Shown here: positions 1 through 64,000 of the stretch, one piece after another
Position numbering within the stretch: position 1 is the stretch's first letter
How the letters are laid out: the number at the start of each line of letters is the position of its first letter
NCBI GenBank assembly: GCA_002898715.1
Contig: BEIA01000001.1
Span: 1,994-65,993 of the forward strand
Reading direction: 5' to 3'
Origin: a bacterium HR24
Lineage (GTDB): Bacteria > Chloroflexota > Dehalococcoidia > SM23-28-2 > HRBIN24
Length of the DNA: 64,000 nt
Made by a program: the position numbers and the translations under genes
The notes under the pieces: generated by a model
What the model was told of the DNA's origin: nothing
The model's database searches: none
What the model saw: only the letters and a program-made list of their open reading frames with translations

Positions 1-225
1 TCCGTGGCCTCACATCCTCCTACAGCGGTAGATACAGAGGGCTGCACAGGGCATACCATCAATGCTAGACCTTGTCGCCATTGATACCTCGATGGCCGCC
101 TATGTCAAGGCTTGCCGAGCCCCATCCCGTATAGCCCCATCGTGCAGCGACTACGCTCAAGGGCGTCGACGCTGCCTTGGCCGTCCTTGACGCCGCAACG
201 GCAGCGGTGATAAAGTTATCCTTGG

Positions 226-252
226 TTAGCACTCTCGGGTCGAGAGTGCTAA
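226..252 (+). promoter_or_regulatory. CIRCE operator (HrcA binding site) upstream of hrcA
   Basis: Perfect inverted repeat TTAGCACTC-N9-GAGTGCTAA at 226-252, immediately before the hrcA start at 275. Confidence 0.85.
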
Positions 253-274
253 ACGGCAAGGGGGTGTCAGCGGG

Positions 275-1291
275 ATGCTGACGGAGCGGCGGGCCGCCGT
301 CCTGCGCTCCATCGTCGACGAGTACATAGACTCGGCCCAGCCCGTGGCCTCGCGCACGGTGGCCCTCAAGTATCTGGCCCACGTCTCGCCAGCCACCATC
401 CGCAACGAGATGATGCGGCTGGAAGAGGAGGGCTATATCTCTCAGCCCCACACCTCCGCCGGCCGCGTCCCCTCCGATAAGGGCTACCGCTACTACGTGG
501 AGCGCCTCATGCGCGAGGAGGCCCCCTCCCGCGAGATGGGCCTAATGGTCCGCCATCAGTTCCACCAGGTGGAGGAGCGGCTGGAGGACTGGGCCCGGCT
601 GGCAGCGGTGGTCCTCTCCGCCCACGTCCAGGCGGTGGCGGTGGTGACGGCGCCCCGCACCCGGCCCGCCCGACTGCGCTGGCTGGAGCTGGTGAAGCTG
701 CAGGAGCTTCTGGCCCTGCTGGTGGTGGTGCTGCAGCATGCCCAGGTGCGCCAGCAGCTCCTGGCCCTGCCCGAGGCCCGGGAGCAGGACGAGCTCTCAG
801 CGCTGGCCCGTTCCCTCAGCGAGCGCTTCGCTGGCCTGGGCGCTCAGGAGGTGCGCAGCCGGCTGGAGGGCCTCCCAGAGGTGGAGCGGTCGGTCATGGA
901 GGCCGTGGCCTCCATCCTCGAGGCCGAAGACCGCGCCAGCCACGAGGCAGCGGCGGTGGAAGGGTTGCGGGACGTCCTCCACCAGCCCGAATTCGAGGAG
1001 CGGGAGCGGGTGCTCGGCCTGCTGGAGTTCCTAGAGGGCAGCCGCCTGGGCCGCCTCCTGCCCTTCCCCACACCACAGCGGGGGCAGGTCCAGGTCATCA
1101 TCGGCAGCGAGCACCCCGAGGCGTCCCTGCGCCACTACAGCGTGGTGGCAGCGGCCTACGGCCTGCCCGGTGCCGTGGGGGCAGTGGCCCTGGTGGGCCC
1201 CACCCGCCTCCGCTATGGCCGCGCCGTGGGCATGGTCCGCTTCGTGGCCTCCTTGCTGGACGAACTCATCGCCGCCAGTTTCGGGGGGTAG
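275..1291 (+). CDS. hrcA: Heat-inducible transcription repressor HrcA
   Basis: 338-aa ORF; N-terminal winged-helix (LTERRAAVLRSIVDEYIDSAQPVASRTV) and overall HrcA-like sequence; CIRCE upstream; followed by grpE-dnaK. Confidence 0.9.
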   Translation: MLTERRAAVLRSIVDEYIDSAQPVASRTVALKYLAHVSPATIRNEMMRLEEEGYISQPHTSAGRVPSDKGYRYYVERLMREEAPSREMGLMVRHQFHQVEERLEDWARLAAVVLSAHVQAVAVVTAPRTRPARLRWLELVKLQELLALLVVVLQHAQVRQQLLALPEAREQDELSALARSLSERFAGLGAQEVRSRLEGLPEVERSVMEAVASILEAEDRASHEAAAVEGLRDVLHQPEFEERERVLGLLEFLEGSRLGRLLPFPTPQRGQVQVIIGSEHPEASLRHYSVVAAAYGLPGAVGAVALVGPTRLRYGRAVGMVRFVASLLDELIAASFGG

Positions 1292-1297
1292 ATAGCT

Positions 1298-1879
1298 TTG
1301 GCCGAGGAGCAGAAAGTCTCCCAGGAGCGTCCGGCCCAGGGGCAGGCGACGCCCCAGGAAGAGGTTGACGACCTGCGCTCCCAGCTCGAGTCCGCCCGCA
1401 GTGAGGCCCAGCGCTACCTAGACAACTGGCGCCGGGCCGAGGCCGACTTCGCCAACTACAAGAAGCGGGTCGAACAGGAGAGGGAGGAGACCCGACGCTT
1501 CGCTAACGCCTCCCTCATCATCAACATACTGCCGGTGCTGGACGACCTGGAGCGCGCGCTCCAGAGCCTAGACGCCCGTCTGGCGGGCCTCACCTGGTTC
1601 GATGGCATCCGTCTCATCTATCGCAAGCTCCAGGCCGTCCTGGAGAGCGCCGGCGTCAAGGAGATCCCGGCCGATGGCCAGCCCTTCGACCCCCGCTACC
1701 ACGAGGCCATCCACTATGCCGAGGGCGATGAGGGCAAGGTGCTGGCGGTGGTGCAGAAGGGCTACACCTTGCACGACCGCGTCCTGCGCCCGGCCCTGGT
1801 CATAGTGGGCAAGCGTCTGACCGAGAGCGGCGGAGGCCAGCAGGGCAGCCAGCAGGCCCAGGAGGGAACGACATCATGA
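1298..1879 (+). CDS. grpE: Nucleotide exchange factor GrpE
   Basis: 193 aa; GrpE-like coiled-coil N-term and motif [19 protein letters not shown]; TTG start; classic hrcA-grpE-dnaK order. Confidence 0.9.
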
Positions 1880-1916
1880 GCGACCGGTACAGCCAACAGC
1901 AGTGGGGGTGGGCAGC

Positions 1917-3803
<1,887 letters not shown>

Positions 3804-3827
3804 GGCCAGACTGTCACCGCCGCAGCG

Positions 3828-3851
3828 GGGGTGGGACGCGGGGCCCACCCC
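3828..3851 (+). terminator. Possible stem-loop terminator after dnaK
   Basis: GGGGTGGG..CCCACCCC inverted repeat 25 nt after the dnaK stop; weak U-tract (high-GC genome). Confidence 0.3.
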
Positions 3852-3927
3852 TCGCCGCTTCCTCGTCGTTCCTGCAACTAGGCGACGCTGCTAAAATGGG
3901 CCTGGGACTCCACCGAGGGAGGACGCT

Positions 3928-4947
3928 ATGGCCACAGTCGGTCGCACCGCTCTGCCCAAGCTCTGGTGGCAGGCCATCTACACCGTGCCCCAGGTAGATT
4001 TGTCGCGCGTGGACCCGGTAACGCGCTGGTTGGTGCTGTCGCGGGCAGCGGTGGTGGCCATGACGGTGACCTCGGCCGCCATTGGCGGGCTGCTGGCAGC
4101 CAGGGACGGCGTGTTCGACGGCCCCCGCTTCGTGCTGGCCCTGGTAGGGCTGGTGCTCGCCCACCTGGGCTCCAACCTGGTCAACGACCTGGGCGACTAC
4201 TTGCGGGGCATCGACGCGCCCGATTCGCCCCGGGCCCAGTACGGCCCGCACGGCCTGGCCCACGGGGGTGCCTCGCTGGCCCGTTTCGCCCTGGCTACGG
4301 CCCTGGTGCTGGCTGCCGCCACCGCAGTGGGGGTGTGGCTGGTGGTGCTGGCCGGCCCGTGGGTGCTGGCCTTCGCCCTCGGCGGCGCCTTCGTTCTTCT
4401 GTTCTACTCCGGCTTTCCCTGGTCCCTCAAGTACGTGGGCCTGGGTGAGCCCTCGGTGCTGCTGGTGTGGGGCCCGCTGATGGTGGGCGGGACGTACTAC
4501 GTCATGGCCGAGACCGTGCCTGCCCACGTCTGGGTGGCATCCCTCCCCTACGGCCTGGCCGTTACGGCGGTGCTCATGGGCAAGCACATCGACAAGCTGG
4601 AGTTCGACTCCGCTCGCGGCGTCTGGACCATGCCGAGGCTGCTGGGCGAGGCGCGGGCGCGACGCTTCACCCAGGCCCTCATTGTGGCCGGCTATCTGGC
4701 CGCCCTGGCGGTGGCCATCTGGCAGGTCATGCCCGGGCTGCTGCTGGCGGCCCTCGCCCTGCCCGTGGCCAGGCGAGTCCTGGCCGTCTTCCAGCGCCCC
4801 AAGCCGACCCAGCCCCGCCGGCCGGTGCCCGGCTGGCCGTTGTGGTTCGTCAACTTCGCTTTCTACCACACGCGGCAGTTCGGCGCCTATCTGGTAGTGG
4901 GGCTAGCGCTGCAAGTAGCGGTGGAGCGGCTGCTGGACGCTTTCTGA
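3928..4947 (+). CDS. UbiA-family prenyltransferase (MenA-like polytopic membrane protein)
   Basis: 339 aa, multiple hydrophobic helices, Asp-rich motif NDLGDYLRGID typical of the UbiA/MenA family. Confidence 0.65.
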   Translation: MATVGRTALPKLWWQAIYTVPQVDLSRVDPVTRWLVLSRAAVVAMTVTSAAIGGLLAARDGVFDGPRFVLALVGLVLAHLGSNLVNDLGDYLRGIDAPDSPRAQYGPHGLAHGGASLARFALATALVLAAATAVGVWLVVLAGPWVLAFALGGAFVLLFYSGFPWSLKYVGLGEPSVLLVWGPLMVGGTYYVMAETVPAHVWVASLPYGLAVTAVLMGKHIDKLEFDSARGVWTMPRLLGEARARRFTQALIVAGYLAALAVAIWQVMPGLLLAALALPVARRVLAVFQRPKPTQPRRPVPGWPLWFVNFAFYHTRQFGAYLVVGLALQVAVERLLDAF

Positions 4948-5008
4948 GCGCGCTGCGTACACCAAAGCAGGGGGGTAAGTGCCCCCTGCTCCTGCCACCG
5001 CCCCGGGG

Positions 5009-5563
5009 CTAGTCCTGCTTGACCGCCTCCACCTCGAGGTTGATACGCACCGTGTCGGCCACCACCACACCGCCCGTGTCCAGGACGGCGTTCCACTTTA
5101 CGCCGAAGTCGTGCCGGTTGATGGCGGTCTGGGCGCTGAAGCCGATGCGCTCCTTACCCCACGGGTCGCGGGTGCGGCCCAGGTACTCCACGTCCAGGGC
5201 AACCTCCCTGGTCACGTCGCGGATGGTGAGGTCGCCGATGACACGGGCCCTGTCCTCGCCCAGCAGCTCCACCCGCTTGCTGCGGAAGGTGATCTTGGGG
5301 TACTTCTCGGCATTGAGGAAGTCGTCGGAGCGCAGGTGGGCGTCGCGCTGGGGCTCGTTGGTGTCGATGCTGGCCGTGTCGATGGTGACCTCCACGGAGG
5401 AGTTCTCGGGGTTGGTCTCGTCCAGCCGGATGGTGCCCTCGAAGGTGCGGAAGCGCCCCTTCACGGTGGCGACCATCATATGGCGGACGGAGAACTCCAC
5501 CAGGGAGTGGCTGGGGTCGATGACCCAGGTGCTGACAGCAGCCGGCGCAGGTGCAGTGGTCAT
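5009..5563 (-). CDS. yceI: YceI-family periplasmic/lipid-binding protein
   Basis: 184 aa; YceI-like beta-barrel sequence (WVIDPSHSLVEFSVRHMMVATVKGRF...); convergent with the upstream gene. Confidence 0.75.
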   Translation of the reverse strand: MTTAPAPAAVSTWVIDPSHSLVEFSVRHMMVATVKGRFRTFEGTIRLDETNPENSSVEVTIDTASIDTNEPQRDAHLRSDDFLNAEKYPKITFRSKRVELLGEDRARVIGDLTIRDVTREVALDVEYLGRTRDPWGKERIGFSAQTAINRHDFGVKWNAVLDTGGVVVADTVRINLEVEAVKQD

Positions 5564-5706
5564 ACCGTCACCTCCCTCGTCGCTGGTCTCTGTCTCTGGT
5601 TTCCAGGCTAAGGGGCGTGCCTTACTTTGGTCAAGTAGCTAATGAAAGAATAGTACAGCGCCAGCGGTGGGCTTTAGCCTCGGCAGCCGGGTTACAATGT
5701 AGGGGA

Positions 5707-5783
5707 GCGCCCCAGTAGCTCAGTAGGAAGAGCGGCGGCCTCCTAAGCCGCAGGCCGAGGGTTCGAGTCCCTCCTGGGGCGCC
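5707..5783 (+). tRNA. tRNA-Arg (anticodon CCT)
   Basis: Acceptor stem GCGCCCC/GGGGCGC; D-arm AGCTCAGTAGGAAGAGC; anticodon loop CTCCTAA with stem CGGC/GCCG; T-arm GGTTCGAGTCC. Confidence 0.85.
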
Positions 5784-5856
5784 ACTGCGTTGGCCATCGG
5801 CGGGCGCAGGCGCTATAATGAGGGGTGCGAGCGCCAGCAAAGCGGGGGATGGAGCC

Positions 5857-6216
5857 ATGATCAACATGACCGAACGGGCAGCCAGCAAGGCCAAGGAGAT
5901 ACTGGAGCAGAAGGGCATCGGCCCCCAGGGCGGTCTGCGCGTGTTCGTTGTCGGCGGCGGCTGCTCCGGCTACCAGTACGGCATGGCCCTAGCCCGTGAG
6001 GTCGAAGAGGACGACTTCGTCATTGAGAAGGACGGCATCCGCCTGGTGGTGGACCCCGAGAGCGCCGCTCTGCTGGAAGGGGCGGAGATCGACTACGTGG
6101 ACGACCTCATGAAGGCCGGGTTCACCATCTACAACCCCAACGCCGTCCGTACCTGCGCCTGCGGGCACTCCTTCGCCACCGCCGAGGGCGGCGGGGCGCC
6201 CCGGCCCTGCCACTGA
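5857..6216 (+). CDS. Iron-sulfur cluster insertion protein (IscA/ErpA/HesB family)
   Basis: Core RVFVVGGGCSGYQYGM ... CACGHSF with the three conserved Cys; start at MINMTE inside the 5818 ORF. Confidence 0.8.
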   Translation: MINMTERAASKAKEILEQKGIGPQGGLRVFVVGGGCSGYQYGMALAREVEEDDFVIEKDGIRLVVDPESAALLEGAEIDYVDDLMKAGFTIYNPNAVRTCACGHSFATAEGGGAPRPCH

Positions 6217-6367
6217 CGGCATCGGGCACCACTGACGCGCTTGCGGCTCTGGAGCCTGCATCCTCGCTATCTGGACCCCCGGGGCCTGACCGCGCTATGG
6301 CGTTGCCCCTTTACAAGGGCGGGCCGGCCCGCTAGCCTACGAACTGGCCCACCGCCGGAGGTGACCC

Positions 6368-6511
6368 ATGGCCTACTGGATCGTCGTCGGCTCGGAGGAG
6401 AACTTCCGCATCGCTCAAGAGCGAGGTTTCGACATCTTCGGCTTCAACGGCGACGTCACCTCGGCACCGTTGTGGTCCGGTAGGTGGCTCCGCCCAGGCG
6501 TCGCCTGCTGA
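6368..6511 (+). pseudogene. Truncated EVE/PUA-like domain gene fragment (48 codons)
   Basis: MAYWIVVGSEENFRIAQERGFDIFGF resembles the start of EVE-domain proteins, then stops after 48 codons; it lies between the tRNA and the IS fragments, so it is probably a host gene truncated by insertion. Confidence 0.3.
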
Positions 6512-6999
6512 AGGACGCGATCTACCGCGTCGGCCTGGGAAGGAGCGTACCTAGAGACGGCATTCTTGTCCCTAATCACCCCATACTGCCGCTGGCCGCC
6601 GATAAGTGCCATCGCCGGTAGCCGTGCCCGCGACCGCCTGCAGGGCCTTACTTTACACTTGGTCATCAAACTGGTCATCAAAACCTGACCACCCCCTGCC
6701 AGATTTGGGCCGGCCACCCCCAACAGGTCCTGCCCAGGCCTACCGCCATATGACGTGGCGGGGGAGCCGTATCTACTGAAACAGTTGCGAAACAGATGGG
6801 CCGGCGCTGGAACAGTTGGAAACGGTCCGGCAACAAAACTCCGGAGATAAAGTCTGCATATAATGGAAACAGTGTGAAACAGATGGCCCGGCCTCAACAT
6901 GCCCGCTGGCCCTAACAGTCCCGTCGTAGGGAAGGACATGATGAGACGGAGCACGCAAGACCACCGGTTGAGGCCCAGCCCTAAGGCGCATTATGCGCA

Positions 7000-7720
7000 T
7001 TAGACCAGCCGGAGGGTCATGATGGTGTGGGCGAGGATGGCGGCAGCGGTGCGGGTCAGCAGGCCCCGGAAGCTCTTGGCCCTATGGCGAGCAAGGCCCA
7101 GTCGCTCCATGAGCTGCGCCTGCCCCTCTCGGCAGCTGGTCGGCCACGGCCCGCTCATCGACAGCGGCCGGCACAATGGCCTAGGCCCGCACGAGCCTGC
7201 TGGCCAGCTCGCTGCGCAGGGCCAGCCGGAAGCGGCACGTCCACTCGCTGTGGGCGGCATCCCAGCCGAAGCCTGCCACCAGGCCACCAGGCCCCTGCCA
7301 CTGGTCTGCGCCCCGCACCCGGCTGGGGTGCTTGACGGGCAGGGCGGTGGTGTCCACCTGCTGCCAGGGGTCCTCGGGCAGGTTGGCCATCAGGCAGGCC
7401 GGCAGCTCCTCGAAGGCGACGTGCAGCCAGCGCAGGCGACGGGCGAGCTCGCTCTGGCTGGGCAGGTGGGGGAAGCGGTGGCGCCACTCCCGCCTGACCT
7501 CTTCCAGGAAGGCCTTCTCGCTGTGGCAGCCCAGGAGGTGGCGCACCAGGGCGATGGCCAGCAACGTCGGCGTCGCTGCAGGCGGGCTTGGGGCCTGGGC
7601 GGTTGGGGATGCTGACCCTCTCCTCCTCGATGGCGTCGTCAACCAGCACACAAGTGTGGACGAACAGGTCGGCCAGTGGCCGTCAAGACTGGGGGCCTCC
7701 GCAGCTGGGGTTGTCTGCAT
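7000..7720 (-). pseudogene. IS4/IS5-superfamily DDE transposase remnant (frameshifted and internally deleted)
   Basis: ORF 7181-7720 has a DDE_Tnp_1-like N-terminal region (WQQVDTTALPVKH); ORF 7000-7287 in another frame ends with a typical transposase C-terminus (ERLGLARHRAKSFRGLLTRTAAAILAHTIM); total length is too short for an intact gene. Confidence 0.5.
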
Positions 7721-7936
7721 CCCCTTTAGTGCTGCGGTAGGCCTCCACTTCTCAATTCATCTCTAAGGGCGGGGGCCGAGTCAACGCTTCCTCAGGGCGC
7801 CATGGCCTCCTCCCTCCTGGCCACAGGGCCAAAGGACACGCTCCCGAGCAGCGCCGAGAGTCACTCTCCGTCCCTGCCCGAGGACAATATGTCCCGTATG
7901 CGAGGCAGGCTGGGAGGTCACAGGGCCGGCCATCGT

Positions 7937-8979
7937 CTAGGCCATGTAATGGCTCGAGCCCGCCTGCCCCTGGGGAGCAAGGTGCGGGCCCACCTCCCTG
8001 TAGGACCTGCCCGTCCTGAGCATCCAGAAGACGGCCTTGGCGAGCTTCCTTGCCACCGCCACCCTCGCCTTCTGGGTCCCCTTGCCCACCAGGAGCCGCC
8101 GGTAGAACTCCTGCAGGGGCCCAGGCCGCCCCACGGCGCCCGTGCCCGCCTCCACCAGGGCCCACCTGAGGAAGCGGGAGCCCTGCTTGGTGATGGCGCC
8201 GTGCCTTACCGCCCCTCCCGAGGCGTAGGTGGAGGGCACCAGCCCGGCGTAGCTGGCGAGGTGCCTGGCGCTGGGGAAGCGGGAGACGTCCCCTATCTCG
8301 GCCAGCACCAGGAGGGCAAGATAGTAGCCTAGGCCGGGCACGGTGGTGAGCAAGAGGGCCCGCTCGTCCCTCCTGGCCACCTCCCGCACCCTCCCTGCCA
8401 GCAGCTCAAGCTCCTGCCTGAGGGCCGAGAGCAGCCGCAACAGGCCCCCAAGCTCCTCGCCGTAGGGCTCGGGCAGCCTGAGCCCCGCCAGCCACCCGAG
8501 CCCCTTCCTGGAGAAGGGGGTGGGCATGGGCGGCCGCACCGGCAGCCGGTCCAGGAGGGCGTGGATGCGGTCCTTCACCGCCCTCTGCAGGCCCACCAAG
8601 AAGGCCCGGTAGCGCAAAAGCTCCCTCAGGGCCCTCGTCTCCTTGTCGGCCACGTAGGCCCTCGCCACCAGGTCTGCCCGCATCTCCGGGCCAGGATGTG
8701 GGCGTCCGGCCGGTCGCTTCCCCGGCCTGGCCGAGGCTATGGCTCTTGTCTTGTAGGGATGGACGAGGGTCACCTCCAGCCCTGGTCAGAGAGGAGGCCC
8801 ATGGCCCACTCCCAGGCCCTGGTGGCCTCCAGGGCCACCTTGAGCCCTCCGCTCAGGCCCGCAAGGGCCGCAAGCAACCCCTCGGGGCTGCTCTCGGCCC
8901 TCCCCTGCCTCACGGTCCTACCCCTCTCGTCCACCACCGCCAGGTAGGAGTGCCTTCCCCTCAAGGTCCAGGCCCGCAT
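7937..8979 (-). mobile_element. IS110-family transposase gene, split by a frameshift near 8770
   Basis: ORF 8770-8979 is the IS110 N-terminal DEDD domain (YLAVVDERG...LKVALEATRAWEW); ORF 7937-8773 is the C-terminal IS116/IS110/IS902 domain (VPGLGYYLALLVLAEIGDVSRFPSARHLASYAGLVP); the two frames overlap by 4 nt. Confidence 0.75.
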
Positions 8980-9075
8980 AGAACATCTCTCTGGGGCCTC
9001 CTTTCCCTCAGGGTTTCTCTCTTTACCCCCACTGTAGGGCAGGAGGCCCCCGCCCTTATAACATCACGTAACGCG

Positions 9076-10296
9076 CTAACGCAGCGCTTCGCCCGTCTCC
9101 CGCCCCTCGCCACCCACGAGGCGGTCCAGGAGGCGCATGGCCTCCTCGCTGCCGCCCGCCAGCACGTGCGAGTAGACGTCCAGAGTGGTGGACGGCACCC
9201 GATGCCCCAGCAGCTCGGCAACCACCCGCACGCTCACGCCGTGCCCCAGCAGTAGGGATGCCACCAGGTGCCGCAGGTCGTGTACCCGCAGCCCGGCCAT
9301 GCCCAGCCTGGCCGCGGCCTGCCCCAGGTAGTACTGGACCCGGCGGGCGCTCTCCGGCGCCCCGCCCTCCCTCACGAACACATAATCACCGGGGCTGGGC
9401 TCCCGCCCCATCATCTGTCGCCACGCCGCCGCCTGCCGCTCCAGGGCCCGGCAGGCCATGTCCCCGATAGGGATGGTCCTGTCCGAGCCTGCCTTGGCGC
9501 CCCGCTCGTGCACGCCGCCGCTCGTCCGGCTCAGGGTGCGCCTCACCTGGACCAGCCGCCGCTCCAGGTCCACATCCCCCCAGCGCAGCCCCAGCGCCTC
9601 TCCCAACCGCATGCCCGTCGCCGCTATGAGCGCTATCGCCGGCCCCACCGGCGACCCCTCCACCTCCCTGAGCAGCCGCGCCAGGCCCTCCGGCGACGGC
9701 AGCTCGGGCCTGCGCGGCCGGTACACTCCGGGCCTCACCCGAGCGCACGGGTTGTCTGGGAGCAGCCCCATGCTCACTGCATCGTTCAGGGCCTGCCTCA
9801 GCACGGCGTGGATGTTCCTCACCGAACCCTGGCCCAGGCCCCTCTCCCGCGCCCGGAGCAGCACCGCCTGCACGTCCATCGGCGTCAGCTCGCGCAGACG
9901 CAGGTGCCCGATGACCGGCACCAGGTGGTGCTGCACGACGATCCGCTGCCCCTCCACCGTAGCCGGCGCAAGGCCTCCTTCCCGCATCGCCAGCCACCTC
10001 TCCAGATACGCCGCCACCGTCACCCTCCCCGTCCCCCTCGCCTGCCCCAGCCTCCCCTCGTCCCGCCTGCGCAGCAGCTCCGCCCTAACCCGCTGAGCGT
10101 CCTTGTATGTGCCGCGGACGGTCACCCGTATGTACGTCCGCTTCTTCTGGCGCGAGTCGTAGCCCATGTAGACCCGCACGGACCACGAGTTGCTTCCCCG
10201 CTTCTCGATCCCCTCGGGCACGGCCCACCCCCGACGTGCAGCGTGGGTTGTCCACCAGCGCCATCCCGTCACCGGCCCCGCATCTCCTCCTGCCAC
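9076..10296 (-). CDS. int: Tyrosine-type site-specific integrase (phage integrase family)
   Basis: 406 aa; conserved box II/catalytic region HDLRHLVASLLLGHGVSVRVVAELLGH...TLDVYSHV; AP2-like N-terminus; 3' end faces the tRNA-Arg; true start may be an internal Met. Confidence 0.9.
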   Translation of the reverse strand: MAGGDAGPVTGWRWWTTHAARRGWAVPEGIEKRGSNSWSVRVYMGYDSRQKKRTYIRVTVRGTYKDAQRVRAELLRRRDEGRLGQARGTGRVTVAAYLERWLAMREGGLAPATVEGQRIVVQHHLVPVIGHLRLRELTPMDVQAVLLRARERGLGQGSVRNIHAVLRQALNDAVSMGLLPDNPCARVRPGVYRPRRPELPSPEGLARLLREVEGSPVGPAIALIAATGMRLGEALGLRWGDVDLERRLVQVRRTLSRTSGGVHERGAKAGSDRTIPIGDMACRALERQAAAWRQMMGREPSPGDYVFVREGGAPESARRVQYYLGQAAARLGMAGLRVHDLRHLVASLLLGHGVSVRVVAELLGHRVPSTTLDVYSHVLAGGSEEAMRLLDRLVGGEGRETGEALR

Positions 10297-10393
10297 CCGG
10301 CAGCGGCCACCAGGTGGGCAAGCAGGCGCACGGTCAGCCGCACGAGCGCCTCCAGGTCATCGCCGGACCATCCCCCTGCCTCGGCCATCATCT

Positions 10394-11119
10394 TCAGCCG
10401 CCTTCCCCCGTCTTCCCCTTCCCCTCGCCTCCCCCCTCTTCCGGGGGCCACTCCAGGGCCGACAGCAGCGCCCGCCGCGCCCGTCTCACCCGTTCCTGCC
10501 ACGGCATCACCTCCTCCAGCAGCTCCAGCAGCCTCTCCAGCCACTCGTAGACGTCCCGCGGCGTCCGCCACAGGCTGCCCATATTCTGTTCGAACACATG
10601 TTCGGGTGTCAACGGCCCGGCGCCACCCGTCCCCTCCTGCAGCAGCCCGGCCAGCCGCGATGAGAGCGAAGCCGCGACGGGCCACACCTCCTGCAGGACC
10701 GCCAGCTCCCTGTCGCCGCAGCGCCTGAGCCACTCCTCCACCGCCCGCAGCAGGCGCACCCGCCGGGCGAAGGCGTCCTGGGGATGGCGCCATGCCGGCC
10801 CGGGGAAGCGCTGTCCCTCCTCCCCCTCCCCCAGCTTTTCCCATTCCAGCCCCAGCACCTCTGCCACCGCCCGCAGCTTCGCCTCCGAGGTCCACGCCAC
10901 CTCGCCCCACTCCACCCGCCGGATGTAGTCCGCCACCACACCCTGCCTTGCCCCCTGCTCCAGCAGCCGCCGGCTGGCCATCTCCGCCACCTGCTCCCGC
11001 GAGAGCCCCAGCTGCCGCCGCCGCCGGTAGACAGCCCATGCCCTGGCCGGGGTAACCTCCACAAGGTCCCTGCCCCCCATGCGCCGCCGGCCCCTTCGTC
11101 CCGCAGATCCATTCAACAT
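10394..11119 (-). CDS. HTH (XRE-like) DNA-binding regulator, possible element repressor
   Basis: HTH segment QLGLSREQVAEMASRRL near the N-terminus; adjacent to and co-oriented with the integrase; start may be the internal MGGRDL. Confidence 0.45.
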   Translation of the reverse strand: MLNGSAGRRGRRRMGGRDLVEVTPARAWAVYRRRRQLGLSREQVAEMASRRLLEQGARQGVVADYIRRVEWGEVAWTSEAKLRAVAEVLGLEWEKLGEGEEGQRFPGPAWRHPQDAFARRVRLLRAVEEWLRRCGDRELAVLQEVWPVAASLSSRLAGLLQEGTGGAGPLTPEHVFEQNMGSLWRTPRDVYEWLERLLELLEEVMPWQERVRRARRALLSALEWPPEEGGGEGKGKTGEGG

Positions 11120-11358
11120 AGCCGCCTCCTCGCAGCAGGTCCGCTCGCATCCCGGTCGCTGCTATCGTAAGCCATCACGCCCATCTTCGCCCCACCTCCC
11201 CCGCAGCCGTCGCAGACGGCAGATCTCCGCACACCGCCCCCACCACCCCGGCGCCACACTTCCGGCCGCGCGCCCCCCCTTTGACAACCGCTGCTCGAAC
11301 AGATATGCTGAGTGCACAAGGTCGCGAGTGTCACACGACATGGCATGAGACCCTAGAG
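11120..11358. promoter_or_regulatory. Divergent intergenic region between the regulator and the excisionase-like gene (putative genetic switch)
   Basis: ~240-bp gap between oppositely oriented HTH genes, the typical position of phage or ICE switch promoters; no motifs verified. Confidence 0.25.
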
Positions 11359-11847
11359 ATGCGGTCGCAACAGCCGGGCAGCATCCGCTCCATCGCCGCC
11401 AAGCTCGGCATCTCGCCCACCCTCGTATACCGCATCCTGCACGGCACCGCGAGCCCCGAGAGCATCATGGCCTACGGCCCGCTGGTCAACGCGCTGCGCC
11501 AGGGCAACGGCACACACGATGCCGCCCCGTCCGCCACTGCGGCGGCTACGCCCCGGGGGCACGCCACAACGCGCCACCCGCCGGCAGCTGTAGATACGGC
11601 GCTGACCCCTGCCCAGGCAGCCCGCCTCCTTCAGCTAAGCACGCGGACGGTCTACCGCCTTTGCCGGCGCGGTCTCATCCCCCATGCTCGCATCGGCCGC
11701 CTGTACCGCATCTCGCCGCAGGCCGTCCGCTGGATCCTGGCATCGCGAGGCGCCATCCCCATCCAGATGGCCCAGACAACAGGACTGCTGCCGCCCCGCC
11801 CCGAAGGCGTCCCACCGTCCGCCAGGAAACGAGGTGAAGGTCGATGA
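11281..11847 (+). CDS. Excisionase/MerR-like HTH_17 DNA-binding protein
   Basis: C-terminal LTPAQAARLLQLSTRTVYRLCRRGLIPHARIGRLYRISPQAV matches the excisionase/HTH_17 fold; an earlier HTH-like SIAAKLGISPTLVYRIL is also present; start may be at 11359. Confidence 0.5.
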   Translation: MTTAARTDMLSAQGRECHTTWHETLEMRSQQPGSIRSIAAKLGISPTLVYRILHGTASPESIMAYGPLVNALRQGNGTHDAAPSATAAATPRGHATTRHPPAAVDTALTPAQAARLLQLSTRTVYRLCRRGLIPHARIGRLYRISPQAVRWILASRGAIPIQMAQTTGLLPPRPEGVPPSARKRGEGR

Positions 11848-12926
11848 CGACCCAGCTGCCCACCGAGCAGCGTGACGCCCCCCAGAGCCCGGCCCCCTGG
11901 CCCATGGCCATCGCCCTCGACGAGATCGAGGCCCAGGCCCGCTACAACGCCATGGTGGCCGACCGCATCGCCGCCGTCATCCGTGACCACATGCAGCCGG
12001 GCGTCCACTACACCTACAAGCTGGGCGAGACCTACTTCCCCAGGCCCGTCCTGCTCGATGCCGGCGTCGCCTACATCATGAGCGTCCTGCGGCTCGTGCC
12101 GCGCCACCACGTGGAGCTCGCCCTGCGCGAGCCGGTGCCCGTCCAGCGCCCCGACGGCAGCACGGAGCACCGCCTGCTCATAAAATACGTCGTTCGGGCA
12201 GAACTGTGGCACATCTCCCCCGACGGCAAGGAGCGGCTGGTGGCCGAAGGGCTAGGCAGCGCCAGCTCTTTCGAGACCCGCCACCTCTACCGCTGGGTGT
12301 CGGACCGGGAGCTACCCGCCGGCGCCGACCCCTCCCGGCTCCCCAGCCGTGGCCAGGGCAGCTCGGCCCGCTACCGGGTCTACAACCCCGACCCCGACGA
12401 CCTGGACAACACCATCCTCAAGATGGCCGCCAAGCGCGCCGAGGCGGACGCCATCCGCCAGCTGCCGGGCGTCCTGGAGGCGTGCGCCCTCCTGCCCGAT
12501 GCCGAGATCCAGGCAGGGGGGCAGCCCCCACGCTCCCCGGCCCCACGCAAGCAGGAGTCACAAGGGGAGGCCCAGAGCGCCCCGTCACAGCCCCCACCCC
12601 GGGCGCAGCCGGGCAGCGCTCCTCGCCTAGCCGCCCCACAACAGGCCCCCACACAGTCGGAGAGGCGGCAGCGCCCCTCCCAGACCGAGGTGACCGAATT
12701 GGCGGCGGAGAGGGCCCTCATAGACATAGCCCACGACCTCTCGCCAGACGTCCCCGTCCACGTCACCATCGCCCGCCTGCTGGGCGTGCCCGAGCCCGAA
12801 AGGGGCAGGGCCGCTATCGTCCGTTGGCTGCAGCAGCACGGCCGCACCTGGCAGGACGCCCTCCAGCAGGTGCGGGAGAAGGTCGCCGCCCAGAGGCCGC
12901 AAGAGGGCCGGGGCGGCGCCAACTGA
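11844..12926 (+). CDS. Putative phage single-strand-annealing protein (ERF/RecT-like), uncertain
   Basis: 360 aa; segment DLDNTILKMAAKRAEADAIRQLPGV resembles the conserved KMAxKRA motif of phage SSAPs; C-terminal half is low-complexity and Pro/Gln-rich; sits among replication genes. Confidence 0.35.
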   Translation: MTTQLPTEQRDAPQSPAPWPMAIALDEIEAQARYNAMVADRIAAVIRDHMQPGVHYTYKLGETYFPRPVLLDAGVAYIMSVLRLVPRHHVELALREPVPVQRPDGSTEHRLLIKYVVRAELWHISPDGKERLVAEGLGSASSFETRHLYRWVSDRELPAGADPSRLPSRGQGSSARYRVYNPDPDDLDNTILKMAAKRAEADAIRQLPGVLEACALLPDAEIQAGGQPPRSPAPRKQESQGEAQSAPSQPPPRAQPGSAPRLAAPQQAPTQSERRQRPSQTEVTELAAERALIDIAHDLSPDVPVHVTIARLLGVPEPERGRAAIVRWLQQHGRTWQDALQQVREKVAAQRPQEGRGGAN

Positions 12927-13081
12927 GGACGGCACGAAGGGGAAAGGAGGTGAACGGGCCGCATTAAATTGAAGGCCTGCGACCACCCCGTTGGCCGCAG
13001 GCCCCCAAAACCTATCCTGAGACCCCTAGCGGCCTCAGGATAGCACAATCCTCGCCCCATGACAAGAGCGGCCCCCGCATC

Positions 13082-14416
13082 ATGCCCTACGCCGCTGCTA
13101 CCTCCGGCAGGCCCGAGATGGACATCTACCGCATCGGCCGCGCCGTCCTCGCCGAGATACCGGTGAACGGGGGCGTCCCGTTGCGCCTCCTGGCCACCAA
13201 CGTCCGCCGCGAGCGCACCGGCATCCACGCCACCCTCCACATCGTCCTGGGCGACCACGAGCTCGCCTGGACCACCTGCAACGTCGAGCGCGACGAGGAG
13301 CGGGGGCGGCTGGCCCGCAAGGCCCACCGCATCCTCAAGAGCGCGCCCGACACGGCCAAGGACTGCCCCGCCGAGCAGGACCTAATCCGCTGGCTGGACG
13401 AGTTCTGTCGCCAGGTCTGGCCCGTCTACACCGAGGCCCTCACGCCCATCCCCCTGGTGCCGGAGCCTGGCCCCCCTTACAACCCCCTCCTCGACCCTCC
13501 CCTCATCATCGAGGAGGGGGGCACCATCCTCTACGGCCCTCCCGGCCGCGGCAAGTCCTACACCGCCCTCGCCCTGGCCGTCGCCGCCGACGCGGGCGTC
13601 CCCCTGGGCCCCATCCGGCCCGTCCGCCCCCTGCGGACGCTGTACGTCAACCTGGAGCGCCCCACTATCAGCATGGCCCGCCGCCTCTATGCCGTGAACG
13701 TCGCCCTGGAGCTCCCGCCCGACCGCCCCCTCCTCATGACGCCCGCCCGGGGCCACACCCTCCACGACCTCCTGTCGGCCATCGAGCACGCCGTCTCCTC
13801 CGAGGGCGTGGAGCTGGTGGTAGTGGACTCCCTCTCTCGCGCAGGCATGGGATCCCTCGTCGAGGACGCCTCCGCCAACAGGGTCATGGACGCCCTCAAC
13901 TCCCTCCACGTCCCCTGGGTCGCCATCGCCCACACGCCCAGGGCCGACGCCACCCACGTCTTCGGCTCCATCATGCTGGATGCCGCCGCCGACATCTGCG
14001 TCCAGGTCATCACCCAGCGCCAGGACCGCTCCCTGGGCGTCGGCCTCAAGGTCACGAAGGCCAACGACATACCACCCCTACCCCGCTTCCCCATCCTCTG
14101 CTACGAGTTCGACGGCGGCGTCCTCGTCTCCATACGCAGGGCGGCGCCGCGGGAGTTCCCCGAGATCGAGGCCGAGCGGCAGCTGCCGCTGCCCGACCTC
14201 ATCGTCGAGACCATCCTCGATCAAGGGCCCATGACCGCTGCCCACCTGGCCGAGCTCCTGGGCTACTCCCGCTCACATGTCGTCAATACCCTCTCGGCCC
14301 TCCAGGCGAAGGGGGCCGTCACCGCCTACCGCTCAGGAAAGGAAGTGCTGTATGCCCTCAGGCAGGACACGCTGCCCCTGGACGGCGAGGAAGGGGAGGG
14401 GGAGGACGAGCTATGA
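13082..14416 (+). CDS. RepA-like replication ATPase (AAA_25 / RecA-fold) with C-terminal winged helix
   Basis: Walker A GTILYGPPGRGKSYTALALA, Walker B ELVVVDSL; resembles plasmid/phage RepA-type replicative helicase-loader proteins; followed immediately by iterons. Confidence 0.65.
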   Translation: MPYAAATSGRPEMDIYRIGRAVLAEIPVNGGVPLRLLATNVRRERTGIHATLHIVLGDHELAWTTCNVERDEERGRLARKAHRILKSAPDTAKDCPAEQDLIRWLDEFCRQVWPVYTEALTPIPLVPEPGPPYNPLLDPPLIIEEGGTILYGPPGRGKSYTALALAVAADAGVPLGPIRPVRPLRTLYVNLERPTISMARRLYAVNVALELPPDRPLLMTPARGHTLHDLLSAIEHAVSSEGVELVVVDSLSRAGMGSLVEDASANRVMDALNSLHVPWVAIAHTPRADATHVFGSIMLDAAADICVQVITQRQDRSLGVGLKVTKANDIPPLPRFPILCYEFDGGVLVSIRRAAPREFPEIEAERQLPLPDLIVETILDQGPMTAAHLAELLGYSRSHVVNTLSALQAKGAVTAYRSGKEVLYALRQDTLPLDGEEGEGEDEL

Positions 14417-14476
14417 TAGACATGCTCTATCACAAAAAGATTGACCTACGGGCAATCTGTCTGATGAAGGCCCCTC

Positions 14477-14637
14477 GCCAACACTTGCGCCAACACTTGC
14501 ACGCAGCCAAGTCGTATTTGGCCGCAGCGCCTCGGGAAGTGTTGGCAGATACAACACTTCCGGAAGTGTTGGTAGATACAACACTTGGGGGCCAACGGCC
14601 GGTCTCCAAATACGGCCGGGGCGCAAGTGTTGGTGGG
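14477..14637. repeat. Iteron-like cluster of 8-mer CAACACTT/AAGTGTTG (putative origin of replication)
   Basis: GCCAACACTTGCGCCAACACTTGC, then two tandem 27-bp units GAAGTGTTGG(C/T)AGATACAACACTT each with an internal inverted repeat, then GCAAGTGTTGG; 8 copies within 160 bp, plus one more at 14945. Confidence 0.6.
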
Positions 14638-14987
14638 GGGCGTCGACCAACAGGTGCATCAACAGTTGCGGTGCCCAAACGGGCGGGCGCAGATATGCCG
14701 AGCGGCAGCGAAACGGCCGCCGGCGCGCTTAATACACTACCGGGTAGCGTAAGCGTACCTCATGCCAAATGGTGTATAAGGGGACGGGACCGGTTAGCCA
14801 TTGCTACCATTGGCCTATTGGGTACGCCTGCCAGGAGAACGGTATGGCTGCTGCCCAGAAGGGAGATGAGAGGGAAGGCGGCGGTCTTTGGCTTACGAGC
14901 TACCATAGGCAACACAACGGCAGGAATAGACTTAGGGGGCCGCCGCCAACACTTGGCCACGGCCCCACAGCGCAAGGAGGTGTCACC

Positions 14988-15701
14988 ATGGCCACTGCTA
15001 TGACGGCTCGATCGCAGACAGGCGTCACGCTGCTCCGGCCCCGGCCGCCGCAGCGCGGGCTGGCGCCTCGCCCTCGCCAGACGCCTCGACCCCCACAAGC
15101 GCGCCGGCCATGCCGCTTCCTCGTGCCGCCCGAGGAGATAGAGCCCTGTCGCGAGCGCCTCATCCCCCTCTTGCGCCGCCTGGGCAGCGTGGCGCCAGGC
15201 AGCATCATCCACCGCTACGGCGCTGCCAACGTGGCAGCGGCCCTCTACTACGTCATCTACCAGCGACAGCGCGGCTACCGGCCCCGGAACGCGGGCGGCC
15301 TCCTTACCTGGCTCCTCAAGGCCTACGATGAGCGCAAGCTGCAGGGATGGCAGCTACGGCGCATCCTCAGGTTCGCTTGGGGCTTCCGCGAGGTGCCATG
15401 GTGGGCCAGGTGCCGCCTCCTCCTCTGGGCCAAGGAGCTACATGCTACCTGGCTGGGCAGGACCGCCTGGCGGCGCCTGCACCGCCTCTACAGCGAAGGC
15501 CTGCTGATGGACATGCTGCACCGCTGCCCGCACCCGGACATCTGGCGCACCATCCGCTACCTCCTGGCCACGTACTACAAGCCGCTGCCGCCGCCGACGC
15601 GGCTCCATACGCTCCTGTCATTGGCCAAGACCTTCCCTGGCAAGGAGGCGGCAGCGCGGCTCGCCGCTTCCCGGGAGCAACGGGTATTCCTCATGCCATG
15701 A
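14988..15701 (+). CDS. Hypothetical protein (Arg/Trp-rich)
   Basis: Start at MATAMTARS preceded by AGGAGG at 14975-14980; no recognisable domain. Confidence 0.4.
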   Translation: MATAMTARSQTGVTLLRPRPPQRGLAPRPRQTPRPPQARRPCRFLVPPEEIEPCRERLIPLLRRLGSVAPGSIIHRYGAANVAAALYYVIYQRQRGYRPRNAGGLLTWLLKAYDERKLQGWQLRRILRFAWGFREVPWWARCRLLLWAKELHATWLGRTAWRRLHRLYSEGLLMDMLHRCPHPDIWRTIRYLLATYYKPLPPPTRLHTLLSLAKTFPGKEAAARLAASREQRVFLMP

Positions 15702-15729
15702 CGTGTGCCACGACGTAGGGAGGCAGAGC

Positions 15730-15981
15730 ATGGACAAGACCCGTCAGGCCGGTGATGGGACGGCCCAGGAGAGGCCGCCAAGACTCCCTGTGCAGGAGCG
15801 CTTTCTCAGCCGCTGCCTGGGGAAGCCCATCGCCATCGAGCTGTCGGCGCCGCATATGGTCCTCGAGGGGGTGCTCCTCGGCTACGACGACTATACGCTG
15901 CTCGTCCGCCTCTCCGCCGAGGAGGGCGAGCAGCCGAAGGAGGTGCTGGTCTTCAAGCATGCCGTCGCCTTCGTCCACTGA
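15730..15981 (+). CDS. Hfq-like Sm-fold RNA chaperone
   Basis: QERFLSRCLGKPIAIELSAPHMVLEGVLLGYDDYTLLVRL...VLVFKHAVAFV matches the Hfq Sm1/Sm2 pattern (FLN..RK...V.I.L.NG..L.G.I..FD.F.vlL....Q.v.YKHAIST); GGGAGG RBS upstream. Confidence 0.6.
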   Translation: MDKTRQAGDGTAQERPPRLPVQERFLSRCLGKPIAIELSAPHMVLEGVLLGYDDYTLLVRLSAEEGEQPKEVLVFKHAVAFVH

Positions 15982-16213
15982 CCCCAGGCCGCGGGGCCAC
16001 CTCCTGCGTGCCGCCCTGCAGGCCCGCAAGGGCAGGCCGGTGGCGGTCGTCCTCCGGGACGGGCGCGCCCTGGTGGGCATCCTCTCCCGTTTCGAGGGGC
16101 ACCTGGCCTTCTGGCGGCTGGACAGCCTCGTGCTGACGGTGCCGGCCGAGCAAGGGGGCGCCATGACCGTGGCGGTGCCCCTTCGGAAGGTGGCCGCCGT
16201 CGTCGATGGCTGA
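15980..16213 (+). CDS. Second Sm-like segment directly after the hfq-like gene (start codon unclear)
   Basis: LRAALQARKGRPVAVVLRDGRALVGILSRFEGHLAFWRLDSLVL resembles an Sm1 motif; it is in the +1 frame relative to hfq-like and has no obvious ATG/GTG/TTG near its 5' end. Confidence 0.25.
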   Translation, partial: DPRPRGHLLRAALQARKGRPVAVVLRDGRALVGILSRFEGHLAFWRLDSLVLTVPAEQGGAMTVAVPLRKVAAVVDG

Positions 16214-16225
16214 AGGAGGTAGTCG

Positions 16226-16606
16226 ATGGCGCAGGGCCGCTCGCCGGTAGGACATGGGCCGGGGCAGGACGCGTCGCGCCCTCCCCCTGGGTCATTCCTC
16301 CTCCCTGCCCTCGTCCCGTCACCCCTCGTCAGGATGGCCATGAGCATGGGTGCAAGGCCCGCCATCCGCCTTACCCTGCGTGAGACGACCAACGAGGCGA
16401 GCGACCTGGGCCTCCTCCGGTCGGTGGTGGACCTGGTGCATGCTTATCCGGGCAATGACATCCTCCTTCTGACGGTAGTCACCCTGGACGGCGAGCGCCG
16501 TCGCTTCATCTGGCGGGTCCGCGCCTGCCGTGAGCTGCGCTTCCTACTGGCCTCCCTCCTCGCCGCCTGGGCCAGGCCCAGGCCCCACGGCGGCGCGGCG
16601 GGCTAG
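16226..16606 (+). CDS. Hypothetical protein
   Basis: 126-aa ORF, no recognisable motifs; its end overlaps the stop of the convergent RM gene. Confidence 0.25.
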   Translation: MAQGRSPVGHGPGQDASRPPPGSFLLPALVPSPLVRMAMSMGARPAIRLTLRETTNEASDLGLLRSVVDLVHAYPGNDILLLTVVTLDGERRRFIWRVRACRELRFLLASLLAAWARPRPHGGAAG

Positions 16607-19320
16607 GCATCATCCCTGCCGGCATGGGCCTGGCCCTCGGGACCGCCCGCGCCAAGCGCGGCAATGCCCTCGAAGATGCTGGCCTCAGCATCGGCCAGAG
16701 CACGCTCCAGCTTCTGCTTCGCCTCGTCCAGCTCCTGGCGAGCGACACGTACTTGCTGAGCTATGGCACGTTGCTGCTCTAGCGGTGGGACAGGCACCAT
16801 CAGCGATTCGAAATCCACCGGCTGCGTTCTTCGCCGGTTGGAATGCCCGGTGGTGATAGCTCGCAAGGCAGCGCGGAACGTGTTGCTCCGAAGGAGGATG
16901 GTCAGGTAGTCCGGGTCGATCCTGCTGCGCCATTCCTCACGGACCTGGTAGACCGGAAACTCCTGGGTTACGATAGCGCCATCATACTCCTCAGGGACCA
17001 CTGTGATGCAGCCACGCCAGAGGTCGATACGAGAAAAGAGCACATCGCCTGCATGGACACGGTACCAGACGGTGCCTGGACGGAAGTAGCTGCCCTGCCA
17101 GGCAGGGGGGTTGATGCCCTTGCCGGCCTCCCTCCGGCGCAGAGTGCCATCCTGGCCCAGCTCGATAGTTACAAATTCCTGCTCAGGCTCTTGCCAGGGT
17201 CGCACTACTTCGCGCCTTCGGACCAGGATTTCGCCCAGGCGGGCCATGGTAGTCCTGCCGGCATGAGTCAGGCTACGCAGCCTGAATAGGTGATACTTAG
17301 CGTCCAGCCTCCGGGAGGGGTGTGCCTGGAAGATATCAACAATGGAGGCACAAGCGGTGCGTGGCGTGTCGCTCCCCGCGAAGGAGCTGGGATTGCGGAG
17401 GAACACCCGCCATTGACCCAACACCGTGCCCGGGTCATCTTCGCAAATGTGGCCGTCGTCGGTGAGCGAGTACAGGTCATTGCGGGGAGATCGCTGCCCG
17501 GCCGGCAAGTACCCGATATGCTCGGCCTCTGCGAAGAAGACGGGATAATTTAGCGCTGCCAGTCCGGCATGAATAGCGGCATCTTCGGGCAGGATATGGC
17601 TACTGGAGGTGTCCAGCAGGCATCTGTTGTAGGCCTCCTGGAACCGAGCATGCTCCTCGTCGGTGAACTTTTGTAGGAAGATAAGGCTAGTCTTGTTCTG
17701 AGCGCCAGCTTTCCTGAAGGCATAGTCCGGTAGCGAGACGACTGCCAAGACCTTCGTCCGTTTCAGGATGAGGCGGCGGGCAGCCGGGCAGCCGCTCGCT
17801 TCGCTCGCGTTGTTGAGAAGGCCGTCGGGGACTACCATGCCAAGCCGTCCCCCAGGGGCAAGGAAGTCGATAGCCCGTTCCAGAATGACGATCTCGCTGC
17901 TGATCCTGCTCCTGCCTCTGGCTACGGCAAAGTCGCTCAGCGACGCATCACCCAGACGGTCACGGTCTCCCTCCCGGACCTCGTCGCCGAACGGCGGATT
18001 GCCCATTACGACTGTGAAGCGTCCTAGGTCGAGCCCGGCGACGGAAAAATGCCTATCGAGACAGCTGTGCCCCACCTCGACATTAAGGTGGCCATCCTTA
18101 TGCAATAAGAGGTTGGTCTTACAGATGCGCCCAACTACCTCATGTATCTCTATGGCATAGACATGTTTCTGGGCGAATTCGATCTTGAGGCGCTCGATGT
18201 CAGGTCTCCCGACGAAGCTGGTATCGATCCGCCGCCATACCTGCAAGAGGGCCTCCAGCAAGAAGCCGCCGCTGCCGGCCGTTGGGTCCAGGACAAAATC
18301 CTTGTGTGTCGGTGCCAGCAAGGCACATACGAAGCGACAGATCTCGCGACGGGTGAAATACTGCCCAAGCTGCCCGCGAAAGATTTCCCCGAAGAAGCTC
18401 TCGAAGGCCGTGCCCAGCGCATCGACTTCGCACATAGTGAAGCCGATGTCCTGCACCAGCTGGACTACCTGCCATATCGTTTCGTCTGGCAGGTGGATCT
18501 CCGGATCGGCGAATATGGTGGGGTCCTGTCGTATGGCCTCTCTGTAGCACTGGCGAATGCGCCTGGCTACATCCGTGGGAGGCTCACCAACGCCTGCCTG
18601 GAACTGACGGGGATCACCATTGGGAGTGAAGCGCTCGTCCCACACCTTGGCAAACATGAGCTTGCTCCACTCGTCGAAGGCTGTAAGCGGGTCCCTTCTC
18701 CCGCCAGCCCAGATGCGTCCGTGGGCCTGCCTGATGCGGGCTGAAAGGGTGCGAGCGTCTACGGGGCGAACATCTTGCGTCGAGCCGGCAACGAGGCGCA
18801 AGCGTACGGCTGTGCCAAATGCCTTAGGCAGAGAACGGCGATCCCCTAGTACATATTCCTCGATGTCATCCGGGCTGGGACAGTTATCGACGTCAATAAG
18901 GACCGATGTGTGGCCGTCGTCCACCAAAAGGTACCGGGCCCGGAGGCTAGCGGCATAACCGAAACCCTGTCGCAATCCCTCCTCCCACTCGCTGGAGCTG
19001 CAATTCTCGCGTTTGGCCTCTACCACTAGGTAAGGCCTTCTGGCGTTATACAAGACAATGTCCGCACGCTCATCGCCCTTCTTGGGAACACGCACCTCGA
19101 CTGCGATGTCCCAAGGGTTGTACCCCCGATCGAGCACCAGCCAGGCATAGAGGCGTGCTCGAACACGCTCCTCGGGATGACCATAGTCACAGGTACGGGC
19201 CTGGCGACAATGGTAGGTTATGAGGGCACCTTGCTCGTCCAGGGAAAGGTAGCGCAGCGTCTCAGCCCGAGAGACGACAGAGTCGTCCAAAAGGGGGCCC
19301 GTGAACCTGAGCCGGGCCAT
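16603..19320 (-). CDS. Type IIG/IIL restriction-modification enzyme (fused PD-(D/E)xK nuclease + gamma-class N6-adenine methyltransferase + target-recognition domain), MmeI-like
   Basis: N-term nuclease motif DIVLYNARRPYLVVEAKREN; MTase motif I VLDPTAGSGGFLLEA and motif IV NPPFG; C-terminal HsdS-like TRD; start taken at MARLRFTG (19320) with AGGAG RBS, though the ORF extends to 19569. Confidence 0.8.
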   Translation of the reverse strand: MARLRFTGPLLDDSVVSRAETLRYLSLDEQGALITYHCRQARTCDYGHPEERVRARLYAWLVLDRGYNPWDIAVEVRVPKKGDERADIVLYNARRPYLVVEAKRENCSSSEWEEGLRQGFGYAASLRARYLLVDDGHTSVLIDVDNCPSPDDIEEYVLGDRRSLPKAFGTAVRLRLVAGSTQDVRPVDARTLSARIRQAHGRIWAGGRRDPLTAFDEWSKLMFAKVWDERFTPNGDPRQFQAGVGEPPTDVARRIRQCYREAIRQDPTIFADPEIHLPDETIWQVVQLVQDIGFTMCEVDALGTAFESFFGEIFRGQLGQYFTRREICRFVCALLAPTHKDFVLDPTAGSGGFLLEALLQVWRRIDTSFVGRPDIERLKIEFAQKHVYAIEIHEVVGRICKTNLLLHKDGHLNVEVGHSCLDRHFSVAGLDLGRFTVVMGNPPFGDEVREGDRDRLGDASLSDFAVARGRSRISSEIVILERAIDFLAPGGRLGMVVPDGLLNNASEASGCPAARRLILKRTKVLAVVSLPDYAFRKAGAQNKTSLIFLQKFTDEEHARFQEAYNRCLLDTSSSHILPEDAAIHAGLAALNYPVFFAEAEHIGYLPAGQRSPRNDLYSLTDDGHICEDDPGTVLGQWRVFLRNPSSFAGSDTPRTACASIVDIFQAHPSRRLDAKYHLFRLRSLTHAGRTTMARLGEILVRRREVVRPWQEPEQEFVTIELGQDGTLRRREAGKGINPPAWQGSYFRPGTVWYRVHAGDVLFSRIDLWRGCITVVPEEYDGAIVTQEFPVYQVREEWRSRIDPDYLTILLRSNTFRAALRAITTGHSNRRRTQPVDFESLMVPVPPLEQQRAIAQQVRVARQELDEAKQKLERALADAEASIFEGIAALGAGGPEGQAHAGRDDA

Positions 19321-19519
19321 ACGAACTCCTGCCCTGGCCAGCAATCGATATCCTGGCAATGATAGTACCTGGACTCTCTCACCCTGACAACAGGGATAAC
19401 CTACAACTAACACCGGCCATCTGGGCCGTGGACGGCCTCCCCGTCGCGCACCGTCCCTGAATCCCCTGCCCACCCCTTTCCTGGCAGCGTTCCCTCTCGC
19501 CGTGCTATATTGACGCTTG

Positions 19520-21187
19520 ATGAGTGTGGCATCGCATCGCTCAAAAGCCTCGCCATCCCTGCCCTCCACCCCTGCCCGGCTGGGCCTGTCCGGGTTCTCG
19601 TCCTGGCGGCCCGGGCAGCGGCAGGTCGTGCAGTCCTTCCTCCAGAGCTCCCGGCCCTACGTGATGCTGGAGGCGCCCACGGGGTCGGGCAAGAGCCTCA
19701 TAGCCGTGGCCGCCGCCAGGGCCATGGGGGCGCGCCTCCTGTACGTCGTCTACACCCGCCAGCTGCAGGAGCAGCTGGCGCGGGACTTCCCGGTGGCCGT
19801 CATCATGGGCCGCAACAACTATCCCACCGCCAACCATCCCTCCCTCACAGCCGAGGCGTGCGAGCTGCGGCCCGGCAGGCGTCACTGCCCCCACTGCTGC
19901 AGCCCGCGCCTGCGCTGCAGCGGCCCGACGCCGGGCTGTGATGCCCCCTCCCGCTGCCCCTACCTCCGCGCCCGCGCCCTTGCCGAGGACGCGGATATGG
20001 TCGTCGCCAACGTGGCCTACCTGCTGCACGACCTGGAGGCGGGAGGAGGCCTCGCCACCGGCCGGCAGCTCCTGGTCATCGACGAGGCGGACGAGCTGCC
20101 GTCGGCCCTCGTGCAGCACCTGACGGTCCACATTACGGCCGATGACCTGGACCTGCTGGGGATGGGCCCGCCTCATGACCCCTCCCTGCCCGACGCCTGG
20201 CAGGGGTGGGCAAGCGAGGCCCTCCGTGCCCTCGACGCCGCCTGCGACCGCCTGTCGGAGCTGCTGGAGGCCGACGACGACCCCTTCGAGAGGGCGGGCC
20301 TTGCCCGGGACCTGCATCGCCTGGAGGCGCTGCAGCCCCGCCTCGAGCGGCTCGCGGCAGGAGGCCGTTCCCCCTGGGTGGCGGCCGTGGAGGACCCCCG
20401 CCGGGGCCCCTTCACCCTGCGGCCCCTCTATCCGGCGGCGTACGCGAGGGGGCTCCTGTGGGGCAGGACCGAGGGGCGGGTCCTGCTCATGAGCGCCACC
20501 GTCCTGGACCCCGCCGCCCTTGCCCGTGACCTGGGCCTCCCCGAGGGCTCGTGGGAGCGTCTCTCCCTCCCATCACCTATCCCGCCCGAGCGCCGGCCCG
20601 TGGTCTACATGCCCGTGGCGCCCCTTTCCCACACCAACGCCGCCGACACCTGGCCCCTGGCGGTGCGTGCCCTGGACCGCATCCTGGACCGCCACCGGGG
20701 GGAGCGGGGCATCGTCCATACCCAGAGCTACCGCCTCGCCGCCTACGTCATGTCCCACAGCCGCCACAGGCGCCGCCTGCTGGGCCACGAGGACGCGGCC
20801 GGTCGCAGCCGCGCCCTCCGCCGCCATGCCGAGAGCGAGGACGCAGTCCTCATCTCCCCCTCCATGGAGCGGGGGGTGGACTTCGCCGGCGACCGTGCCC
20901 GCTTCGCTGTGGTCCTCAAGGCCCCCTACCCCAACTTGTCGGACCCGTGGGTGGAGGCCCGCCTCCGGGCGCCCGGCGGCCAGGAGTGGTATGCCCGCGA
21001 GACGGTGCGCGCCCTGGTGCAGGCCTGCGGCCGTGTCTGCCGTGGTCCCGACGATTACGGCGTCACCTACATCCTCGATGCCGGGGTGGGCCGCCTGCTG
21101 GCGCGCCACCGGCGCCTCTTCCCCCAGTGGTTCCTCGCTGCCCTCAGGGAGGCGCCTGACGGTGCGGCACTGCCGGAGGTGATCTAG
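19520..21187 (+). CDS. DinG/Rad3-family ATP-dependent DNA helicase
   Basis: Walker A LEAPTGSGKSL, DEAD/H-like box LLVIDEADEL, Cys-rich insertion (CPHCCSPRLRC...CPY), C-terminal helicase_C_2-like region (QACGRVCRG). Confidence 0.75.
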   Translation: MSVASHRSKASPSLPSTPARLGLSGFSSWRPGQRQVVQSFLQSSRPYVMLEAPTGSGKSLIAVAAARAMGARLLYVVYTRQLQEQLARDFPVAVIMGRNNYPTANHPSLTAEACELRPGRRHCPHCCSPRLRCSGPTPGCDAPSRCPYLRARALAEDADMVVANVAYLLHDLEAGGGLATGRQLLVIDEADELPSALVQHLTVHITADDLDLLGMGPPHDPSLPDAWQGWASEALRALDAACDRLSELLEADDDPFERAGLARDLHRLEALQPRLERLAAGGRSPWVAAVEDPRRGPFTLRPLYPAAYARGLLWGRTEGRVLLMSATVLDPAALARDLGLPEGSWERLSLPSPIPPERRPVVYMPVAPLSHTNAADTWPLAVRALDRILDRHRGERGIVHTQSYRLAAYVMSHSRHRRRLLGHEDAAGRSRALRRHAESEDAVLISPSMERGVDFAGDRARFAVVLKAPYPNLSDPWVEARLRAPGGQEWYARETVRALVQACGRVCRGPDDYGVTYILDAGVGRLLARHRRLFPQWFLAALREAPDGAALPEVI

Positions 21188-21188
21188 C

Positions 21189-22265
21189 ATGCCTGCCGTC
21201 CCATCGCTGCTGCTGGTGGACCCCGACGAGGCTGCTCGCGAGGAGACGCGTCGCCTCCTGTCGGTGGCCGGCCTAGCGGTGGTAGCCCATGCCGGCTACG
21301 GGCCCGAGGCCGTGCGGCTCCTGCAGGAGATGCGCCCCGATGCCGTCGTCATGGCGGCAAGGGGCATGCCGCAGCGGGTGGAGGCGATGCTGGAGCGCCT
21401 GCGCCGGGCGGCGCCGGATGTCCCCGTCCTCCTCTACGGCATGCCGTCCTTCGCGGGCCGCGCCATGGCCCTTGGCGCCCGCTCCTGCCTGCCCGACCGC
21501 CCGGGGGATGCCCTGGTGGAGGCCGTGCGCTCCGTTCTGGCGGCGGAAGGGCGCCTCCGCAGCGCCGACGGCGCCCTCCCCGCAGGCGGCGCCGTCCTCG
21601 CCGTCGTGTCGGCCCGTGGCGGCGTGGGCAAGACGACGGTGGCCGCCGGCCTTGCTGCCGCCTTCCACGCGCGGCTGGAGCTCTCGGCCGTCCTCATCGA
21701 CTGCGACCCCTACGGCGGCGCTGCCGCCCTCTTGCCCCACGACCGAGGGGCGCCGGCCGTCCTGCCGCCGTCGGCCCTCGAAGAGGCGCAGCGGCTGGCG
21801 GGCGCCCACGACTGGGTGGTAGTGGACACGGCTGCCGGCCTGCGGGAGGAGGCGCTGCGCGCCCTCGAGCTCTGCGACCTGGCCCTGCTGGTGACGACCC
21901 CGGAGGTGGGGGCCCTCAGGGAGCACGGCCGCGCCATCAGGCAGCTCGCCGACTGGGGCTTCCCGCCGGACCGCCTCCTGGCGGTCCTGGACCGCACCCA
22001 CCCCTCCCATACGGCACCGGCGGCGGAGGTTGCCCGCGCCCTGGACTGGGAGGTGGTCGCCGACATCCCCTACGACCGGCGGCTGCGACGCCTGGCGGGA
22101 GAGGGCGTGACGCCGGTGCTGGCCGCCCCCTCCTCGCCGGCCGCCCGCTCCCTCCTCCGGCTGGCCGCCCGGCTGGCGGGCGTGGGCGACCCTTCCCGCC
22201 GGCGCCGCCTGAGCCTGCCGCCCCTCCTGGCTGCCCTCCTGCGGCGCCGGGGCGGCGCTGTGTGA
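21189..22265 (+). CDS. cpaE: CpaE/TadZ-like pilus-assembly protein (receiver-like N-domain + ParA/MinD-type ATPase)
   Basis: Deviant Walker A VVSARGGVGKTTVAAGLAAA, MinD/ParA-like core, N-terminal pseudo-receiver; heads a cpaF-tadB-tadC operon. Confidence 0.7.
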   Translation: MPAVPSLLLVDPDEAAREETRRLLSVAGLAVVAHAGYGPEAVRLLQEMRPDAVVMAARGMPQRVEAMLERLRRAAPDVPVLLYGMPSFAGRAMALGARSCLPDRPGDALVEAVRSVLAAEGRLRSADGALPAGGAVLAVVSARGGVGKTTVAAGLAAAFHARLELSAVLIDCDPYGGAAALLPHDRGAPAVLPPSALEEAQRLAGAHDWVVVDTAAGLREEALRALELCDLALLVTTPEVGALREHGRAIRQLADWGFPPDRLLAVLDRTHPSHTAPAAEVARALDWEVVADIPYDRRLRRLAGEGVTPVLAAPSSPAARSLLRLAARLAGVGDPSRRRRLSLPPLLAALLRRRGGAV

Positions 22266-22323
22266 GAAAGGCGTCATATGTCACGTCTAACGCATGCTAT
22301 AATGCCTCCCGTAGCGGAGCGAG

Positions 22324-23757
22324 GTGACGCCGAGCATGCCCACAGGATGGCGCCGTCCTGAGCGGCCGCCGCCGGGCCAGCCTGCGCGCTTGCCCCCCAT
22401 GGCTCCCCCGGTGCGGGCGCCCGAGCCCTCCGGGGGCGCCGGATCGGAGCCGGCCGGGCCGCCAGCCCTCCCTCCCGACCTGGAAGAGGCGGCCCTCGCC
22501 ATATATGACGCCCTGCTGCGCGACCTGGACACGGCCCGCCTGGGCCGCCTCTCTCCCGAGGAGGCCGCCGCAGCAGCCAGGGAGGCGGCCAGGCGTGAGG
22601 TAGAGGCGCGCCACCCCGACCTCTCGTCCCCCCTCCAGGAACGGCTCATAGAGAGGGCCCTCTGGGAGGTGGTGGGGCTGGGACCCCTGGAGCCGCTCCT
22701 GCGGGACCCGACCGTCACCGAGGTGATGGTCAACTCGCCCGTCGAGGTGTTCGTGGAGCGCGGCGGCCGCCTCCTCCGCGTCCCCGTGCGCTTCCGGGAC
22801 GGGGAGCACATCATGCGCATCGTCCAGCGCATCCTCGCCCCCCTCGGCCGCCACGTGGACGAGGCGTCGCCCATGGTGGACGCCCGGCTGCCCGACGGCT
22901 CCCGCGTCAACGTCATCATCCCTCCCCTGTGCCCCCGCAGCCCGGCCGTCACTATCCGCCGCTTCCGCTCGGAGCCGTTCTCCCTGGACGACCTGGTGGG
23001 CCTCGGCAGCCTGCCTGCCCCCCTTGCCGCCTTCCTGGCAGCTGCCGTGCAGGCCAAGACGAACATCCTCATCTCCGGCGGCACGGGATCGGGCAAGACG
23101 ACGCTCCTTGCCGCCCTGGCGGGGCACATCCCCGGCGACGAGCGCGTCATCACCATCGAGGACCCCATCGAGCTCCGCCTCAAGCGGGAGCACCTCCTGC
23201 AGCTGGAGGCGCGACCGCCGGGCATCGAGGGGCGGGGGGAGGTAACACAGCGCGACCTCCTGCGCAACGCCCTGCGCATGCGCCCCGACCGCATCATCGT
23301 CGGCGAGGTGCGCGGCCCCGAGGCGTTCGACATGCTCAACGCCATGAACACCGGCCACGAGGGCTCCCTCTCCACCATCCACGCCAACTCGGTGGACGAC
23401 GCGCTGCACCGCCTGGAGAACATGGTCCTCATGGCCGGGTTCGACCTCCCCCTCAGGGCAGTGCGGGAACAGGTGGCGTCGGCCCTGCACCTGGTGGTCC
23501 AGGTGTCGCGCCTGCCCGACGGCCGCCGGCGCGTCGTCCAGGTGATGGAGGTCCTGGGCATGGAGGGCGACCAGGTGTCGCGCCAGGAGCTGTACCGCTG
23601 GCGCCAGATGGGGGTGGACCCATCGGGCCAGGTCGTAGGCCGCGACGAGGTAGCCCCCCTGCGGCCCCGCCTGGCCGACCGCCTGGAGGCGGCGGGGTTG
23701 GCCGACGCGGTGCGCTCCCTCATGGCCATGGCCGAGGAGGTGGCATCCTGGCGCTAG
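22324..23757 (+). CDS. cpaF: CpaF/TadA-family secretion ATPase (type II/IV secretion NTPase)
   Basis: Walker A ILISGGTGSGKTTLL, Asp box and His box (IIVGEVRGPEAFDMLNAMNTGHEGSLSTIHANS); T2SSE-family core. Confidence 0.85.
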   Translation: MTPSMPTGWRRPERPPPGQPARLPPMAPPVRAPEPSGGAGSEPAGPPALPPDLEEAALAIYDALLRDLDTARLGRLSPEEAAAAAREAARREVEARHPDLSSPLQERLIERALWEVVGLGPLEPLLRDPTVTEVMVNSPVEVFVERGGRLLRVPVRFRDGEHIMRIVQRILAPLGRHVDEASPMVDARLPDGSRVNVIIPPLCPRSPAVTIRRFRSEPFSLDDLVGLGSLPAPLAAFLAAAVQAKTNILISGGTGSGKTTLLAALAGHIPGDERVITIEDPIELRLKREHLLQLEARPPGIEGRGEVTQRDLLRNALRMRPDRIIVGEVRGPEAFDMLNAMNTGHEGSLSTIHANSVDDALHRLENMVLMAGFDLPLRAVREQVASALHLVVQVSRLPDGRRRVVQVMEVLGMEGDQVSRQELYRWRQMGVDPSGQVVGRDEVAPLRPRLADRLEAAGLADAVRSLMAMAEEVASWR

Positions 23758-24644
23758 CGGCAGCCTTGCTCGCCGGCATCGCCGTCTTCCTGGCCCTCCT
23801 GCCCCCGCCCGGCCCGACCCTTGCCGAGCTGGTGCGCGGCGACCTGCCGCACCGCCGGTCGCGGCCCCGGCCGGTGCCGCTGCGCCGCCGCCGAGAGGCC
23901 ATCCTGGACCGCCGGCTGGCACAGGCAGGCATCCCCATGCGGGGCGCCGCCTTCCGGGCCCTCTGCATCGGCGCCGGCGCCCTCATCGCTGCCGCCGGCG
24001 CCCTGGCCGGCCTGCCCGTCCCTGCCCTCCTGCCCCTGCCCCTGGCGACCCTGCTCCTTGGGAGCGCCATCGTCGCCATGCGTGCCGACCGTGCCTGCGG
24101 CCGCATGGAGGCTGCCCTGGTGGGAGCCCTGCCGTCCCTGGTCGCCTCGCTGCGGGCAGGGGTGGGCATCGAGCTCGCCCTGGCCGAGCTCGCCTCGCGG
24201 GCGGCACCGCCCCTGCGTGAGGAGCTGGAGGGCGTCCTCGCCCAGGTCCGCCTGGGCCTCCCCCTCCCTCAGGCGCTGGAGGAGATGGCAGCCCGCTGGC
24301 CCCTGCCGCCGGTGCGCACCCTGGCCATGGCCGTCGCCCTCCAGCGGGAGACGGGCGGCCCCCTCGCCGAGGTGCTGCAGGTGGCCGAGGAGGGGATCCG
24401 CAGCCGGCACGAGCTGCTGGGAGAGGTACGCTCCCTCACCGCCCAGCAGCGGCTCACGGCCTACCTGCTGCTGGCCCTGCCCTTCGCCGTCATGGGCGGG
24501 GTATCCCTCTTCTCGCCCGACTATGCCTCCCGCCTCTTCCTCACCACCGCCGGCCGCCTCATGCTCACCGGCGCCATCCTCCTCCAGGCGGTGGGCTACT
24601 TCTTCATGCGCTCCTTCATGAGGGTGGAGGTATACGGTGGCTAA
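23748..24644 (+). CDS. tadB: TadB-like inner-membrane platform protein (T2SS-F domain)
   Basis: C-terminal ~300 aa of ORF 22929-24644: TM helices plus the T2SSF-type cytoplasmic domain (LPLPQALEEMAARWPLPPVRTLAMAVALQRETGGPLAEVL); 5' end uncertain (no clean ATG; possible CTG/TTG start after GAGGAGG). Confidence 0.6.
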   Translation: MALAAALLAGIAVFLALLPPPGPTLAELVRGDLPHRRSRPRPVPLRRRREAILDRRLAQAGIPMRGAAFRALCIGAGALIAAAGALAGLPVPALLPLPLATLLLGSAIVAMRADRACGRMEAALVGALPSLVASLRAGVGIELALAELASRAAPPLREELEGVLAQVRLGLPLPQALEEMAARWPLPPVRTLAMAVALQRETGGPLAEVLQVAEEGIRSRHELLGEVRSLTAQQRLTAYLLLALPFAVMGGVSLFSPDYASRLFLTTAGRLMLTGAILLQAVGYFFMRSFMRVEVYGG

Positions 24645-25467
24645 CATCGCTGCCGTCCTGGCAGGGCTTGCCGTCGTCCTCCTCCTCTGGCCTCAGGAGA
24701 CGACGGCCGCGAGGGGGAGCGGCCTCCGCTCTGTGCTCGCCTCGCTGCAGGAGCGGCTGGGCAGCCTCCTCGTGCGCCTCCTCCCCTCGCGTCTCGTGAG
24801 CGCCCTCGCCTTCGACCTGGACCGCTCCGGCCTACCCCTCAACCTGCCGTCCTTCGCCCTCCTCTGGGCTCTCTCGGCCCTTGCCCTGCCGCTTCCGGCC
24901 CTCCTCATGGGGGACGGGGGCCCCCTGTCACGCCTGCTCATCGTCCTCTCCCTGGCAGCAGGCATTGCGGCGCCGCCCTACTGGCTCCGGCTGCGCATAC
25001 GCCACCGCCGGCAGGCTGCCCTGAGCGAACTGCCCCTCTTCCTGGACCTGCTGCGCGTCGCCGTCCAGGCCGGCCAGGGCATCGATGCCGCCCTCGCCCA
25101 CGTGGGCCGCCACCTCTCGGGGCCCCTGGGCGAGGAGGTGCTGCGCCTCCTCCACCGCCTCCGGCTGGGATACGACCGCGAGGAGGCGTACCTAACATTT
25201 GCCCGCCGGCTGGACCTGGAGGAGGCCCATTCCCTCATCTCGGCCATCATGCAGGCCGAGCGCACGGGAGGGGGCCTCGCCCCCGCCCTGGCCTCCCAGG
25301 CCTCCTACCTGCGGGGCCGCCTCCGGCAGCGGGCCCAGGAGGAGGCGCGCCAGGCGCCCATCAAGATGCTCCTGCCCATGGCGTTCTGTCTGCTGCCCGC
25401 GATGATGGTAGTGCTCATGGGACCTGCCGTCCTGGACCTGGTGCAGAGCTTGCGCGGGGCGAGGTGA
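24637..25467 (+). CDS. tadC: TadC-like inner-membrane platform protein (T2SS-F domain)
   Basis: GTG start overlapping the tadB stop; T2SSF-like core (LPLFLDLLRVAVQAGQGIDAALAHV ... AIMQAERTGGGLAPAL) with flanking TM helices. Confidence 0.65.
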   Translation: MANIAAVLAGLAVVLLLWPQETTAARGSGLRSVLASLQERLGSLLVRLLPSRLVSALAFDLDRSGLPLNLPSFALLWALSALALPLPALLMGDGGPLSRLLIVLSLAAGIAAPPYWLRLRIRHRRQAALSELPLFLDLLRVAVQAGQGIDAALAHVGRHLSGPLGEEVLRLLHRLRLGYDREEAYLTFARRLDLEEAHSLISAIMQAERTGGGLAPALASQASYLRGRLRQRAQEEARQAPIKMLLPMAFCLLPAMMVVLMGPAVLDLVQSLRGAR

Positions 25468-25880
25468 TGGCGATGACGGCGCCCTTCCACCCACCTGGCT
25501 GCCGCACGGACGATGCCGCCCCTCGCCTCCCGGCCGTCGTGGACGAGCTCATGGCCCAGTGGCAGGAGACACGCTCGCTTTTGCAGGCAGCGGTGCAGCA
25601 CCTGCGACGGCTCCTCGCCGCCCGGCCCTGGCAGGAGGAGCTGGAGCGCCTCCGCCGCCGCGTGGAGGCGCTGGAGCGGGAGCGCGATGCCCTCTGGCAG
25701 GAGGTGTGGCAGCTGCGACGCCGCCTGGAGCAGGAGTCCTCCCTCCTGTCCCTGCCCCAGCGGCTGGCCCTGGCCAGGGACGAGCTGGCGACCCTGCAGC
25801 AGGAGCTGCACCGGCTATCGCGCGCCATCGAGCGCGCCTCGGCCGCCATCGAGGAGGCCGGCCCGGAGGAGGAGGTGTGA
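25464..25880 (+). CDS. Coiled-coil protein (hypothetical)
   Basis: Heptad-rich, Arg/Glu/Leu-rich sequence (ELERLRRRVEALERERDALWQEVWQLRRRLEQE); stop-start overlap with tadC. Confidence 0.4.
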   Translation: MMAMTAPFHPPGCRTDDAAPRLPAVVDELMAQWQETRSLLQAAVQHLRRLLAARPWQEELERLRRRVEALERERDALWQEVWQLRRRLEQESSLLSLPQRLALARDELATLQQELHRLSRAIERASAAIEEAGPEEEV

Positions 25881-25899
25881 GGCCCTGATCCTGCCCTGT

Positions 25900-26568
25900 A
25901 TGGAGCATCGCCAAGGCCGTAGCGCCCACCTGTACGCCTGGCGCCACTGGCAGGCGCCGGACCCGCACGACCTGGCCTGGCGCGTCTTCTTCGGCGCCCT
26001 GCGCATGCCGGTGGAGTACCGGGTGGGACACCTGCGCCTGGCCTGCGTATGGCGTGGCCACCCGCCCGATGCCTCCTGCTACACCGTCACCTGGTTCTGG
26101 CTGCCCTCCCTTGCCAAGGGGTGGCTCGTCCTCCCGCCCCTTCCTGTGGAGGAGCCCATCGGTTATGCCCTCACCCCGGTCACGAGCCTCGCCCGGCTCA
26201 TAGGTGCCCCCCTCTACATAGCCACCATGCCGCCTGCCCTGAGCTCGTCCTGGTCCGACCTGTGCGGCCGCTGCCCTTCGCTGCCGGACGACTACGAGGG
26301 CTACTACGTGGTCTACCCCGATCTGGGCTGGGACCATTTCCAGCAGTGGTGCCAGTGCCCATCATGTGGCGCCATCGATGTCCAATTCGAGGCGAGGGCC
26401 GCCCGCAACTGCGGCTGCCGGCCCGACGACGACCGGGGCCATAACGCGCACACGCTTGCCCTTTGTGGCGCCTATCAGGCTGCCCAGGCCTGCCTGCGGG
26501 ACCAGCCGCTCTATGCGGTCTCGCGCCTGTGGCGGGAGCTGTGCGCTCCGGACAGGGCGTGGAGGTGA
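25900..26568 (+). CDS. Cys-rich hypothetical protein
   Basis: Start MEHRQG; multiple CxxC-like pairs (CQCPSCG, CGCRPDDD, CGRCPSLPDDYEGYY); no recognisable fold. Confidence 0.4.
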   Translation: MEHRQGRSAHLYAWRHWQAPDPHDLAWRVFFGALRMPVEYRVGHLRLACVWRGHPPDASCYTVTWFWLPSLAKGWLVLPPLPVEEPIGYALTPVTSLARLIGAPLYIATMPPALSSSWSDLCGRCPSLPDDYEGYYVVYPDLGWDHFQQWCQCPSCGAIDVQFEARAARNCGCRPDDDRGHNAHTLALCGAYQAAQACLRDQPLYAVSRLWRELCAPDRAWR

Positions 26569-26575
26569 TGACCCG

Positions 26576-27451
26576 ATGGTGATGCCCATCGACCTGTCCC
26601 TGCATCAGGACGGCCCGGCTGCTCCGGAGGTCTACCGGGAGGCCGCGGTCCCGGCGGACGCCGCCGTGCCGCTGCCGTACGCCCTGCACGCCGTCGTCCC
26701 TGGCGACACCCTATGGGATATCGCCCGTCGCTACGGCACGTCCCTGCGCTGGCTCGTCCTCTCCAATCCCGACGTCGCGCCACACCCCGACCTCATCCGG
26801 CCGGGCCAGCAGCTGCTCGTGCCGCTGGGCGACGGGCTCGTCCACCGCCTGGCGCCGGGCGAGACGGTGGAGCAGGTGGCTGCCGCCTACGGCCTCGATG
26901 CCGCCGCCGTCCTCGCCCACCCCCTGAACCGGGGCGGCCTCCTCCCTTTCGCCCACGGCATCCTCTTCGTGCCCTCGCCCCGGTCGGTCGACGACCGGCA
27001 GCCGTCTGCCCCCTGGCACAGGGACCGGGTGCTGGGGGCCGTGCCTGCAGATGATGGCCTGCCCAGGGGCACGCCCCTCATAGGTCCCATCACATCCCTC
27101 TTCGGCGAGATGGCGCCCGAGCTCCGCTCCGGTCCCCACACGGGCATCGACATCGCTGCCCCGGCCGGCACGCCCGTCGTGGCCACCGCGTCCGGCGCCG
27201 TCGCCTTGGTCGCGTACGATGACGGCGGCTATGGGCTGTACGTGGTTATCGACCACGCCGGCCGCTATTCCACCCTGTACGCCCATCTGGGACAAGCAGC
27301 CGTCCGGCCCGGCCAGAGGGTGGAGCGGGGGCAGGTGATCGGCCGCGTGGGCACGAGCGGCCGCTCTACCGGCCCCCACCTGCACTACGAGGTCCGCCTG
27401 GCGGGCCGGCCCATTGACCCGCTGCTGACGCCGCGCGAGGGTGGGCCGTGA
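26576..27451 (+). CDS. Peptidoglycan hydrolase: two LysM repeats + M23 (LytM) metallo-endopeptidase
   Basis: LysM HAVVPGDTLWDIARRYGTSLRWLVLSNPDV and HRLAPGETVEQVAAAYGLDAAAVLAHP; M23 motifs HTGIDIAAPAGTPVVA, GRVGTSGRSTGPHLHYEV; GGAGGTG RBS. Confidence 0.8.
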   Translation: MVMPIDLSLHQDGPAAPEVYREAAVPADAAVPLPYALHAVVPGDTLWDIARRYGTSLRWLVLSNPDVAPHPDLIRPGQQLLVPLGDGLVHRLAPGETVEQVAAAYGLDAAAVLAHPLNRGGLLPFAHGILFVPSPRSVDDRQPSAPWHRDRVLGAVPADDGLPRGTPLIGPITSLFGEMAPELRSGPHTGIDIAAPAGTPVVATASGAVALVAYDDGGYGLYVVIDHAGRYSTLYAHLGQAAVRPGQRVERGQVIGRVGTSGRSTGPHLHYEVRLAGRPIDPLLTPREGGP

Positions 27452-29034
27452 TGGCGAGACGCAAGACTCCCCCCACACCTGTAGAGCTGCCGCCCCTCAC
27501 CGACGAGCAGGAGGCGGTGGTGGACGCCGTCCTGCAGGGACAGGACCTGAAGGTCCAGGCCTTCGCCGGCAGCGGCAAGACCACCACGCTCCTTGCCGTT
27601 GCCCGCGCCTACCTGGAGAGGCATCCCGAGGCACGGGTCCTCTATGTCACCTTCAACAACCGCCTCCTCAAGGAGGCCAAGGCCCGCTTCGAGGCCCTGG
27701 ACGCCTCCCTGCCGGGGGCAGGCAAGCGCCGCATCTATGCCTTCACCAACCACGGCCTGGCGTTCCACCACCTGGGCTGGCGCTACAGCGACCGGCTCCT
27801 CTCCGGGGGGTCCCTCCTCCAGGTGCGGCATGCCCTGCTGGAGCGCCTGCCCAGCCTGGGCGACTTCCGGCCCCTCCTCTACCCCGAGGATGCGGCCATC
27901 ATCGTCCTCGAGGCCCTCACCCGCTACATGTACTCGGCCGACGCCCGGCCCGGGCGGGAGCATCTGCCGGAGCTGCTGCCCTACGTCCTGGACGACCCCA
28001 TCTACGAGCCGGTGGTACGTGCCCTTGTTGCCCTGATGTGGCAGGCATGGCAGCTCCTCTCCGCCCCAGGGGAGCTGTCCGACCTGCCCATCATCCACGA
28101 CGTTTACCTCAAGACCTTCCAGCTCATGTCGCCCCGCCTCAACTACGACCTCATACTGCTCGATGAGGCGCAGGACGCCAACCCCGCCATGCTGGACATC
28201 ATTCTGCGTCAGCCGGCCCAGAAGGTGTGCGTGGGGGACGCCTACCAGCAGATCTACGCCTGGCGCGGGGCCGTCAACGCCATGGCATCGCTCCCCTGGC
28301 CGTCATACCCCCTCACCACCTCCTGGCGCTTCGGCGACGCCATCGCCGCCTACGCGTCCCGCCTCCTGCAGACCTTCCTGGGCGAAGAGGCTGCCATCAG
28401 GGGGGCGCCGGGCAAGACGTCGTCCATCGGCCCCCTCGCCGCCGCCGATGCCGTCATCGCCCGCACCAACGTGGGCGCCCTGCGCGAGCTGCTCATGCTC
28501 CTCCAGAAGGGAAGCAGGGTGGCCTTCGCCGGGCCCCTTGCCGACCTGACCGACGCCCTCATGGCCGCCTACCGCCTCTGGCGGGGCTACAGGCCTGCCC
28601 ACCCCGAGTTCGCGGTCTTCCGGAGCTGGGACCAGCTGCTGGCCCTCATGCAGCGCCTGCCGGCCGTCGCCAACCAGTACCGCCCCTACGTCAACATGGT
28701 GGAGGAGTTCCGGGACGAGGTCCCACGCATCTGCCAGACTGTACGCTCCCTGGTGGCCGTCGACGCCGGGGGCACCCGCCACTCGTGGGACGTGACCGTC
28801 TCCACCGCTCACCGCGCCAAGGGCCGTGAGTGGCGCCGGGTCCGCCTGGCGGCCGACTGGGCTGCCTTCTACCTCGTGGCCTTCGACGGGACCGTCAACG
28901 CCGAGGAGGTCAACGTGGCCTACGTGGCCGCCACGCGGGCGGCCGAGGCCCTCGACCCGGGAGGGCTCGACGAGGCAGTCGAGAGGGCGGCGGGCATGCT
29001 GGGCGAGGCGGCCACCGTCTACCCCTTCTCCTGA
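27451..29034 (+). CDS. Superfamily-1 DNA helicase (UvrD/Rep/PcrA-like, short form)
   Basis: Walker A VQAFAGSGKTTTLLAV; LILLDEAQDANP; UvrD_C-like WRFGDAIAAYASRLL and STAHRAKGREW; no relaxase domain. Confidence 0.75.
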   Translation: MARRKTPPTPVELPPLTDEQEAVVDAVLQGQDLKVQAFAGSGKTTTLLAVARAYLERHPEARVLYVTFNNRLLKEAKARFEALDASLPGAGKRRIYAFTNHGLAFHHLGWRYSDRLLSGGSLLQVRHALLERLPSLGDFRPLLYPEDAAIIVLEALTRYMYSADARPGREHLPELLPYVLDDPIYEPVVRALVALMWQAWQLLSAPGELSDLPIIHDVYLKTFQLMSPRLNYDLILLDEAQDANPAMLDIILRQPAQKVCVGDAYQQIYAWRGAVNAMASLPWPSYPLTTSWRFGDAIAAYASRLLQTFLGEEAAIRGAPGKTSSIGPLAAADAVIARTNVGALRELLMLLQKGSRVAFAGPLADLTDALMAAYRLWRGYRPAHPEFAVFRSWDQLLALMQRLPAVANQYRPYVNMVEEFRDEVPRICQTVRSLVAVDAGGTRHSWDVTVSTAHRAKGREWRRVRLAADWAAFYLVAFDGTVNAEEVNVAYVAATRAAEALDPGGLDEAVERAAGMLGEAATVYPFS

Positions 29035-29054
29035 CGGGCCGCCCCGCCGGCCTC

Positions 29055-30797
29055 CTACCCGTCGCCCGCCTCCCCATCGGGCCACAGGCCCGCAAAGAGG
29101 CCCCCTCGCCTTTCTCCGCCCACCTCGCGCCACACCTGCCCCAGGGCCCCCCTCGACTCGAGGGCGAGCATGTTGGTGGTCCGCACTGCCGGCAGCATGC
29201 CGCCGGGCATCACCTCCGTGGCCGCCCGGGCGATGGCCTCCTCGCGCGTCCCGTCGGGCGCCACCACCAGCAGCAGCGGCCAGTATAGGGGGCGACCGTA
29301 CCTCAGCAGGTGGCGGTAGTACCCCACGTACCCCCTCAGCTTCTGCCGCCAGCGGCCGTCGCCGGCGGTGCCCCGGTCCCACTCCAGCAGCAGGTGCACC
29401 ATCCTGCCCCCTATGACCACCGCCGCCGAAGCGTCGGGCACCAGCCGCCGCACGCGCCCATCCTCGGCGAACTCACGCGCCGTCAGGGGTGCCTCCCGCA
29501 GGGCCGCCACCCGTCCCCCAACGGCCCTCACCTCGCGGGCAAGCCTCGCGAGAAAGGCCCGCAGCTCCAGCTGGTGGGGCAGGAAGGACGGCGCCGGGAA
29601 GACCCGCTTGGCGCCTATGGGGATGCCCAGCAGCCGGCGTCCCAGCCGCTCCCCCTCGCCGGTGGCGGTCCACCTGCCCTCCACTTCCCTCGCAAGCCCC
29701 TCCCGCTCCATCGCCTCCAGCACCCGCCCCGCCTCCTCCGGCGTCGTGTCCGCCAGGGCAGCAACCTCGGCGGCGGTGCTGCCGGGGTGCCTGAGCAGCG
29801 CCGCCAGCACCCGCCTCCGCCCGGCGCCGGGAGGCATGGTGGGCGACCTCTCGCCACTCCCCGGCGGCGTCCAGGGCGGCAGGGCCGGCGCCCTCGCCTG
29901 GCGGAACGGCAGGGGCAAGGAGAGGGGCGCCTGGCCCAGACGGTGGAGGGTCGCATATAGCCGGCCCGTTCCCCTCCCCTCCACCCTGGTCCACAGCGCC
30001 TCCCAGGGACGAGAGAGGGCGCCGGCCGTGGCCATGTAGACCGGCGGCGCAGGCACACCCCTCCGGCCCCGGGAGGCAGAAAGGTACATGTCCCACTGGT
30101 CCATCTCCTCGTAGCTCGGCGTCACCAGCAGGAGCATGGCGCCGGCCATGACCGGCATCTCGGCCAGGAGACGCGTCCAGGCGCGGGCAAGGGCCTGGCG
30201 CTGCCTTGCCGGCCGCTCTTGCCTGTCCACCAGCACGAAGATGGGGGTGCACCAGTCCTCCCCCACCAGCACGACGATGCCCTGCGCGCCGGCGAAGGCT
30301 GCCCCCTCGACGCCCTGCCGGAGGCGGCACGCCTCCGCCACCGTCAGGCCCCGCTCGCGAGCGCCCCGCGCCAGCCTGGAGATGATGCGGGCGGCGGCGA
30401 GCGCGCCCGTCCCGTCCCACAGCAGGGCCTGCAGCCGCTGCGTCGCCAGCGGCAGGGCCTCCATCTGCACCCCCGCCGCCTCATAGGCCGCCAGCACCCC
30501 TTGGGATGGCAGCCACACCCGCACCACGTCCTCCCGCCCGGTGGAGACCATCTCCTCTCGTGCCCATCCCCTCCTGGCGAGCCTCTGCAGGGCAGCCTCC
30601 ACGTCGGGCAAGGCCATGCCCAGCAGGTCTGCCAGGTGCTCGGCCGCCGCCGCCGGGAGGCGCACCGTGCCCGCCAGCACACGCCGGTCATAGCGCTCCC
30701 AGGGCTTGAGACGTTCTAGGTCTGATGGCGCCGTGGGGGCGTCCATAACCGTCCCGGCGCCCCCACGGGAGTCCCCGTCCGACAGGACTGCTCTCAT
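29055..30797 (-). CDS. Replication-relaxation (Replic_Relax) family protein with two wHTH-like repeats
   Basis: 580 aa; N- and C-halves both carry a winged-helix-like segment followed by a similar conserved block (LVTPSYEEMDQW... / LLVVAPDGTREEA...), as in Replic_Relax proteins of actinomycete conjugative plasmids; co-directional with the T4SS genes. Confidence 0.5.
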   Translation of the reverse strand: MRAVLSDGDSRGGAGTVMDAPTAPSDLERLKPWERYDRRVLAGTVRLPAAAAEHLADLLGMALPDVEAALQRLARRGWAREEMVSTGREDVVRVWLPSQGVLAAYEAAGVQMEALPLATQRLQALLWDGTGALAAARIISRLARGARERGLTVAEACRLRQGVEGAAFAGAQGIVVLVGEDWCTPIFVLVDRQERPARQRQALARAWTRLLAEMPVMAGAMLLLVTPSYEEMDQWDMYLSASRGRRGVPAPPVYMATAGALSRPWEALWTRVEGRGTGRLYATLHRLGQAPLSLPLPFRQARAPALPPWTPPGSGERSPTMPPGAGRRRVLAALLRHPGSTAAEVAALADTTPEEAGRVLEAMEREGLAREVEGRWTATGEGERLGRRLLGIPIGAKRVFPAPSFLPHQLELRAFLARLAREVRAVGGRVAALREAPLTAREFAEDGRVRRLVPDASAAVVIGGRMVHLLLEWDRGTAGDGRWRQKLRGYVGYYRHLLRYGRPLYWPLLLVVAPDGTREEAIARAATEVMPGGMLPAVRTTNMLALESRGALGQVWREVGGERRGGLFAGLWPDGEAGDG

Positions 30798-31225
30798 CTC
30801 CCCTCCCCCTCGTCCTCCGGCCCCACGACGACGAAGGCCAGCCGCTCGCTGCAGTAGCCGCAGTACCTCTGCTGCGGCGGCCTATCGGGGTCGAACTCCC
30901 GCACCTCGACAATGACGGGCGTCGCCCCTGCCCCTTCGACGGCGCGGCGGCAGCTCTCGCAGAGGTCGCGCCGGGCCACTATCCGCGCCGGCCCGTGCGG
31001 GCAGCAGATGCCTGCCTCCTCCCAGCGCAGCAGCATCTCCAGCCGGCACCGGTCCGGCTCCCCGTCCAGGTCGGCGAAGGCACGAGCGCAATACTCCTCC
31101 AGCTCCCGCACCCACTCCTCCATGCCGTCCTCGTCCCGGCGCACCAGCGCCGCCAGGTCGTAGGCAGGCAGCCGCTCCCCCACCCGGTAGTGCCTGTCCA
31201 GCACGGCTATGACCTTCGTCTCCAA
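30794..31225 (-). CDS. Hypothetical zinc-finger-like protein
   Basis: 143 aa with CCPHGP...CESCRR and CGYCSERL cysteine pairs; stop/start overlap with neighbours. Confidence 0.4.
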   Translation of the reverse strand: METKVIAVLDRHYRVGERLPAYDLAALVRRDEDGMEEWVRELEEYCARAFADLDGEPDRCRLEMLLRWEEAGICCPHGPARIVARRDLCESCRRAVEGAGATPVIVEVREFDPDRPPQQRYCGYCSERLAFVVVGPEDEGEGR

Positions 31226-31252
31226 GGCTCTCCCCTCCTCCTGCCTTGTGTC

Positions 31253-33922
31253 CTACAGCTCGTACTCCGAGTCCTCCACCTCGCGCACCCCCGTTGGCAG
31301 GACTAGGCCCGGCCCCTCGCCGGCCGGCATCCTGGCCGCCATGAGCTCCCGCACCTTCGCCTCCACCTCCTGCCGGGGCCGGCCGTAGCGCTCGGCCGAC
31401 CGGCGCCGCACCTCCTCGGCCCGTCCCTCGTCGGGCAGGGGCGGCGGCAGGAGACGGAAGCGGAAGGTGGGCATCGTCTCGCCCTCGCTCCACCAGCGGG
31501 CGTAAGCCTCATGGTCGGGCAGCGACACCAGGTCCTCCACCTTGACGCCGTGGCCCAGCTCCTCCTGGAGGTAGCGCGCGTCCTGTGCCGACACGGTGAA
31601 GACCGTGAGACCATCGATGTTGGCAAACACCATGGGCGCCAGCCGCTCATCGTACTGCTTGAGCCTCTCCAGGCTCTGGGTCACCAGCACCAGCGACAGG
31701 CCGTACTTGGCCAGCTCCGACAGCATGCGCCCGAAGTCGGCTGCCCCCAGGGTGGCCGACTCGTCCACCAGGGCTACCACCCGCTGCCGCTCCTCCCTGG
31801 GCATCCGCACCTGCTCCTCGATGAGGCCCGCCACCAGGTTCAGCAGGCTCGCCCCTATGAGCATGGCGCTGCCCTCGCCCAGGTCGCCCACGGGCACGTT
31901 CACCACCAGCACCCCACCCCCGCGCAGCACCGCCCGCGGGTCCACCGTGGAGCTGGGCTGCCCCACGAACAGCTTGGCCGCCTCCGTCACGCCCCAACGG
32001 GTGACGCGGTTGACGATGGGCTGGGCCATCTCCAGGCGCCGGCTGGGCGGCTGGTCCTCGAAGTTGGGCTTCCACCACCCTATGAGCCCCTCGTCGGGCA
32101 CCTGCTTCAGCACCTCCTCGCGCCGGAAGGTCTGGTTCATGATCATGGGCACCACGTCCAGGATGGTGTACTGGTCCTCCCCCCTCCGCACGCGCGCCTC
32201 GTTGGCCATGTGCAGGCATGCCACCGCTGCCCGCAGCAGCCCCTCCATCCTGGCGCCCCAGGCGAGGGGGTAGAGGCGGTGGAACATGGAGATGATGCGC
32301 TCCACCTGCAGGTCCCGCTCGGGGAAGAGGCGCACGTCCAGCAGGTTAAGCCCCACCGGCCTCCTCAGGCCCTCGTGGCTGAAGTCCAGGTAGGCCACTC
32401 GTTCGGCCAGCGCATCGGGCACCAGCCCCGTCACGGCCCGCGCCAGGTCCCCGTGGGGGTCCACCACCAGCAGCGAGAGCCGCTCCCCCCGGGCCATCTT
32501 GTTCATGACATAGGCGGCGAGGTGCAGGAGCAGCGAGCTCTTGCCCCGCTGGGTCTTGGCCACCACCAGCTGGTGCTTGCCCAGCATGTCGTCAGGCATG
32601 TGGACCGGCATCTCCCGCCCCTGCCATATCACCATCCCCACCTTGCAGCCCGATGGCGCCGTGGCCCCTCTGGGCAACACCATCCGCGCGCCGGCAGGGC
32701 GGTACAGGGGCAGCGAGGCGTCCAGGTGGAAGAGCAGCGCCGCCTCCCCCGACCCGAGGATGTCCCTCCTCCCGGGCGGCGACGGCGCCATCGCCCTCTC
32801 CCCCTTGAGGACCCTCGGGACGAGGGCGCCGCCGGCCGGGTGGGCCACGGACCGGGCAGCGTCGGCCTGCCGCTCCACCAGCGCCAGCAGCCGCTCCCGT
32901 GCCCCCGGCCCGGCCGGCCCGATGGCCGCCACCCTCAGGTCGGCAGCGAAGAGGGCACCGGCCAGCATCTTCTCCTGGGCCTGCTCCGCCGTCAGGCCCG
33001 AGTCGCGGGTCAGCCGGCCCCAGGCATAGAGGGCAAGAGGGGTGCCGACGAGGGCTACCGCCCCGAGGGCCAGCAGCTTCTCCATCTCCCCCTGCCGGTA
33101 GAAGCTCATCCCCAGGAGCACGCCCATGAGCAGCAGGCCCCCCAGCACCAGGGTGACGGCGTCGTTCACCGGGCTCTGCCACTGGTAGTGCAGCCGCGCC
33201 TGGCGCATGTAGTCCTGTCGCATCTTGTGTCTGAGTATGACCTGGCGCAGGTGGGCGGCGATGGCGGCCGGTGCCGGCGACAGGTCCAGCCGCAGCACCG
33301 CCCGCTCCCGCGGCTGCAGGAGGCCCATCACCGCCACCGGCAGGGGCGGCGGCGCGTCGCTCAGGGCGTAGGAGATGGAGAGCTGCGACAGCGACGCCCT
33401 CGCCCCGGGGCCCATCTCCACCCGCGCCAGGGGGGCAAGCCTGCCCGGCCGCAGCTGCAGCCGCGCCGCTGTCATCTCCTCGCCCTCCCTCTTCGACCAC
33501 GGCGACCATCGCGCCTCCTCCACCTCCGCCTGCGGGTAGGCCGCCGAGAGGGCCGTGAGCGCCTGGCGGGCGAACTCCGCCGGCGCCTCGATGAAGTAGC
33601 GCAGGCTGCCGTTCTCGGCCGCCACCATGAGGGCGCAGGACGGCAGGGAGGCGAGCCCCGCGATGAGCCACTCCGCCCGCCGCGCCGGCTCCACGTCCAG
33701 CCGCGAGGCGAACACCTCGTACGTCACCATGCCACCGGCTGCCCCTGCGCCGGGGGTGCTGCCTGCCTCCTCCTCTCTGTCCAGGAGCAGTGCTCTCCCC
33801 TCCCGAGGCGGCCGGTCGTAGAGGGGCTCGTCCAGGGCGGTGTAGCGCAGCGCGTCCTCTATGGGCCGCTCCTTCTCCCATGAGAAGATGCCGGCATCGT
33901 CGGTCGGGTCCCACCTGCTCAT
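31253..33922 (-). CDS. T4SS coupling protein (VirD4/TraD/TraG-like, TraG-D_C/AAA_10)
   Basis: N-terminal TM helices, Walker A QLVVAKTQRGKSSLLLHL, Walker B RVVALVDESATL, C-terminal TraD-like region; start at MSRWDPTDD (33922) preceded by GGGAGGGAGG. Confidence 0.8.
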   Translation of the reverse strand: MSRWDPTDDAGIFSWEKERPIEDALRYTALDEPLYDRPPREGRALLLDREEEAGSTPGAGAAGGMVTYEVFASRLDVEPARRAEWLIAGLASLPSCALMVAAENGSLRYFIEAPAEFARQALTALSAAYPQAEVEEARWSPWSKREGEEMTAARLQLRPGRLAPLARVEMGPGARASLSQLSISYALSDAPPPLPVAVMGLLQPRERAVLRLDLSPAPAAIAAHLRQVILRHKMRQDYMRQARLHYQWQSPVNDAVTLVLGGLLLMGVLLGMSFYRQGEMEKLLALGAVALVGTPLALYAWGRLTRDSGLTAEQAQEKMLAGALFAADLRVAAIGPAGPGARERLLALVERQADAARSVAHPAGGALVPRVLKGERAMAPSPPGRRDILGSGEAALLFHLDASLPLYRPAGARMVLPRGATAPSGCKVGMVIWQGREMPVHMPDDMLGKHQLVVAKTQRGKSSLLLHLAAYVMNKMARGERLSLLVVDPHGDLARAVTGLVPDALAERVAYLDFSHEGLRRPVGLNLLDVRLFPERDLQVERIISMFHRLYPLAWGARMEGLLRAAVACLHMANEARVRRGEDQYTILDVVPMIMNQTFRREEVLKQVPDEGLIGWWKPNFEDQPPSRRLEMAQPIVNRVTRWGVTEAAKLFVGQPSSTVDPRAVLRGGGVLVVNVPVGDLGEGSAMLIGASLLNLVAGLIEEQVRMPREERQRVVALVDESATLGAADFGRMLSELAKYGLSLVLVTQSLERLKQYDERLAPMVFANIDGLTVFTVSAQDARYLQEELGHGVKVEDLVSLPDHEAYARWWSEGETMPTFRFRLLPPPLPDEGRAEEVRRRSAERYGRPRQEVEAKVRELMAARMPAGEGPGLVLPTGVREVEDSEYEL

Positions 33923-34854
33923 GTCCTCCCTCCCTGTGTCTCCAGCGCTGCCACGGCCAAGCGGTCTATGACGGCCGCCACCTCCTCGCCCCCCCAGAGC
34001 CAAGTGTGGAGGCCGCGCAGGCGCGAGCGGCGCATGCGCAGCCACCAGCGCGCCTGGGCTGCCGACAGGGCCCCATGGCCGGCAGCGCCGCCGCCGTACC
34101 GCCTGGCCCAGCGCCGCAGGAGCGGCCTTCTCGCCCAGACGCATGCTATGGCCGTCAGGAGCAAGGCCGGCACGGCTGCAGCAGGGCATGCCCAGAGGAA
34201 GGCGCTTGCCGGCAGCGTGGCTATGATGGGCGCCGCCGACAGGCCCACCACCAACAAAGCTAAGGCCGGCCGCCACTCATCGGTGGTCGCCCACATGGCC
34301 GGCCCCAGCCGCAGGGCATCGACCGCCTCCGGGGCCATCGCCTGGGCGCTGCCTGCCAGGACGAGCACGGTCCCGGCCAGCACCGTGACGCCCGCCGCCG
34401 CCCTCAAGGCCCGCCCCTCCGCCGGGACGGCCCAGGGCATGGCCACCACCTCCAGGAGGGTGCCTGCCGGAAGGCGTGGCCTGCCGGTGATGGTCCAGTG
34501 CGAGAGCCGCCACCAGAGGCGCCACCAGCCGACGGCCCCGGCCCACACCAGAAGGGGGACCGCCGCCCGGACCGGAAGGGATGCCGCGGCCGGCAACCTG
34601 GCGCCGATGACCTCGCCCGCCGCAAGGGGGGCGGCCAGGAAGAACAGGGCGAGCCCGGCCGCCCGTTGCAGCGCCGGGCCGTCCCAGCTCGCCTGCAGGC
34701 CCTGCCATGCCACCTGCGAGGCGCCCGGGCCGAGGAGGACGGACGCGGCTGCGACCGCGGCGACGGCCCCCAGGCGCCAGGCGGCCCTTCCCCGGCCGCC
34801 GCTCCTGCCGGGCGCCGCCCCGCCCGTTCCCACTTGGCCTCTCCCCGTCCTCAT
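33919..34854 (-). CDS. Polytopic membrane protein (conjugation-associated)
   Basis: Repeated hydrophobic helices (LALFFLAAPLAAGEVIG, AVPLLVWAGAVGWWRLWW, LALLVVGLSAAPIIATL, AVPALLLTAIACVWA); 4-nt overlap with the coupling-protein start; start taken at MRTGRG. Confidence 0.5.
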   Translation of the reverse strand: MRTGRGQVGTGGAAPGRSGGRGRAAWRLGAVAAVAAASVLLGPGASQVAWQGLQASWDGPALQRAAGLALFFLAAPLAAGEVIGARLPAAASLPVRAAVPLLVWAGAVGWWRLWWRLSHWTITGRPRLPAGTLLEVVAMPWAVPAEGRALRAAAGVTVLAGTVLVLAGSAQAMAPEAVDALRLGPAMWATTDEWRPALALLVVGLSAAPIIATLPASAFLWACPAAAVPALLLTAIACVWARRPLLRRWARRYGGGAAGHGALSAAQARWWLRMRRSRLRGLHTWLWGGEEVAAVIDRLAVAALETQGGRT

Positions 34855-35504
34855 GGCGCCCCTAGCTCCGCCCGAGGGCATGCCAGCGGGAGCGCGCCTC
34901 GGTGGCGGCGAGCAGCGCTGCCCTGTCCTCGGCCCGTCTGGCCGCCCTCTCGACCGCTCCCATGACCAGCTCCACCGACAGGGGCTCGCCCACCGCCTGG
35001 GAGAGCCTGATGGCCCATGCCACCTGATGGGGGATCTCGCCCTCCCTCCCCACCAGCAGGTCCAGCAGGAAGGAGACGCCTGCCCGGAAGCCGGCAAGGA
35101 AGGCCGCCTCGCCGCCGACGCAGCGGCACACGGGACCATCCCGGTTACGGCTCACGGCAGCCTGCTCCCCCGGGCCGGCTGCTCCCCGCATCGTGCTCTC
35201 CTCGGCCATACGCTCAACCCCACCCGACACATGTGCAGCGCTGCCATCGCCCCTGCCCCCGCCAGGGCGGCCGGCCACCAGCGCAGCCAGACGCCTGCCG
35301 CCCCCATGTGCCCGGCCGCCAGCAGCTCGCCGCCGGCAAGGGGCCAGAGGACCGCCGCCGCCGGCGCTGCCAGGAGGCCGTGCCGCTCGCCTGCCGCTGC
35401 GGCGATGGCTGCCGCCGTCCCGCCCAGGGCCTGGGCGGCGATCCCCAGCGCTGCGGCGGCGCAGACCATGGCCCCGAGAAGCCTTGCCGCCCTCCGCCAC
35501 GCCG

Positions 35505-37370
35505 TCACGACTCTCCCTCCAGGCCTCGCCCCGGCGCCTCCCCGCAGGGGCCGCGCCCCGACCTGCCCCATGCCCTGCCGGCCTCCTGCATGGCCGCCAG
35601 CTCCCGCGGGTCGGTGGTGCACAGGGCGTGCTCCTGCGGGCTGGCCACGATCCTCACCGCCGCTCGCGACCCGAGGGCCATCATCAGGCCCTCGCCCTTG
35701 TCGCACGACAGCAGGAACTGCCGCTCCTGCGGCGAGAGCTTGAACACCTCCTCCACCAGGTCCATCACCGCCGGGTCCTGCCGCATGAGGAAGGTGACGG
35801 CCACGTTCTGCAGCACCGCCCTCCCCTCCTCCGCCATGAGCATGTCGGCCACGTCCTGCGAGACGACCGTCAGGCCCAGGTAGTGCTTTCGCGCCCGCCT
35901 GGCCAGTGCCGACAGGAAGCGTGCCCCCTCCCGGTGGCGGGCCAGCGTCCACGCCTCGTCCACCAGGAAGATGCGCGGCCGGGGCCGGCGCCTCACCTCC
36001 CGCCAGACGTGGTCGGCGATGAGGTAGAAGACGATGGGGCGCAGCTCCTCCTCCAGGTCGCGCACGCCGAACGCCACCAGGGGCCGCCGCAGGTCCACCG
36101 AGGTCGGCTCGCGGAACAGGTGGGCATATGCCCCCTCGACGTAGCGCACCAGCCGGTCGGCAAGCCCGTAGGGGTTGCCCTGCGCCCGCAGCACCTCGTA
36201 CAGGTCGGCAAGCAGCGGCGCCGGGCGGCGGTGGGTGTGCGGCTCCCTGGTGATGCCCGCCCGCCGATAGGTCTCGCGGATGGCCACGTCCAGGGCACCC
36301 TGCTCCCGCGACGACAGCACCTCGCCGGGGGTCGTGATCATCAGGGAGACGAGCCCCTGCAGGGCCGCCACCCGCTCGGCCAGCACGTCCTCCCCCTCCT
36401 CCAGTGGCCGCTCCGGCAGGTCGAACGGGTTGATGTGCGCCGCCCTCGCCCCCGACAGGGTGATGAACTCTCCCCCTACCGCCTCGCACAGGCGCCGGTA
36501 CTCGTGCTCAGGGTCGACCACGTAGTACTCGATCCCCAGCAGCAGGGCGCGCAGCGCCTCCACCTTGCAGAAGTAGCTCTTGCCCGCCCCCGACTTGGCG
36601 AAGACCACCTTGTTAGCATTGGGCAGCTCCCTACCGAAGGGGTCCAGCACCACCAGCGAGTTGCCCTGCAGGTTGATGCCGTAGAGGATGCCGCTGCCCG
36701 TGCCCAGGTGGGAGGACGCGAACGGGAAGGAGTAGGCGAGGGTGGTGGTGTCCACGTTGCGTCTCCTGCCCAGGTAGTCCAGCCCCAGCGGCGCTGCCGA
36801 CAGCAGCCCCTGCCACTGCTCGTAGAGGGCCGGCCGGATGGCCGCCAGCATCCCCTCCAGGGCGGCGGCTGCCTGCCGCTGGCGCATCTCCAGGTCCGCC
36901 TCGCCCTTGCCCCTGAGGAGGACGTAGACGCGCAGCGAGTAGGCACGCTCGTCGCCCCTGGCCAGCGCCTCCCGCAGGCGCGCCACGTCCTCGAACGCCA
37001 CCATGCGGTAGGCCTCCTCTACCCGCCCCGCCTTGGCGTCCAGCATGCGCGAGCTCTGCAGCTCCGACAGCTTGCGCGTCAGCTGGCGCACGATGGGGCC
37101 TGTCGGCAGCGGCTCGATGTGCAGGGAGACGTCCACCGGCTCCTCCATGTCCAGCAGCGGCAGGAGCCAGCCGGCACTTACATGCCTGGGCAGGGCCGAC
37201 ATGTAGCAGGCGCGCACCCGCTCGCGGCCCTCCACCAGCAGGTGGTCGCGCCCTATCTCTATGGCCGTGGGCGCCGCCAGGTCGGCAACGCTGCGCCCTC
37301 CGCGGGCGGCGGCGCCTGCCCGGGGGCCTTCGGTCGCTCCCAGCGCCTTCTTAACTAGCCCGTAGAACAT
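35505..37370 (-). CDS. VirB4/TrbE/ConE-like conjugal transfer ATPase
   Basis: Walker A VVFAKSGAGKSYFCK, Walker B RIFLVDEAWTL, CagE_TrbE_VirB-type organisation; 621 aa. Confidence 0.85.
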   Translation of the reverse strand: MFYGLVKKALGATEGPRAGAAARGGRSVADLAAPTAIEIGRDHLLVEGRERVRACYMSALPRHVSAGWLLPLLDMEEPVDVSLHIEPLPTGPIVRQLTRKLSELQSSRMLDAKAGRVEEAYRMVAFEDVARLREALARGDERAYSLRVYVLLRGKGEADLEMRQRQAAAALEGMLAAIRPALYEQWQGLLSAAPLGLDYLGRRRNVDTTTLAYSFPFASSHLGTGSGILYGINLQGNSLVVLDPFGRELPNANKVVFAKSGAGKSYFCKVEALRALLLGIEYYVVDPEHEYRRLCEAVGGEFITLSGARAAHINPFDLPERPLEEGEDVLAERVAALQGLVSLMITTPGEVLSSREQGALDVAIRETYRRAGITREPHTHRRPAPLLADLYEVLRAQGNPYGLADRLVRYVEGAYAHLFREPTSVDLRRPLVAFGVRDLEEELRPIVFYLIADHVWREVRRRPRPRIFLVDEAWTLARHREGARFLSALARRARKHYLGLTVVSQDVADMLMAEEGRAVLQNVAVTFLMRQDPAVMDLVEEVFKLSPQERQFLLSCDKGEGLMMALGSRAAVRIVASPQEHALCTTDPRELAAMQEAGRAWGRSGRGPCGEAPGRGLEGES

Positions 37371-38067
37371 CGCCCTTCACCTGTCCTCTCCCATTGGTGA
37401 GCGCAGGGGTAGCCATGTGCACCGGCAGCAGCTCCGCCGCTATGTCCTGGGGCAGGGGCGCCGACGAGCCCAGAAAGTCGTGCAGGACCTGCACCAGCTC
37501 CTGTCCCGAGAGGCGGCGGCAGGGGATGCCCAGCGAGACGAGGCCGGTCAGCACCTGCTCCACCCTCATCTCCAGCAGGCGCAGGGTGCTCTCCAGCTGC
37601 TCCTCGGCCAGGCGCGCCGCCTCGTCACGTCTCCGAAAGGCCAGAAGGCCCTTGAGGAGCGACGGCGACGGCGCCGCCAGCGGCGGCAAGGGGTCTGCCG
37701 CCACCACCACGTAGATGCGCCGCTCGAGGATGGTCCTCTCCTGGGCCAGGCGGCGTACGAACGCCTCGTGCTCCACCGCCAGCCGCTTGAGGACGGGCGA
37801 CATGAGGAGCCCCTGCCGGGACCGCAGGTGCGCCAGGTAGTCGTCCACCGGCGCCGGCATGCTGCGCACCACGATCTGCAAGGGGAAGGAGAGCGAGTGC
37901 AGGAACGCCCGGAAGGAGGCCACCATCGCCTCCTGCTCGGCCGGAGGCCGGAGCACGAAGTTCACGGGCCTCGCCTCCAGGGCTGCCCTCGCCCTTCCCC
38001 CTTTCAGCACTATGCAGCCCTGACGCACGCCGGCGATGGGCAGGAGCTCCTGTACCGCGCCCGGCAT
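37351..38067 (-). CDS. Hypothetical conjugation protein (possibly VirB4 N-domain-like)
   Basis: Start MPGAVQELL directly after the upstream stop; weak resemblance to the N-terminal domain of the adjacent VirB4 (PVNFVLRPPAEQEAMVASFRAFLHSLSFPLQIVVRS vs VDVSLHIEPLPTGPIVRQLTRKL). Confidence 0.4.
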   Translation of the reverse strand: MPGAVQELLPIAGVRQGCIVLKGGRARAALEARPVNFVLRPPAEQEAMVASFRAFLHSLSFPLQIVVRSMPAPVDDYLAHLRSRQGLLMSPVLKRLAVEHEAFVRRLAQERTILERRIYVVVAADPLPPLAAPSPSLLKGLLAFRRRDEAARLAEEQLESTLRLLEMRVEQVLTGLVSLGIPCRRLSGQELVQVLHDFLGSSAPLPQDIAAELLPVHMATPALTNGRGQVKGDVLRAS

Positions 38068-38069
38068 CG

Positions 38070-39797
38070 CTAGCTGCCTCCCCCCGTCAGACGCCCGTAG
38101 CCGGGGGCCTGACGGATGAACTGGGAGATGTCGCCTGACCGCACGTAGTCCTCGTAGGCCTGCCTGGGCACGTCCACCGCTATGTACCGCGATGCACCAT
38201 AGGCTACGATCCGTGGGCCCCACTCGCGGAAAAGGTCCATGAGCGGCTGCAGGCCGGGCCACTCACCATAGGGCGCATAAGCCCTGCCCTCGGGTATGTA
38301 TATCTCCAGGTGGACCTTGTCGACCGTGCCAGGGGGTAGGATGGGCAGCCCCATGGCGTCCACCGGCTGGCCTGGCAGCGGGCCGCCGAGCAGCCCTCCT
38401 TCCTGTGCCGCCCGCTGGACTTGCGCCGCCCCCTCCTTCGCGATGCGCAGGGCATTCGGATAGTCCAGCGCATAGACGATGTTCAGCCACACTACCGGGT
38501 CCACGCCGGCGGGAGGCGAGGGCGGAGCGTCGCTCCAGGGGCGGGCACTCAAGGGGAAGCCAGCCGGGTTGTAGGCCCAGAAGTCACGCGGCGTGCTCGG
38601 CATGCCAAAGCCCAGGCCCCATGTGTACTTCTCCCCCAGGTACCGACGCACCCACTGCCCCAGGGGCGACGAGGCGAACTGCCCTCTTATCTCATTCACC
38701 ATCTGCATCGTCGCGTTGGCGCCGGCAAGGATCTCATCGAGGCTGGGCACGGCCGCTCCGTCGGCTCCGCTGAGGGCTGCGGCGCTGCCGGCAGAGCCTC
38801 CGCCACGTGCATCCTTGTCCCCCTTGGCAGCGGAGGCCTGCCCGCCGCCGGCAGTGGAGACCTGCACCGCGCCGGCCGTGCCGTTGCTGCTGCTGCCGGA
38901 GGCGCTGCCGCCGCCTATCGCACCGCCGGGCGCGGCCGCCACAGCGGTCGGGGCACCGCTGGCTACCTGCTCGCTGCCTCGGCTCTGCTGAGGGGTCGCA
39001 GCCGGGGCGGCAGGCGGGCCGGGTATCTGTGGGGTGGAGAGCCCGTTCGTGCCGGTGAACGCCCACAGGTAGTCGTCGTAGTACGGGTCCGTGATGCTGG
39101 GCTGGAAGGTGTTCACGATGTCAGGGATTTCGTCATCGAAGCCCGCGTACTCCACGGCCGCCACGATAAGCCCCGCCCCTGTCGATGGCCCCGCGGCAGC
39201 CGTCTGGCTGCCCCCGCCGGCGCCGGCAAGGACCTCGCTGGCTCCCTGGCTGTATGTCTCCCCTGCCGGGGTTGCCAAACCGGCCGTCGGCAGCGGCGCG
39301 ATGCCGATGACGTGGCCTTGCTCTACGGCAGCGGCCGGCGGTGCAGCCGGCTTCGGCACTACCTGCACGAAGGCGCTCAGGAAGACGGCGCCGGCTAGTC
39401 CTCCCTCCAGAAGGCGGCGCAGTGGCGGCACCGTCATCGCCCGCCACACCCTCTCCATCGCTGTCGCCTGCCGAGTATTGCCTCCGGCGGATGCGATGCT
39501 GATGGCGAGCCGCCCGGTAAGCACTGCCCCCAGGTAGGCTACGAGCGCCCAGCCGGCCAGGCTGACCACATAGCGTGCCGCCTCGAGCGGCGGCTCGGTG
39601 GCCGTCAGGGCACGGAGTACGTCGGCGCCGCCGGGCCATGTGGGCGGCGGCCCGGGTGGTGCACCTACGGCGGCCAGTGTGCAGCCGATGGCGGCCGTCA
39701 GGGCGGCTGTGCCCATGAACGTCAGCACCTTTGCCACCCCGACCGCTCCCGCCTCTTCCAGGGCTTCCCGGCGCGCTTCATGTGCGTTCATCCCCAT
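38070..39797 (-). CDS. Membrane-anchored protein with long Gly/Ala/Ser-rich linker and C-terminal globular domain
   Basis: N-terminal TM helices, ~150-aa low-complexity linker (GGGSASGSSSNGTAGAVQVSTAGGG), structured C-terminal domain; position fits a T4SS surface or channel component. Confidence 0.45.
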   Translation of the reverse strand: MGMNAHEARREALEEAGAVGVAKVLTFMGTAALTAAIGCTLAAVGAPPGPPPTWPGGADVLRALTATEPPLEAARYVVSLAGWALVAYLGAVLTGRLAISIASAGGNTRQATAMERVWRAMTVPPLRRLLEGGLAGAVFLSAFVQVVPKPAAPPAAAVEQGHVIGIAPLPTAGLATPAGETYSQGASEVLAGAGGGSQTAAAGPSTGAGLIVAAVEYAGFDDEIPDIVNTFQPSITDPYYDDYLWAFTGTNGLSTPQIPGPPAAPAATPQQSRGSEQVASGAPTAVAAAPGGAIGGGSASGSSSNGTAGAVQVSTAGGGQASAAKGDKDARGGGSAGSAAALSGADGAAVPSLDEILAGANATMQMVNEIRGQFASSPLGQWVRRYLGEKYTWGLGFGMPSTPRDFWAYNPAGFPLSARPWSDAPPSPPAGVDPVVWLNIVYALDYPNALRIAKEGAAQVQRAAQEGGLLGGPLPGQPVDAMGLPILPPGTVDKVHLEIYIPEGRAYAPYGEWPGLQPLMDLFREWGPRIVAYGASRYIAVDVPRQAYEDYVRSGDISQFIRQAPGYGRLTGGGS

Positions 39798-39838
39798 GGT
39801 CCATCCCTCCTTTACCGACCTTTATCGGTGCGCTCTAT

Positions 39839-40306
39839 TCATCCTCTGCTCTCTGCCATCGCTCTCGGCAGAGACCCCTTTATCCCTCTTATCCCTCCGG
39901 CCTGCGCCGTATCGCCTCCTCTCGTGCTCCTCGCTCTCCCTCCGGCGGCGGTCCTACCGCCCAAGACGAGCACCCCCTGCGCCGCCTCCTCGTCTGCCCA
40001 GTCGTTGTCGGCCGGCGTCCAGACCAGCACCCGCGGCGTCGTCCGGTACCTGGCGAAGGCGAGCAGCCAGTCCTCCATCTTGCGCCCGTCAGGCTCTATG
40101 AAGGCCACCGCCAGCGTCGCCGCTCCTATGACGGCCGCTACCAGGTAGCGCAGGGCGCCCGGCAGCGGCAGCGGCGGGGAGAGCACCACTGCTGCCGCAA
40201 AGAAGAGGCCGATGGCCATGACCATGACGTGCCGCACCGTCATGAAGCCGAAGAACACACGGTCCTCCACGTCCAGGTGGGTCGGCACCTCATGTCGCGG
40301 CAGCAT
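39839..40306 (-). CDS. Small membrane protein (VirB3/PrgI/TcpE-like candidate)
   Basis: Two hydrophobic helices (FFGFMTVRHVMVMAIGLFFAAAVV; LVAAVIGAATLAVAFI) in ~155 aa; location between the pilin-like gene and the large membrane protein. Confidence 0.35.
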   Translation of the reverse strand: MLPRHEVPTHLDVEDRVFFGFMTVRHVMVMAIGLFFAAAVVLSPPLPLPGALRYLVAAVIGAATLAVAFIEPDGRKMEDWLLAFARYRTTPRVLVWTPADNDWADEEAAQGVLVLGGRTAAGGRARSTRGGDTAQAGGIRGIKGSLPRAMAESRG

Positions 40307-40330
40307 GGCGCCCTCCCCTCGCCGCTCGCT

Positions 40331-40630
40331 CTAGCCACGCTCCATGCGGGCGGGGTTGCCCTCGGCCGTCATGTAGAGGAACGCTCCCCAGGCGATGAAG
40401 AGGGCGCACAGGGCCAGCGCCACGCCGGTGCCGATGTTGAGCAGGTTGTTGAAGAGCGTGTTGAGCTCGGAGGCCGGCGAGCCCTCGGCGCCTCCGCTGA
40501 CGCCTGGGATGGCGTCCTGCAGCATCCCTGCGATGGTCCGGGCCATAAGGACGATGATGAACCCCACGCCGGCGTTGATCATGGCCGCCTTGCCGGAAAC
40601 GTCCCGCAGGAGCGCATGCAGCCTCCGCAT
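40331..40630 (-). CDS. VirB2/TrbC-like pilin candidate (99 aa)
   Basis: Start MRRLHALL with AAGGAGGTGAAGG RBS; hydrophobic-charged-hydrophobic layout (AAMINAGVGFIIVLMARTIAG ... NIGTGVALALCALFIAWGAFLYM) typical of T4SS pilins. Confidence 0.45.
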   Translation of the reverse strand: MRRLHALLRDVSGKAAMINAGVGFIIVLMARTIAGMLQDAIPGVSGGAEGSPASELNTLFNNLLNIGTGVALALCALFIAWGAFLYMTAEGNPARMERG

Positions 40631-40707
40631 GGCCTTCACCTCCTTTCCCTCTCTCTGTCGCGCTACGGACCGTGTGTCCTCCATGGCGGTCGTCACCTCC
40701 CTTGCGT

Positions 40708-41232
40708 CTAGCTGCCCGGCAGAATCAGGTCCGATACCAGCCATCGCTCTCCCTCCTTTACGATCTGCAGCACTACCAGCCTCTCCGCCTGCCTCGGCCC
40801 GCTCCATTCGCCCCCGGGAGCGCCCGGCACGGCCCGAGCCGTTGCTCGCACCGCCATCTCGGCCCTGCCCTCCCCCTGGCGCAGGTCCACCGTCTCCACC
40901 TTGAGGACGGTGACCGTCAGCCGGTAGACCGACAGCTCCGGCTCGGGCTGCCGCGAGAGGATGCGGGAACGGATGGGGTCGGTGGCCAGCTCCGCCGCCC
41001 TCCGCCGCCACGCCTCATAGTCGCCCTCGTAGGTGTAGTAGCGGCGCACGAACTCCTCTCCCACCTTCTGAGGGCTCCGGGTGACATCCTCCTCCGCGGC
41101 CTTCGCCAGGATGCCTCCCTCCTTGGCACCCCCCTCCCCGCCGTCGCCGCCGCAGCGCACGAATGGCAGGGCGATGGCCGCTATGCATACGGCGGCGAGG
41201 GCGAAGAAGGCGAGCTCCAGCCTGGGCCTCAT
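40708..41232 (-). CDS. Secreted/lipoprotein-like protein (TcpC/NTF2-like candidate)
   Basis: Signal peptide MRPRLELAFFALAAVCIAAIALP followed by Cys; size and position match TcpC-like T4SS proteins. Confidence 0.4.
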   Translation of the reverse strand: MRPRLELAFFALAAVCIAAIALPFVRCGGDGGEGGAKEGGILAKAAEEDVTRSPQKVGEEFVRRYYTYEGDYEAWRRRAAELATDPIRSRILSRQPEPELSVYRLTVTVLKVETVDLRQGEGRAEMAVRATARAVPGAPGGEWSGPRQAERLVVLQIVKEGERWLVSDLILPGS

Positions 41233-41235
41233 CCT

Positions 41236-42213
41236 CTACACCTCCAGGAAGAGCAGCGGGTCCACCGCCTTGCCGTCCACGATGACCCCCAGGTGCAGGT
41301 GGGGCCCGGTAGACTGGCCCGTGTTCCCCACGGCCCCGATGACCTCGCCCTGCTGCACGGCCTGCCCGGGCGCCACCCACGCTTCGGACAGGTGGCAGTA
41401 GACCGTCCTGACGTTCTCCCTGTGGGCGATGACGATGCCCAGGCCACAGATGCTGTCCATCGTCACCGCCTGCACCACTCCACCGGCCGCGGCATGCACA
41501 GGCGTTCCTATGGGTGCAGGAATGTCGATGCCGGTGTGGGGTGTCGGCCCTCTCGCCTCGTCCACCTGCCCGAAGTAGCTGGAGATGCCATAGTAGCCCG
41601 GGACGGGCCACTTGAGGCCCCCTTGCCACTCGCCGCCCAAGCCGTAGGTGGCGGCCACCACCAGGATGCGGTCCACATAGCTCCAGTCGTGGTTGTAGGC
41701 GTACAGGGCCTGGCGCTGCGCCTCCAGGTCGTCATTGCGCCACCCGTGGTCCAAGAGGAAGCGCGCCACCGCCGGCAGGCAGTCCCGGTAGTCGTAGGGG
41801 TCTGCCACCCCGTCGCCGTTCTCGTCGCGGCCGTAGGCGGCCCACGTGTCCGGCATGAACTGACAGTAGCCCACGGCTCCTGCCGATGACGGCCCCATGT
41901 TCTGGCCGAAGCTCGATTCCTCCCTGGCGATGGCTGCCAGCACCTGCCAGGGAATGCCGTACCGCTCCTCGACGGTGATCATCACCTCCAGGTGGTCGGG
42001 CGGCACTGCCAACCCCTGGGGCCCGAAGTAGCTGCCCGCCTGCACGACCACGATGCCCATGAAGGTGGCGAGGGCGCCCAACAGGGCCGCCACGGCAGCG
42101 CCCACCGCCAGCATCACCCCTACCTTCACTCCCAGGATGCCGGCAAGCAGGCGCGCCGCCTGGCCTATCTGCCAGGCCGTCCCTATCGGGTTGGCATCCT
42201 GCTCCCTTCTCAT
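41236..42213 (-). CDS. Bifunctional cell-wall hydrolase: lytic transglycosylase (SLT) + M23 peptidase (CwlT/TcpG-like)
   Basis: SLT motif AIAREESSFGQNMGPSSAGAVGYCQFMP; M23 motifs HTGIDIPAPIGTPVHAA and GAVGNTGQSTGPHLHLGV; N-terminal TM anchor. Confidence 0.85.
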   Translation of the reverse strand: MRREQDANPIGTAWQIGQAARLLAGILGVKVGVMLAVGAAVAALLGALATFMGIVVVQAGSYFGPQGLAVPPDHLEVMITVEERYGIPWQVLAAIAREESSFGQNMGPSSAGAVGYCQFMPDTWAAYGRDENGDGVADPYDYRDCLPAVARFLLDHGWRNDDLEAQRQALYAYNHDWSYVDRILVVAATYGLGGEWQGGLKWPVPGYYGISSYFGQVDEARGPTPHTGIDIPAPIGTPVHAAAGGVVQAVTMDSICGLGIVIAHRENVRTVYCHLSEAWVAPGQAVQQGEVIGAVGNTGQSTGPHLHLGVIVDGKAVDPLLFLEV

Positions 42214-42229
42214 TTCCTAGCTGCCCCTG

Positions 42230-43462
42230 CTAACTGCTCCCGCTATTTGTCCGTGTGAAGCTACGCACCAGGTTGACGGTGCTGATGACGGGAGACCAGC
42301 CGGGCTGCCAGTAGCCCACGGCGCGGCTCAGCAGGTCAGGCACCTTCAGAGCAGCCAGCATGACGGCGATGGCAGCCACTGCCGTCACGACGAGGGGTAC
42401 TGACACCCCTGCTGCCCCCTGGACGGGGATGTAGAGTAGCCCCAGGGTCCCCCCCGACTCCTGCCAGATGATGTTCACCAGCCGGAAGCCCAGCACGAGC
42501 GTCCACACCTGGAGCGCCTGCTGAAAGACGGTAGCCGGGAAAAGGTCTGCCCACAGGCTGCTCCACTTCCGGGTCTGGGGCAGGATCCAGAGCATGAAGG
42601 CGATGGGCCCTGTCACCAGCAGCAGGTCGAGGATGACGAAGCGCATGAATAGCTGGCCGGCAAGGAATACCCCCAGTACCAGCATCACGATCCAGAAGAT
42701 GATCATGGGGACGACCCCAAGGGAGTTGAGCAGCTCCATCCCCGTGTTCTTCAGCTCGTCAGGGTGGATGACGGCCCGCACTAAGACGTTGTTGACGTCC
42801 ACGAGGAAGGTGGCAAGCCATGGGAACACGGCGATAAGGGCGATGGCCGCCGTTGCCCTAGGTAGCAGCTCTCCCACCTCATGGTAGGGGCTGGCTATGT
42901 GGCGGTTGGTCATGATGGCCACGCCGCCCCACATGAGGATGACGGCCAGGAGGCCGAGTGCTATCGCACGGGTGACCTGCATCATGTCCTGGACGAACGG
43001 GGCATGCACCGTGACCTCCTTGCCGGTGTTGCCCAGGAGGTCGTTAAAGGTAAACTCCACCAGCGCCACGAATGGCGCGAATATGAGCTTTATGAACCCC
43101 ACAAACACGTCCAGGAAGCACTTGGGCAGGTCGCCGAAGCACTCGCCCACCTTGCTGATGGTGCTGCCGATGCCGGTGAAAAAGCCCACGATGCCTCCCT
43201 CGCCCACCGGCCCCGGCGCATAGTAATAAGGAGGGCGCTGCTGGGGGGTCTCCTGGCCCGTTGGCGGCTCCGCCCCGCTCTCACCCTGGTCCTGCTGGGC
43301 CGCGGAGGGTGGGGGAGCATCGGCCCAGGCCCTAGCCGGCAGGCCCAGGCCGATGCTCCCCAGGGCAAGGAGCAACACCGCTACTGTCAGGAGTCGTGCC
43401 GCCGTCGTAGCTCGCAACATGCTCTCGCCTCGCTGCACGCCTCCCAGGGTAATGAGGCCCAT
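42230..43462 (-). CDS. Polytopic membrane protein (VirB6/TrbL-like channel component candidate)
   Basis: Signal/TM N-terminus then at least 6 hydrophobic helices (IIFWIVMLVLGVFLAGQLF, ILDLLLVTGPIAFMLWIL...); first gene of the minus-strand T4SS block; alternative start at MLRATTA (43420). Confidence 0.5.
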   Translation of the reverse strand: MGLITLGGVQRGESMLRATTAARLLTVAVLLLALGSIGLGLPARAWADAPPPSAAQQDQGESGAEPPTGQETPQQRPPYYYAPGPVGEGGIVGFFTGIGSTISKVGECFGDLPKCFLDVFVGFIKLIFAPFVALVEFTFNDLLGNTGKEVTVHAPFVQDMMQVTRAIALGLLAVILMWGGVAIMTNRHIASPYHEVGELLPRATAAIALIAVFPWLATFLVDVNNVLVRAVIHPDELKNTGMELLNSLGVVPMIIFWIVMLVLGVFLAGQLFMRFVILDLLLVTGPIAFMLWILPQTRKWSSLWADLFPATVFQQALQVWTLVLGFRLVNIIWQESGGTLGLLYIPVQGAAGVSVPLVVTAVAAIAVMLAALKVPDLLSRAVGYWQPGWSPVISTVNLVRSFTRTNSGSS

Positions 43463-43472
43463 GGTCTCCAGA

Positions 43473-43703
43473 GGGTCAAAGTGGCCTTCTTCGTGGTCTT
43501 GCCGGGGTCAAAATGGGCAGTTTCGGGGTCGTCTTAGGGTCAGATGGCGTAGTGTTGGCTAACCTAGTCGGGGTGGGCTATAGAGAGCTAGCGATACCTA
43601 TCTTGACCCTCAGGAGACCCTGGGAGGCGCCGATTTGACCCCCTGGAGACCCTGGAGAGGCGCGATTTGACCCTCTGGAGACCCTGGGGAGGCGTAGAAT
43701 GGG
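43473..43703. repeat. TTTGACCC-box array: inverted boxes (43473-43547) plus three ~35-bp tandem repeats (43603-43703); putative parC-like centromere or operator
   Basis: GGGTCAAAGTGG, GGGGTCAAAATGGG, GGGTCAGATGG (reverse orientation), then TTGACCCTCAGGAGACCCTGGGAGGCGCCGAT / TTGACCCCCTGGAGACCCTGGAGAGGCGCGAT / TTGACCCTCTGGAGACCCTGGGGAGGCGTAGA in tandem; lies downstream of parR. Confidence 0.55.
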
Positions 43704-43739
43704 GGAAGGGGGATGTCTCCACTGCTGCCGGGAGGATGC

Positions 43740-43979
43740 TTATAGGTCGTCATCCTCGCCGGCGATGTAGTCGAGCCACTCGTCCTGCCGATCGTCCTGG
43801 CACTGCTGTAGGTTCTGCCTCTCCAGCTCCGCATAGCTTGAGCGCAGCAGCTCCCGTATGAGGCTTGCTCGCTTCCCCCTCGGCGTCCTTGCCAACAGCT
43901 CCAGGAAGGTGCCATCTATGTCCGGGTCAAGGGTCACCCGCAGGCTGATGTGCACCCTCCTGGACCGTCGCCTGGGCAT
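43740..43979 (-). CDS. Ribbon-helix-helix (CopG/Arc/ParR-like) DNA-binding protein
   Basis: Start MPRRRSRRVHISLRVTLDPDIDGTFLELLARTPRGKRASLIREL is an RHH beta-strand plus helices; acidic C-terminal tail; directly downstream of the parM-like gene (ParR position). Confidence 0.55.
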   Translation of the reverse strand: MPRRRSRRVHISLRVTLDPDIDGTFLELLARTPRGKRASLIRELLRSSYAELERQNLQQCQDDRQDEWLDYIAGEDDDL

Positions 43980-45000
43980 CGGCCCCCTCCTCCTGCCTGT
44001 GCTCGAAATCGTCCTTCTGGGCCTGCTGCCTGGCAAGTAGGGCTGCACCTAGCTTCTGCAGACCGCGAGCGCCCGCTGCTATAGGATCCGTGGGGATGTG
44101 CACGTCACAGCGGACCGCCCTGCGCAGCTGGTCCAGTAGGCCCCTTTCCCGCAGCAGAGCCACGCCGCCGCCCGCCATGATGGTGAGGCTAGGACGTATG
44201 CCTGCCCAGCGTCTCCGGATGAAGCTGGCCACCTCGCTTGCCCATCTCGTGACTATCTCTTCACCCACAGTCAGCGTTCCTTCAGTGTATCGTCGCAGCA
44301 GCTCGTGGTAAGGCAGGTCCTGGTCGCCAGCTGCCTGTTCCAGCAGGAGCCGTACTCCCAGATCTGCACCCGCCATCATTCCCAAGTGGGCCTGCCCTCC
44401 TTCTATGCCCAGCAAATCGACAGTATTGAAGCCTATGTCGACAATGCCCACCAATGCTTTACGTGCTCCCGTAAGCAAGGAGCCGTCCGGCGTCACTGCC
44501 CAGTCCGCCCATACTCCCAGGGGCTGTGCCCTTATCCAGACTCGCTTGATGTCCAGGGTCATGGGGATGCCATCCACTTCGACGGTATGACAGCCTAGCA
44601 GGCGCTGTCGCGCTGCCCTTGTCACGTTCTCACTTCGGCCGCTCCCCTCGAGAACTGACACCGGTAGCCCTACCATGAGGCCGACCTGTCCCCCTTGGCC
44701 ACCAAGCGCCTTTGCCAGTGCACCGAGCATAAGTGCAATCGTCGGTGAGGTGACGAAGCGCATATCGTCGATGCTCTCGTAGGCGATGCCCCGCAGGGGG
44801 GCACCGCTTCCCACTGCGTACTCCTGGCCCTGCATCCGCACGATGGTGGCCTTGGCAACTCGCAGGCCGCTGGCAGCGAGTCCCACCCTACGCGGCGCGG
44901 CTACCAGGCTAGGCATGACTACGACGGACCTCTCAGTCGCCACCTTCACGTTGCCGAACCCGGGATCGAGTCCTACTGCCTGGAGCTTCACTGTCCTCAC
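43927..45000 (-). CDS. parM: ParM/StbA-family actin-like segregation ATPase
   Basis: N-terminal phosphate-1 motif VGLDPGFGNVKVA, later GIVDIGFNTVD (phosphate-2/adenosine motif), ~350 aa ASKHA fold; flanked by repeat arrays. Confidence 0.75.
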   Translation of the reverse strand: MRTVKLQAVGLDPGFGNVKVATERSVVVMPSLVAAPRRVGLAASGLRVAKATIVRMQGQEYAVGSGAPLRGIAYESIDDMRFVTSPTIALMLGALAKALGGQGGQVGLMVGLPVSVLEGSGRSENVTRAARQRLLGCHTVEVDGIPMTLDIKRVWIRAQPLGVWADWAVTPDGSLLTGARKALVGIVDIGFNTVDLLGIEGGQAHLGMMAGADLGVRLLLEQAAGDQDLPYHELLRRYTEGTLTVGEEIVTRWASEVASFIRRRWAGIRPSLTIMAGGGVALLRERGLLDQLRRAVRCDVHIPTDPIAAGARGLQKLGAALLARQQAQKDDFEHRQEEGADAQATVQEGAHQPAGDP

Positions 45001-45185
45001 CCCGTTTCATGTTACACGATTCGACCTCCTACGAAATATGTTACACGTTTGGCTCTGCTGCGGGAGACGCTACATGCAAGACATGACTCTCATCATCGCA
45101 CCATGCTCCCCCTGGTGCCCATTGCCTTCCTCACCAACTGCGCTCGGGAGGCCCCTACCGTTACCGCCCATTACGTCGTGCAGGC

Positions 45186-45465
45186 TACTGACTACTCGGT
45201 TTGACCCTGAAGGCGTAGATGTGACAGAGGAGAAAGAGGGAGATGGTAGGCGCGTGAGCAGATTGTACCACCTGCACTTTGGCTCCTGGCATGCCACCGG
45301 TTCTAGTCTTCTGTAGATGACTCCCAGATAGGACCTAGGGCGTGCCGCTTTATGGCTACCGACTACTCGTTTTGACCCTGAAGGCATAGCCGTGACACGT
45401 AAGCAAATGGGAGATAGCATGAGCAAGGGGAGATTGTACCATTGCCACTTGCCGTGTGCTGCCCT
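45186..45465. repeat. Two ~110-bp imperfect direct repeats upstream of parM (TTTGACCCTGAAGGC-containing; putative parC/promoter)
   Basis: Copy 1 ~45186-45300 and copy 2 ~45356-45465 share GACTACTCG(G/T)TTTGACCCTGAAGGC(G/A)TAG...GTGACA...GGGAGAT...GAGATTGTACCA...CTTG; a third TTTTGACCCTGAAATGACCCTGACATGAC box lies at ~45555. Confidence 0.6.
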
Positions 45466-46177
45466 CATACCCTGTCCGTAGCGTTAAGCTCATGCCAAAT
45501 AGGGGCCTCGGCCCTGCTCGTCCGGCCGCCTTAATTAAGTGAGCGCCCAATGTTTTGACCCTGAAATGACCCTGACATGACTATACCTCCCCCCAAAATC
45601 CCCCCGTCATTGCACCCGCGTGCTGCCATGACCACACCCGTGCCCATCATCACCTGTGCACCCGTTGGGGTATCGTCTTCCATGCTTTCCCTCTCGCCCA
45701 CATCGCCACCGGATCTCCTTCACCCGGCTACCGGTTCTCTCCTTCTCTCACCCACCGTCCCCTTCCACCGGTATGCCGTGTTCTTTGGGCTCGCGCATGC
45801 GATGTCGCAGCGGTCTGTGTCCCCATGTGCACCGTCGCGTGCCACAAGGCATGCGGGGGCAGGGACCGGCGGGTCCCAGCGCTTACCCACCACATCTCTC
45901 TGCGGGGGCATGCAGGTGCCCGATTGGGAGCGCATACAGACTCCCCTCACCTGGAGTACCCGAGGGGGTGCTATGGGAGGATAGGTAGGCGCGATCTGCT
46001 GTGAGGTCTGCCCGTTTTCAGATAGACAGGTGGCTATGGGCCGTGCTACCCAGGGGGCTTCCGTCCCATACCGCGGGACCTGTCCCCGTACAGGCCACGG
46101 CGGGACGACCTGCCGGGTGCGGGAGACGCCTCTGTTTGAGCCACCTGATGACTCGGGCCACTCGCCTGTGGGGACCT

Positions 46178-46606
46178 TCAGGCATGGGGGCCTTCCTGGC
46201 AGGCGTTCCCCATGAGGGCGCGGGCGCACCTGCACCGGTGAGCGCCGTCATCGGCGCCTGCCGGCGCGTGCAGGGCAAGCCGATGCCCCGGCGCGGCGCC
46301 TGCCCTAGCCAGCGTCCCGGCTGGCAGCTCCAGGGCGATGCGGGCATGGGGGCCTCCCATCACCATGCGGAACGGCGGGACGGCACTTGCCGTCTTGAGC
46401 ACCAGCCCGGTGCGGTCCAGGAAGGCGACATCGAGGGGGAAGCGCATGAAGAAGGTATGGATGGCAGAGCAGGGGGCTAGAAGGAGGCCCTCGCCCGGGT
46501 CCAGGCATCTGCGGCCCAGGAGGCCCACGAGCCTCCTCCACCAGGTGCAGGCACAGGCAAGGCGGTAGGCAAGGATGCTGCCGGTCGTGAGGTCTACCAC
46601 CTGCAT
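46178..46606 (-). CDS. DUF192-family protein
   Basis: MQVVDLTTGSILAYRLACACTWWRRLVGLLGRRCLDPGEGLLLAPCSAIHTFFMRFPLDVAFLDRTGLVL...ALELPAGT follows the DUF192/COG1430 pattern. Confidence 0.5.
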   Translation of the reverse strand: MQVVDLTTGSILAYRLACACTWWRRLVGLLGRRCLDPGEGLLLAPCSAIHTFFMRFPLDVAFLDRTGLVLKTASAVPPFRMVMGGPHARIALELPAGTLARAGAAPGHRLALHAPAGADDGAHRCRCARALMGNACQEGPHA

Positions 46607-47391
46607 CCTATAACCATGATAGGACGGGTGGATAGGGGCATCCCCGCCGTGTGCCTGCCCTCCCTTCGGGGAGCATCTCATCTCGTCGACCGTGCGCCGT
46701 GGCTGCCGGTGCACCGCCGGGGTGGTGGGGGCAGCCTCAGGGGTGGCGGATACACAGTCGGGTATGCCGGCGCTGCCGTCGGGAGCCTCGCTTCTGGGAG
46801 GGGCCTACCTAAGCGAGGGGCTGCAGCACAAATTGACCCCAAGCCGACCCTGGAGGGGTGGACGAGGGATAGGTGAGAATGTGAGATCATGGTTGGAGCG
46901 GTGATATCCTCGGGCGATGGATGCCTTGGAGTGCCTTAAGGTGACAGTATCCGCCCCTGAAGGTGTTGACAACCCTAGAGGGAGGCGCTAGCGTTAGCGG
47001 TTGCGAAGAGTGGTGTGATAGCCCCCAAGAGGGGGCACCTCGCCTCATGGGCGAGGCTCCGCCACCCCCGGCGGCGGCGTGAAGCCTATCCCCCTACAAG
47101 GGGCTCTGGGCTGAAGTGGCCGGGGAAGCGGACTGGGCCCTGTCGTGATGGGCCTTGGTCCGCACAGGAGGTAGCCTCCAGGAAGCGGGAGGAGGCACCT
47201 CCAGAGTGCCGTCGGCGCTCCGGTTGGGGACCGACGGCTGCGGGCAGTAGGAAAAAGCCCCCTCAGCAGGGGGGCCAACCCCAGGATTGAACGGGTTGGC
47301 GTCCCTGCCGAGGGGGTTATTGTCGTTTGACAGCCCCCTCGTCGGGTAGGGTGGCAGCATCCTGCCCCATCAGGGGGCTGTCGACCCCCAG

Positions 47392-47435
47392 GCCCCAGGA
47401 GGATGGCCCCACCTCCTGGGGCTTTTGTATTTGGG
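47392..47435 (+). terminator. Intrinsic terminator-like hairpin
   Basis: Perfect 10-bp stem CCCCAGGAGG / CCTCCTGGGG with 9-nt loop, followed by CTTTTGTATTTGGGG; a near-identical copy lies at 48832. Confidence 0.5.
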
Positions 47436-47495
47436 GCCCTCCGTCGGAGCTGGCCCGGCCGGCGGTGCAAAACCAAAAGGGCTGGAGGTGAACGT

Positions 47496-48242
47496 ATGCG
47501 ACGGTGGGTGTTGTTCTTCCTCCTGGGGGGCATCCCGGGGCTCCTCCTGGCACTCCTGCTGGGGGCTGCTCCCATGCCTCCCATTTTGCGGCGCCTCCTC
47601 CTGGTGGGGGGCGCCGGCCTGCTGGGGGCCCTCTTCCTGGGGGCCATAGCAGGCAACTTGGGGCTCCGGGCGACGGGGCCCGAGGACCCCACTCCCGCAT
47701 TCGCGGCTGCGGGCGCGGTGGCCGTGGCGGGCGCAGCCGTCACCCTGGCAGTCGTGGCCGCCATGGCCGTCCGGGCTGCCCGCCGGCCCGGACGGCCCGC
47801 TCAGGCCGCCCCGACCACCCCGACCGCCGCGGCCGCCACAGGGAGCGAGGGCACCCAGGGCAGCCCCGCTCCCGCCGTGGCCGTGCACGGCGCCGCCCCG
47901 GAGGAGGCGGCCCGGCTGGAGGCCCTGCTGCGGCCGGTCTCGTCCCTCCTGGGCCGGCCCCTGGTGGTGGTCATCACGCCAGGGAGGCCCCGCGGGTGGC
48001 GGCTGGAGGGGGGCGTCCTCCTCCAGGTCCCCCGCCCCCAGGAGCGGCTCCTGCTAGCCGCCCTGGAGGATGCCCTCCTGGGCAGCGGCAGCCCAGGCGC
48101 CCCTCGACGGGAGCGGCCGTCGCGGCGTGCCCCTGAGGCCGACGTGGCCACAGCATCCCGCCGGCCGCGGCCCGAGGACATCGCCGCCGCTGTGGGAGGC
48201 GCCACACCGGAGGGGAATGGTCCAATGAATGGAGGTGTATAA
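47496..48242 (+). CDS. Membrane protein, paralog A (Ala/Gly-rich TM helices + Pro/Arg-rich C-terminus)
   Basis: MRRWVLFFLLGGIPGLLLALLLGA... ; about 85% identical at the protein level to the product of 59106-59822; start chosen at the ATG preceded by GGAGGTGAACGT. Confidence 0.55.
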   Translation: MRRWVLFFLLGGIPGLLLALLLGAAPMPPILRRLLLVGGAGLLGALFLGAIAGNLGLRATGPEDPTPAFAAAGAVAVAGAAVTLAVVAAMAVRAARRPGRPAQAAPTTPTAAAATGSEGTQGSPAPAVAVHGAAPEEAARLEALLRPVSSLLGRPLVVVITPGRPRGWRLEGGVLLQVPRPQERLLLAALEDALLGSGSPGAPRRERPSRRAPEADVATASRRPRPEDIAAAVGGATPEGNGPMNGGV

Positions 48243-48469
48243 TGATGCTGGCGATGGTCAGTCGAGAGCTGAAGGAAGCGTTTCGAGCTGCAACGCGCCT
48301 GCCTCCGGAGGCACAGAGGGAGCTTGCCGCCTTGATCATGGAAGAGATTGCCGACGAAGAGCGATGGGCTGCCCTGTTTGCCGATCCTCGCAGTGAGCCA
48401 CTCATTGCGCGCCTTGCGGCTGAGGCGGTGGCAGAGGATGATGCAGGCCTCACCGAGCCCTGCGATTGA
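48242..48469 (+). CDS. Putative antitoxin (small acidic protein)
   Basis: 75 aa; ATGA overlap with the downstream RelE/ParE-like gene; acidic C-terminus. Confidence 0.45.
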   Translation: MMLAMVSRELKEAFRAATRLPPEAQRELAALIMEEIADEERWAALFADPRSEPLIARLAAEAVAEDDAGLTEPCD

Positions 48470-48738
48470 GGTCCAGGACAACTCGCTCGTTTAGACAGCA
48501 GTTGGAGGCCCTGCCACCGCACATCCGACGTCAGGCGCGCAAGGCGTATGAACTCTTCCGTGCCAATCCTTCGCACCCCAGCCTCCACTTCAAGCACGTT
48601 ATCGCTAATGTCTACTCAGTCCGCATCACACGAGGATACCGGGCGCTCGGCGTGAAGCGGGGGGATAGCATAGTCTGGTTCTGGATTGGCAGCCACGACG
48701 AGTATGAGCGCATGTTGAGGGCAGAGCCTGGGATCTAG
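48466..48738 (+). CDS. RelE/ParE-superfamily type II toxin
   Basis: 90 aa; core VYSVRITRGYRALGVKRGDSIVWFWIGSHDEYERML matches the RelE/ParE pattern (YR(I/V)..R.GDYRiiY.....i.il.IGHR.e.Y). Confidence 0.55.
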   Translation: MRSRTTRSFRQQLEALPPHIRRQARKAYELFRANPSHPSLHFKHVIANVYSVRITRGYRALGVKRGDSIVWFWIGSHDEYERMLRAEPGI

Positions 48739-48831
48739 CCTAACGACCGGTACTGAGGAGTCTCACCCCCCCAGCGCCCTTCGTGACGGGAGGGCGCCGG
48801 AGAGGGGGTGAGAGATTCATATGTCCCCAAG

Positions 48832-48875
48832 CCCCAGGAGGATGGCCCCACCTCCCGGGGCTTTTGTATTTGGGG
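48832..48875 (+). terminator. Intrinsic terminator-like hairpin (second copy)
   Basis: CCCCAGGAGG-ATGGCCCCA-CCTCCCGGGG followed by CTTTTGTATTTGGGG; ~95 nt after the toxin stop. Confidence 0.45.
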
Positions 48876-50322
48876 CCCCTGTCTGGCGGCGGGGCCGCAG
48901 GCGGCCAGGCGGGGAGTTTGTCGACGGGACTGCGGCAGGTGCCGGCAGGACGCCGTCCCCCAGGAGAGGGTGGGCCTGGGCGAGAAGGCCAGGGCCTATA
49001 GCGCCCCCGCCACCTGCTCCATCCCCATCTCCTGCGGGCGCCCGGGCGGAGTGGGGATGGTGCTGGTCGGGACCGGGCGTCGGGGTGGCCCCGCCCCGTC
49101 CTCTCGGAGAGCGGGAGGGCCGAGAGGAGAAGGACGCGCCTGCACCTCCATGGGAGGGGGCGCGTCCAGGGGGACCCTTCCCCGATGCTCCCCAGGGGAA
49201 GGGTGCTCAGTCCGGGGGAGCACCCGCCGGAGCTGGCCCGGCCGGTGGGGAAAGTTATGGGCCAAAAGGGGGGAAGAAGGGGTGAAGGAGGTGCTGTGTA
49301 GTCAGCGCTCCCCGGGCTGCCTGCCCACCCGGGAGGGGCGCTAGTAACTGAATCCCACCCACCCCTGTGGGTGAGGTGGGGGACGCCCCAGGGTTAGCCC
49401 TCCTGGGGCGATAAAGGCGGAGGGCCCCCAGGAGCCCCAAGGCGGGGGGCGCTCCCCCGCGCGGCGGGTATGGCGTCCGCGGCGGGGCCCCTGGGTTTTC
49501 CCCCCTCGTGTCGGGGCTACCGGCGCACGGAGGGTTGGCCGTCCGGCAGGCGGCCTGGCCCGGGCCGGCTGCGGCGAAGGAGTGTCCACCCCAGGGCGGA
49601 GAGGTCACCCCCTCTCCAGCGCTCTTTCTCAAGGGGAGGGCGCCGGAGAGGGGGTGAGAACTTTTTGAGAACTTTTAAGGCCTGCCTCAGGGATACGGCC
49701 CCGGAAGAGGAAGGGCCGCAGCCGGGGCACGTCCCTGTGGCCCATGTCCGGCCGCGGCCCTACCTCACCAGGAGGTTCGCATGGACAGGCGGACCCATTC
49801 GTGGTCCGTCCCGTGCTCCTGCGACCTTGGCGACGCTTGCCCCGTCGCCAAGGCCATTATAGCACAGAGCACGGCGACGGGCCGCGGGCAGGGCCGCTAA
49901 GCCCCTGCCCGCTCCAACCGAATCCCCCCACCCCGTGGGGCGGTGTTGGCCTGGTAGCCGCACCGGGGGCGATGCTCCAGCCCTGCCGGGGGACGTGGGG
50001 ACTCTCTCCCTACCATCGTGGCCGGATGGTAGGGGTCCGGGAAGGCCCTCCTCCCCGCACCCGCCAGGGAGGGGCCAACTGAATAGGGCTGGAAAACTGA
50101 ATAGCCCCGGCGCTCTCCCCGAGGCACCGGGGCAGGCGGGATAGGGGCAGGGGGTGGGAAGCCGCGGCAGCCGGCACCCACCCCTGTGTGTTGCTGCCCT
50201 CCCCTGTGGAGCGCCCGCCGCCACGGGGGAGTAGAGAGGGCGGGCTTCCCGCCCCTGGCCCCGGGGGCAAAGCCCTCCCCGAATGGGGCACAAATCGAAG
50301 GGGAGGGCAGGAGGAGCATCCC

Positions 50323-51423
50323 ATGGCAACCAGCAAGAAGAGCCATATCATCGACCCCCTTGACGAGGGGGTCGACCCCAGGCTGGCGGTTCTCGCCGCT
50401 ATCCGGGAGCAACTCCCGGAGGGCGGCGATGACGCCGCCGCCCCCGCCAAGACCGAGGCGCCCAAGGCGGGCGCCAAGGCTCAGGCCCAGGCCCCGGCCG
50501 TGGCTACCGTGGCCGACACCGACCTCCAGGCGGCCTTGCGCCGCCTGGAGGAGCGGGCCAAGACGGCCCGCCAGGAAGCCGAGGCCCGACTGGCGGAGGC
50601 CAACGGCCTCCGCCAGCGGCTGGGCGAGCTAGCCCGGGAACGGGGCCGGCTCGCCCACGTCGCCCGCCGCGCCCAGGCGCTTGCAGCCTGGGCCGGCGAG
50701 GAGGCCCGGGCCCTGGCGGAGCAGGCCGAGGCCCGCATGCGGGCCATCGAGGAGGAAATGGACGCCATCCGCATTCGCCTCCAGGAGATGGAGGCGGACC
50801 AGGGCATTCGCCTCCTCCGCGCCGAGGAGGCGGCCCGGGCCGAGGCCGAAAAGGCCAAGGCCCAGGCCGAGCAGGCCCGCCAGCTGGCGCGCGAGGGCAA
50901 GCTGGCAGAGGCCCTGGCCAGCCTCCCCGCCCGGCCCGAGGAGGGCTCCCCCGTGGCGGAGGCCCGGCAGGAGCTCCTGCGCACCGCCCACCGTGTGGTG
51001 GGCAACGCCATCTTCCGCGCCCGGGAGGCCCTCGCGGCCGGCGAGGCCGAGCGGGCGCTGAAGGAGATCCAGGGGGTAGCCCGCCTCCTCCCCCACGTTC
51101 GAGGGGAGGACCGGCGGGCGGCCCATGGGGTGTTTTGCCAGGCGGTTCACCGCCTGGCACCCCCCGGCCAGCCCCTAGTGGTCATCCGGGGGCGGCGGCT
51201 TGCCCGAAGGGGCCGTCTCACATGGACGGCCCCGCCCGGGGCCATTGCTGTCGGCACCCCCCTTCGTGGGGCTGCCAGAGTGCTCTACGACCTGGGCACC
51301 CCCTGGAAGGAAGGGGCCTTCGTGCGCGCGGAGGAGGCTGACATACAGCCCCTCCGCACGCGGCACGGTGCGGAGGGGAACAAGCCCCCCGCACCGTGCC
51401 GCAGCAAGGGGGCGAGGGGATAA
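50323..51423 (+). CDS. Coiled-coil hypothetical protein
   Basis: Start MATSKKSH preceded by AGGAGG; long Ala/Glu/Arg-rich heptad region (EEARALAEQAEARMRAIEEEMDAIRIRLQEMEADQG); conserved leader motif upstream. Confidence 0.45.
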   Translation: MATSKKSHIIDPLDEGVDPRLAVLAAIREQLPEGGDDAAAPAKTEAPKAGAKAQAQAPAVATVADTDLQAALRRLEERAKTARQEAEARLAEANGLRQRLGELARERGRLAHVARRAQALAAWAGEEARALAEQAEARMRAIEEEMDAIRIRLQEMEADQGIRLLRAEEAARAEAEKAKAQAEQARQLAREGKLAEALASLPARPEEGSPVAEARQELLRTAHRVVGNAIFRAREALAAGEAERALKEIQGVARLLPHVRGEDRRAAHGVFCQAVHRLAPPGQPLVVIRGRRLARRGRLTWTAPPGAIAVGTPLRGAARVLYDLGTPWKEGAFVRAEEADIQPLRTRHGAEGNKPPAPCRSKGARG

Positions 51424-51889
51424 CCCTCGCCCCCTCCCCTCCTAACGGAGGGGGCCTCCTGCTCCCACAGGGGGCCCCGAGAGGGAGGTGACAGTATGCC
51501 GTATCCCTTTCTCCTGTCACCCCGGCCCTCCAAGGGGAGGGCCCAACCTCCATCCTCGGGGCTCCCTGCGGGGGCAGGAGCCTCGTACCCCCATCGCCAC
51601 GGGCCCCCTGTGTCGCTCCGCCGCCCACCGCATCCCCGCGTGCCCCAACCTCGTCGCCGGCACTCCTGGGACGCGAGCGGCCCCGGGGCAGCGGGCGGCG
51701 GGTGGCAGAGGGAGGCCAAAGGCCAGCACGACCCCTGTCTTGGGGGGTGGTGCTGTCGGGGCCCCTGGGGGCGGAGGCCCCCACCCCCTTTCCTCTTCCC
51801 CCTTCCCCCCTTCGGGGGGGAGGGGGAGAAGTGTGCCGCTCAGAGCTCCACCCTGGGCGGCAGAAAGGGTATTGGGGAGGTGAGGTGAG

Positions 51890-52159
51890 ATGGTAAGCAT
51901 CACCGACCTCCTCCTACTGGCCAGGCGCCAGCAGGAGGACACCTTCGCTGCGGCCCTGGCGACAAGGCTCGGGCCGCCAGGGGAGGCGTGGGAGGCCGTG
52001 GCCCAGGCGCTGGGGATGCCCTGGGAGCGGTTCCTGTGCCTCCTTACCTGCCGCCTGCCCAGGACGGCAGCGGCGGCCGAGGCCCTGGCCGGGGCCTTCG
52101 GCCTCCCCAAGGAGGCCATCCTGGCCCTGGCCGAGGGGGAGCTGCCGGGAGGGGTGTGA
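51890..52159 (+). CDS. Small hypothetical protein
   Basis: 89 aa; GGGGAGGTGAGGTGAG RBS; TGATG overlap with the primase start. Confidence 0.35.
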   Translation: MVSITDLLLLARRQQEDTFAAALATRLGPPGEAWEAVAQALGMPWERFLCLLTCRLPRTAAAAEALAGAFGLPKEAILALAEGELPGGV

Positions 52160-53220
52160 TGGCCCGACCCGGCAGCGGGTGGAGGGACCTCAAGGAGGAG
52201 GTCCTCCGCCTGTACTCCCCCCTGGACGTGGCCCAGCGCTATGGGCTCGAGCTCCGGCGCATGGGCCGTGTCTGGGCAGCGAGGTGTCCCTTCCATCCGG
52301 ATACACGGCCCTCCTTCTTCGTGTATCCGGATGGCTTCCACTGCTTCGGCTGCGGCTGGCACGGGAACGTGGTGGACTTTGTCGCCGCGGCCGAGCAGGT
52401 GGGGTGGCGGGAGGCCCTCGACCTCCTCGCCGGCGGGCACCTCGGTGCCCCCAAGGCCGTCCGCCCACCGGCCCCGGAGGAGCGGGCGCCGACGGCCGAG
52501 GAGCTGGCCGCGGTGCAGGTCGCCTGGGAGACCTGCCGCCGGCACCTCCGGGACCGCCGGCCCCGCGAGTACCTCACCAGGCGGGGCATCCCCCTGGACG
52601 TGGCCGAGGAGCTCGGCCTCGGCTACTGGGCGCCAGGGGTGGCCACCCGCCTGGAGGCGCTGGGGCTGGTGGAGGCCGCCCTCGCAGTGGGGCTCCTGCG
52701 ACGGCGACGCTCCCCTATGGGGGAGGAGCTGCCGCGCTACTGGGAGCCCTTCCGGGGTCGGGTCATCATACCCGACCTCACGAGGGGCGGCCAGGCCCGG
52801 TGGCTCACCGGCAGAGCCGCCGATGACGTCACCGAGCCCAAATATCTCAACCTCTCCCTCCCCAAGCCCCTGCTGGGGCTGGACACGGTGGAGGGAGAGG
52901 AGGCGGCCCTGGTGGAGGGGCCCCTCGACTGGGTGGCGGCAAGGGCCATGGGCCTTCCCGCCGTCGCCACCCTGGGGGCCCACGTGGGCCGCCTGAAGAT
53001 CACCTCGCTGGCCAGGTTCCGGCGGGTGTTCCTGCTGTTTGACGCCGACGAGGCCGGGCAGCAGGCAGCCAGGGACCTGGCCAAGGCCCTGGGCCGGCGG
53101 GCGGTCATCGTCCCCATCCCCAAGGGGGCCAAGGACGTGGCCGACCTGCTGCTGGCCCAAGGCGGAAAGGGCCGCCTCCTCAGGGCCATGGAGGCGGCCA
53201 GAGAGAAAAAGGGAGGATGA
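52159..53220 (+). CDS. DNA primase (DnaG-type: CHC2 zinc finger + Toprim)
   Basis: Zinc finger CPFHPDTRPSFFVYPDGFHCFGCGWHG; Toprim motifs VIIPD...EGPLDWV...FLLFDADEAGQQAA. Confidence 0.75.
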   Translation: MARPGSGWRDLKEEVLRLYSPLDVAQRYGLELRRMGRVWAARCPFHPDTRPSFFVYPDGFHCFGCGWHGNVVDFVAAAEQVGWREALDLLAGGHLGAPKAVRPPAPEERAPTAEELAAVQVAWETCRRHLRDRRPREYLTRRGIPLDVAEELGLGYWAPGVATRLEALGLVEAALAVGLLRRRRSPMGEELPRYWEPFRGRVIIPDLTRGGQARWLTGRAADDVTEPKYLNLSLPKPLLGLDTVEGEEAALVEGPLDWVAARAMGLPAVATLGAHVGRLKITSLARFRRVFLLFDADEAGQQAARDLAKALGRRAVIVPIPKGAKDVADLLLAQGGKGRLLRAMEAAREKKGG

Positions 53221-53534
53221 GGATGGCGCTTGTCATCTCTCCCCTCCCTGCCCAGGCGCCCGCCTCTCGCCACCGGCGGGCACGGGAGCTCCTGCGGCTC
53301 ATGAGGGCCCATGCAGCTCTCATGGCAGCCGCCTCAAGGGTCTGCCCCGGCGCCCCAATGCCCGTCGGTGGCCCGGAGGCGCGCCGCTTCCTGCTACTCC
53401 TCCAGGAGGCAGGAGCGAGCCCCTATGCCCAGGGGCGCGCCCTGGCCCTGCTGGAGTGGCAGGCGGAGCGGCTCCTGAGGCAAGGAGGGGAGAGAAGTCC
53501 TACCTGCCGGGCAAAGATGCCACCCGGCAGGTAG
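53217..53534 (+). CDS. Hypothetical protein
   Basis: 105 aa; overlaps the primase stop; no motifs. Confidence 0.3.
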   Translation: MRMALVISPLPAQAPASRHRRARELLRLMRAHAALMAAASRVCPGAPMPVGGPEARRFLLLLQEAGASPYAQGRALALLEWQAERLLRQGGERSPTCRAKMPPGR

Positions 53535-53600
53535 AATGAGAGAGGGAGAGGGGCCCAGGGACTGCCCAGGGAGCCCTCCCCTGTGGGAGGGCAGGTGAGC

Positions 53601-53765
53601 CATGCCTCTACAGCCGGAGGCGGCCACCATACTGAGGCCCCTCGTGGAAGGGGGCCTCGCCCTGGGCGTAGGCATGGCCCTCCTCCTCTGGGCCGCCGGC
53701 TCCCGCTACTTCGAGGTCATCTTCATCCTCGCAGCCTTCGGGCTGCTCGTCTACATCTGGCGGTA
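53601..53765 (+). CDS. Small membrane protein (54 aa), absent from the ORF track
   Basis: MPLQPEAATILRPLVEGGLALGVGMALLLWAAGSRYFEVIFILAAFGLLVYIWR; GGGAGGGCAGGTGAG RBS 7 nt upstream. Confidence 0.3.
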
Positions 53766-53901
53766 GCCCGGAGGCCGCAGCAGTCCTCCCCCTGACCCCA
53801 ACCCCAACCCCAACCGAGATACCACCATCCTCGCCCCTAGTCCCGGGGGCATAAGCCTGTCCGAACGGGGCACGAATCGAAGGGCAGGCGGAGGTGAACA
53901 T

Positions 53902-55155
53902 ATGCGCGATGTCATCTTCACCGCCACCCCCTGTGGGGTGGCGGTCCTCCCCACCACCGACACTGCCCCCGCCGGCGCCCGGCGCCTTCTGGCGGGGCGC
54001 GCCTACCTTCTCCCCTCCCGGGAAGGCCTCCCGGCGGAGGGTGAGAGAGAGGTCCTCGACCTCGCCTCCCGCCTCGCCCGCCTGCGGGACGAGGTGGCGG
54101 TGAGGTTCGTGGCCAGGGACGAGCTCGCCCTGGCCACCGCCTGCGCTCTTTCGTCGGGAGAGCACCTCTTCGTCCTCTCCCCTCCCGGGGCGGCGAAGAG
54201 CGCGTTCCTCCGCGCCTTCGCCGAGGGCATTGGGGGCCGCTTCTTCCGGGTGGTCCTCAATCCCGATATCCCCCGGGAGGCCATCTTCGGCGCCATCGAC
54301 CCCTCGGCCCTCGCCGAGGGCAAGTGGCGCCGGCGGTGGGACGGGCTGGCCCGGGCCCACCTGGCGCTCCTGGACGAGGTGTTCAAGGCCTCGCCACAGG
54401 TCTTGAACACCCTCCTGGACGCCCTTGAGGAGAGGCGGGCCGGCCAGGGGGAGGACGAGGTCGTCCTCCCCCTCATCTCCGCCATGGGTGCCTCCAACGA
54501 GGCGCCCGAAGAGCCGGAGCTGAGGGCGGTCTATGACCGCTTCCTCGTCCGGCTCTCGGTGGGGTACGTCCAGGACCCCACCGCTTTCAAGGGGCTGCTC
54601 GTGGCCGATGCCGGCAGCAGCCCCATCACCCCTGTCATGACAGCAGAGGAGCTCATGCTCCTTGCTGCCGCCGTGGAGGCCATGAGCCTCCAGCCGCCCG
54701 CCGAGGTGGTGGAGGCCATGGCCACCATCTGGTCGGAGATGCGCGACCGCGCCGTCTCCGACCGCCGGTGGCGGCGCTCCCTCAAGGTCGCCACCGGCCA
54801 TGCCCTCCTGCGGGGTGCCCAGGCGCCGGAGGTCTATGACCTCGCTGCCCTGCGGTGGACCCTCTGGGTCGACCCGCAGGAGGAGAAGGAGGTCCGGGAC
54901 CTGGTCCTGGGCCTCACCGACCCCCTGGCGGGGAAGGTGCTGGACCTGGAGGCCCTCCTCGCCGATGCCGCCCGCCGTATGGCGGGCCTCGGCCAGATGA
55001 AGGCCGAGGAGAAGGCCCGCCTCCTGCGGGAGCTGCGGGAAATTCGCAGCGAGGCGGAGGGGGTCCTGCCCCAGGCGGGGCGCCATGCCCCGCGCGTCTC
55101 GGCCGTCGCCGAGGAGGCCCAGGCGATGGTCGAGAAGATCATCTCCAGCTTCTAG
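53902..55155 (+). CDS. MoxR-like AAA+ ATPase (AAA_5/AAA_3)
   Basis: Walker A HLFVLSPPGAAKSAFLRAF, Walker B ALLDEVFKASPQVLNTLLDALEER, sensor region; conserved leader GGGGCACGAATCGAAGGGCAGGCGGAGGTGAACAT directly upstream. Confidence 0.75.
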   Translation: MRDVIFTATPCGVAVLPTTDTAPAGARRLLAGRAYLLPSREGLPAEGEREVLDLASRLARLRDEVAVRFVARDELALATACALSSGEHLFVLSPPGAAKSAFLRAFAEGIGGRFFRVVLNPDIPREAIFGAIDPSALAEGKWRRRWDGLARAHLALLDEVFKASPQVLNTLLDALEERRAGQGEDEVVLPLISAMGASNEAPEEPELRAVYDRFLVRLSVGYVQDPTAFKGLLVADAGSSPITPVMTAEELMLLAAAVEAMSLQPPAEVVEAMATIWSEMRDRAVSDRRWRRSLKVATGHALLRGAQAPEVYDLAALRWTLWVDPQEEKEVRDLVLGLTDPLAGKVLDLEALLADAARRMAGLGQMKAEEKARLLRELREIRSEAEGVLPQAGRHAPRVSAVAEEAQAMVEKIISSF

Positions 55156-55167
55156 GGGGAGGGGGCC

Positions 55168-55902
55168 ATGCAGAACCTTCTCCGCCACACCTGCCCCTCC
55201 TGCCAGGGGCGATTCTGGCTGGAGCGGCTCCCGCAGGGGACCATCCTGTGTCCCTACTGCGGGGCGACTGTCTCCGGCTCCGGCCGCCTCGGGCGGAGGA
55301 GCAGCGCGGTCCCGGCGTGCACGGTCCGCAACGGGACCGCCGTCCCCGGCATCCGCACCGAGGATGGCCTCATCATCCTCGGTGAGGAGGGCCGGGGCAG
55401 GCGACTCACCCGGGTGCCCCTGCCGTCGGGGGCATCCCTAGACCGGGAGGGGACCGTGCAGGCCCTCCCGGTGTCCCACCCCGCCGCGGTGGCAGTGATC
55501 CTCATCCGGGACCACTCCGGCTACCGCGGCGGGTGGGAGCTCCTCACCCTCCCAAGGGAGGACTGCCCCCTGCGGGGCAAGCTGGAGCTCCTGTGGGAGG
55601 AGACCTGCCCCGTCTGCGAGTGGTGGGGCAGGCATGGGCCCTACCCCGTCCGCCAGCTCCGGGCGCAGGACCTCGGCCACCTCATCGCCGAGGGCTACTG
55701 TGCCCAGGGAGCTGCCGGGCGAATGGGCGGCGGGCCCGAGTACCTCATCGCCGCTCCCCCGGGGGAGTTCTGCATTTACCGCTGGGGGCGGCTCTACGGC
55801 GCACCCCGCTTCGTGGGGGTGCGCATCTACCCCGACGGCCGGGTGGAGACGTGGGACGTCATGGAAGCCCTCTCCTCCACCCGTGCCGCCGAGTCCTGGT
55901 AA
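55168..55902 (+). CDS. Zinc-ribbon protein (candidate vWA-MoxR-associated middle component)
   Basis: N-terminal CPSCQGRF...CPYCG zinc ribbon, further CPVCEW; sits between the MoxR and VWA genes. Confidence 0.45.
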   Translation: MQNLLRHTCPSCQGRFWLERLPQGTILCPYCGATVSGSGRLGRRSSAVPACTVRNGTAVPGIRTEDGLIILGEEGRGRRLTRVPLPSGASLDREGTVQALPVSHPAAVAVILIRDHSGYRGGWELLTLPREDCPLRGKLELLWEETCPVCEWWGRHGPYPVRQLRAQDLGHLIAEGYCAQGAAGRMGGGPEYLIAAPPGEFCIYRWGRLYGAPRFVGVRIYPDGRVETWDVMEALSSTRAAESW

Positions 55903-55918
55903 GGAGGGGGGTGAGGCC

Positions 55919-57493
55919 ATGAACGGCCCCATCCCCTACCTCCCTCCCGCCGCCGAGCGGGTCCTGGAGCAGGCCCGCAGGCTCTTCCTCCTGCGGGACC
56001 TGCGCTCGGTGGCGGCGGGGGCCGACCGCCTCTCCTTCCGCCAATGGGCGGAGGGGGTGCGCGGCTACCCCCAGGCCGCCGAGGCCAACGAGGACCTCGG
56101 CGGCATCCTCGGCGGGGAGCCGGTGAGGGACGCCTTCTTCCTCGTCACCTCGCCGGCGCCGCAGCTGGTGCCGCAGCCCCCACAGGGCACCGAGCTGCTG
56201 CACCGCATCCTGGGGGAGGCCATCACCACCCCGGGCTTCGGTCGCCTGCGGGAGACGGCGGGCGATGACCCGGTGGTGGCTGCGTACGGCGCCTCCCACT
56301 GGGCGCGGGAGCTCGTCTCGCAGCTCCCGGAGTCCATCAAGGAGGCCGCCCGCGAGGCAGCCGCTGCCCAGGGGGAGGTGCAGGAGGCCCGGGAAGCCCT
56401 GCAGCAGCTCGCTGCCCTCAAGGCCTCCCTCGAGGAGCAGGGCCGGGAGGTGCCCGGCGAGCTGGTGGAGCAGCTCGCCCAGGCCGAGGCAGCCGTCCAG
56501 GCAGCCACCGCTAGGGCCCAGGCGGCCTCCTCGACCACCCTCGCCCTCCTGGAGGAGAGGGCAGCAGAGGTGCGGGCCGCCGCCTCCCGAGCCGCCGAGG
56601 CGGCCTCCACCCAGGGCCGCCAGTTCGAGGCCTCGGTGAGGGGCTTCGACCTGGCGGCAGGGGGCGAGGGGGCCGTCTCGCCCGAGGCGGCGAGGGCCTG
56701 GATGGAGGTCCTCGCCCGCCATCCCCGCCTGGAGGCCCTGGCTCGCGAGCTGGGCTGGGCCCGCCGCCTGGTGGGCTCCCTCTGGCGCCAGTCGCCACAC
56801 GCCCGCACGGAGCTGGTGGGCTACCGCTCCGGCTACCTGCGGGCCGAGGAGCTGGCGCCCTGGGAACTGGCCCTCATGGTGGGGCCGGCGCCTGCCCGGC
56901 TCGACTTCCTGCGCCGGGCTGCCGAGGGTGACATCCGCCACCGGCAGCTGCAGGGCAGGGAGAAGATGGGACGGGGGCCGCTGGTGGTGGTCAGGGACGA
57001 GTCGGGCTCCATGCAAGGGGGTCCGCATGCCCTGGCCGTCGCCATCGAGTGGGCCCTCCTGGAGGTCTGCCGCCGGGAGGGCAGGCCCCTCGTCTCCATC
57101 TGTTTCTCCGGGCCGGGGCAGGTCCGGGCCTGGAGGGCGCCCACAGGCGGGCGGCCCGACCACGAAGGGCTGCTCCGCCACCTCTCCCACTTCTACGGGG
57201 GAGGGACGGAGCCCTACCAGGCCCTCTCCCTCGCCCTCCGGGAGGTGGAGGGGAGCGCCGAGATGAGGCGGGCCGACATCCTCCTCATCTCGGACGCCAT
57301 CTTCCCACCTCCGCCGGAGGAGGTGCGACGGCTGCTGGAGGCCGCCCGCCGGCGCCGCCCCCTGCACCTGGCCGCCGTCCTGGTGGGAACGGTGCCGGGA
57401 CCCCTGGAGGGGCTGGCACACCCCATCGTCAGGGTGTCAGACCTCCTCCAGGAGAGGGAGCGGCTGCGGGAGGCCCTCTCCGCCGTCCTGTAA
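55919..57493 (+). CDS. VWA-domain protein (MoxR partner)
   Basis: C-terminal VWA/MIDAS-like block LVVVRDESGSMQGG ... ILLISDAIF; long coiled-coil/Ala-rich N-terminal half. Confidence 0.65.
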   Translation: MNGPIPYLPPAAERVLEQARRLFLLRDLRSVAAGADRLSFRQWAEGVRGYPQAAEANEDLGGILGGEPVRDAFFLVTSPAPQLVPQPPQGTELLHRILGEAITTPGFGRLRETAGDDPVVAAYGASHWARELVSQLPESIKEAAREAAAAQGEVQEAREALQQLAALKASLEEQGREVPGELVEQLAQAEAAVQAATARAQAASSTTLALLEERAAEVRAAASRAAEAASTQGRQFEASVRGFDLAAGGEGAVSPEAARAWMEVLARHPRLEALARELGWARRLVGSLWRQSPHARTELVGYRSGYLRAEELAPWELALMVGPAPARLDFLRRAAEGDIRHRQLQGREKMGRGPLVVVRDESGSMQGGPHALAVAIEWALLEVCRREGRPLVSICFSGPGQVRAWRAPTGGRPDHEGLLRHLSHFYGGGTEPYQALSLALREVEGSAEMRRADILLISDAIFPPPPEEVRRLLEAARRRRPLHLAAVLVGTVPGPLEGLAHPIVRVSDLLQERERLREALSAVL

Positions 57494-57614
57494 CCGCCAC
57501 CCCTGATCCCTGTGCGTCCATGACGCCGCGAGGCGCACAGAAGGGGACAGGGGTCCCCACCGGCGTCGGCCCGGCCGGCGGGGTGAAGCTATGGGCCAGG
57601 AGGTGATATGTGAT

Positions 57615-59072
57615 ATGATACTGAACCTCCTACCCCCGCTTCACCGCCCTGCCTACATGGTGGGCGGGGCGGTGCGAGACATGCTCCTGGGGAGACCCCT
57701 CCACGACATCGATATCGTCGTGGAGGGGGACCCCCATGAGGCCGCCCGCGAGATCGGTGCTGCCCTCGCGGGCGCCCTGGTCCCCCTCAAGGGCCTGGTG
57801 CGGGTGGTGGCCACCCATGTGCAGGTGGACATCACCCGCCTTTCGGGGCCTATCGCCGAGGACCTGGCCCGCCGCGACTTCACCATCAACGCCATGGCCC
57901 TCCCGCTGGGATCCGGGAGGGAGAAGGGCCTGCCCCCGGTCCTGGACCCCACGGGTGGCAGGGACGATCTCCGCCGGGGCGTCGTGCGACTCGTCTCGCC
58001 CGATGCCCTGGCAGCCGACCCGGTGCGGCTCCTGCGGGGGCCCAGGCTCGCCCTCGAGCTGGGCTTCCGCGTAGAAGGGCACACCGCCCGGGCCATCAGG
58101 GCGCATGCCCAGCTCCTCGGCAGGGCAGCCCCTGAGCGGCTGGCGGAGGAGCTGCGCCGGCTGCTCCACCTGCCGGACGGCGGGCGGGGGATGGGCCTCC
58201 TCCACCACCTTGGCCTCCTCGTACAGCTCTTCCCCGAGCTGCAGGAGGCCGAGGGGGTGGCCCAGCCCTACCCCCACCGGCAGGACGTCCTCGCCCACCT
58301 GCTGGACGCTGCCAGGTGGGCCGACGTCATCCTCGGCCGCTCGGCGACGGCCGAGGAGGAGCGCGTCCGCCGGGCCACCGGCCACCTCATGACCCCACAG
58401 GTGCACGAGCGCCTGGGGGAGGAGGTGGCCCACGGCTGGCAGCAGGCGGCCCTCCTGCGGTTGGGGGCACTCCTGCACGATATAGGCAAGCCCCGCAGCC
58501 GTAGGAGAACCCAGGACGGCCGTGTCCACTTCTATGGACACGACCGCCTGGGCGCCGAGATGGCAGCAGCCATGGCGGCGCGCCTCCGGCTCCCCGCCAG
58601 GGCCGGCACCTTTCTCATGGCCCTGGTGAGGGAGCACATGCGGCCGGTGGGGCTCGCCGCCGCCCCCGGCCTGCCCTCCCGCCGTGCCCTCTACCGCCTC
58701 CACCGCGACGCCGGCGGCACCGCCACCGCCCTGGCCCTCCTGTTCGTGGCCGACACCCTGGCCACGAGCGGGCCCGGGGACCGGGAGCGGCTGGGGCGGG
58801 CGCTAGAGGTGGCCCGCCACCTCGTGCTCTACGGCCACGAGCAGGACGCGGTGCCCAGGCTCCTGTCCGGCCACGACGTCATGACCGCCCTGGGCATCGG
58901 GCCTGGGCCCCTCGTGGGCCGGGTGCTGCGGGCCGTGCAGGAGGCGGCAGCCGCGGGGGAGGTATGCAGCAAGGAGGAGGCGCTGGAGCTGGCCAGGCGC
59001 ATAGCCCAAGCTCCCGCGCCCTCCCAAGAGCCCATCCCTGCCCCTGGCCCCGGGGGTGAAGCCTGCCCGTAA
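57615..59072 (+). CDS. CCA-adding tRNA nucleotidyltransferase / poly(A) polymerase-family enzyme with HD domain
   Basis: Pol-beta NTase head GGAVRDMLLGRPLHDIDIVVEG, RRDFTINAMAL, HD motif ALLHDIGKP...HFYGHD; start at MILNLL with AGGAGGTG RBS (ORF extends to 57591). Confidence 0.75.
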   Translation: MILNLLPPLHRPAYMVGGAVRDMLLGRPLHDIDIVVEGDPHEAAREIGAALAGALVPLKGLVRVVATHVQVDITRLSGPIAEDLARRDFTINAMALPLGSGREKGLPPVLDPTGGRDDLRRGVVRLVSPDALAADPVRLLRGPRLALELGFRVEGHTARAIRAHAQLLGRAAPERLAEELRRLLHLPDGGRGMGLLHHLGLLVQLFPELQEAEGVAQPYPHRQDVLAHLLDAARWADVILGRSATAEEERVRRATGHLMTPQVHERLGEEVAHGWQQAALLRLGALLHDIGKPRSRRRTQDGRVHFYGHDRLGAEMAAAMAARLRLPARAGTFLMALVREHMRPVGLAAAPGLPSRRALYRLHRDAGGTATALALLFVADTLATSGPGDRERLGRALEVARHLVLYGHEQDAVPRLLSGHDVMTALGIGPGPLVGRVLRAVQEAAAAGEVCSKEEALELARRIAQAPAPSQEPIPAPGPGGEACP

Positions 59073-59105
59073 GGGGCACAAATCGAAGGGCAGGCGGAGG
59101 TGAAC

Positions 59106-59822
59106 ATGCGTAGGTGGGTCTTCTTCTTCCTGCTGGGGGGCATCCCGGGGCTCCTCCTGGCACTCCTGCTGGGAGCTGTCCCGGCGCCCCCCACCCTGCG
59201 GCGCCTCCTCCTGGTGGGGGGCGCCGGCCTGCTGGGCTCCCTCTTCCTGGGGGCCATAGCAGGCAACCTGGGGCTCAGGGCCACGGGGCCCGAGGACCCC
59301 ACGGCGGCCTTCGCCGCCGCCGGCGCGGTGGCCGTGGCCGGCGCAGTCGTCACCCTGGCAGTCATCACCGCCATGGCCGTCAGGGCTGCCCGCCGGCCCG
59401 GGCAGCCTGAGCAGGCCACCCCGGCTGCCCCGGTCGCCAGGGGGAGCGAGGGCGCCCAGGGCGGCCCTGCTCCTGTGGTGGCCGTGCACGGTGCCGCCCC
59501 GGAGCAGGGGGCCCGGCTGGAGGCCCTGCTCCGGCCGGTCTCGTCCCTCCTGGGCCAGCCCCTGGTGGTGGTCATCACCCCAGGGAGACCCCGGGGGTGG
59601 CACCTGGAGAAGGGCATCCTCCTCCAGGTGCCACGTCCCCAGGAGCGGCTCGTGCTTGCCGCCCTGGAGGACGCCCTCCTAGGCGGGGGCAGTGAGCGCC
59701 CTCGCCGCGAGAGGTCGCCTCGCCAGCTCCCCGAGGGAGGCGGGCCGACTGTGTCGCGCCGCCCTCGGCCCGAGGACATCGCCGCGGCCGTGGGTGGCGC
59801 CACGACGGAGGGGGAGGCATAG
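59106..59822 (+). CDS. Membrane protein, paralog B
   Basis: MRRWVFFFLLGGIPGLLLALLLGAVPAPPTLRRLLLVGGAGLLG...; near-identical to the product of 47496-48242; leader GGGGCACAAATCGAAGGGCAGGCGGAGGTGAAC upstream. Confidence 0.55.
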   Translation: MRRWVFFFLLGGIPGLLLALLLGAVPAPPTLRRLLLVGGAGLLGSLFLGAIAGNLGLRATGPEDPTAAFAAAGAVAVAGAVVTLAVITAMAVRAARRPGQPEQATPAAPVARGSEGAQGGPAPVVAVHGAAPEQGARLEALLRPVSSLLGQPLVVVITPGRPRGWHLEKGILLQVPRPQERLVLAALEDALLGGGSERPRRERSPRQLPEGGGPTVSRRPRPEDIAAAVGGATTEGEA

Positions 59823-59826
59823 CAGC

Positions 59827-61065
59827 ATGCACCCACCCCACTACCCCTCCGGCCAGGACCTGGAGCGGCTGGCCGAGAGGGCCATCGTCTTCCTCAACCG
59901 GTGGACGACCCTCGTCCCCTGCTTCTGGGGACCGTCCTCGGAGGGGAAGACCTACTTCGTGCGGGCCATGGCCGCACGCCTGGGCGCCTGCTTCCTGCAC
60001 GTCATCCTCAAGAACATGAAGCCCGATGACGTGCTGGGCGCCCAGGTCCTCACCCCATCAGGTGAGCTCAGGGTCGAGCTCTCCTGGTGGGTCAAGGAGG
60101 CCATGGGCGCCGCCCAAGGGGGGCGTAAGGTCGTCGTCTTCCTGGACGAGCTGGACAAGGCCGACGACGACCTCATCGCCCCCATCCTCACCTTCCTCCG
60201 GGACCGCACCGTCTACGGCGTGGCCCTGGAGGACGAGGAGGCCATCAGGGAAGGGAAGGAGGAGCGGCGCATCTACCTCGTCGCCGCCTGTAACCCGGGC
60301 GCTTTCGACGAGGCGATGCGCTGCCGGCTCGCCTTCATCTGGTGGCCCACCGACGCTGCCGGCTACTACAGCGTGGCCGGCAGCTCGCCCCTGGCGAGGG
60401 CAGCCGTCGAGAAGGCCGCCCCGCTGCTCGCCGAACGGCGCCGGCAGGCCGAGCGGCAGCCACCCCCGATGCCGGAGTTCACCAAGGCCACGGTAGACGC
60501 CCTCCGGCGGGGGGAGCAAGAGCTGCTACGCATGGCCCGCGACGAGCGCTGCTTCATCCTCTCCCTCCTCATGCCGCCCTCCCTCGCCGAGGCGGTGGAG
60601 GAGGAGATGGCCCACCGGCAGGAGCAGCCGCCGCTGGACCTGCTGGTGGAGCAACCCCAGGAGCTGGCGAGGCTCCTTGCCCGCCTGGAGCTGCCCGAGT
60701 TCGTGGCCACCGCCGCCTCGGCCCTCGGGCATGCCCTGAAGGTGGGCAAGAGGGAGGCACTCCCGGCCATCACCGCCGCCATCTACCGCGGCGCCCTCGC
60801 CCCCGTCGCCGCGGGCGGCAAGGATGCCGGCGCGCGGCGCGAGGCGCTGGAGCGTCTATCGGCCTGGATGGCCGAGCGGCCCGACAAGGAGCCGCTGGGG
60901 GAGCTGGTGGCCGACGCCCTCTCCCGGCTCGGAGGCGAGGCCTTCTTTGAAGCCCTCGCCAGGGACGGGCTGCTCCGCCTCCAGGAGGACGGCAGCCTCG
61001 GCGGCGAGCTGGTGGAGCTCCTGCAGGCCCTGCAGGAGCCCGTCCAGGGGGCGCTCATCCCATGA
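59827..61065 (+). CDS. MoxR/CobS-like AAA+ ATPase (AAA_5)
   Basis: Walker A GPSSEGKTYFVRAMAARLG, Walker B VVVFLDELDKADDDLIAPILTFL; followed by a VWA/metallopeptidase partner. Confidence 0.7.
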   Translation: MHPPHYPSGQDLERLAERAIVFLNRWTTLVPCFWGPSSEGKTYFVRAMAARLGACFLHVILKNMKPDDVLGAQVLTPSGELRVELSWWVKEAMGAAQGGRKVVVFLDELDKADDDLIAPILTFLRDRTVYGVALEDEEAIREGKEERRIYLVAACNPGAFDEAMRCRLAFIWWPTDAAGYYSVAGSSPLARAAVEKAAPLLAERRRQAERQPPPMPEFTKATVDALRRGEQELLRMARDERCFILSLLMPPSLAEAVEEEMAHRQEQPPLDLLVEQPQELARLLARLELPEFVATAASALGHALKVGKREALPAITAAIYRGALAPVAAGGKDAGARREALERLSAWMAERPDKEPLGELVADALSRLGGEAFFEALARDGLLRLQEDGSLGGELVELLQALQEPVQGALIP

Positions 61066-62393
61066 GCCACCCCCTCCTGGGCAAGGTCTTGGCTGCCCTG
61101 CCGCCGGCCCTGGCGGGCCTCTTCGAGACGGGCCTCCTCGCCATCGAGATACGCGACGGCCCCGAGGCCCGCCGGCCCTACGCCATGACCGTCTACCGGC
61201 GGGGCAGCTACACGTTCGCCATCGTCCTCGACGCCCACGCGGTGGCAGTGGCGTCGAGGACGGCCCTGCAGGCCATCGTCCGGCACGAGGTGGGCCACAT
61301 CGTCCTGGGCCACTTCGGGCCGGAGCACGAGGCCTGCCACCTCCCCTGCAACACCCTCGCCGAGGAGGCGGAGGTCAACGGCTTCCTCTCCCGGGAGGAG
61401 CGGGAGGCGGTGGCCGACGCCTGCACGGTCCTCGCCCTCAGGAGCCTCGCGAGGCGCCTCGGGCCGGCCATCGCCATGCTCCTTGCGGGCGCCGGCTTCA
61501 GGGCGAAGGTCGTGGACCCGGACGAGGTGCGGGCCATGGCCGGCCTCTCGCCTGACCTGCCGCCCCGTTGGAGGTGGCTCCATCCCCTCCTGCACCCTAT
61601 GCCGTCCGATCGGGAGCTGCCGGGTCTGGACGCCCACGGGGCGGGCGGCCCAGGCGCAGGGGTCGGGGCAGGAGAAGGGGACCACCTGGGCGAGGGCTAC
61701 CCCTGCGGAGGCGTCCAGGTGGAGGAGGGCGCCACGGAGGAGGCCGCCGGCGTGGCGGCAGCCCTTGCCGCCTCGCCCAGGGCGCAGGCAGCGCTGGAGG
61801 GACAGGGCCTGCGCGGATGGGGCAGCGGGGCGGGCAGCGCGACCATGGAGTGGCGCCCTCCCCTCCTGCCGCGCTGGGCACAGGAGGTGCTGGAGTGGGC
61901 ACGCAAGCTCGCCCACCGCACCTGGGCCCTCCGCCGCATCCGCCACCGGCCCCGCATCGACTTCCTGCGAGCCACCGGCCTCTACCGCCCCGACCGGGGC
62001 TACGACCGGGTGCGGGCCGGAGGGGAGGTGGTCTTCGTGGTGGACGCCTCGAGATCCATGGTCCAGGACGTCCACTATGCCCACCCGGCCATAAGCTTCC
62101 TCCTCCACCAGGGCATCACCGTCAGGTTCATCTGCGGCGATGTGCAGGTGGAGGTGGACACGCTCTTGCGGCCGGGAGATGAGATCCCCGCCCCCAAGGG
62201 GTGCGGGGGCACCGATATCTGCCCGCTCATGGAGCGGGCAGCCTCCTACCGGCCACACGGGATATGCGTCTACACCGATGCCGCCATCCCGCGCTGGCCA
62301 CCCCAGCCCGAGGGGGCAGAGGTCCTCTGGGTCGTCCCGGAGGGCATCACGCCCCCTTACGGGCAGGCCGTCCACTGGCGGCCGGAGAGCTAG
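61062..62393 (+). CDS. Putative metallopeptidase (HExxH, DUF2201-like) fused to a VWA-like domain (MoxR partner)
   Basis: HEVGHIVLGH zincin-like motif in the N-terminal half; C-terminal VWA-like block VVFVVDASRSM ... GGTDICPLM; ATGA overlap with the upstream ATPase. Confidence 0.6.
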   Translation: MSHPLLGKVLAALPPALAGLFETGLLAIEIRDGPEARRPYAMTVYRRGSYTFAIVLDAHAVAVASRTALQAIVRHEVGHIVLGHFGPEHEACHLPCNTLAEEAEVNGFLSREEREAVADACTVLALRSLARRLGPAIAMLLAGAGFRAKVVDPDEVRAMAGLSPDLPPRWRWLHPLLHPMPSDRELPGLDAHGAGGPGAGVGAGEGDHLGEGYPCGGVQVEEGATEEAAGVAAALAASPRAQAALEGQGLRGWGSGAGSATMEWRPPLLPRWAQEVLEWARKLAHRTWALRRIRHRPRIDFLRATGLYRPDRGYDRVRAGGEVVFVVDASRSMVQDVHYAHPAISFLLHQGITVRFICGDVQVEVDTLLRPGDEIPAPKGCGGTDICPLMERAASYRPHGICVYTDAAIPRWPPQPEGAEVLWVVPEGITPPYGQAVHWRPES

Positions 62394-62414
62394 GGAACTA
62401 CAGGAGGTGAGAGG

Positions 62415-62954
62415 ATGAGGTCAGAACTCCCCCTCCCCCAACAGGTGTGGGAGGCCCTCTATGGCCTCGCGGCCGAGGCCCGGCGGCAGGTGGAGAAGGA
62501 CGGGGGGATGAACCCCATCGTCGTGGCCATCGGCCGCGAGCAGGCCATCGTGATGGAGGCCAGTCACTGGGACGAGGCCTCCAAGCACGAGACCATGCGC
62601 ACCGCCGGGGCCATAGCGGCCCGCATCTCGCCCATGGCCGTGGCCCTGGTAGCCGACATTTACTACCTCGCCCTCACCCCCTCGGAGGGGGCGGCCGACT
62701 TCCCTCCCTCCCTCGCCGACGACCCGCGGTCGGTGGAGGCGGTGTGCCTGGCCGTGGTCGACCGGCGGGGGAACAGCTTCGTGCGCCTCTGGCCCTACCG
62801 GCGAGAGGTGCACGGGCTGGATGTGAGGACCGTCTGGCTGGACGAGGGAGAGGTCGGCCACCCGCCCCAGGACGCAGGGAGCATCGTCTCCCCCGTCGTG
62901 GCCAGCTTCTGGCAGGGGGTGGACGAGGCAACGCCCCCGCCTCATCAGGGATGA
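62415..62954 (+). CDS. Hypothetical protein
   Basis: 179 aa; GGAGGTGAGAGG RBS; no motifs. Confidence 0.35.
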   Translation: MRSELPLPQQVWEALYGLAAEARRQVEKDGGMNPIVVAIGREQAIVMEASHWDEASKHETMRTAGAIAARISPMAVALVADIYYLALTPSEGAADFPPSLADDPRSVEAVCLAVVDRRGNSFVRLWPYRREVHGLDVRTVWLDEGEVGHPPQDAGSIVSPVVASFWQGVDEATPPPHQG

Positions 62955-63247
62955 TGGCGGGACCTCCTGCCCCCTCCCACCTCGTCACCGAGGCCCTCGC
63001 CCTAGGGGCACGCCCCCGCCTCCAGATCTCCCTCAGGGAGACCTCAGACCCGGAGGGGGACCTGGCGCGGGCGCGTCCCCTCTTCCGCCTCCTCCAGTCC
63101 CACCCCGGCAAGGACGCCGTGGTGGTGACGGTCCATACGGCAGACGGCAGGAGGCGTCAGGTCCTCTTCCGCTGCTGCGTGGACAAAGATCTACTCTCAG
63201 CCATCGCGGCGGTCATGCGCCGCGACAAACAGGGGGTGAGAGCTTAG
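62951..63247 (+). CDS. Hypothetical protein
   Basis: 98 aa from MMAGPP, overlapping the previous stop by 4 nt. Confidence 0.3.
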   Translation: MMAGPPAPSHLVTEALALGARPRLQISLRETSDPEGDLARARPLFRLLQSHPGKDAVVVTVHTADGRRRQVLFRCCVDKDLLSAIAAVMRRDKQGVRA

Positions 63248-63443
63248 CTGCCCCGAGCGCTAGATAGCAGGCAAGACATCCCAGTGCAGGCGCCAGACCA
63301 GTGCATGACAAGCTAGTACAGCAAACGCCACCCCAAGGCACCCCGTGCCCCGATGACACGGCAGCCACATACCAGTTGAGGCCACGACCGTTCAGGCTAG
63401 CTCACCATACGCTACAAGCTTGCAACCACAGGAGGTGAGACGC

Positions 63444-64000
63444 ATGCGCAAGGATGCCTTGCAGGACCTCAAAGACTTCCTCTTCCGCAAGATCGCCGAC
63501 CTGGGCTGGGCGCCCCAGGAGCAACTGGCCCGCCTTGCCCAGAAAGAGATGGGCGCCGATGCCCTCTCGGTCCACCAGGCCCTCCGCTTCCTGGTCCGCC
63601 AGGACTACGTCACCCTCAAGGAGGGGCCCGATGGCCAGAAGGGCTACGAGGTGCTGCCACCCTCCACCTCTCAGAAGGGCCGCCAGGGGACCAGGTATGG
63701 CCAGTGGTCGCCCATCACGGTGGTCACGGCTACCTTTATCACGCACTCCCTGGCGCCCATGACCAGGCCGGGGGACGACACCCACTTCTTCTTCCCGCGC
63801 ATCCCCGACGGTCGCATCATCATCCCCCGCGCCAACATTATCGCCATGCTCAAGCGGGCATGGCTCCTCCTCGACAAGGAGGACGGCGTGGCCCAGGCAG
63901 CCCTCAAGCGCTGGGACGTCTACCCCGTCCTCTTCCCCCAGGACGCGGCCGCCGAGACGGTGGTCAGGCGCGTGGTGCGGCCCGACGGCCGCACCACCGA
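63444..64000 (+). CDS. Hypothetical protein, 3'-partial (runs off the window); not in the ORF track
   Basis: ATG at 63444 preceded by AGGAGGTGAGACGC; open frame with no stop to 64000 (MRKDALQDLKDFLFRKIADLGWAPQEQLARLAQ...). Confidence 0.4.
   Translation, partial: MRKDALQDLKDFLFRKIADLGWAPQEQLARLAQKEMGADALSVHQALRFLVRQDYVTLKEGPDGQKGYEVLPPSTSQKGRQGTRYGQWSPITVVTATFITHSLAPMTRPGDDTHFFFPRIPDGRIIIPRANIIAMLKRAWLLLDKEDGVAQAALKRWDVYPVLFPQDAAAETVVRRVVRPDGRTT

What the first reader, a model, noticed from the sequence alone, without database searches (positions are those of the whole stretch)
29055..43462. Complete FATA-type (monoderm) conjugative T4SS with VirB2-like pilin and TcpC-like component
On the minus strand, one co-directional block with overlapping stop/starts encodes Replic_Relax, a VirD4-like coupling protein, membrane proteins, VirB4, a VirB3-like small membrane protein, a VirB2-like pilin, a TcpC-like secreted protein, an SLT+M23 hydrolase and a VirB6-like protein. 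No MOB relaxase of a classical family was recognised. The Replic_Relax protein and the element's UvrD-like helicase are the only candidate processing functions, so the relaxase may be non-canonical.
Basis: partly seen in the sequence, partly recalled or inferred. Interest (0 to 1): 0.6.

Follow-up and report, generated by a model that had tools for sequence, protein, structure and literature searches.

The report
Chloroflexota conjugative element with pilin-bearing T4SS
This is the DNA-transfer machinery of a mobile element integrated in a Chloroflexota chromosome: ordinary in kind, but its relaxase is an internally duplicated MOBC-type nuclease and its VirB2-like pilin is a circular permutant, in a machine related to the essential one of Patescibacteria.

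Summary

Replic_Relax (PF13814) is the MOBC relaxase family, which is already known to pair with FATA-type T4SS and VirD4. No other relaxase was found in the window.

The host is a Chloroflexota MAG. The block lies in an element inserted at window 6448 inside an EVE-domain gene next to dnaA. Empty sites were recovered, and a 95-97% identical copy sits in a different chromosomal context.

The same module, relaxase included, is common in Chloroflexota and occurs on actinomycete linear plasmids. Patescibacteria share pilin, PrgI, TrsD and VirB4, but none of 60 loci had a coupling protein or relaxase nearby.

Two features appear to be new:
- The relaxase is a tandem duplication with only the C-terminal catalytic motif intact.
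- The pilin is a circular permutant of the family's helix-loop-helix.

Verdict: a new variant of a known kind, of moderate interest.

The parts
42230..43462 (-). VirB6-like polytopic membrane protein (410 aa), first gene of the transfer operon
   Evidence: Pfam TrbL_4 at E 2.1e-8, 34.3 bits, above the cut-off of 27. Homologues occupy the same position in Chloroflexota, actinomycete and Patescibacteria loci.
41236..42213 (-). VirB1-like cell-wall hydrolase: lytic transglycosylase plus M23 endopeptidase (325 aa)
   Evidence: Pfam Peptidase_M23 at 1.4e-29, SLT_2 at 5.3e-20 and SLT at 2.2e-8.
40708..41232 (-). VirB8-like protein (174 aa): N-terminal hydrophobic segment plus one NTF2-like domain
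40331..40630 (-). VirB2-like T4SS pilin (99 aa), a circular permutant (helix 2, linker, helix 1, loop)
   Evidence: Pfam T4SS_pilin PF18895 at 2.9e-9, 37.3 bits, above the cut-off of 26.6, but only profile positions 3-46 match. TrbC/VirB2 PF04956 is below its cut-off. An HMM of canonical Chloroflexota pilins hits residues 12-42 at profile 46-76 and residues 55-99 at profile 3-47. The sequence re-permuted in silico matches end to end at 114 bits.
39839..40306 (-). VirB3-like PrgI-family small membrane protein (155 aa)
   Evidence: Pfam PrgI at 1.1e-10, 42.3 bits, above the cut-off of 27. Conserved immediately upstream of TrsD-like and VirB4 in 69 loci.
38070..39797 (-). Variable 575-aa membrane or surface protein, rich in Ala, Gly and Pro; function unknown, possibly an adhesin
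   Evidence: No Pfam or NCBIfam hit. Absent from the syntenic locus L004 and from all other loci surveyed.
37351..38067 (-). TrsD/TraC-like protein (238 aa) that always precedes VirB4
   Evidence: Precomputed Pfam PF26593 TraC-like. Weak NCBIfam TrsD hit at E 3.9e-4. Homologue next to VirB4 in 78 loci.
35505..37370 (-). VirB4 ATPase (621 aa)
   Evidence: Pfam P-loop_TraG at 4e-20 and AAA_10 at 2.1e-9. NCBIfam conju_CD1110 at 1.8e-83, 281 bits, below its 325-bit cut-off. PDB 4AG5 VirB4 at E 3.3e-59.
33919..35508 (-). Three small or membrane proteins (118, 97 and 311 aa) between VirB4 and the coupling protein; function unknown
   Evidence: Gene calls on near-identical contigs. No Pfam hits. The same three are conserved in L004.
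31253..33922 (-). VirD4-type coupling protein (889 aa) with a long N-terminal extension
   Evidence: Pfam T4SS-DNA_transf at 26.5 bits, above the cut-off of 20.1; TraG-D_C at 25.1, above 22; DUF87 at 25.0, above 23.2. Weak match to TrwB 1E9R at the Walker A region, E 0.014. Present in 23 of 25 Chloroflexota loci and 0 of 60 Patescibacteria loci.
30794..31225 (-). 143-aa Cys-rich protein between the coupling protein and the relaxase; candidate relaxosome accessory factor (inference)
   Evidence: No Pfam hit. A counterpart occupies the same position in L004.
29055..30797 (-). MOBC-type (Replic_Relax) relaxase candidate (580 aa): a tandem duplication of wHTH plus nuclease domain
   Evidence: Pfam Replic_Relax at 2.4e-8, 34.8 bits, above the cut-off of 25.3, over residues 356-498, plus wHTH hits at 326-385. 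hhalign of N half against C half gives probability 87.5%, E 3.6e-6 over 215 columns. H408, P454, D455, E472, D474, K486 and Y490 are conserved in at least 95% of 19 sequences. P454, D455 and K486 are invariant, and E472 and Y490 nearly invariant, in a 26-member set of which 25 are PF13814. Adjacent to the T4CP in 20 of 25 Chloroflexota loci.
43459..43694 (.). Repeat region upstream of the operon: 2.9 tandem copies of a 32-nt unit (43603-43694) and an inverted copy at 43459-43479. Candidate relaxase bind site (oriT), operator, or ParR centromere
   Evidence: TRF score 143. The 21-nt core occurs 5 times against 0.02 expected. Inverted repeat I1. The function is not tested.
27448..29034 (+). UvrD-like superfamily-1 helicase, convergent with the relaxase gene; possible unwinding helper, not conserved in relatives
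   Evidence: Pfam UvrD-helicase at 1.2e-18 and AAA_19. Absent downstream of the relaxase in L004 and L003.
9076..10356 (-). Tyrosine integrase of the element
   Evidence: Pfam Phage_integrase at 5.6e-27 plus SAM-like N-terminal domains. A 94% identical integrase lies at the end of the related element in L092 and L093. Related integrases occur in 4 Chloroflexota T4SS loci.
6448..6943 (.). Left end of the inserted DNA: junction at 6447/6448 inside an EVE-domain gene, and an int-proximal arm region (6643-6943) with repeated ATCTGTTTC/ACTGTTTC and TTGATGACCA motifs
   Evidence: Empty-site contigs L177-L181 are 98-99% identical to window 1-6447 and then continue with the intact EVE gene and dnaA. 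The arm region is 79% identical to the sequence next to int in L092 and L093.

Best explanation
This is the conjugation module of an integrative and conjugative element (ICE) in the chromosome of a Chloroflexota bacterium. Chloroflexota is a phylum increasingly regarded as monoderm.

Shown here:
- The element is inserted at window 6448 inside an EVE-domain gene beside dnaA. It carries a tyrosine integrase and is found almost unchanged in other genomic contexts.
- One operon encodes a monoderm-type T4SS: VirB6-like channel protein, SLT+M23 wall hydrolase, VirB8-like protein, VirB2-like pilin, PrgI/VirB3-like protein, TrsD-like protein and VirB4 ATPase. It also encodes a VirD4-type coupling protein and a Replic_Relax (MOBC) protein.

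Inferred mechanism:
1. The integrase, with the HTH_17 protein at 11122-11847 as a possible excisionase, excises the element.
2. The relaxase binds oriT through its winged helix. The 32-nt repeats at 43603-43694 are the candidate bind site.
3. The relaxase nicks one strand with the single intact PD..E.D..K site in its C-terminal half. The degenerate N-terminal copy stands in for the second subunit of a restriction-enzyme-like dimer, which would explain nicking rather than double-strand cutting.
4. A helicase unwinds the strand. The adjacent UvrD-like enzyme is a candidate.
5. The coupling protein hands the DNA to the VirB4-powered channel, and the hydrolase opens the wall.
6. The pilin forms part of the channel or an external filament.
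For: PF13814 is the MOBC relaxase family, and FATA T4SS are known to associate with VirD4 and MobC (PMC5357655). MOBC is PD-(D/E)XK-like. TraX of pAD1 has an N-terminal wHTH and binds direct repeats (PMC12857230).

The catalytic-type residues are conserved. The internal duplication is supported.

Integration and mobility:
- Empty sites L177-L181 define the left junction at 6447/6448.
- L092 and L093 carry the element at 95-97% identity next to proB, thiolase and ruvB genes instead of the window's flank.
- Copies at 99.98-100% identity occur in four other assemblies.

The full operon, with T4CP and Replic_Relax, recurs in Chloroflexota MAGs and on Embleya and Streptomyces plasmids.

No other relaxase family was detected in any window gene scanned.

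Host assignment: an identical VirB4 is named under 'bacterium HR24' and Chloroflexota, and its nearest relatives are Dehalococcoidia and Chloroflexota MAGs.
Against: No experiment supports transfer. oriT and nic are not identified, and the repeat array could equally be a ParR centromere or an operator.

The right junction of the insertion lies beyond the window. The rest of the EVE gene and dnaA are absent, so the ICE's own right end is only inferred from an identity break at 45.9-46.1 kb.

In the window about 2.1 kb, including an IS110 element, separates int from its arm sites. This copy may therefore be impaired for excision.

The PD-(D/E)XK fold of the nuclease domain could not be confirmed by fold search. 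Only wHTH matches surfaced, and the model's mean pLDDT is 69.9.

T4CP domain scores are only just above their cut-offs. MOBC relaxases have not been shown to form a covalent DNA adduct, so how the DNA is piloted is unclear even for the prototype.
Confidence: 0.8

Rival explanations
1. The T4SS is not conjugative. Like the chromosomal T4SS of Patescibacteria, it could serve another purpose such as cell-cell interaction, uptake or protein export, with Replic_Relax acting only in replication or regulation.
For: VirB4, TrsD-like, PrgI, the pilin and the VirB6-like protein are homologous to the Patescibacteria set. VirB4 identity is 37-41%. The Patescibacteria system usually lacks relaxases (PMC12102498).
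Against: The window system has a coupling protein and a MOBC-family protein in the same operon. These co-occur in 20-23 of 25 Chloroflexota loci and in 0 of 60 Patescibacteria loci. It sits on an integrase-bearing insertion, which is also found in another chromosomal context and is absent from otherwise 98-99% identical sites.
Confidence: 0.08
2. The element is a decayed or immobilised remnant, or part of a composite island. The T4SS genes are intact, but this copy no longer excises or transfers on its own.
For: IS110 and extra DNA (about 6943-9099) lie between int and its arm sites. The near-identical GCA_033581795.1 copy has a different IS at 6960. The insertion continues beyond 64 kb, and a module break at about 46 kb suggests tandem elements.
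Against: All 14 operon genes are open and tightly coupled. Copies at 99.98-100% identity occur in several independent assemblies, which suggests recent spread or strong conservation.
Confidence: 0.1
3. A different protein is the real relaxase: the UvrD-like helicase, the AAA_25 RepA-like protein, or one of the unannotated proteins at 10394-12926 or 14748-16443. Replic_Relax would then be an accessory DNA-binding factor.
For: Several element genes have no family assignment. The MOBC mechanism is poorly understood and no covalent intermediate is known.
Against: Only Replic_Relax is syntenic with the T4CP across Chloroflexota and actinomycete loci. UvrD is missing from L004. The nuclease-type residues are invariant across distant homologues.
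Confidence: 0.05

Closest known systems
pCF10 Prg/Pcf and related MPF_FATA conjugation systems of Bacillota (PrgH/I/J/K/L, PcfC)
   Different: VirB4 is only about 20% identical to PrgJ. The relaxase is MOBC rather than MOBP. A PF18895 pilin is present, whereas pCF10 PrgF is not a PF18895 member. No LPXTG adhesins were recognised.
MOBC relaxases: TraX of pAD1 and MobC of CloDF13
   Same: Same Pfam family (Replic_Relax, PF13814). A winged helix precedes a PD-(D/E)XK-type nuclease domain. The gene lies next to a VirD4 gene, and direct repeats nearby could be the bind site.
   Different: The Chloroflexota proteins (about 550-600 aa) are tandem duplications of the whole wHTH-plus-nuclease unit, and the catalytic residues survive only in the C-terminal copy. 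Actinomycete homologues are single-domain. Activity is untested.
T4SS of Patescibacteria (for example Southlakia epibionticum ML1, and the survey in PMC12102498)
   Same: Homologous VirB4 (37-41% identity), TrsD-like, PrgI, VirB6-like and PF18895 pilins, with the shared local order PrgI, TrsD, VirB4.
   Different: Patescibacteria loci have arrays of 4-9 pilin genes. None of the 60 loci has a coupling protein or relaxase within 10 kb, and the system is chromosomal and essential. The window has one pilin gene, plus T4CP, relaxase and integrase. A sister relationship between the two VirB4 clades is not supported (5% NJ bootstrap).
Transfer modules on Embleya and Streptomyces linear plasmids (NZ_CP108778, NZ_CP081497)
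   Same: Same order: pilin, VirB6-like, PrgI/TrsD, VirB4, T4CP, Replic_Relax, hydrolase. VirB4 is 37-40% identical. RefSeq annotates a 'replication-relaxation family protein'.
   Different: They are plasmid-borne, have a single-domain relaxase, a fused PrgI-TrsD, an NlpC/P60 hydrolase and a non-permuted pilin. MOB-suite types them as non-mobilizable.
VirB2/TrbC conjugative pilins, including the head-to-tail cyclised T-pilin and RP4 TrbC (cyclisation is from own knowledge)
   Same: A small protein of two hydrophobic helices. Relatives give sub-threshold TrbC/VirB2 hits. The permutation implies that the N and C termini of the canonical form lie next to each other, as cyclisation requires.
   Different: The window protein fails the PF04956 cut-off (16.5 bits against 27.9). 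It has no long signal peptide. The link between the termini is genetically encoded, not made by a peptidase. No pilus has been observed.

Membership tests
MPF_FATA-type (monoderm) conjugative T4SS | VirB4 belonging to the FATA clade or CONJscan profile | tested here: inconclusive
   The best NCBIfam match is the CD1110-family VirB4 of Firmicutes elements, at 281 bits and below the 325-bit cut-off. The PDB 4AG5 match has E 3.3e-59. In the NJ tree the Chloroflexota clade groups with Patescibacteria, actinomycete and Pontibacillus VirB4s, but the deep order is unresolved. CONJscan was not available.
MPF_FATA-type (monoderm) conjugative T4SS | Class-specific accessory proteins (PrgI/TrsC, TrsD, a VirB8-like PrgL, a wall hydrolase) | tested here: met
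   PrgI is above its Pfam cut-off. TrsD/TraC-like is supported by precomputed PF26593 and a weak NCBIfam TrsD hit. The fold is PrgL-like. SLT+M23 is present.
MPF_FATA-type (monoderm) conjugative T4SS | No outer-membrane core (VirB7, VirB9, VirB10) | tested here: met
   No such Pfam or NCBIfam hit in any protein of the block.
MPF_FATA-type (monoderm) conjugative T4SS | Absence of a VirB2-type pilin, as stated in PMC12102498 and PMC12857230 | tested here: not met
   A PF18895 pilin is present here. It is also present in Chloroflexota, Actinomycetota and Bacillota relatives.
MOBC relaxase (Replic_Relax, PF13814) | Match to the family profile above the curated cut-off | tested here: met
   34.8 bits against 25.3 for the full protein and 37.0 bits for the C-terminal half alone. 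25 of 26 distant homologues are also PF13814.
MOBC relaxase (Replic_Relax, PF13814) | Winged-helix DNA-binding domain N-terminal to the nuclease domain | tested here: met
MOBC relaxase (Replic_Relax, PF13814) | PD-(D/E)XK-type catalytic residues and fold | tested here: inconclusive
   P454, D455 and K486 are invariant, and E472 and Y490 nearly so. The model's secondary-structure order fits. No nuclease fold match was recovered, because wHTH hits dominate, and no solved homologue exists.
MOBC relaxase (Replic_Relax, PF13814) | Site- and strand-specific nicking at a cognate oriT | not testable with these tools
   Only a candidate repeat region (43459-43694) can be named.
VirB2/TrbC pilin (PF04956) and T4SS_pilin (PF18895) | Profile match above the cut-off | tested here: met
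   PF18895 is met at 37.3 bits against 26.6. PF04956 is not met at 16.5 bits against 27.9. NCBIfam 'Mbov_0395 family pilin-like conjugal transfer protein' is below its cut-off at 26.6 bits against 40.
VirB2/TrbC pilin (PF04956) and T4SS_pilin (PF18895) | Canonical order: helix 1, loop, helix 2 | tested here: not met
   The order is circularly permuted: residues 12-42 match profile 46-76 and residues 55-99 match profile 3-47.
TcpC (pCW3) / VirB8 family | NTF2-like VirB8 fold behind an N-terminal membrane segment | tested here: met
TcpC (pCW3) / VirB8 family | TcpC-specific sequence family and two tandem NTF2 domains | tested here: not met
   No Pfam hit. The model has a single domain. The protein is VirB8/PrgL-like, not a TcpC family member.
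Integrative and conjugative element | Integrase plus an insertion relative to an empty site, with both junctions defined | tested here: inconclusive
   The integrase and left junction are established. The right junction lies outside the window, and no att repeat was found.

The most novel reading that the evidence does not exclude
Chloroflexota and some Actinomycetota and Bacillota conjugative elements carry a monoderm T4SS that uses a VirB2-type pilin, contrary to the current textbook statement. This conjugative family would be the mobile counterpart, and possibly the source, of the essential non-conjugative T4SS of Patescibacteria.

The naturally circularly permuted pilin in this element shows that the two termini of these pilins are adjacent and can be joined. 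That would mean the subunit has the same architecture as the cyclised T-pilin and could build a real conjugative filament through a single-membrane envelope.

The tandem-duplicated MOBC relaxase would be a built-in pseudo-dimer that turns a restriction-type nuclease into a nickase.
Probability: 0.3. Interest if true: 0.8.

Novelty: new variant of a known kind. Interest (0 to 1): 0.55.

Why it matters
Conjugation outside Proteobacteria and Firmicutes is poorly described, and none of the papers retrieved in the full-text searches run here described a Chloroflexota conjugation system.

This element gives a complete, intact example with a known insertion site, recovered empty sites and near-identical copies in several metagenomes. 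That makes it a practical model.

It also bears on three open questions:
- Whether monoderm T4SS can use VirB2-like pilins. Recent reviews say only Patescibacteria do. Here the PF18895 pilin is found in T4SS loci of four phyla.
- Where the essential Patescibacteria T4SS came from.
- How MOBC relaxases, which are restriction-enzyme-like proteins, cut only one strand. The duplicated, half-degenerate architecture suggests a testable answer.

The circularly permuted pilin is a natural experiment on pilin topology.

Tried and rejected
- **tRNA-Arg as attachment site.** tRNA-Arg(CCT) lies at 5709-5784, but its 3' end is not repeated anywhere in the window. The empty-site comparison puts the junction at 6447/6448 in an EVE gene instead.
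- **Direct-repeat searches for att cores.** These found nothing usable.
- **GCA_033581795.1 as the window's source.** It is not identical. Identity is 99.6-99.98% over 6960-45899 but only 82-88% beyond 46122, with different IS content.
- **'Only 12 homologues' of the relaxase.** This was an artefact of the word index. Local HMMs find it in 20 of 25 Chloroflexota loci, and an exhaustive search finds 198 cluster representatives.
- **Chloroflexota and Patescibacteria VirB4 as sister clades.** The NJ tree drew it that way, but bootstrap support is 5%, so I do not claim it.
- **A conserved repeat array in relatives that would mark oriT.** TRF found arrays in only a few loci, and at different places.
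- **Promoter and terminator scan of the operon.** Uninformative.
- **Rfam.** Only the tRNA was found.
- **Megablast of the block against plasmids.** No match.
- **Tad genes as a conserved partner of this T4SS.** CpaF homologues are not near the T4SS in other Chloroflexota loci.
- **pCF10 PrgF as a member of the pilin family.** Only a weak local-HMM hit (E 4e-4), and not PF18895.

Full report
**Observation**

The window is about 72% G+C, so raw ORF lists are mostly noise. Third-position GC picks out one chain of minus-strand genes from 43462 down to 29055. The gene calls on near-identical public contigs agree with this chain.

The genes are tightly packed. Four junctions overlap by 4 nt, one by 20 nt, and the remaining gaps are 2-77 nt. 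The coupling-protein gene starts at 33922, not at the first in-frame start at 34276.

**Component identities**

Pfam places the following above their curated cut-offs:
- 42230-43462: TrbL_4, VirB6-like
- 41236-42213: SLT + Peptidase_M23
- 40331-40630: T4SS_pilin (PF18895)
- 39839-40306: PrgI, VirB3-like
- 35505-37370: P-loop_TraG/AAA_10, VirB4
- 31253-33922: T4SS-DNA_transf/TraG-D_C, a VirD4-type coupling protein
- 29055-30797: Replic_Relax preceded by a winged helix

Further evidence:
- A VirB4 family profile matches the solved VirB4 domain 4AG5 at E 3.3e-59.
- The best NCBIfam model for VirB4 is the CD1110 family of Firmicutes elements, below its equivalog cut-off.
- The 238-aa protein at 37351-38067 carries a precomputed PF26593 TraC-like hit and a weak TrsD hit.
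- Nothing resembling VirB7, VirB9 or VirB10 was found.
- The 575-aa protein at 38070-39797 has no assignment and is missing from the closest syntenic relative, so it is a variable accessory.

**The relaxase question**

That does not hold. Coluzzi et al. (PMC5357655) equate PF13814 with the CONJscan MobC superfamily. They count it among the canonical families and note that FATA T4SS associate with VirD4 and with MobP, MobQ and MobC relaxases.

The 2025 T4SS review (PMC12857230) describes MOBC as PD-(D/E)XK-like. It reports that TraX of pAD1 has an N-terminal winged helix, binds five direct repeats 70-120 bp from nic, and has no detected covalent intermediate.

In the window protein:
- The C-terminal half (residues about 325-540) has the winged helix and the Replic_Relax domain.
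- H408, P454, D455, E472, D474, K486 and Y490 are conserved in at least 95% of 19 Chloroflexota and actinomycete homologues.
- P454, D455 and K486 stay invariant, and E472 and Y490 nearly so, in a 26-member set drawn from an exhaustive search. 25 of those members are themselves PF13814.
- I scanned every credible gene in the window against Pfam and found no other relaxase family.

The architecture is what is unusual. A profile-profile comparison of the N half against the C half gives 87.5% probability, E 3.6e-6, over 215 columns. The protein is therefore a tandem duplication of the whole winged-helix-plus-nuclease unit. The N-terminal copy lacks the H, PD and K positions.

All Chloroflexota homologues share this double form. 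The Embleya and Streptomyces homologues are single-domain and align to the C half.

My inference, untested, is a built-in pseudo-dimer with one active site, which would explain nicking by a restriction-type enzyme. Fold searches of the model returned only winged-helix proteins, so the nuclease fold itself is unconfirmed.

**Host and element**

A protein identical to the window's VirB4 is recorded under 'bacterium HR24' and Chloroflexota. The next 120 homologues (55-60% identity) are largely from Dehalococcoidia and Chloroflexota MAGs. Chloroflexota are increasingly regarded as monoderm (bioRxiv 10.1101/2025.08.19.671072).

The left part of the window is chromosomal: hrcA-grpE-dnaK, ubiA, yceI, tRNA-Arg and iscA.

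Five metagenomic or MAG contigs carry the identical YceI protein. They are 98-99% identical to window 1-6447 and then continue with an intact 148-aa EVE-domain gene, dnaA, obg and gyrB. In the window the EVE gene is cut after about 26 codons, at 6447/6448. That is the left junction of an insertion next to the replication origin region. The rest of the EVE gene and dnaA are not in the window, so the right junction lies beyond 64 kb.

Within the insertion:
- A tyrosine integrase lies at 9076-10356.
- An int-proximal region with repeated motifs lies at 6643-6943. In the window it is separated from int by about 2.1 kb that includes an IS110 transposase.
- Two JGI contigs carry the integrase-side part of the element (window 9099-20299) at 95-97% identity. 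Their flank encodes aldehyde dehydrogenase, thiolase, proB, CopC and ruvB, which is a different chromosomal context.
- Four other assemblies hold stretches that are 99.98-100% identical.
- Against GCA_033581795.1, identity is 99.6-99.98% from 6960 to 45899 and drops to 82-88% beyond 46122. I read this as a module boundary near 46 kb, possibly the ICE's own right end with a second element in tandem. This is not proven.

Other genes in the element:
- an HTH_17 protein
- an AAA_25 RepA-like protein
- a type IIG restriction-modification enzyme
- a DinG-like helicase
- a partial Tad-like set (CpaE-like, CpaF, TadB, TadC)
- LysM+M23
- the UvrD-like helicase
- beyond the operon, a ParM-like actin and a small RHH-like ORF

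**Wider family**

A scan of one genome per species with a VirB4 profile returned 20 Chloroflexota loci (49-62% identity) and then about 60 Patescibacteria loci (36-42%). Note that the scan is seeded by two peptide motifs and so is not unbiased. I built HMMs from the window proteins and searched the six-frame ORFs of all the loci.

- **Chloroflexota:** the loci repeat the window's operon. Counts, which are limited by contig ends, are T4CP in 23 of 25, Replic_Relax in 20 of 25 and pilin in 17 of 25. Four loci also carry related integrases.
- **Patescibacteria:** the loci keep PrgI, TrsD-like and VirB4 (50-60 of 60), a large VirB6-like protein and, in 17 loci, arrays of 4-9 pilin genes. None has a coupling protein or Replic_Relax within 10 kb.
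- **Actinomycetota:** Embleya and Streptomyces linear plasmids carry pilin, VirB6-like, PrgI/TrsD, VirB4, T4CP, single-domain Replic_Relax and a hydrolase. MOB-suite types them as non-mobilizable.
- **Bacillota:** a Pontibacillus plasmid has two pilin genes. RefSeq already names one of them 'Mbov_0395 family pilin-like conjugal transfer protein'.

Pfam independently confirms PF18895 above its cut-off for pilins from all four phyla.

This contradicts the statement in two recent papers that VirB2-like pilins are absent from Gram-positive or MPF_FATA systems except in Patescibacteria. Database curators had evidently noticed such proteins already.

A neighbour-joining VirB4 tree drew Chloroflexota and Patescibacteria as sisters. 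Bootstrap support for that pairing is only 5%, against 100% for Chloroflexota alone and 79% for Patescibacteria alone. The deep order is unresolved and I do not claim it.

**The pilin is circularly permuted**

Canonical Chloroflexota pilins are about 77 aa: Met, then helix 1 (QINTLFxNLLNIG...WGAFLYM), a loop (SAAGSPxQMERGK), then helix 2 (AIVNALAGLAIVLLARVIAGMIQ).

The window protein reads in a different order:
1. a short N-terminal tail
2. GKAAMINAGVGFIIVLMARTIAGMLQDAIP, which is helix 2
3. a Gly/Ser linker
4. ELNTLFNNLLNIGTGVALALCALFIAWGAFLYMTAEGNPARMERG, which is helix 1 plus the loop, followed by the stop codon

An HMM of nine canonical pilins hits it in two pieces in swapped order. Residues 12-42 match profile 46-76 at E 1.9e-12, and residues 55-99 match profile 3-47 at E 1.1e-22. 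When I re-permute the sequence in silico it matches end to end at 114 bits, E 3.7e-37.

The closest relative, L004, has the same permutation. This explains why Pfam matched only half of its profile.

The permutation implies that the outer ends of the two helices are adjacent and tolerate a covalent link. The same condition underlies head-to-tail cyclisation of VirB2 and TrbC (own knowledge). The one full-text search run for this (terms 'circular permutation', 'VirB2', 'pilin') retrieved a single paper, which proved unrelated.

**oriT**

The 280-bp gap upstream of the operon holds 2.9 copies of a 32-nt unit at 43603-43694, an inverted copy overlapping the first start codon, and further TTGACCC half-sites. 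The 21-nt core occurs five times against 0.02 expected.

By analogy with TraX this could be the relaxase bind site. It lies directly downstream of the ParM/RHH pair, so it could equally be a centromere or an operator. Relatives do not show a conserved array position.

**Verdict**

The system is a Chloroflexota ICE with an MPF_FATA-like T4SS, a VirD4-type coupling protein and a MOBC relaxase. That is a known combination in an under-studied phylum.

Three things lift it above routine:
- the duplicated, half-degenerate relaxase
- the circularly permuted VirB2-like pilin
- the clear homology of its core to the Patescibacteria T4SS, while it retains the full DNA-transfer functions

Noticed in passing
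window 40331-40630 (-); also L004 1404-1760: The T4SS pilin is a circular permutant (helix 2, linker, helix 1, loop) of the canonical Chloroflexota PF18895 pilin. The re-permuted sequence matches the family HMM end to end.
   Followed up: yes
window 6370-6447, and 6448 onward; L177-L181: The insertion interrupts an EVE-domain gene about 26 codons in, immediately beside dnaA, obg and gyrB in empty-site genomes. The element therefore sits next to the chromosomal replication origin region. The right junction lies outside the window.
   Followed up: partly
window 45899-46122, against L171/L002 (GCA_033581795.1): There is a sharp drop in identity to the near-identical relative, from 99.6-99.98% to 82-88% with indels. 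This suggests a module or element boundary, and possibly a second element in tandem at 46-64+ kb. That stretch encodes a ParE-like toxin, a DnaG-like primase, MoxR/VWA, a CCA-type nucleotidyltransferase and AAA_5/DUF2201.
   Followed up: partly
window 21183-25467 (+): There is a partial Tad/type IVc pilus-like set inside the element: a receiver-domain CpaE-like ParA, a CpaF ATPase, TadB and TadC. It is followed by a 135-aa coiled-coil protein and a 222-aa Cys/Trp-rich protein. No Flp pilin or prepilin peptidase was recognised. The set is not found next to the T4SS in other Chloroflexota loci.
   Followed up: partly
window 43459-43694, 45199, 45372, 45553, 46833: TTGACCC-containing motifs recur through the low-GC 43.4-46.9 kb stretch, including a 32-nt x 2.9 array between the RHH gene and the T4SS operon. 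This could be a centromere, an operator or an oriT bind site.
   Followed up: partly
window 45183-45279 and 45354-45450: Two 97-nt direct repeats (75% identical) lie 171 nt apart in a non-coding, low-GC region upstream of parM. There is no Rfam match. They could be iterons or small RNA genes.
   Followed up: no
window 50253-50319, 53835-53901, 59041-59107: A 67-nt conserved leader (75-84% identical) ends at the start codon of three different plus-strand genes. It may be a shared regulatory 5' region.
   Followed up: no
window 47386-47439 and 48825-48878; 47496-48215 against 59106-59813: Two nearly identical (96%) 54-nt palindromic elements flank a gene plus a ParE-like toxin pair. The flanked 254-aa gene has a 75-88% identical paralogue at 59073-59822.
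   Followed up: no
window 6943-9099; L176 1-622: The window and GCA_033581795.1 have different IS content at the same spot. The window has IS110 (7937-8785) plus extra DNA between int and its arm sites. The relative has an IS256-like transposase at the position equivalent to 6960.
   Followed up: partly
window 16603-19569 (-): There is a large type IIG-like restriction-modification ORF (HSDR_N + N6_Mtase + Eco57I-like) on the element, in a lower-GC segment (62-66%). The gene call on the relative is 684 aa, against a 988-aa ORF here.
   Followed up: no
L005 (Embleya) and L088 (Streptomyces) plasmids: Actinomycete linear plasmids typed 'non-mobilizable' by MOB-suite carry a full module: pilin, VirB6, PrgI/TrsD, VirB4, T4CP and Replic_Relax. 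Their mobility is probably under-called.
   Followed up: partly

What the first reader, a model, noticed from the sequence alone, without database searches (positions are those of the whole stretch)
43473..45580. ParM/ParR-like partition cassette bracketed by two different TTTGACCC-box repeat arrays
An actin-type ParM (GLDPGFGNVKVA) is followed by an RHH ParR-like protein. Upstream of parM are two ~110-bp direct repeats, each carrying TTTGACCCTGAAGGC and a conserved GAGATTGTACCA segment. Downstream of parR are three 35-bp tandem repeats plus inverted GGGTCAAA boxes. All share the TTTGACCC core in both orientations. This looks like a centromere (parC) split on both sides of the operon, or a centromere plus an operator. 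The parM stop and the best parR start overlap by about 50 nt, so the parR start may be mis-called.
Basis: seen in the sequence. Interest (0 to 1): 0.6.

Follow-up and report, generated by a model that had tools for sequence, protein, structure and literature searches.

The report
Actin-type partition module heading a conjugation operon
A ParM-like actin and its small ParR-like DNA-binding partner sit inside an integrated conjugative element, and their repeated GGGTC binding boxes lie both upstream of the pair and, as a six-unit array, in front of the DNA-transfer (type IV secretion) genes, so one protein may tie inheritance to transfer.

Summary
All genes are on the minus strand. An actin-like ATPase (43927-44991) has a ParM-class fold. 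It is followed by a 79-aa ribbon-helix-helix protein (43740-43979) with weak but consistent ParR affinity.

The shared box is a unit of two GGGTC half-sites 11 bp apart. Exact units occur 6 times in 64 kb against 0.63 expected, all within 43526-46850.

Downstream of the RHH gene lie 3+3 units at a 32-bp period. They form two inverted arms around a roughly 60-bp core, directly before a TrbL/VirB6-like gene that opens a type IV secretion operon.

The two upstream "110-bp repeats" are a recent 171-bp tandem duplication of a promoter-like module carrying one box; a 99%-identical relative has a single copy. Further units lie at 45555-45582 and 46830-46858.

The layout DUF192 gene, long spacer, actin, RHH, array, T4SS recurs in at least 9 metagenomic lineages. 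Some lineages carry different boxes, each lineage using its own box type at both places. The 53-nt gene overlap is conserved, so it is not a mis-call.

The window is a chromosome carrying an ICE-like element.

Best reading: a type II partition module whose adaptor also represses the transfer genes. No binding or function has been tested. I rate it a new variant of a known kind, of moderate interest.

The parts
46830..46858 (-). Single full box unit (CCAGGGTC-GGCTTG-GGGTCAATT on the minus strand), about 120 nt upstream of the DUF192 gene and preceded by CATTCT
46178..46714 (-). DUF192 gene, the conserved upstream neighbour of the module
   Evidence: PF02643 at 2.5e-17. The same neighbour is present in L007, L008 and L014-L016.
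45530..45590 (-). The most conserved upstream element: a -10-like TATAGT (45580-45585), the double box TCAGGGTCATTTCAGGGTCAAAAC (45555-45582) and the motif ATTGGGCGCTCACTTA (45536-45551)
   Evidence: TRF finds an 11-bp period with 2.4 copies. The element is nearly invariant between the window, L014-16 and L002, whose ALP is only 66% identical.
45354..45450 (-). Copy A of the duplicated module: TGGTACAAT (extended -10-like, 45433-45441) followed by a single box TTCAGGGTCAAAAC (45372-45378)
45183..45279 (-). Copy B of the same module (TGGTACAAT at 45262-45270, box at 45201-45207). It arose by a 171-bp tandem duplication that is absent from L015 and L002.
43927..44991 (-). Actin-like ATPase (ParM class, ALP_N family), 354 aa, with intact phosphate-1, phosphate-2 and adenosine motifs
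43740..43979 (-). 79-aa ribbon-helix-helix protein, the ParR-like adaptor candidate. It has a basic N-terminal arm, a beta-strand, a PRGxRA turn and a conserved acidic/hydrophobic C-terminal tail (DEWLDYIAGEDDDL). It overlaps the ALP gene by 53 nt.
43694..43715 (-). Conserved block CATCCCCCTTCCCCCATTCTAC just after the RHH stop codon. It is a -10-like element (TATTAT or TATAAT in relatives) reading into the array.
   Evidence: 14 consecutive invariant columns across 7 loci; relatives. Its promoter function is inferred.
43603..43698 (.). Arm A of the array: three 32-bp units, each with two GACCC half-sites 11 bp apart (units start at 43603, 43635, 43667)
   Evidence: the half-sites are the invariant columns in relatives
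43544..43602 (.). Core of about 60 bp between the two arms. It holds GCGCTAGCT, which is TAGAAT or TGCTAAAAT (-10-like) in L007, L043 and L044.
   Evidence: a promoter here is inferred
43463..43543 (.). Arm B of the array: three inverted units at a 32-bp period (43463, 43495, 43527). The last unit supplies a TTGACC that could serve as a -35, placed 18 nt before CATTAC.
42230..43420 (-). TrbL/VirB6-like gene, first gene of the T4SS operon. The likely start is ATG 43420 after GAGG. The longer ORF start at 43462 lies inside a box and is not conserved in L007.
   Evidence: PF19597 at 2e-8; start-codon comparison

Best explanation
This is a type II (ParM/ParR/parC-like) partition module carried by an integrative conjugative element.

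The RHH protein would bind as dimers to GGGTC half-sites spaced 11 bp apart, one dimer-of-dimers per unit. The twelve half-sites between its own gene and trbL form two inverted arms of three units each. On these arms it would build a large nucleoprotein complex that serves as the centromere. That complex would capture the ends of filaments of the actin-like ATPase through the conserved C-terminal tail of the RHH protein. This would push copies of the excised, plasmid-like element apart.

The array is the only non-coding DNA in front of the type IV secretion operon, and its units abut or contain promoter-like elements. The same complex would therefore repress the transfer genes.

Single or double units follow promoter-like elements upstream of the ALP gene and of the DUF192 gene. 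These would be operators for autoregulation.

Shown here: the protein folds and families, the repeat anatomy and its statistics, the synteny, and the box conservation and box swapping in relatives.

Inferred only: binding of the RHH protein to the boxes, filament capture, partition, repression, and the promoter positions.
For: ALP is ParM-class:
- PF17989 scores 8e-18.
- The family profile hits CorM at 5e-18, Dh-cParM1, pCBH ParM, pSK41 ParM, Alp12 and Ta0583.
- The AF2 model has pLDDT 84, and its top 27 PDB matches are all segregation actins.
- The ATPase motifs D9/G11/G13/K16, D185/G187/T190 and GGG274-276 are conserved.

The small protein is ParR-like:
- The AF2 model shows an extended segment followed by two helices.
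- A broadened profile hits the pSK41 ParR structure 2q2k (E 0.007) and the NikR RHH domain (E 0.002).
- Four of 31 remote relatives hit PF10784, best 8e-8. PF10784 recognises R1 ParR at 2.7e-30.
- hhalign against R1 ParR gives E 0.002 over 36 columns.
- The C-terminal tail with W68 is conserved. This resembles the ParM-binding C-terminal helix of ParR and CorR (bioRxiv 10.1101/2025.06.27.661541).

The boxes:
- Enrichment and phasing are significant.
- In 7 loci with 55-99% identical ALPs, the half-sites are the invariant columns while the spacers drift.
- Other lineages carry different 11-bp-phased half-sites in the same places: ACGTTCA/ATCATCA in L009, L011 and L045, and CCCTCA in L003. Within each lineage the same type occurs upstream of the ALP gene and downstream of the RHH gene.
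- The RHH beta-strand falls into two types that follow this split: xISLRxT with GGGTC boxes, and RLLLRLT with the other boxes.
- A more distant pair, L013, has a classical CCGTCAC iteron cluster upstream of its ALP gene, 13 copies against 1.5 expected.

Precedents:
- R1 parC consists of two sets of five 11-bp iterons around a 39-bp promoter core and is also the operator (PMC2241845).
- pSK41 parC still works when moved downstream of parR (PMC4911067).
- SXT/R391 ICEs use SrpMRC for partition (PMC4489591).

ICE context.
Against: - No binding, filament or stability data exist for this system.
- Known parC sites lie upstream of parM as contiguous direct repeats (PMC9426499). Here the large array is downstream, its arms are inverted, and its units are separated by 21 bp.
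- L003 and L009 have almost the same RHH beta-strand but different boxes (CCCTCA versus CGTTCA). Box specificity is therefore not explained by the strand alone, or another protein reads the boxes.
- The consensus promoter scan found no minus-strand sigma-70-like site in the window region, so the promoter claims are weak.
- The element is seen integrated in a chromosome, where a partition function is not needed.
Confidence: 0.55

Rival explanations
1. The module is a conjugation regulator or accessory module rather than a partition system. The RHH protein would be a TraM/TraY/TrwA-like repressor and relaxosome accessory factor. It would bind phased sites at the head of the transfer operon, possibly next to oriT. 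The actin-like protein would serve transfer, for example by positioning the element or the T4SS.
For: In every close relative with enough sequence, the pair is fixed at the head of the T4SS operon. Boxes sit beside promoter-like elements of three transcription units. A strongly conserved inverted repeat lies about 100 nt beyond the array, inside trbL. A conserved purine-rich tract lies upstream. R1 ParM and ParR are reported to stimulate relaxosome activity and transfer (PMC4949242). Type I partition proteins can activate transfer genes and bind oriT (PMC12421886, abstract).
Against: Sequence and profile links point to ParR proteins (pSK41 ParR, PF10784), not to TraY or TraM families. The relaxase gene lies 13 kb away, and no nic-like sequence was identified. 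More distant ALP-RHH pairs, such as L013, occur without a T4SS and with a classical upstream iteron cluster. This reading is also compatible with a dual function rather than excluding partition.
Confidence: 0.25
2. The 3+3 array is a structural DNA element. It could be a long hairpin or cruciform used as an origin of transfer, a single-strand origin or a replication origin. Alternatively, its boxes could be iterons for a Rep or relaxase protein rather than for the RHH protein.
For: The single strand folds into a long imperfect hairpin at -53.6 kcal/mol, z = -5.3. The element encodes other DNA-binding proteins with winged-helix domains, namely the Replic_Relax protein and an AAA_25 protein.
Against: In the alignment of 7 loci, predicted pairs are confined to the box half-sites. 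The inter-unit spacers are not complementary, and the covariation term is unfavourable at +2.65. The same boxes occur singly or doubly at three other places beside promoter-like elements. That pattern fits operators better than an origin.
Confidence: 0.1
3. The repeats are non-functional remnants of duplication or chance clustering.
For: The upstream 97-nt repeats are indeed a recent duplication.
Against: Enrichment statistics argue against chance. Half-sites are conserved across lineages while the spacers vary. Boxes have been swapped in parallel at both locations in other lineages.
Confidence: 0.02

Closest known systems
Plasmid R1 ParM/ParR/parC (type II partition)
   Same: Both have an actin-fold ATPase followed by a small RHH adaptor. 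The binding sites are phased at 11 bp. The sites form two sets flanking a core of tens of bp. The same sites act as centromere and operator (PMC2241845). There is a weak profile link between the adaptor here and R1 ParR / PF10784.
   Different: R1 parC is upstream of parM, with ten contiguous direct 11-bp iterons. Here the large array is downstream of the adaptor gene, its arms are inverted, its units are pairs of half-sites every 32 bp, and the operon it precedes is a T4SS operon. The ALP is not matched by the R1-type HMM PF06406.
Staphylococcal pSK41 ParM/ParR/parC
   Same: It is among the closest solved relatives of both proteins: pSK41 ParM 3js6 scores Foldseek 6e-18, and ParR 2q2k matches the PRGxxA..IRE.LR helix region. 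An engineered parC placed downstream of parR remains functional (PMC4911067).
   Different: The natural pSK41 parC is four contiguous 20-bp repeats upstream of parM, and it has no link to transfer genes. Sequence identity to the ALP here is only about 16%.
SrpMRC of SXT/R391 integrative conjugative elements
   Same: It is a ParM-like protein plus a small DNA-binding protein carried by an ICE. Its binding repeats occur in direct and inverted orientation in an intergenic region next to transfer functions (oriT). It stabilises the excised element (PMC4489591).
   Different: The host is a gammaproteobacterium. srpC is upstream of srpM, has four 13-bp repeats, and is expressed together with int. 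No sequence relationship to the proteins here was tested.
Omega (RHH) of pSM19035/inc18 plasmids (from my own knowledge)
   Same: One RHH protein binds arrays of short repeats in direct and inverted orientation at several promoters. It is both a global repressor and the centromere-binding protein.
   Different: Its motor partner is a Walker-type ParA (delta), not an actin. Its repeats are contiguous 7-bp heptads.
CorM/CorR of Anabaena
   Same: CorM is the best sequence match in the PDB to the ALP family profile, at 5e-18. CorR is an RHH protein whose C-terminal helix binds the actin.
   Different: CorR has lost DNA binding and attaches to membranes. Here the adaptor keeps a basic arm and is surrounded by phased repeats.

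Membership tests
Type II (ParMRC) partition systems | Actin-fold ATPase of the ParM class | tested here: met
   PF17989 at 8e-18. PDB profile hits to CorM and several ParMs. Top Foldseek hits are all ParM, Alp or AlfA proteins. Nucleotide-binding motifs are conserved.
Type II (ParMRC) partition systems | Small dimeric RHH adaptor encoded directly downstream of the ATPase gene | tested here: met
Type II (ParMRC) partition systems | Adaptor C-terminus binds the ATPase filament end | not testable with these tools
   Only a conserved acidic/hydrophobic tail (W68, LD, DD) is seen. No complex prediction was available.
Type II (ParMRC) partition systems | Cis-acting centromere of iterated repeats near the operon, bound by the adaptor | tested here: inconclusive
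   Iterated, helically phased repeats are present and conserved. They lie downstream in two inverted arms, and binding was not testable.
Type II (ParMRC) partition systems | Stabilises a low-copy replicon | not testable with these tools
   This needs a plasmid-loss assay.
Pfam PF06406 (StbA/ParM of R1 type) | Match to the family HMM | tested here: not met
   The family is not listed at E <= 1. The protein belongs to PF17989 (ALP_N) instead.
Integrative and conjugative element (ICE) | Integrase next to a tRNA gene, plus relaxase, coupling protein, VirB4 ATPase and mating-pore genes, flanked by chromosomal genes | tested here: met
   hrcA and dnaK. tRNA-Arg at 5709-5784. Tyrosine integrase at 9076-10296. 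Relaxase, T4CP, VirB4, TrbL, SLT-M23 and pilin.
Integrative and conjugative element (ICE) | Direct repeats (attL/attR) marking the ends | tested here: inconclusive
   Only 13-nt chance-level matches to the tRNA 3' end were found. The right end is not defined.
Relaxosome accessory RHH proteins (TraY/TraM/TrwA type) | RHH protein binding repeated sites adjacent to a nic site (oriT) | not tested
   No oriT or nic site could be identified. The relaxase gene is 13 kb away.

The most novel reading that the evidence does not exclude
The adaptor-array complex is a single switch that couples vertical and horizontal inheritance of an ICE. The centromere is built into the control region of the type IV secretion operon. 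Assembly of the ParR-like complex then silences or times the transfer genes. The same complex hands the excised element to actin-like filaments, for segregation or for delivery to the transfer apparatus. The conserved hairpin just inside trbL and the purine-rich tract upstream would be parts of an adjacent oriT or origin.
Probability: 0.2. Interest if true: 0.7.

Novelty: new variant of a known kind. Interest (0 to 1): 0.45.

Why it matters
ICEs were long thought to need no plasmid-like maintenance, and SXT/R391 was the first counter-example. This is a second, unrelated and uncultured lineage of ICE-like elements. Its actin-type partition pair is fixed at the head of the transfer operon, and the putative centromere is also the transfer-gene control region.

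If the binding is confirmed, it would give a compact and easily testable system of about 3.5 kb. It could show how mobile elements balance staying in a lineage against moving to a new host. It would also widen the known architectures of type II centromeres to include downstream position, inverted arms and spaced pairs of half-sites.

The protein family is rare. It has no relative in 72,556 sequenced plasmids. In one genome per species of 185,579 species, the closest relatives are about 30% identical.

Tried and rejected
- Plasmid searches: blastn and tblastn of the region and of the ALP against PLSDB plasmids found nothing.
- Phage search: one 31%-identical hit only.
- Genome-contig scan with the single ALP sequence found nothing. 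With the alignment it found only relatives of about 24-34% identity, mostly in Chloroflexota MAGs, none linked to homologous T4SS genes.
- Pfam on the RHH protein and its close family: no significant hit. One Pfam call spent on guessed remote members was uninformative.
- Foldseek of the RHH monomer model: nothing.
- Rfam on 42500-47500: only sub-threshold miRNA-like hits, caused by the hairpin at 43306-43361.
- Search for att repeats of the tRNA-Arg 3' end: chance-level 13-mers only.
- Sigma-70 consensus scan: no minus-strand promoter in the window region, and only partial support in relatives. All promoter statements are therefore marked as inferred.
- Hairpin or cruciform reading of the array: rejected as the main explanation, because pairing is limited to the boxes.
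- The array core (TCTATAGCCCA) resembles the R388 nic region as I recall it. This was dropped because the bases are not conserved in L001, L014 and L002.
- The 132-aa and 171-aa ORFs in the ALP-DUF192 spacer were judged non-coding. Their composition is typical of spurious GC-rich ORFs, and the spacer carries indels between near-identical relatives.
- My first register for the trbL hairpin was wrong by two columns. It was corrected.
Full report
WHAT IS THERE

All relevant genes are on the minus strand. A 354-aa protein is encoded at 43927-44991, starting at a GTG after GGTGAGGA. The longest ORF reaches 45000. A 79-aa protein follows at 43740-43979. Its ATG lies 53 nt before the stop codon of the first gene.

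The next gene downstream is a TrbL/VirB6-like membrane protein (42230-43420). After it come an SLT+M23 cell-wall hydrolase, a T4SS pilin, a VirB4-like ATPase, a coupling protein and a Replic_Relax-type relaxase. Upstream, after about 1.2 kb without a credible gene, lies a DUF192 gene at 46178-46714.

The left end of the window carries hrcA-grpE-dnaK-dnaJ, a tRNA-Arg (5709-5784), an IS110 transposase and a tyrosine integrase at 9076-10296. The right part carries a DnaG-like primase and then MoxR/VWA genes and a CCA-adding enzyme. The window is therefore a chromosome carrying an ICE-like element. The cassette sits at the head of that element's transfer operon. I could not define the ends of the element.

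THE REPEATS

TTGACCC occurs 13 times in the window against 4.75 expected. Nine of these lie in 43473-45561. The real unit is two GGGTC half-sites 11 bp apart. Exact GGGTC-N6-GGGTC occurs 6 times against 0.63 expected, always between 43526 and 46850.

Six units lie between the small gene and trbL, at a 32-bp period. Three are in one orientation (43603, 43635, 43667). Three are in the other (43463, 43495, 43527). A core of about 60 bp separates the two sets. The 243-bp array holds 10 exact pentamers against 0.65 expected, spaced 11/21/11/21/11. All sites therefore face roughly the same side of the helix.

There are four sites upstream:
- a double box with an 11-bp period at 45555-45582;
- a single box at 45372, inside one of the two 97-nt direct repeats;
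- a single box at 45201, inside the other 97-nt repeat;
- a full unit at 46830-46858, in front of the DUF192 gene.

THE PROTEINS

The large protein matches Pfam ALP_N (8e-18) but not PF06406. A profile of its family matches CorM (5e-18), Dh-cParM1, pCBH ParM, pSK41 ParM, Alp12 and Ta0583 in the PDB. Its AlphaFold model has pLDDT 84. The best 27 PDB matches of that model are all DNA-segregation actins and their closest relatives: Dh-cParM1, pSK41 ParM, Ta0583, CorM, and the R1, Bt and Clostridium ParMs, Alp7A, Alp12 and AlfA. MreB and Hsp70 rank below them. The nucleotide-binding motifs are conserved.

The small protein has a basic N-terminal arm, an alternating hydrophobic strand (VHISLRVTL), a helix, a PRGKRA turn and a second helix. 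It also has a conserved acidic/hydrophobic tail. It has no Pfam hit itself and no Foldseek hit. Four lines of weaker evidence still point to an RHH/ParR protein:
- A profile broadened with remote relatives from a 1.84-billion-protein search hits the NikR RHH domain and the pSK41 ParR structure 2q2k.
- Four of 31 remote relatives hit PF10784, with a best E-value of 8e-8.
- hhalign against R1 ParR aligns strand, helix, PxGxR and helix at E 0.002.

The RHH/ParR-like assignment is therefore supported, though only by several weak lines of evidence.

RELATIVES

The ALP has 18 clusters of relatives in a 5.8-billion-protein index. I fetched loci for most of them.

In every close relative (55-99% identity) with enough flanking sequence, the gene order is the same. 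The ALP gene is followed by a small gene, usually overlapping it by 47-62 nt. In L043 there is no overlap because the ALP is shorter. L003-L006 insert a 467-aa gene at this point. Then come an intergenic array, TrbL, SLT/M23, pilin, PrgI, TraC-like and VirB4 genes. A DUF192 gene lies about 1 kb upstream.

The overlap encodes the conserved arm and strand of the small protein, so its start is not mis-called.

Seven loci have ALPs that are 55-99% identical to the window's: the window, L014-16, L001, L002 and L007. In an alignment of these seven arrays, the invariant columns are the GGGTC/GACCC half-sites plus one block, CATCCCCCTTCCCCxATTxTA, just after the small gene. The spacers drift. An alignment that includes L043 and L044 shows the same pattern.

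Other lineages have different half-sites in the same places, still phased at 11 bp:
- ACGTTCA, ATGGTCA and ATCATCA in L009, L011 and L045;
- CCCTCA in L003.

In each of these lineages the same box type occurs both upstream of the ALP gene and downstream of the small gene, and almost nowhere else in the locus.

The strand of the small protein falls into two types that follow this split. The type xISLRxT goes with GGGTC boxes. The type RLLLRLT goes with the other boxes. However, the split coincides with two clades. L003 and L009 also share a strand but not a box, so the link is not clean.

A more distant pair, L013 (41% identical ALP), has no T4SS. It carries a classical cluster of CCGTCAC iterons upstream of its ALP gene.

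THE UPSTREAM REPEATS

The two 97-nt repeats are the result of a 171-bp tandem duplication. L015, whose ALP is 99% identical, has a single copy, as does L002.

The duplicated module holds TGGTACAAT, an extended -10-like sequence on the gene strand. A single box follows it about 65 nt later.

The best-conserved upstream element is 45530-45590: TATAGT, the double box, then ATTGGGCGCTCACTTA. It is nearly identical in L002 even though the ALP proteins are only 66% identical.

In relatives, boxes typically follow -10-like hexamers directly. Perfect TATAAT hexamers occur in L009 and L011. The simple consensus scan gave no minus-strand promoter in the window and only partial support in relatives. Promoter positions are therefore inference.

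MECHANISM

The most economical reading is a ParMRC-type module whose adaptor binds phased half-sites.

The 3+3 array resembles R1 parC. R1 parC has two sets of five 11-bp iterons, each iteron binding one ParR dimer, around a 39-bp promoter core. It is both centromere and operator (PMC2241845). Here the array precedes the T4SS operon rather than parMR. The smaller upstream sites would provide autoregulation.

Centromere position is known to be flexible. pSK41 parC moved downstream of parR still supports filament dynamics and plasmid stability (PMC4911067). An ICE-borne type II system, SrpMRC of SXT/R391, stabilises the excised element, and its centromere lies next to oriT (PMC4489591).

The main rival is that the pair serves conjugation control rather than partition. 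R1 ParM and ParR are reported to stimulate transfer (PMC4949242). The two readings are compatible with each other.

A hairpin or origin reading of the array is less likely. The strand does fold well, at z = -5.3. But the pairs are confined to the boxes and show no supporting covariation.

VERDICT

This is a new variant of a known kind of system, in a rare, uncultured lineage. There is no relative in PLSDB. Species-representative genomes hold only relatives of about 30% identity, mostly from Chloroflexota MAGs.

Interest is moderate. Everything beyond the anatomy, the homology and the comparative conservation still needs experiments.

Noticed in passing
window 43306-43361 (minus strand, inside the 5' part of the trbL-like gene): Inverted repeat GGGGAGCATCGGCC...GGCCGATGCTCCCC: a 14-bp stem, extended to 20 pairs in the window, around a variable loop. 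The arms are invariant at nucleotide level in 8 lineages whose proteins have diverged. L003 carries one compensatory CG-to-UA change, synonymous on one side and Ala-to-Thr on the other. 87% of cells are paired against at most 52% when the register is slid. It could be an RNA regulatory hairpin, a processing site or part of an oriT.
   Followed up: partly
window about 45590-45820 (minus strand): Purine-rich tract, 70-75% A+G in 60-nt bins against a background of 0.52 +/- 0.05. It lies directly upstream of the double box. The same position is purine-rich (up to 82%) in L002, L007, L011, L043 and L015, although the sequence is not conserved. Unexplained; it could be an unwinding element, origin or oriT.
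   Followed up: partly
window 45010-45046: Two TGTAACA(T) motifs 29 nt apart, just upstream of the ALP start. They are conserved as TGTnACA in L002, L007 and L043 and are unrelated to the GGGTC boxes. They may be a proximal promoter or a site for a second regulator.
   Followed up: no
window 45536-45551 and the array core 43575-43590: The motif GGGCGCTCACTTA sits next to the upstream double box. A related GCGCTAGCT sits in the core of the array. Both recur in L002, L007, L043 and L044, where the core version reads as a -10-like TAGAAT or TGCTAAAAT.
   Followed up: partly
window about 45930-46100: About 150 nt are present in the window but absent from the near-identical loci L014-L016. The ALP-DUF192 spacer is the most variable part of the locus, at 80-90% identity with indels.
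   Followed up: no
window 43918-43935 (inside the RHH coding sequence, at the ALP stop): An additional GGGTCAAGGGTCAC pair of half-sites only 7 nt apart. The spacing differs from that of the units, so this is possibly chance.
   Followed up: no
window 5709-10296: tRNA-Arg (CCT), an IS110-family transposase (7937-8773) and a tyrosine integrase (9076-10296). This is the probable left end of the ICE-like element. No att repeat was found.
   Followed up: partly
window 21189-25467: A receiver-domain ParA/CpaE-like ATPase (21189-22265) and a T2SSF/TadB-like protein (24637-25467). These are Tad-pilus-like genes inside the element. A type II restriction-methylase fusion lies at 16603-19569.
   Followed up: no
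L013:590-730: A distant ALP-RHH pair (41% and 29% identity) without a T4SS. It has a classical cluster of CCGTCAC iterons in both orientations upstream of its ALP gene, 13 copies in the locus against 1.5 expected. This shows the ancestral parC-upstream layout in the wider family.
   Followed up: partly
L003:7227-8630 (also in L004-L006): One lineage has an extra 467-aa gene with no Pfam match, inserted between the RHH gene and the array. Its array uses CCTCAAAA-type 11-bp iterons.
   Followed up: no

What the first reader, a model, noticed from the sequence alone, without database searches (positions are those of the whole stretch)
47385..59110. Duplicated membrane-protein genes 11.6 kb apart, and a conserved ~35-bp leader reused upstream of four genes
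Genes 47496-48242 and 59106-59822 encode about 85%-identical membrane proteins. The two are long direct repeats that could drive deletion or inversion of the intervening module. Separately, the motif GGGGCAC(A/G)AATCGAAGGG(C/G)AGG(C/A)GGAG(GTGAAC) occurs just before the starts at 50323 (variant), 53902 and 59106, with a shorter GGAGGTGAACGT version before 47496. A shared leader points to a common promoter-proximal operator or translational control element, such as a riboswitch-like or sRNA target. It may coordinate expression of the cargo modules.
Basis: seen in the sequence. Interest (0 to 1): 0.55.

Follow-up and report, generated by a model that had tools for sequence, protein, structure and literature searches.

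The report
Pseudoknotted RNA leader reused in conjugative element
A mobile DNA element in a hot-spring Chloroflexota genome puts the same roughly 65-base folded RNA leader, not matched by any RNA family in Rfam, directly in front of the ribosome-binding site of three unrelated genes, and it also carries an old duplicated membrane-protein gene that seems to act as a recombination point.

Summary
Both observations are real. Genes 47496-48242 and 59106-59822 are paralogues (87% nt, 82% aa). The leader has three strong copies (50251-50322, 53833-53901, 59040-59105); the one before 47496 is only a distant relative.

The window holds an integrative conjugative element (ICE) of the Chloroflexota MAG 'bacterium HR24'. 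Related metagenomic elements keep both paralogues and all three leader positions.

The leader is much more than a ribosome-binding site (RBS). It consists of:
- hairpin P1;
- an A-rich linker;
- hairpin P2;
- a 5-bp loop-loop pseudoknot between the P1 and P2 loops;
- a strong Shine-Dalgarno (SD) sequence that starts right after P2.

P2 and the pseudoknot each show compensatory changes across 16-18 distinct copies (96-98% of cells paired, against 36-66% when the partner is shifted). There are 28 G·U pairs on the mRNA-sense strand. No Rfam family matches.

Best reading: a new cis-acting mRNA leader that sets translation initiation or stability of the first gene of each module. The structure is well supported; the function is inferred.

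A Logan contig, 100% identical to the window on both sides, joins the 5' part of paralogue B to the 3' part of A. That fits a tandem duplication or an excised 11.6-kb circle, but it could be an assembly chimera.

The parts
50251..50322 (+). Leader copy 1, before the 366-aa hypothetical gene (ATG 50323). P1 50251-50256/50263-50268, P1 loop 50257-50262, linker 50269-50271, P2 50272-50280/50300-50308. The pseudoknot partner 50285-50289 pairs with 50258-50262. A-rich strand 50290-50299, SD AGGAGGAG 50309-50316.
   Evidence: (83.3 bits)
53833..53901 (+). Leader copy 2, before the bpMoxR AAA+ gene (ATG 53902). P1 53833-53838/53845-53850, P2 53855-53862/53882-53889 (one G·U). The pseudoknot partner 53867-53871 pairs with 53840-53844 (one U·G). 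SD GGAGGTGA 53890-53897.
   Evidence: (87.4 bits)
59040..59105 (+). Leader copy 3, before membrane paralogue B (ATG 59106). P1 59040-59045/59052-59057, P2 59061-59068/59088-59095. The pseudoknot partner 59073-59077 pairs with 59047-59051. SD GGAGGTGA 59096-59103. The stop codon of the upstream CCA-enzyme gene (59070-59072) lies in the P2 loop.
   Evidence: (85.6 bits)
47440..47495 (+). Divergent leader before membrane paralogue A. It shares the A-rich strand, G-rich arm and SD with the family, but has its own covarying hairpin (about 47443-47468) in place of P1 and the pseudoknot.
   Evidence: (11 bits, E ~0.9)
47496..48242 (+). Membrane-protein paralogue A (248 aa, three predicted TM helices plus a small C-terminal domain), followed by an antitoxin gene (48242-48469) and a ParE-like toxin gene (48466-48738).
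59106..59822 (+). Membrane-protein paralogue B (238 aa), followed by an AAA+ gene (probably 59827-61065) and a DUF2201 VWA-like gene (61062-62393).
47527..47567 (+). 41-nt stretch identical in A and B (B copy about 59137-59177). It contains the crossover of the B-5'/A-3' hybrid contig L026. The coordinates were counted by eye on the alignment.
47386..47439 (+). Terminator-like hairpin with a U-run. It is one of two 96%-identical 54-nt copies (the other is at 48825-48878) that bracket the A-antitoxin-ParE module.
   Evidence: (D12)
48825..48878 (+). Second copy of the 54-nt terminator-like hairpin, downstream of the ParE-like gene.
   Evidence: (D12)

Best explanation
The repeated 'leader' is a cis-acting structured RNA in the mRNA sense.

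Shown: it consists of a 6-bp hairpin P1 with a 6-nt loop, a 3-4-nt A-rich linker, and a 7-9-bp hairpin P2. The large P2 loop carries a 4-nt spacer, 5 nt that pair with the P1 loop (a loop-loop pseudoknot), and a ~10-nt A-rich strand. A strong SD (GGAGGUGA or AGGAGGA) starts 0 nt after P2, and the start codon follows 5-9 nt later. The motif sits before the first gene of three modules in the plus-strand maintenance/cargo arm of a tRNA-integrated conjugative element of a thermophilic Chloroflexota bacterium. Related elements keep it at the same three positions.

Inferred: the compact fold acts after transcription on the gene directly downstream. It would hold the SD single-stranded and insulated from whatever lies upstream, and/or block 5'-to-3' decay. 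It would also offer one identical structured surface at three operon heads, through which a single factor, still unidentified, could tune all three together. Copies exchange sequence with each other, so the motif also behaves as a portable initiation cassette.

The two membrane-protein genes are old paralogues that each head a module. Their 0.75 kb of homology is a substrate for duplication or deletion of the 11.6-kb segment between them.
For: Context:
- hrcA, dnaK and a tRNA gene are followed by an integrase, a relaxase, a coupling protein, VirB4-like, TrbL, PrgI and ParM-like genes.
- The source MAG is identified.

The motif is real:
- Three hits of 83-87 bits in the window, nothing else above 16 bits, and 0 matches expected by chance.
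- It is kept before the orthologous hypothetical, MoxR and paralogue-B genes in L001/L002, L003, L004, L007, L015, L018, L022 and L027-L034.
- Leader identity to orthologues (72-93%) is close to that of the first 300 nt of the coding sequence (63-91%): clearly higher for the hypothetical gene, about equal for MoxR and paralogue B. It exceeds the upstream spacer in 8 of 11 comparisons.

Structure:
- The pseudoknot is intact in 18 of 18 distinct copies, as GCCCC/GGGGC, GUCCC/GGGAC, CUCCC/GGGAG, and one U·G intermediate.
- P2 occurs as GCCUGCCC/GGGCAGGC, GCCCUCCCC/GGGGAGGGC, GCCCGGCCC/GGGCCGGGC and GCCUCUCC/GGGGGGC.
- On my excerpt alignment, 98% of cells pair, against 41-66% when the partner is slid. 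Four pairs change on both sides, and 0 of 500 shuffles reach the covariation score.
- The result holds on a model-fitted alignment that knows nothing of the pseudoknot: 95.9% overall, and 97.8% for the pseudoknot helix.

RNA sense:
- 28 G·U cells against 2 C·A cells.
- Every copy is on the gene's strand with a fixed join to the SD.
- The minimum-free-energy folds recover P1 and P2.

Exchange between copies:
- The L015/L022 leader is a hybrid of the two types, with one P2 mismatch.
- The L002 leader before paralogue B has the MoxR-type sequence.
- L032 has a copy before antitoxin-ParE (32.9 bits).
Against: - There is no transcript, probing or reporter data. Function is inferred from anatomy only.
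- The family is narrow: 16-18 distinct copies from about three lineages, so there are few independent events. P1 never varies and therefore has no covariation support.
- Single-sequence folding energies are not better than shuffles (z -0.5 to -1.4), as expected at 70% GC.
- The conserved fold does not itself sequester the SD, so no on/off switch is visible.
- No candidate RNA-binding regulator was found among the neighbouring genes.
- My excerpt alignment was built with the structure in mind.
Confidence: 0.55

Rival explanations
1. It is a self-cleaving or otherwise processed RNA. The motif would cut the polycistronic transcript just 5' of each module, or act as an exonuclease-resistant knot, leaving a short stable 5' end that carries the SD.
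For: The topology resembles the pistol ribozyme as described in PMC6101554: a P1 hairpin whose loop pairs with nucleotides inside the loop closed by P2, joined by an A-rich linker. The motif is intercistronic in at least one case: the CCA-enzyme stop codon lies inside the P2 loop. It is multi-copy in a mobile element.
Against: There is no P3 helix and no conserved G-U step. The linker is A-rich but variable (AAA, AUAA, GAA, CAG, GAU, AGG). No Rfam ribozyme model matches, even at E <= 10 on a 121-nt search. The most conserved bases are in helices, not in junctions.
Confidence: 0.12
2. It is a riboswitch whose pseudoknot forms a pocket for a small ligand that reports host or element state.
For: It is a compact pseudoknotted fold next to an RBS, with a partly conserved A-rich strand (ACAAAUCNAA). 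No known family matches, so a new class is possible.
Against: The downstream genes are functionally unrelated and all lie on one mobile element. The unpaired junction nucleotides vary. No alternative fold that hides the SD is conserved: the pyrimidine tract that pairs with the SD in the close copies is absent from L027-L032. The motif is confined to one ICE family: two hits in genome representatives, about the 2 that I calculated for chance, and 0 viral hits.
Confidence: 0.1
3. It works at the DNA level, either as a promoter/operator or as a folded single-strand site used during conjugative transfer or cassette recombination.
For: It sits at module boundaries. Gene content next to the copies differs between elements: the CCA gene is present, absent or truncated, and leader copies have recombined. 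G·T wobbles are also tolerated in single-stranded DNA of the same sense.
Against: There is no sigma-70-like match at any copy. Base-pair covariation and a loop-loop pseudoknot are not expected for a duplex operator. The fixed 0-nt join to the SD and 5-9-nt spacing to the ATG point to translation. The only recombinase in the window is the tRNA-site integrase at 9076-10296.
Confidence: 0.1
4. It has no function of its own. The similarity is left over from segmental duplication and gene conversion of an upstream region.
For: Copies do exchange sequence (hybrid leader in L015/L022). The neighbouring paralogue pair shows that duplication occurs in this region.
Against: The repeat stops exactly at the ATG of three non-homologous genes. 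It is about as conserved as the coding sequence, and clearly more so at the hypothetical gene. Substitutions are compensatory in two separate helices.
Confidence: 0.08

Closest known systems
Pseudoknot activator of rep translation in IncI-alpha/IncB/IncL-M plasmids (ColIb-P9 repZ, pMU720 repA)
   Same: It is a plasmid-borne mRNA leader in which a hairpin loop makes a long-range pairing near the RBS, and the pseudoknot keeps the initiation signal open. The loop is a control point (PMC4705826).
   Different: In ColIb-P9 the partner (CGCC) lies immediately 5' of a weak SD and a GUG that a stable structure masks. The system also needs leader-peptide translation and is opposed by a cis-antisense RNA. 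Here the partner lies inside the P2 loop, about 20 nt before a strong, unmasked SD and an AUG. No antisense partner was found. The motif serves three unrelated genes, not a replication gene.
Pistol self-cleaving ribozyme
   Same: The order of elements is shared: a P1 hairpin, an A-containing single-stranded linker, P2, and loop nucleotides inside P2 that pair with the P1 loop (PMC6101554).
   Different: There is no P3 and no G-U cleavage step. The pseudoknot has 5 bp, not 6. The linker is 3-4 variable nt, not 7 nt with an invariant AAA. The Rfam model gives no hit. Cleavage is untested.
PeSL mobile regulatory cassettes of T4-type phages
   Same: These are short conserved regulatory repeats containing a stem-loop. 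They sit at the borders of variable gene modules in a mobile genome and mediate shuffling by recombination between copies (PMC2839356 and PMC4122927).
   Different: PeSLs are promoter-plus-terminator DNA motifs. This motif has no promoter match, is fused to the SD, and has a covarying pseudoknot.
Multi-site protein-binding RNA operators, such as the PyrR sites in the Bacillus pyr operon or the pseudoknot operators of S4, S15 and T4 gp32 (from my own knowledge, not checked here)
   Same: One structured RNA element is repeated before several cistrons, or a pseudoknot next to an RBS lets one protein control translation.
   Different: No binding protein has been identified here, and no terminator/antiterminator alternative is conserved.

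Membership tests
Any Rfam 15 family | Match to a curated covariance model | tested here: not met
   At gathering thresholds the whole window yields only a tRNA. At E <= 10 on 53800-53920 and E <= 5 on 45000-60000, no hit overlaps a leader on its strand.
Pistol ribozyme | P1 hairpin loop pairs with nucleotides in the loop closed by P2 | tested here: met
   A 5-bp loop-loop pairing is kept in 18 of 18 copies, with two covarying pairs.
Pistol ribozyme | Conserved AAA in the 7-nt J1-2 linker | tested here: not met
   The linker is 3-4 nt and variable: AAA, AUAA, GAA, CAG, CAA, GUAA, GAU, AGG, CAU, AUGA.
Pistol ribozyme | P3 helix followed by a G-U cleavage step before the 3' strand of P2 | tested here: not met
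   Only a ~10-nt unpaired A-rich strand (ACAAAUCGAA) lies between the pseudoknot partner and the 3' strand of P2.
Pistol ribozyme | Site-specific self-cleavage | not testable with these tools
   This needs an in-vitro transcription and cleavage assay.
ColIb-P9-type pseudoknot switch | Pseudoknot partner immediately 5' of a weak SD and GUG that a stable structure masks | tested here: not met
   The partner lies about 20 nt before the SD, inside the P2 loop. The SD has 7-8 nt complementary to the 16S rRNA 3' end, and the start codon is AUG in all but one copy. The conserved fold leaves the SD unpaired.
ColIb-P9-type pseudoknot switch | Antisense RNA that competes for the hairpin loop | tested here: inconclusive
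   The loop has no trans complement in the window and there is no minus-strand promoter match near the leaders. A cis-antisense transcript cannot be excluded without RNA data.
Riboswitch | Expression platform: a conserved alternative pairing that hides the SD or forms a terminator | tested here: not met
   The pyrimidine tract that pairs with the SD in the close copies is missing in L027, L029, L030, L031 and L032. No U-run terminator follows P1 or P2.
Riboswitch | Ligand binding | not testable with these tools
   This needs in-line probing or ITC.
PeSL-type regulatory cassette | Contains a promoter | tested here: not met
   No sigma-70-like site lies at or within 100 nt of any leader. Other promoter types are not covered by the scan.
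PeSL-type regulatory cassette | Copies recombine and border variable gene content | tested here: met
   The leader in L015/L022 is a hybrid. The MoxR-type leader stands before paralogue B in L002. The CCA gene next to the leader is present, absent or truncated. L032 has a leader before antitoxin-ParE.
Integrative conjugative element (context) | Integrase next to a tRNA gene, plus relaxase, coupling protein and mating-pore genes | tested here: met
   tRNA 5709-5781; integrase 9076-10296; Replic_Relax, TraG/T4SS-DNA_transf and TraG P-loop (VirB4-like); TrbL; PrgI and an SLT/M23 hydrolase. The far end of the element lies outside the window.

The most novel reading that the evidence does not exclude
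The motif is a new class of functional RNA in its own right. It could be a minimal P3-less relative of pistol-type self-cleaving ribozymes, or an exonuclease-resistant knot, that a conjugative element uses to cut or protect its polycistronic mRNA at module heads. Alternatively it could be a new riboswitch class that reports recipient-cell state to three operons at once.
Probability: 0.15. Interest if true: 0.8.

Novelty: new member of a known kind. Interest (0 to 1): 0.5.

Why it matters
Structured mRNA leaders that coordinate several operons of a conjugative element are little documented outside replication control. This would be a compact example, supported by covariation, from a poorly studied thermophilic phylum.

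If the fold is a portable unit that fixes translation of whatever gene follows it, it would explain how such elements swap cargo modules without re-tuning expression. It could also serve as a thermostable insulator part.

The paralogue junction gives a concrete, checkable case of repeat-mediated amplification or excision inside an ICE.

Tried and rejected
- **Plasmid database.** Megablast of 47000-62500 and tblastn of paralogue A found no match.
- **Genome representatives.** The motif pattern gave only two hits, Mycobacterium and Prevotella, which lack the flanking motif and are about what I calculated for chance.
- **Viral contigs.** No hits.
- **Metagenome scan.** It gave 17 stretches. About half are true copies, all from the same few element lineages, and the rest are chance.
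- **SD-sequestering helix.** I considered a closing helix between an upstream pyrimidine tract and the SD, forming a three-way junction as in the minimum-free-energy folds. I rejected it because the tract is not kept in divergent copies.
- **Promoter.** I looked for a promoter inside the leader and found no consistent -35/-10 (and by eye).
- **Trans-RNA partner.** None found.
- **The leader before paralogue A.** I tested it as a full family member and rejected it (11 bits). It has a different covarying hairpin.
- **Literature.** A search on HR24 returned nothing relevant.
- **MAFFT and model-fitted alignments.** Both mis-register P2 where its length differs, so I made a fixed-length excerpt alignment by hand.

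Full report
**What the window is.** The first 5.7 kb are chromosomal: hrcA, dnaK and other housekeeping genes, then a tRNA gene at 5709-5781. After that come:
- an IS110-type transposase and a tyrosine integrase at 9076-10296;
- a Tad-like ATPase, a relaxase, a coupling protein and a VirB4-like ATPase;
- TrbL and a ParM/ALP actin-like gene at 43927-45000;
- PrgI and an SLT/M23 cell-wall hydrolase.

This is an integrative conjugative element (ICE). From 47.4 kb onward, all well-supported genes are on the plus strand. In order they are: membrane protein A, an antitoxin, a ParE-like toxin, a 366-aa hypothetical protein, a DnaG-like primase, bpMoxR, a zinc-ribbon protein, a VWA protein, a CCA-adding/poly(A)-polymerase-HD enzyme, membrane protein B, an AAA+ ATPase and a DUF2201 VWA-like protein. 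Membrane protein B is 100% identical to HRbin24_00062 of 'bacterium HR24'. Its closest named relatives are annotated Chloroflexota.

The two membrane-protein genes align at 87% nucleotide identity and 82% amino-acid identity. They are in direct orientation, 11,610 bp apart. The repeat finder extends it to a 67-nt family of three copies that end at the ATG of three genes. I saw no similarity between those genes just downstream of the ATG, and their Pfam content differs.

**Related elements.** Homologues of protein B are few (9 hits). Homologues of the 366-aa protein are somewhat more numerous (20 hits, down to 48% identity). Their contigs show the same gene order.

The Chloroflexota MAG contig JAVQSQ010000002 also has two paralogues, at the A and B positions (P0005 and P0006). 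Identities are A to P0005 87%, B to P0002 90%, and P0005 to P0006 78%. The duplication is therefore older than the split of these elements and is a stable feature of the family.

The leader stands before the orthologous hypothetical, MoxR and paralogue-B genes in all of them. A scan of 185,579 genome representatives gave two hits, about the number I calculated for chance. A viral-contig scan gave none. The metagenome scan added copies only from the same lineages. The motif therefore belongs to one narrow ICE family.

**Anatomy of the leader.** Read 5' to 3' in the gene's sense:
- P1, GCCCCU/GGGGGC, with a 6-nt loop;
- a 3-4-nt, mostly A-rich linker;
- the 5' arm of P2;
- a 4-nt spacer (GNNN);
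- five nucleotides complementary to P1-loop positions 2-6;
- an A-rich strand of about 10 nt (ACAAAUCGAA and variants);
- the 3' arm of P2;
- with no gap, the SD (GGAGGUGA or AGGAGGA), and the start codon 5-9 nt later.

RNAfold recovers P1 and P2 in every copy.

**Evidence that it folds.** P2 differs between copies and lineages in a compensatory way: GCCUGCCC/GGGCAGGC, GCCCUCCCC/GGGGAGGGC, GCCCGGCCC/GGGCCGGGC, and GCCUCUCC/GGGGGGC with G·U pairs. The loop-loop pairing also covaries: GCCCC/GGGGC, GUCCC/GGGAC and CUCCC/GGGAG, plus one U·G intermediate in the window's MoxR copy. It is intact in 18 of 18 distinct sequences.

| Measure | Fixed-length excerpt alignment | Model-fitted alignment, built without the pseudoknot |
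|---|---|---|
| Cells forming a standard pair | 98% | 95.9% |
| Same, with the partner slid by 1-3 columns | 41-66% | 36-64% |
| Pairs with changes on both sides | 4 (2 in P2, 2 in the pseudoknot) | 4 (2 in P2, 2 in the pseudoknot) |
| Cells with changes on both sides | 17 | 15 |
| Shuffles reaching the covariation score | 0 of 500 | 0 of 500 |
| Pseudoknot helix paired | 100% | 97.8% |

In the model-fitted alignment, the broken pseudoknot cells appear to come from a one-column misalignment of L029, judged from the alignment printed.

There are 28 G·U cells and only 2 C·A cells, so the folding strand is the mRNA-sense strand.

The caveats are these:
- The sequences fall into about three lineages.
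- P1 is invariant and is supported only by conservation.
- Single-sequence energies do not beat shuffles.
- I built the excerpt alignment with the structure in mind.

**What it is not.**
- No Rfam family matches.
- No sigma-70-like promoter lies at or near a leader. The only such matches in 45-63.5 kb are at 45392 and 45572, in the repeat-rich region next to the parM-like gene, plus two inside genes.
- The loop has no complement elsewhere in the window.
- The helix between an upstream pyrimidine tract and the SD, predicted for the close copies, is not kept in divergent ones. The conserved fold therefore leaves the SD free.

**The fourth site.** The leader of paralogue A shares only the A-rich strand, the G-rich arm and the SD. 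It scores 11 bits. It has its own covarying hairpin. A/B homology begins inside what would be the P2 loop. I read it as a derived relative, not a member.

**How it most likely works.**
- *Shown:* a conserved pseudoknotted RNA fold is fused to a strong SD in front of three unrelated first-of-module genes.
- *Inferred:* it acts in cis on translation initiation and/or mRNA stability, and gives the three modules a common handle for regulation.

Plasmid precedent exists for a pseudoknot that keeps an initiation region open and serves as the control point: ColIb-P9 repZ (PMC4705826). The details differ, however. Here the SD is strong and the start is AUG, the partner is not adjacent to the SD, and no antisense RNA was found.

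The order of elements resembles the pistol ribozyme (PMC6101554). But there is no P3 and no G-U step, the linker is variable, and the model does not match. Cleavage remains a minority hypothesis.

A ligand-sensing riboswitch is unlikely, given the unrelated downstream genes, the variable junctions and the absence of an expression platform.

**Exchange between copies.**
- The hypothetical-gene leader in L015/L022 combines the 5' half of the MoxR/B type with the 3' half of the hypothetical type, leaving one P2 mismatch.
- The paralogue-B leader in L002 carries MoxR-type loop bases.
- L032 has a weaker copy (32.9 bits) directly before antitoxin-ParE.
- The CCA-enzyme gene just 5' of the paralogue-B leader is present in the window and L004, truncated in L003 and absent in L002. 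Where present, its stop codon lies in the P2 loop.

This behaviour recalls the PeSL cassettes of T4-type phages (PMC2839356 and PMC4122927), although no promoter is involved here.

**Paralogues as recombination substrates.** Logan contig L026 (run DRR101365, 3,177 bp) is 100% identical to window 57227-59095, and on into the first ~70 nt of B. From about 47523 to 48793 it is 100% identical to the A gene and its downstream neighbours. There is a single switch, inside a 41-nt stretch shared by A and B.

That is the junction expected from unequal crossing-over (tandem duplication of 11.6 kb) or from an excised circle. Because 41 nt exceeds the k-mer length that I believe was used for that assembly, a chimera cannot be excluded.

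Independently, L025 is a diverged element (85-92% identity) in which a B-type gene, with CCA-gene remnant and leader upstream, is followed by genes that lie downstream of A in the window. Such rearrangements therefore do become fixed.

**The membrane protein.** It has three predicted transmembrane helices, an invariant GNLGLRATGPEDPT loop, a low-complexity linker, a confidently modelled ~70-residue alpha/beta domain, and a conserved RRPRPEDIAAAVGG tail. It has no family or fold assignment. Its function is unknown.

**Verdict.** The interesting part is the leader: a narrow-range, covariation-supported, pseudoknotted mRNA leader not represented in Rfam. The structure is well supported and the function is open. 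The gene duplication is ordinary, but it comes with a testable hint of repeat-mediated amplification or excision.

Noticed in passing
window 47386-47439 and 48825-48878: Two 96%-identical 54-nt copies of a plus-strand terminator-like hairpin (10-bp GC stem followed by CTTTTGTATTT). They bracket the 1.44-kb membrane-A/antitoxin/ParE module, which makes that module look like an inserted or duplicable unit.
   Followed up: partly
window 45000-45600: A low-GC (59%) repeat-rich spacer lies between the parM-like gene and the plus-strand block. It contains a 97-nt direct repeat (45183 and 45354), TTTGACCCTGAAGGC three times and ATGTTACACG twice. It also holds the only intergenic sigma-70-like promoter matches in 45-63.5 kb. 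It is probably a parC-like centromere or control region.
   Followed up: no
window 57591-59072; L002, L003, L004: The ICE carries a CCA-adding enzyme/poly(A) polymerase gene with an HD domain. The gene is absent from one related element and truncated in another, and its last ~10 codons and stop codon are supplied by the leader motif.
   Followed up: partly
window ~53795-53815: Three tandem CCCCAA units lie immediately 5' of the MoxR leader. They are only partly kept in L001.
   Followed up: no
window 50213-50219 / 50238-50244; L031, L032: An extra helix, GCC(C/U)GCC...GGC(G/A)GGC, lies 5' of the hypothetical-gene leader and has one covarying pair. The long non-coding stretch 49.3-50.25 kb may hold further structure.
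   Followed up: partly
window 59692-61065: The AAA+ gene after paralogue B most likely starts at ATG 59827, four bases after the stop codon of B, as in the related contigs. The long GTG 59692 ORF overlaps B.
   Followed up: partly
L032:922-996: In one related contig a leader copy with intact P1 and pseudoknot but a degenerate P2 sits directly before antitoxin-ParE, with no membrane-protein gene in between.
   Followed up: partly
window 53902-57493 and 59827-62393: The cargo arm holds two separate AAA+/VWA gene sets: bpMoxR, zinc-ribbon and VWA; and AAA with a DUF2201 VWA-like gene. Neither matches a PADLOC defence model.
   Followed up: partly
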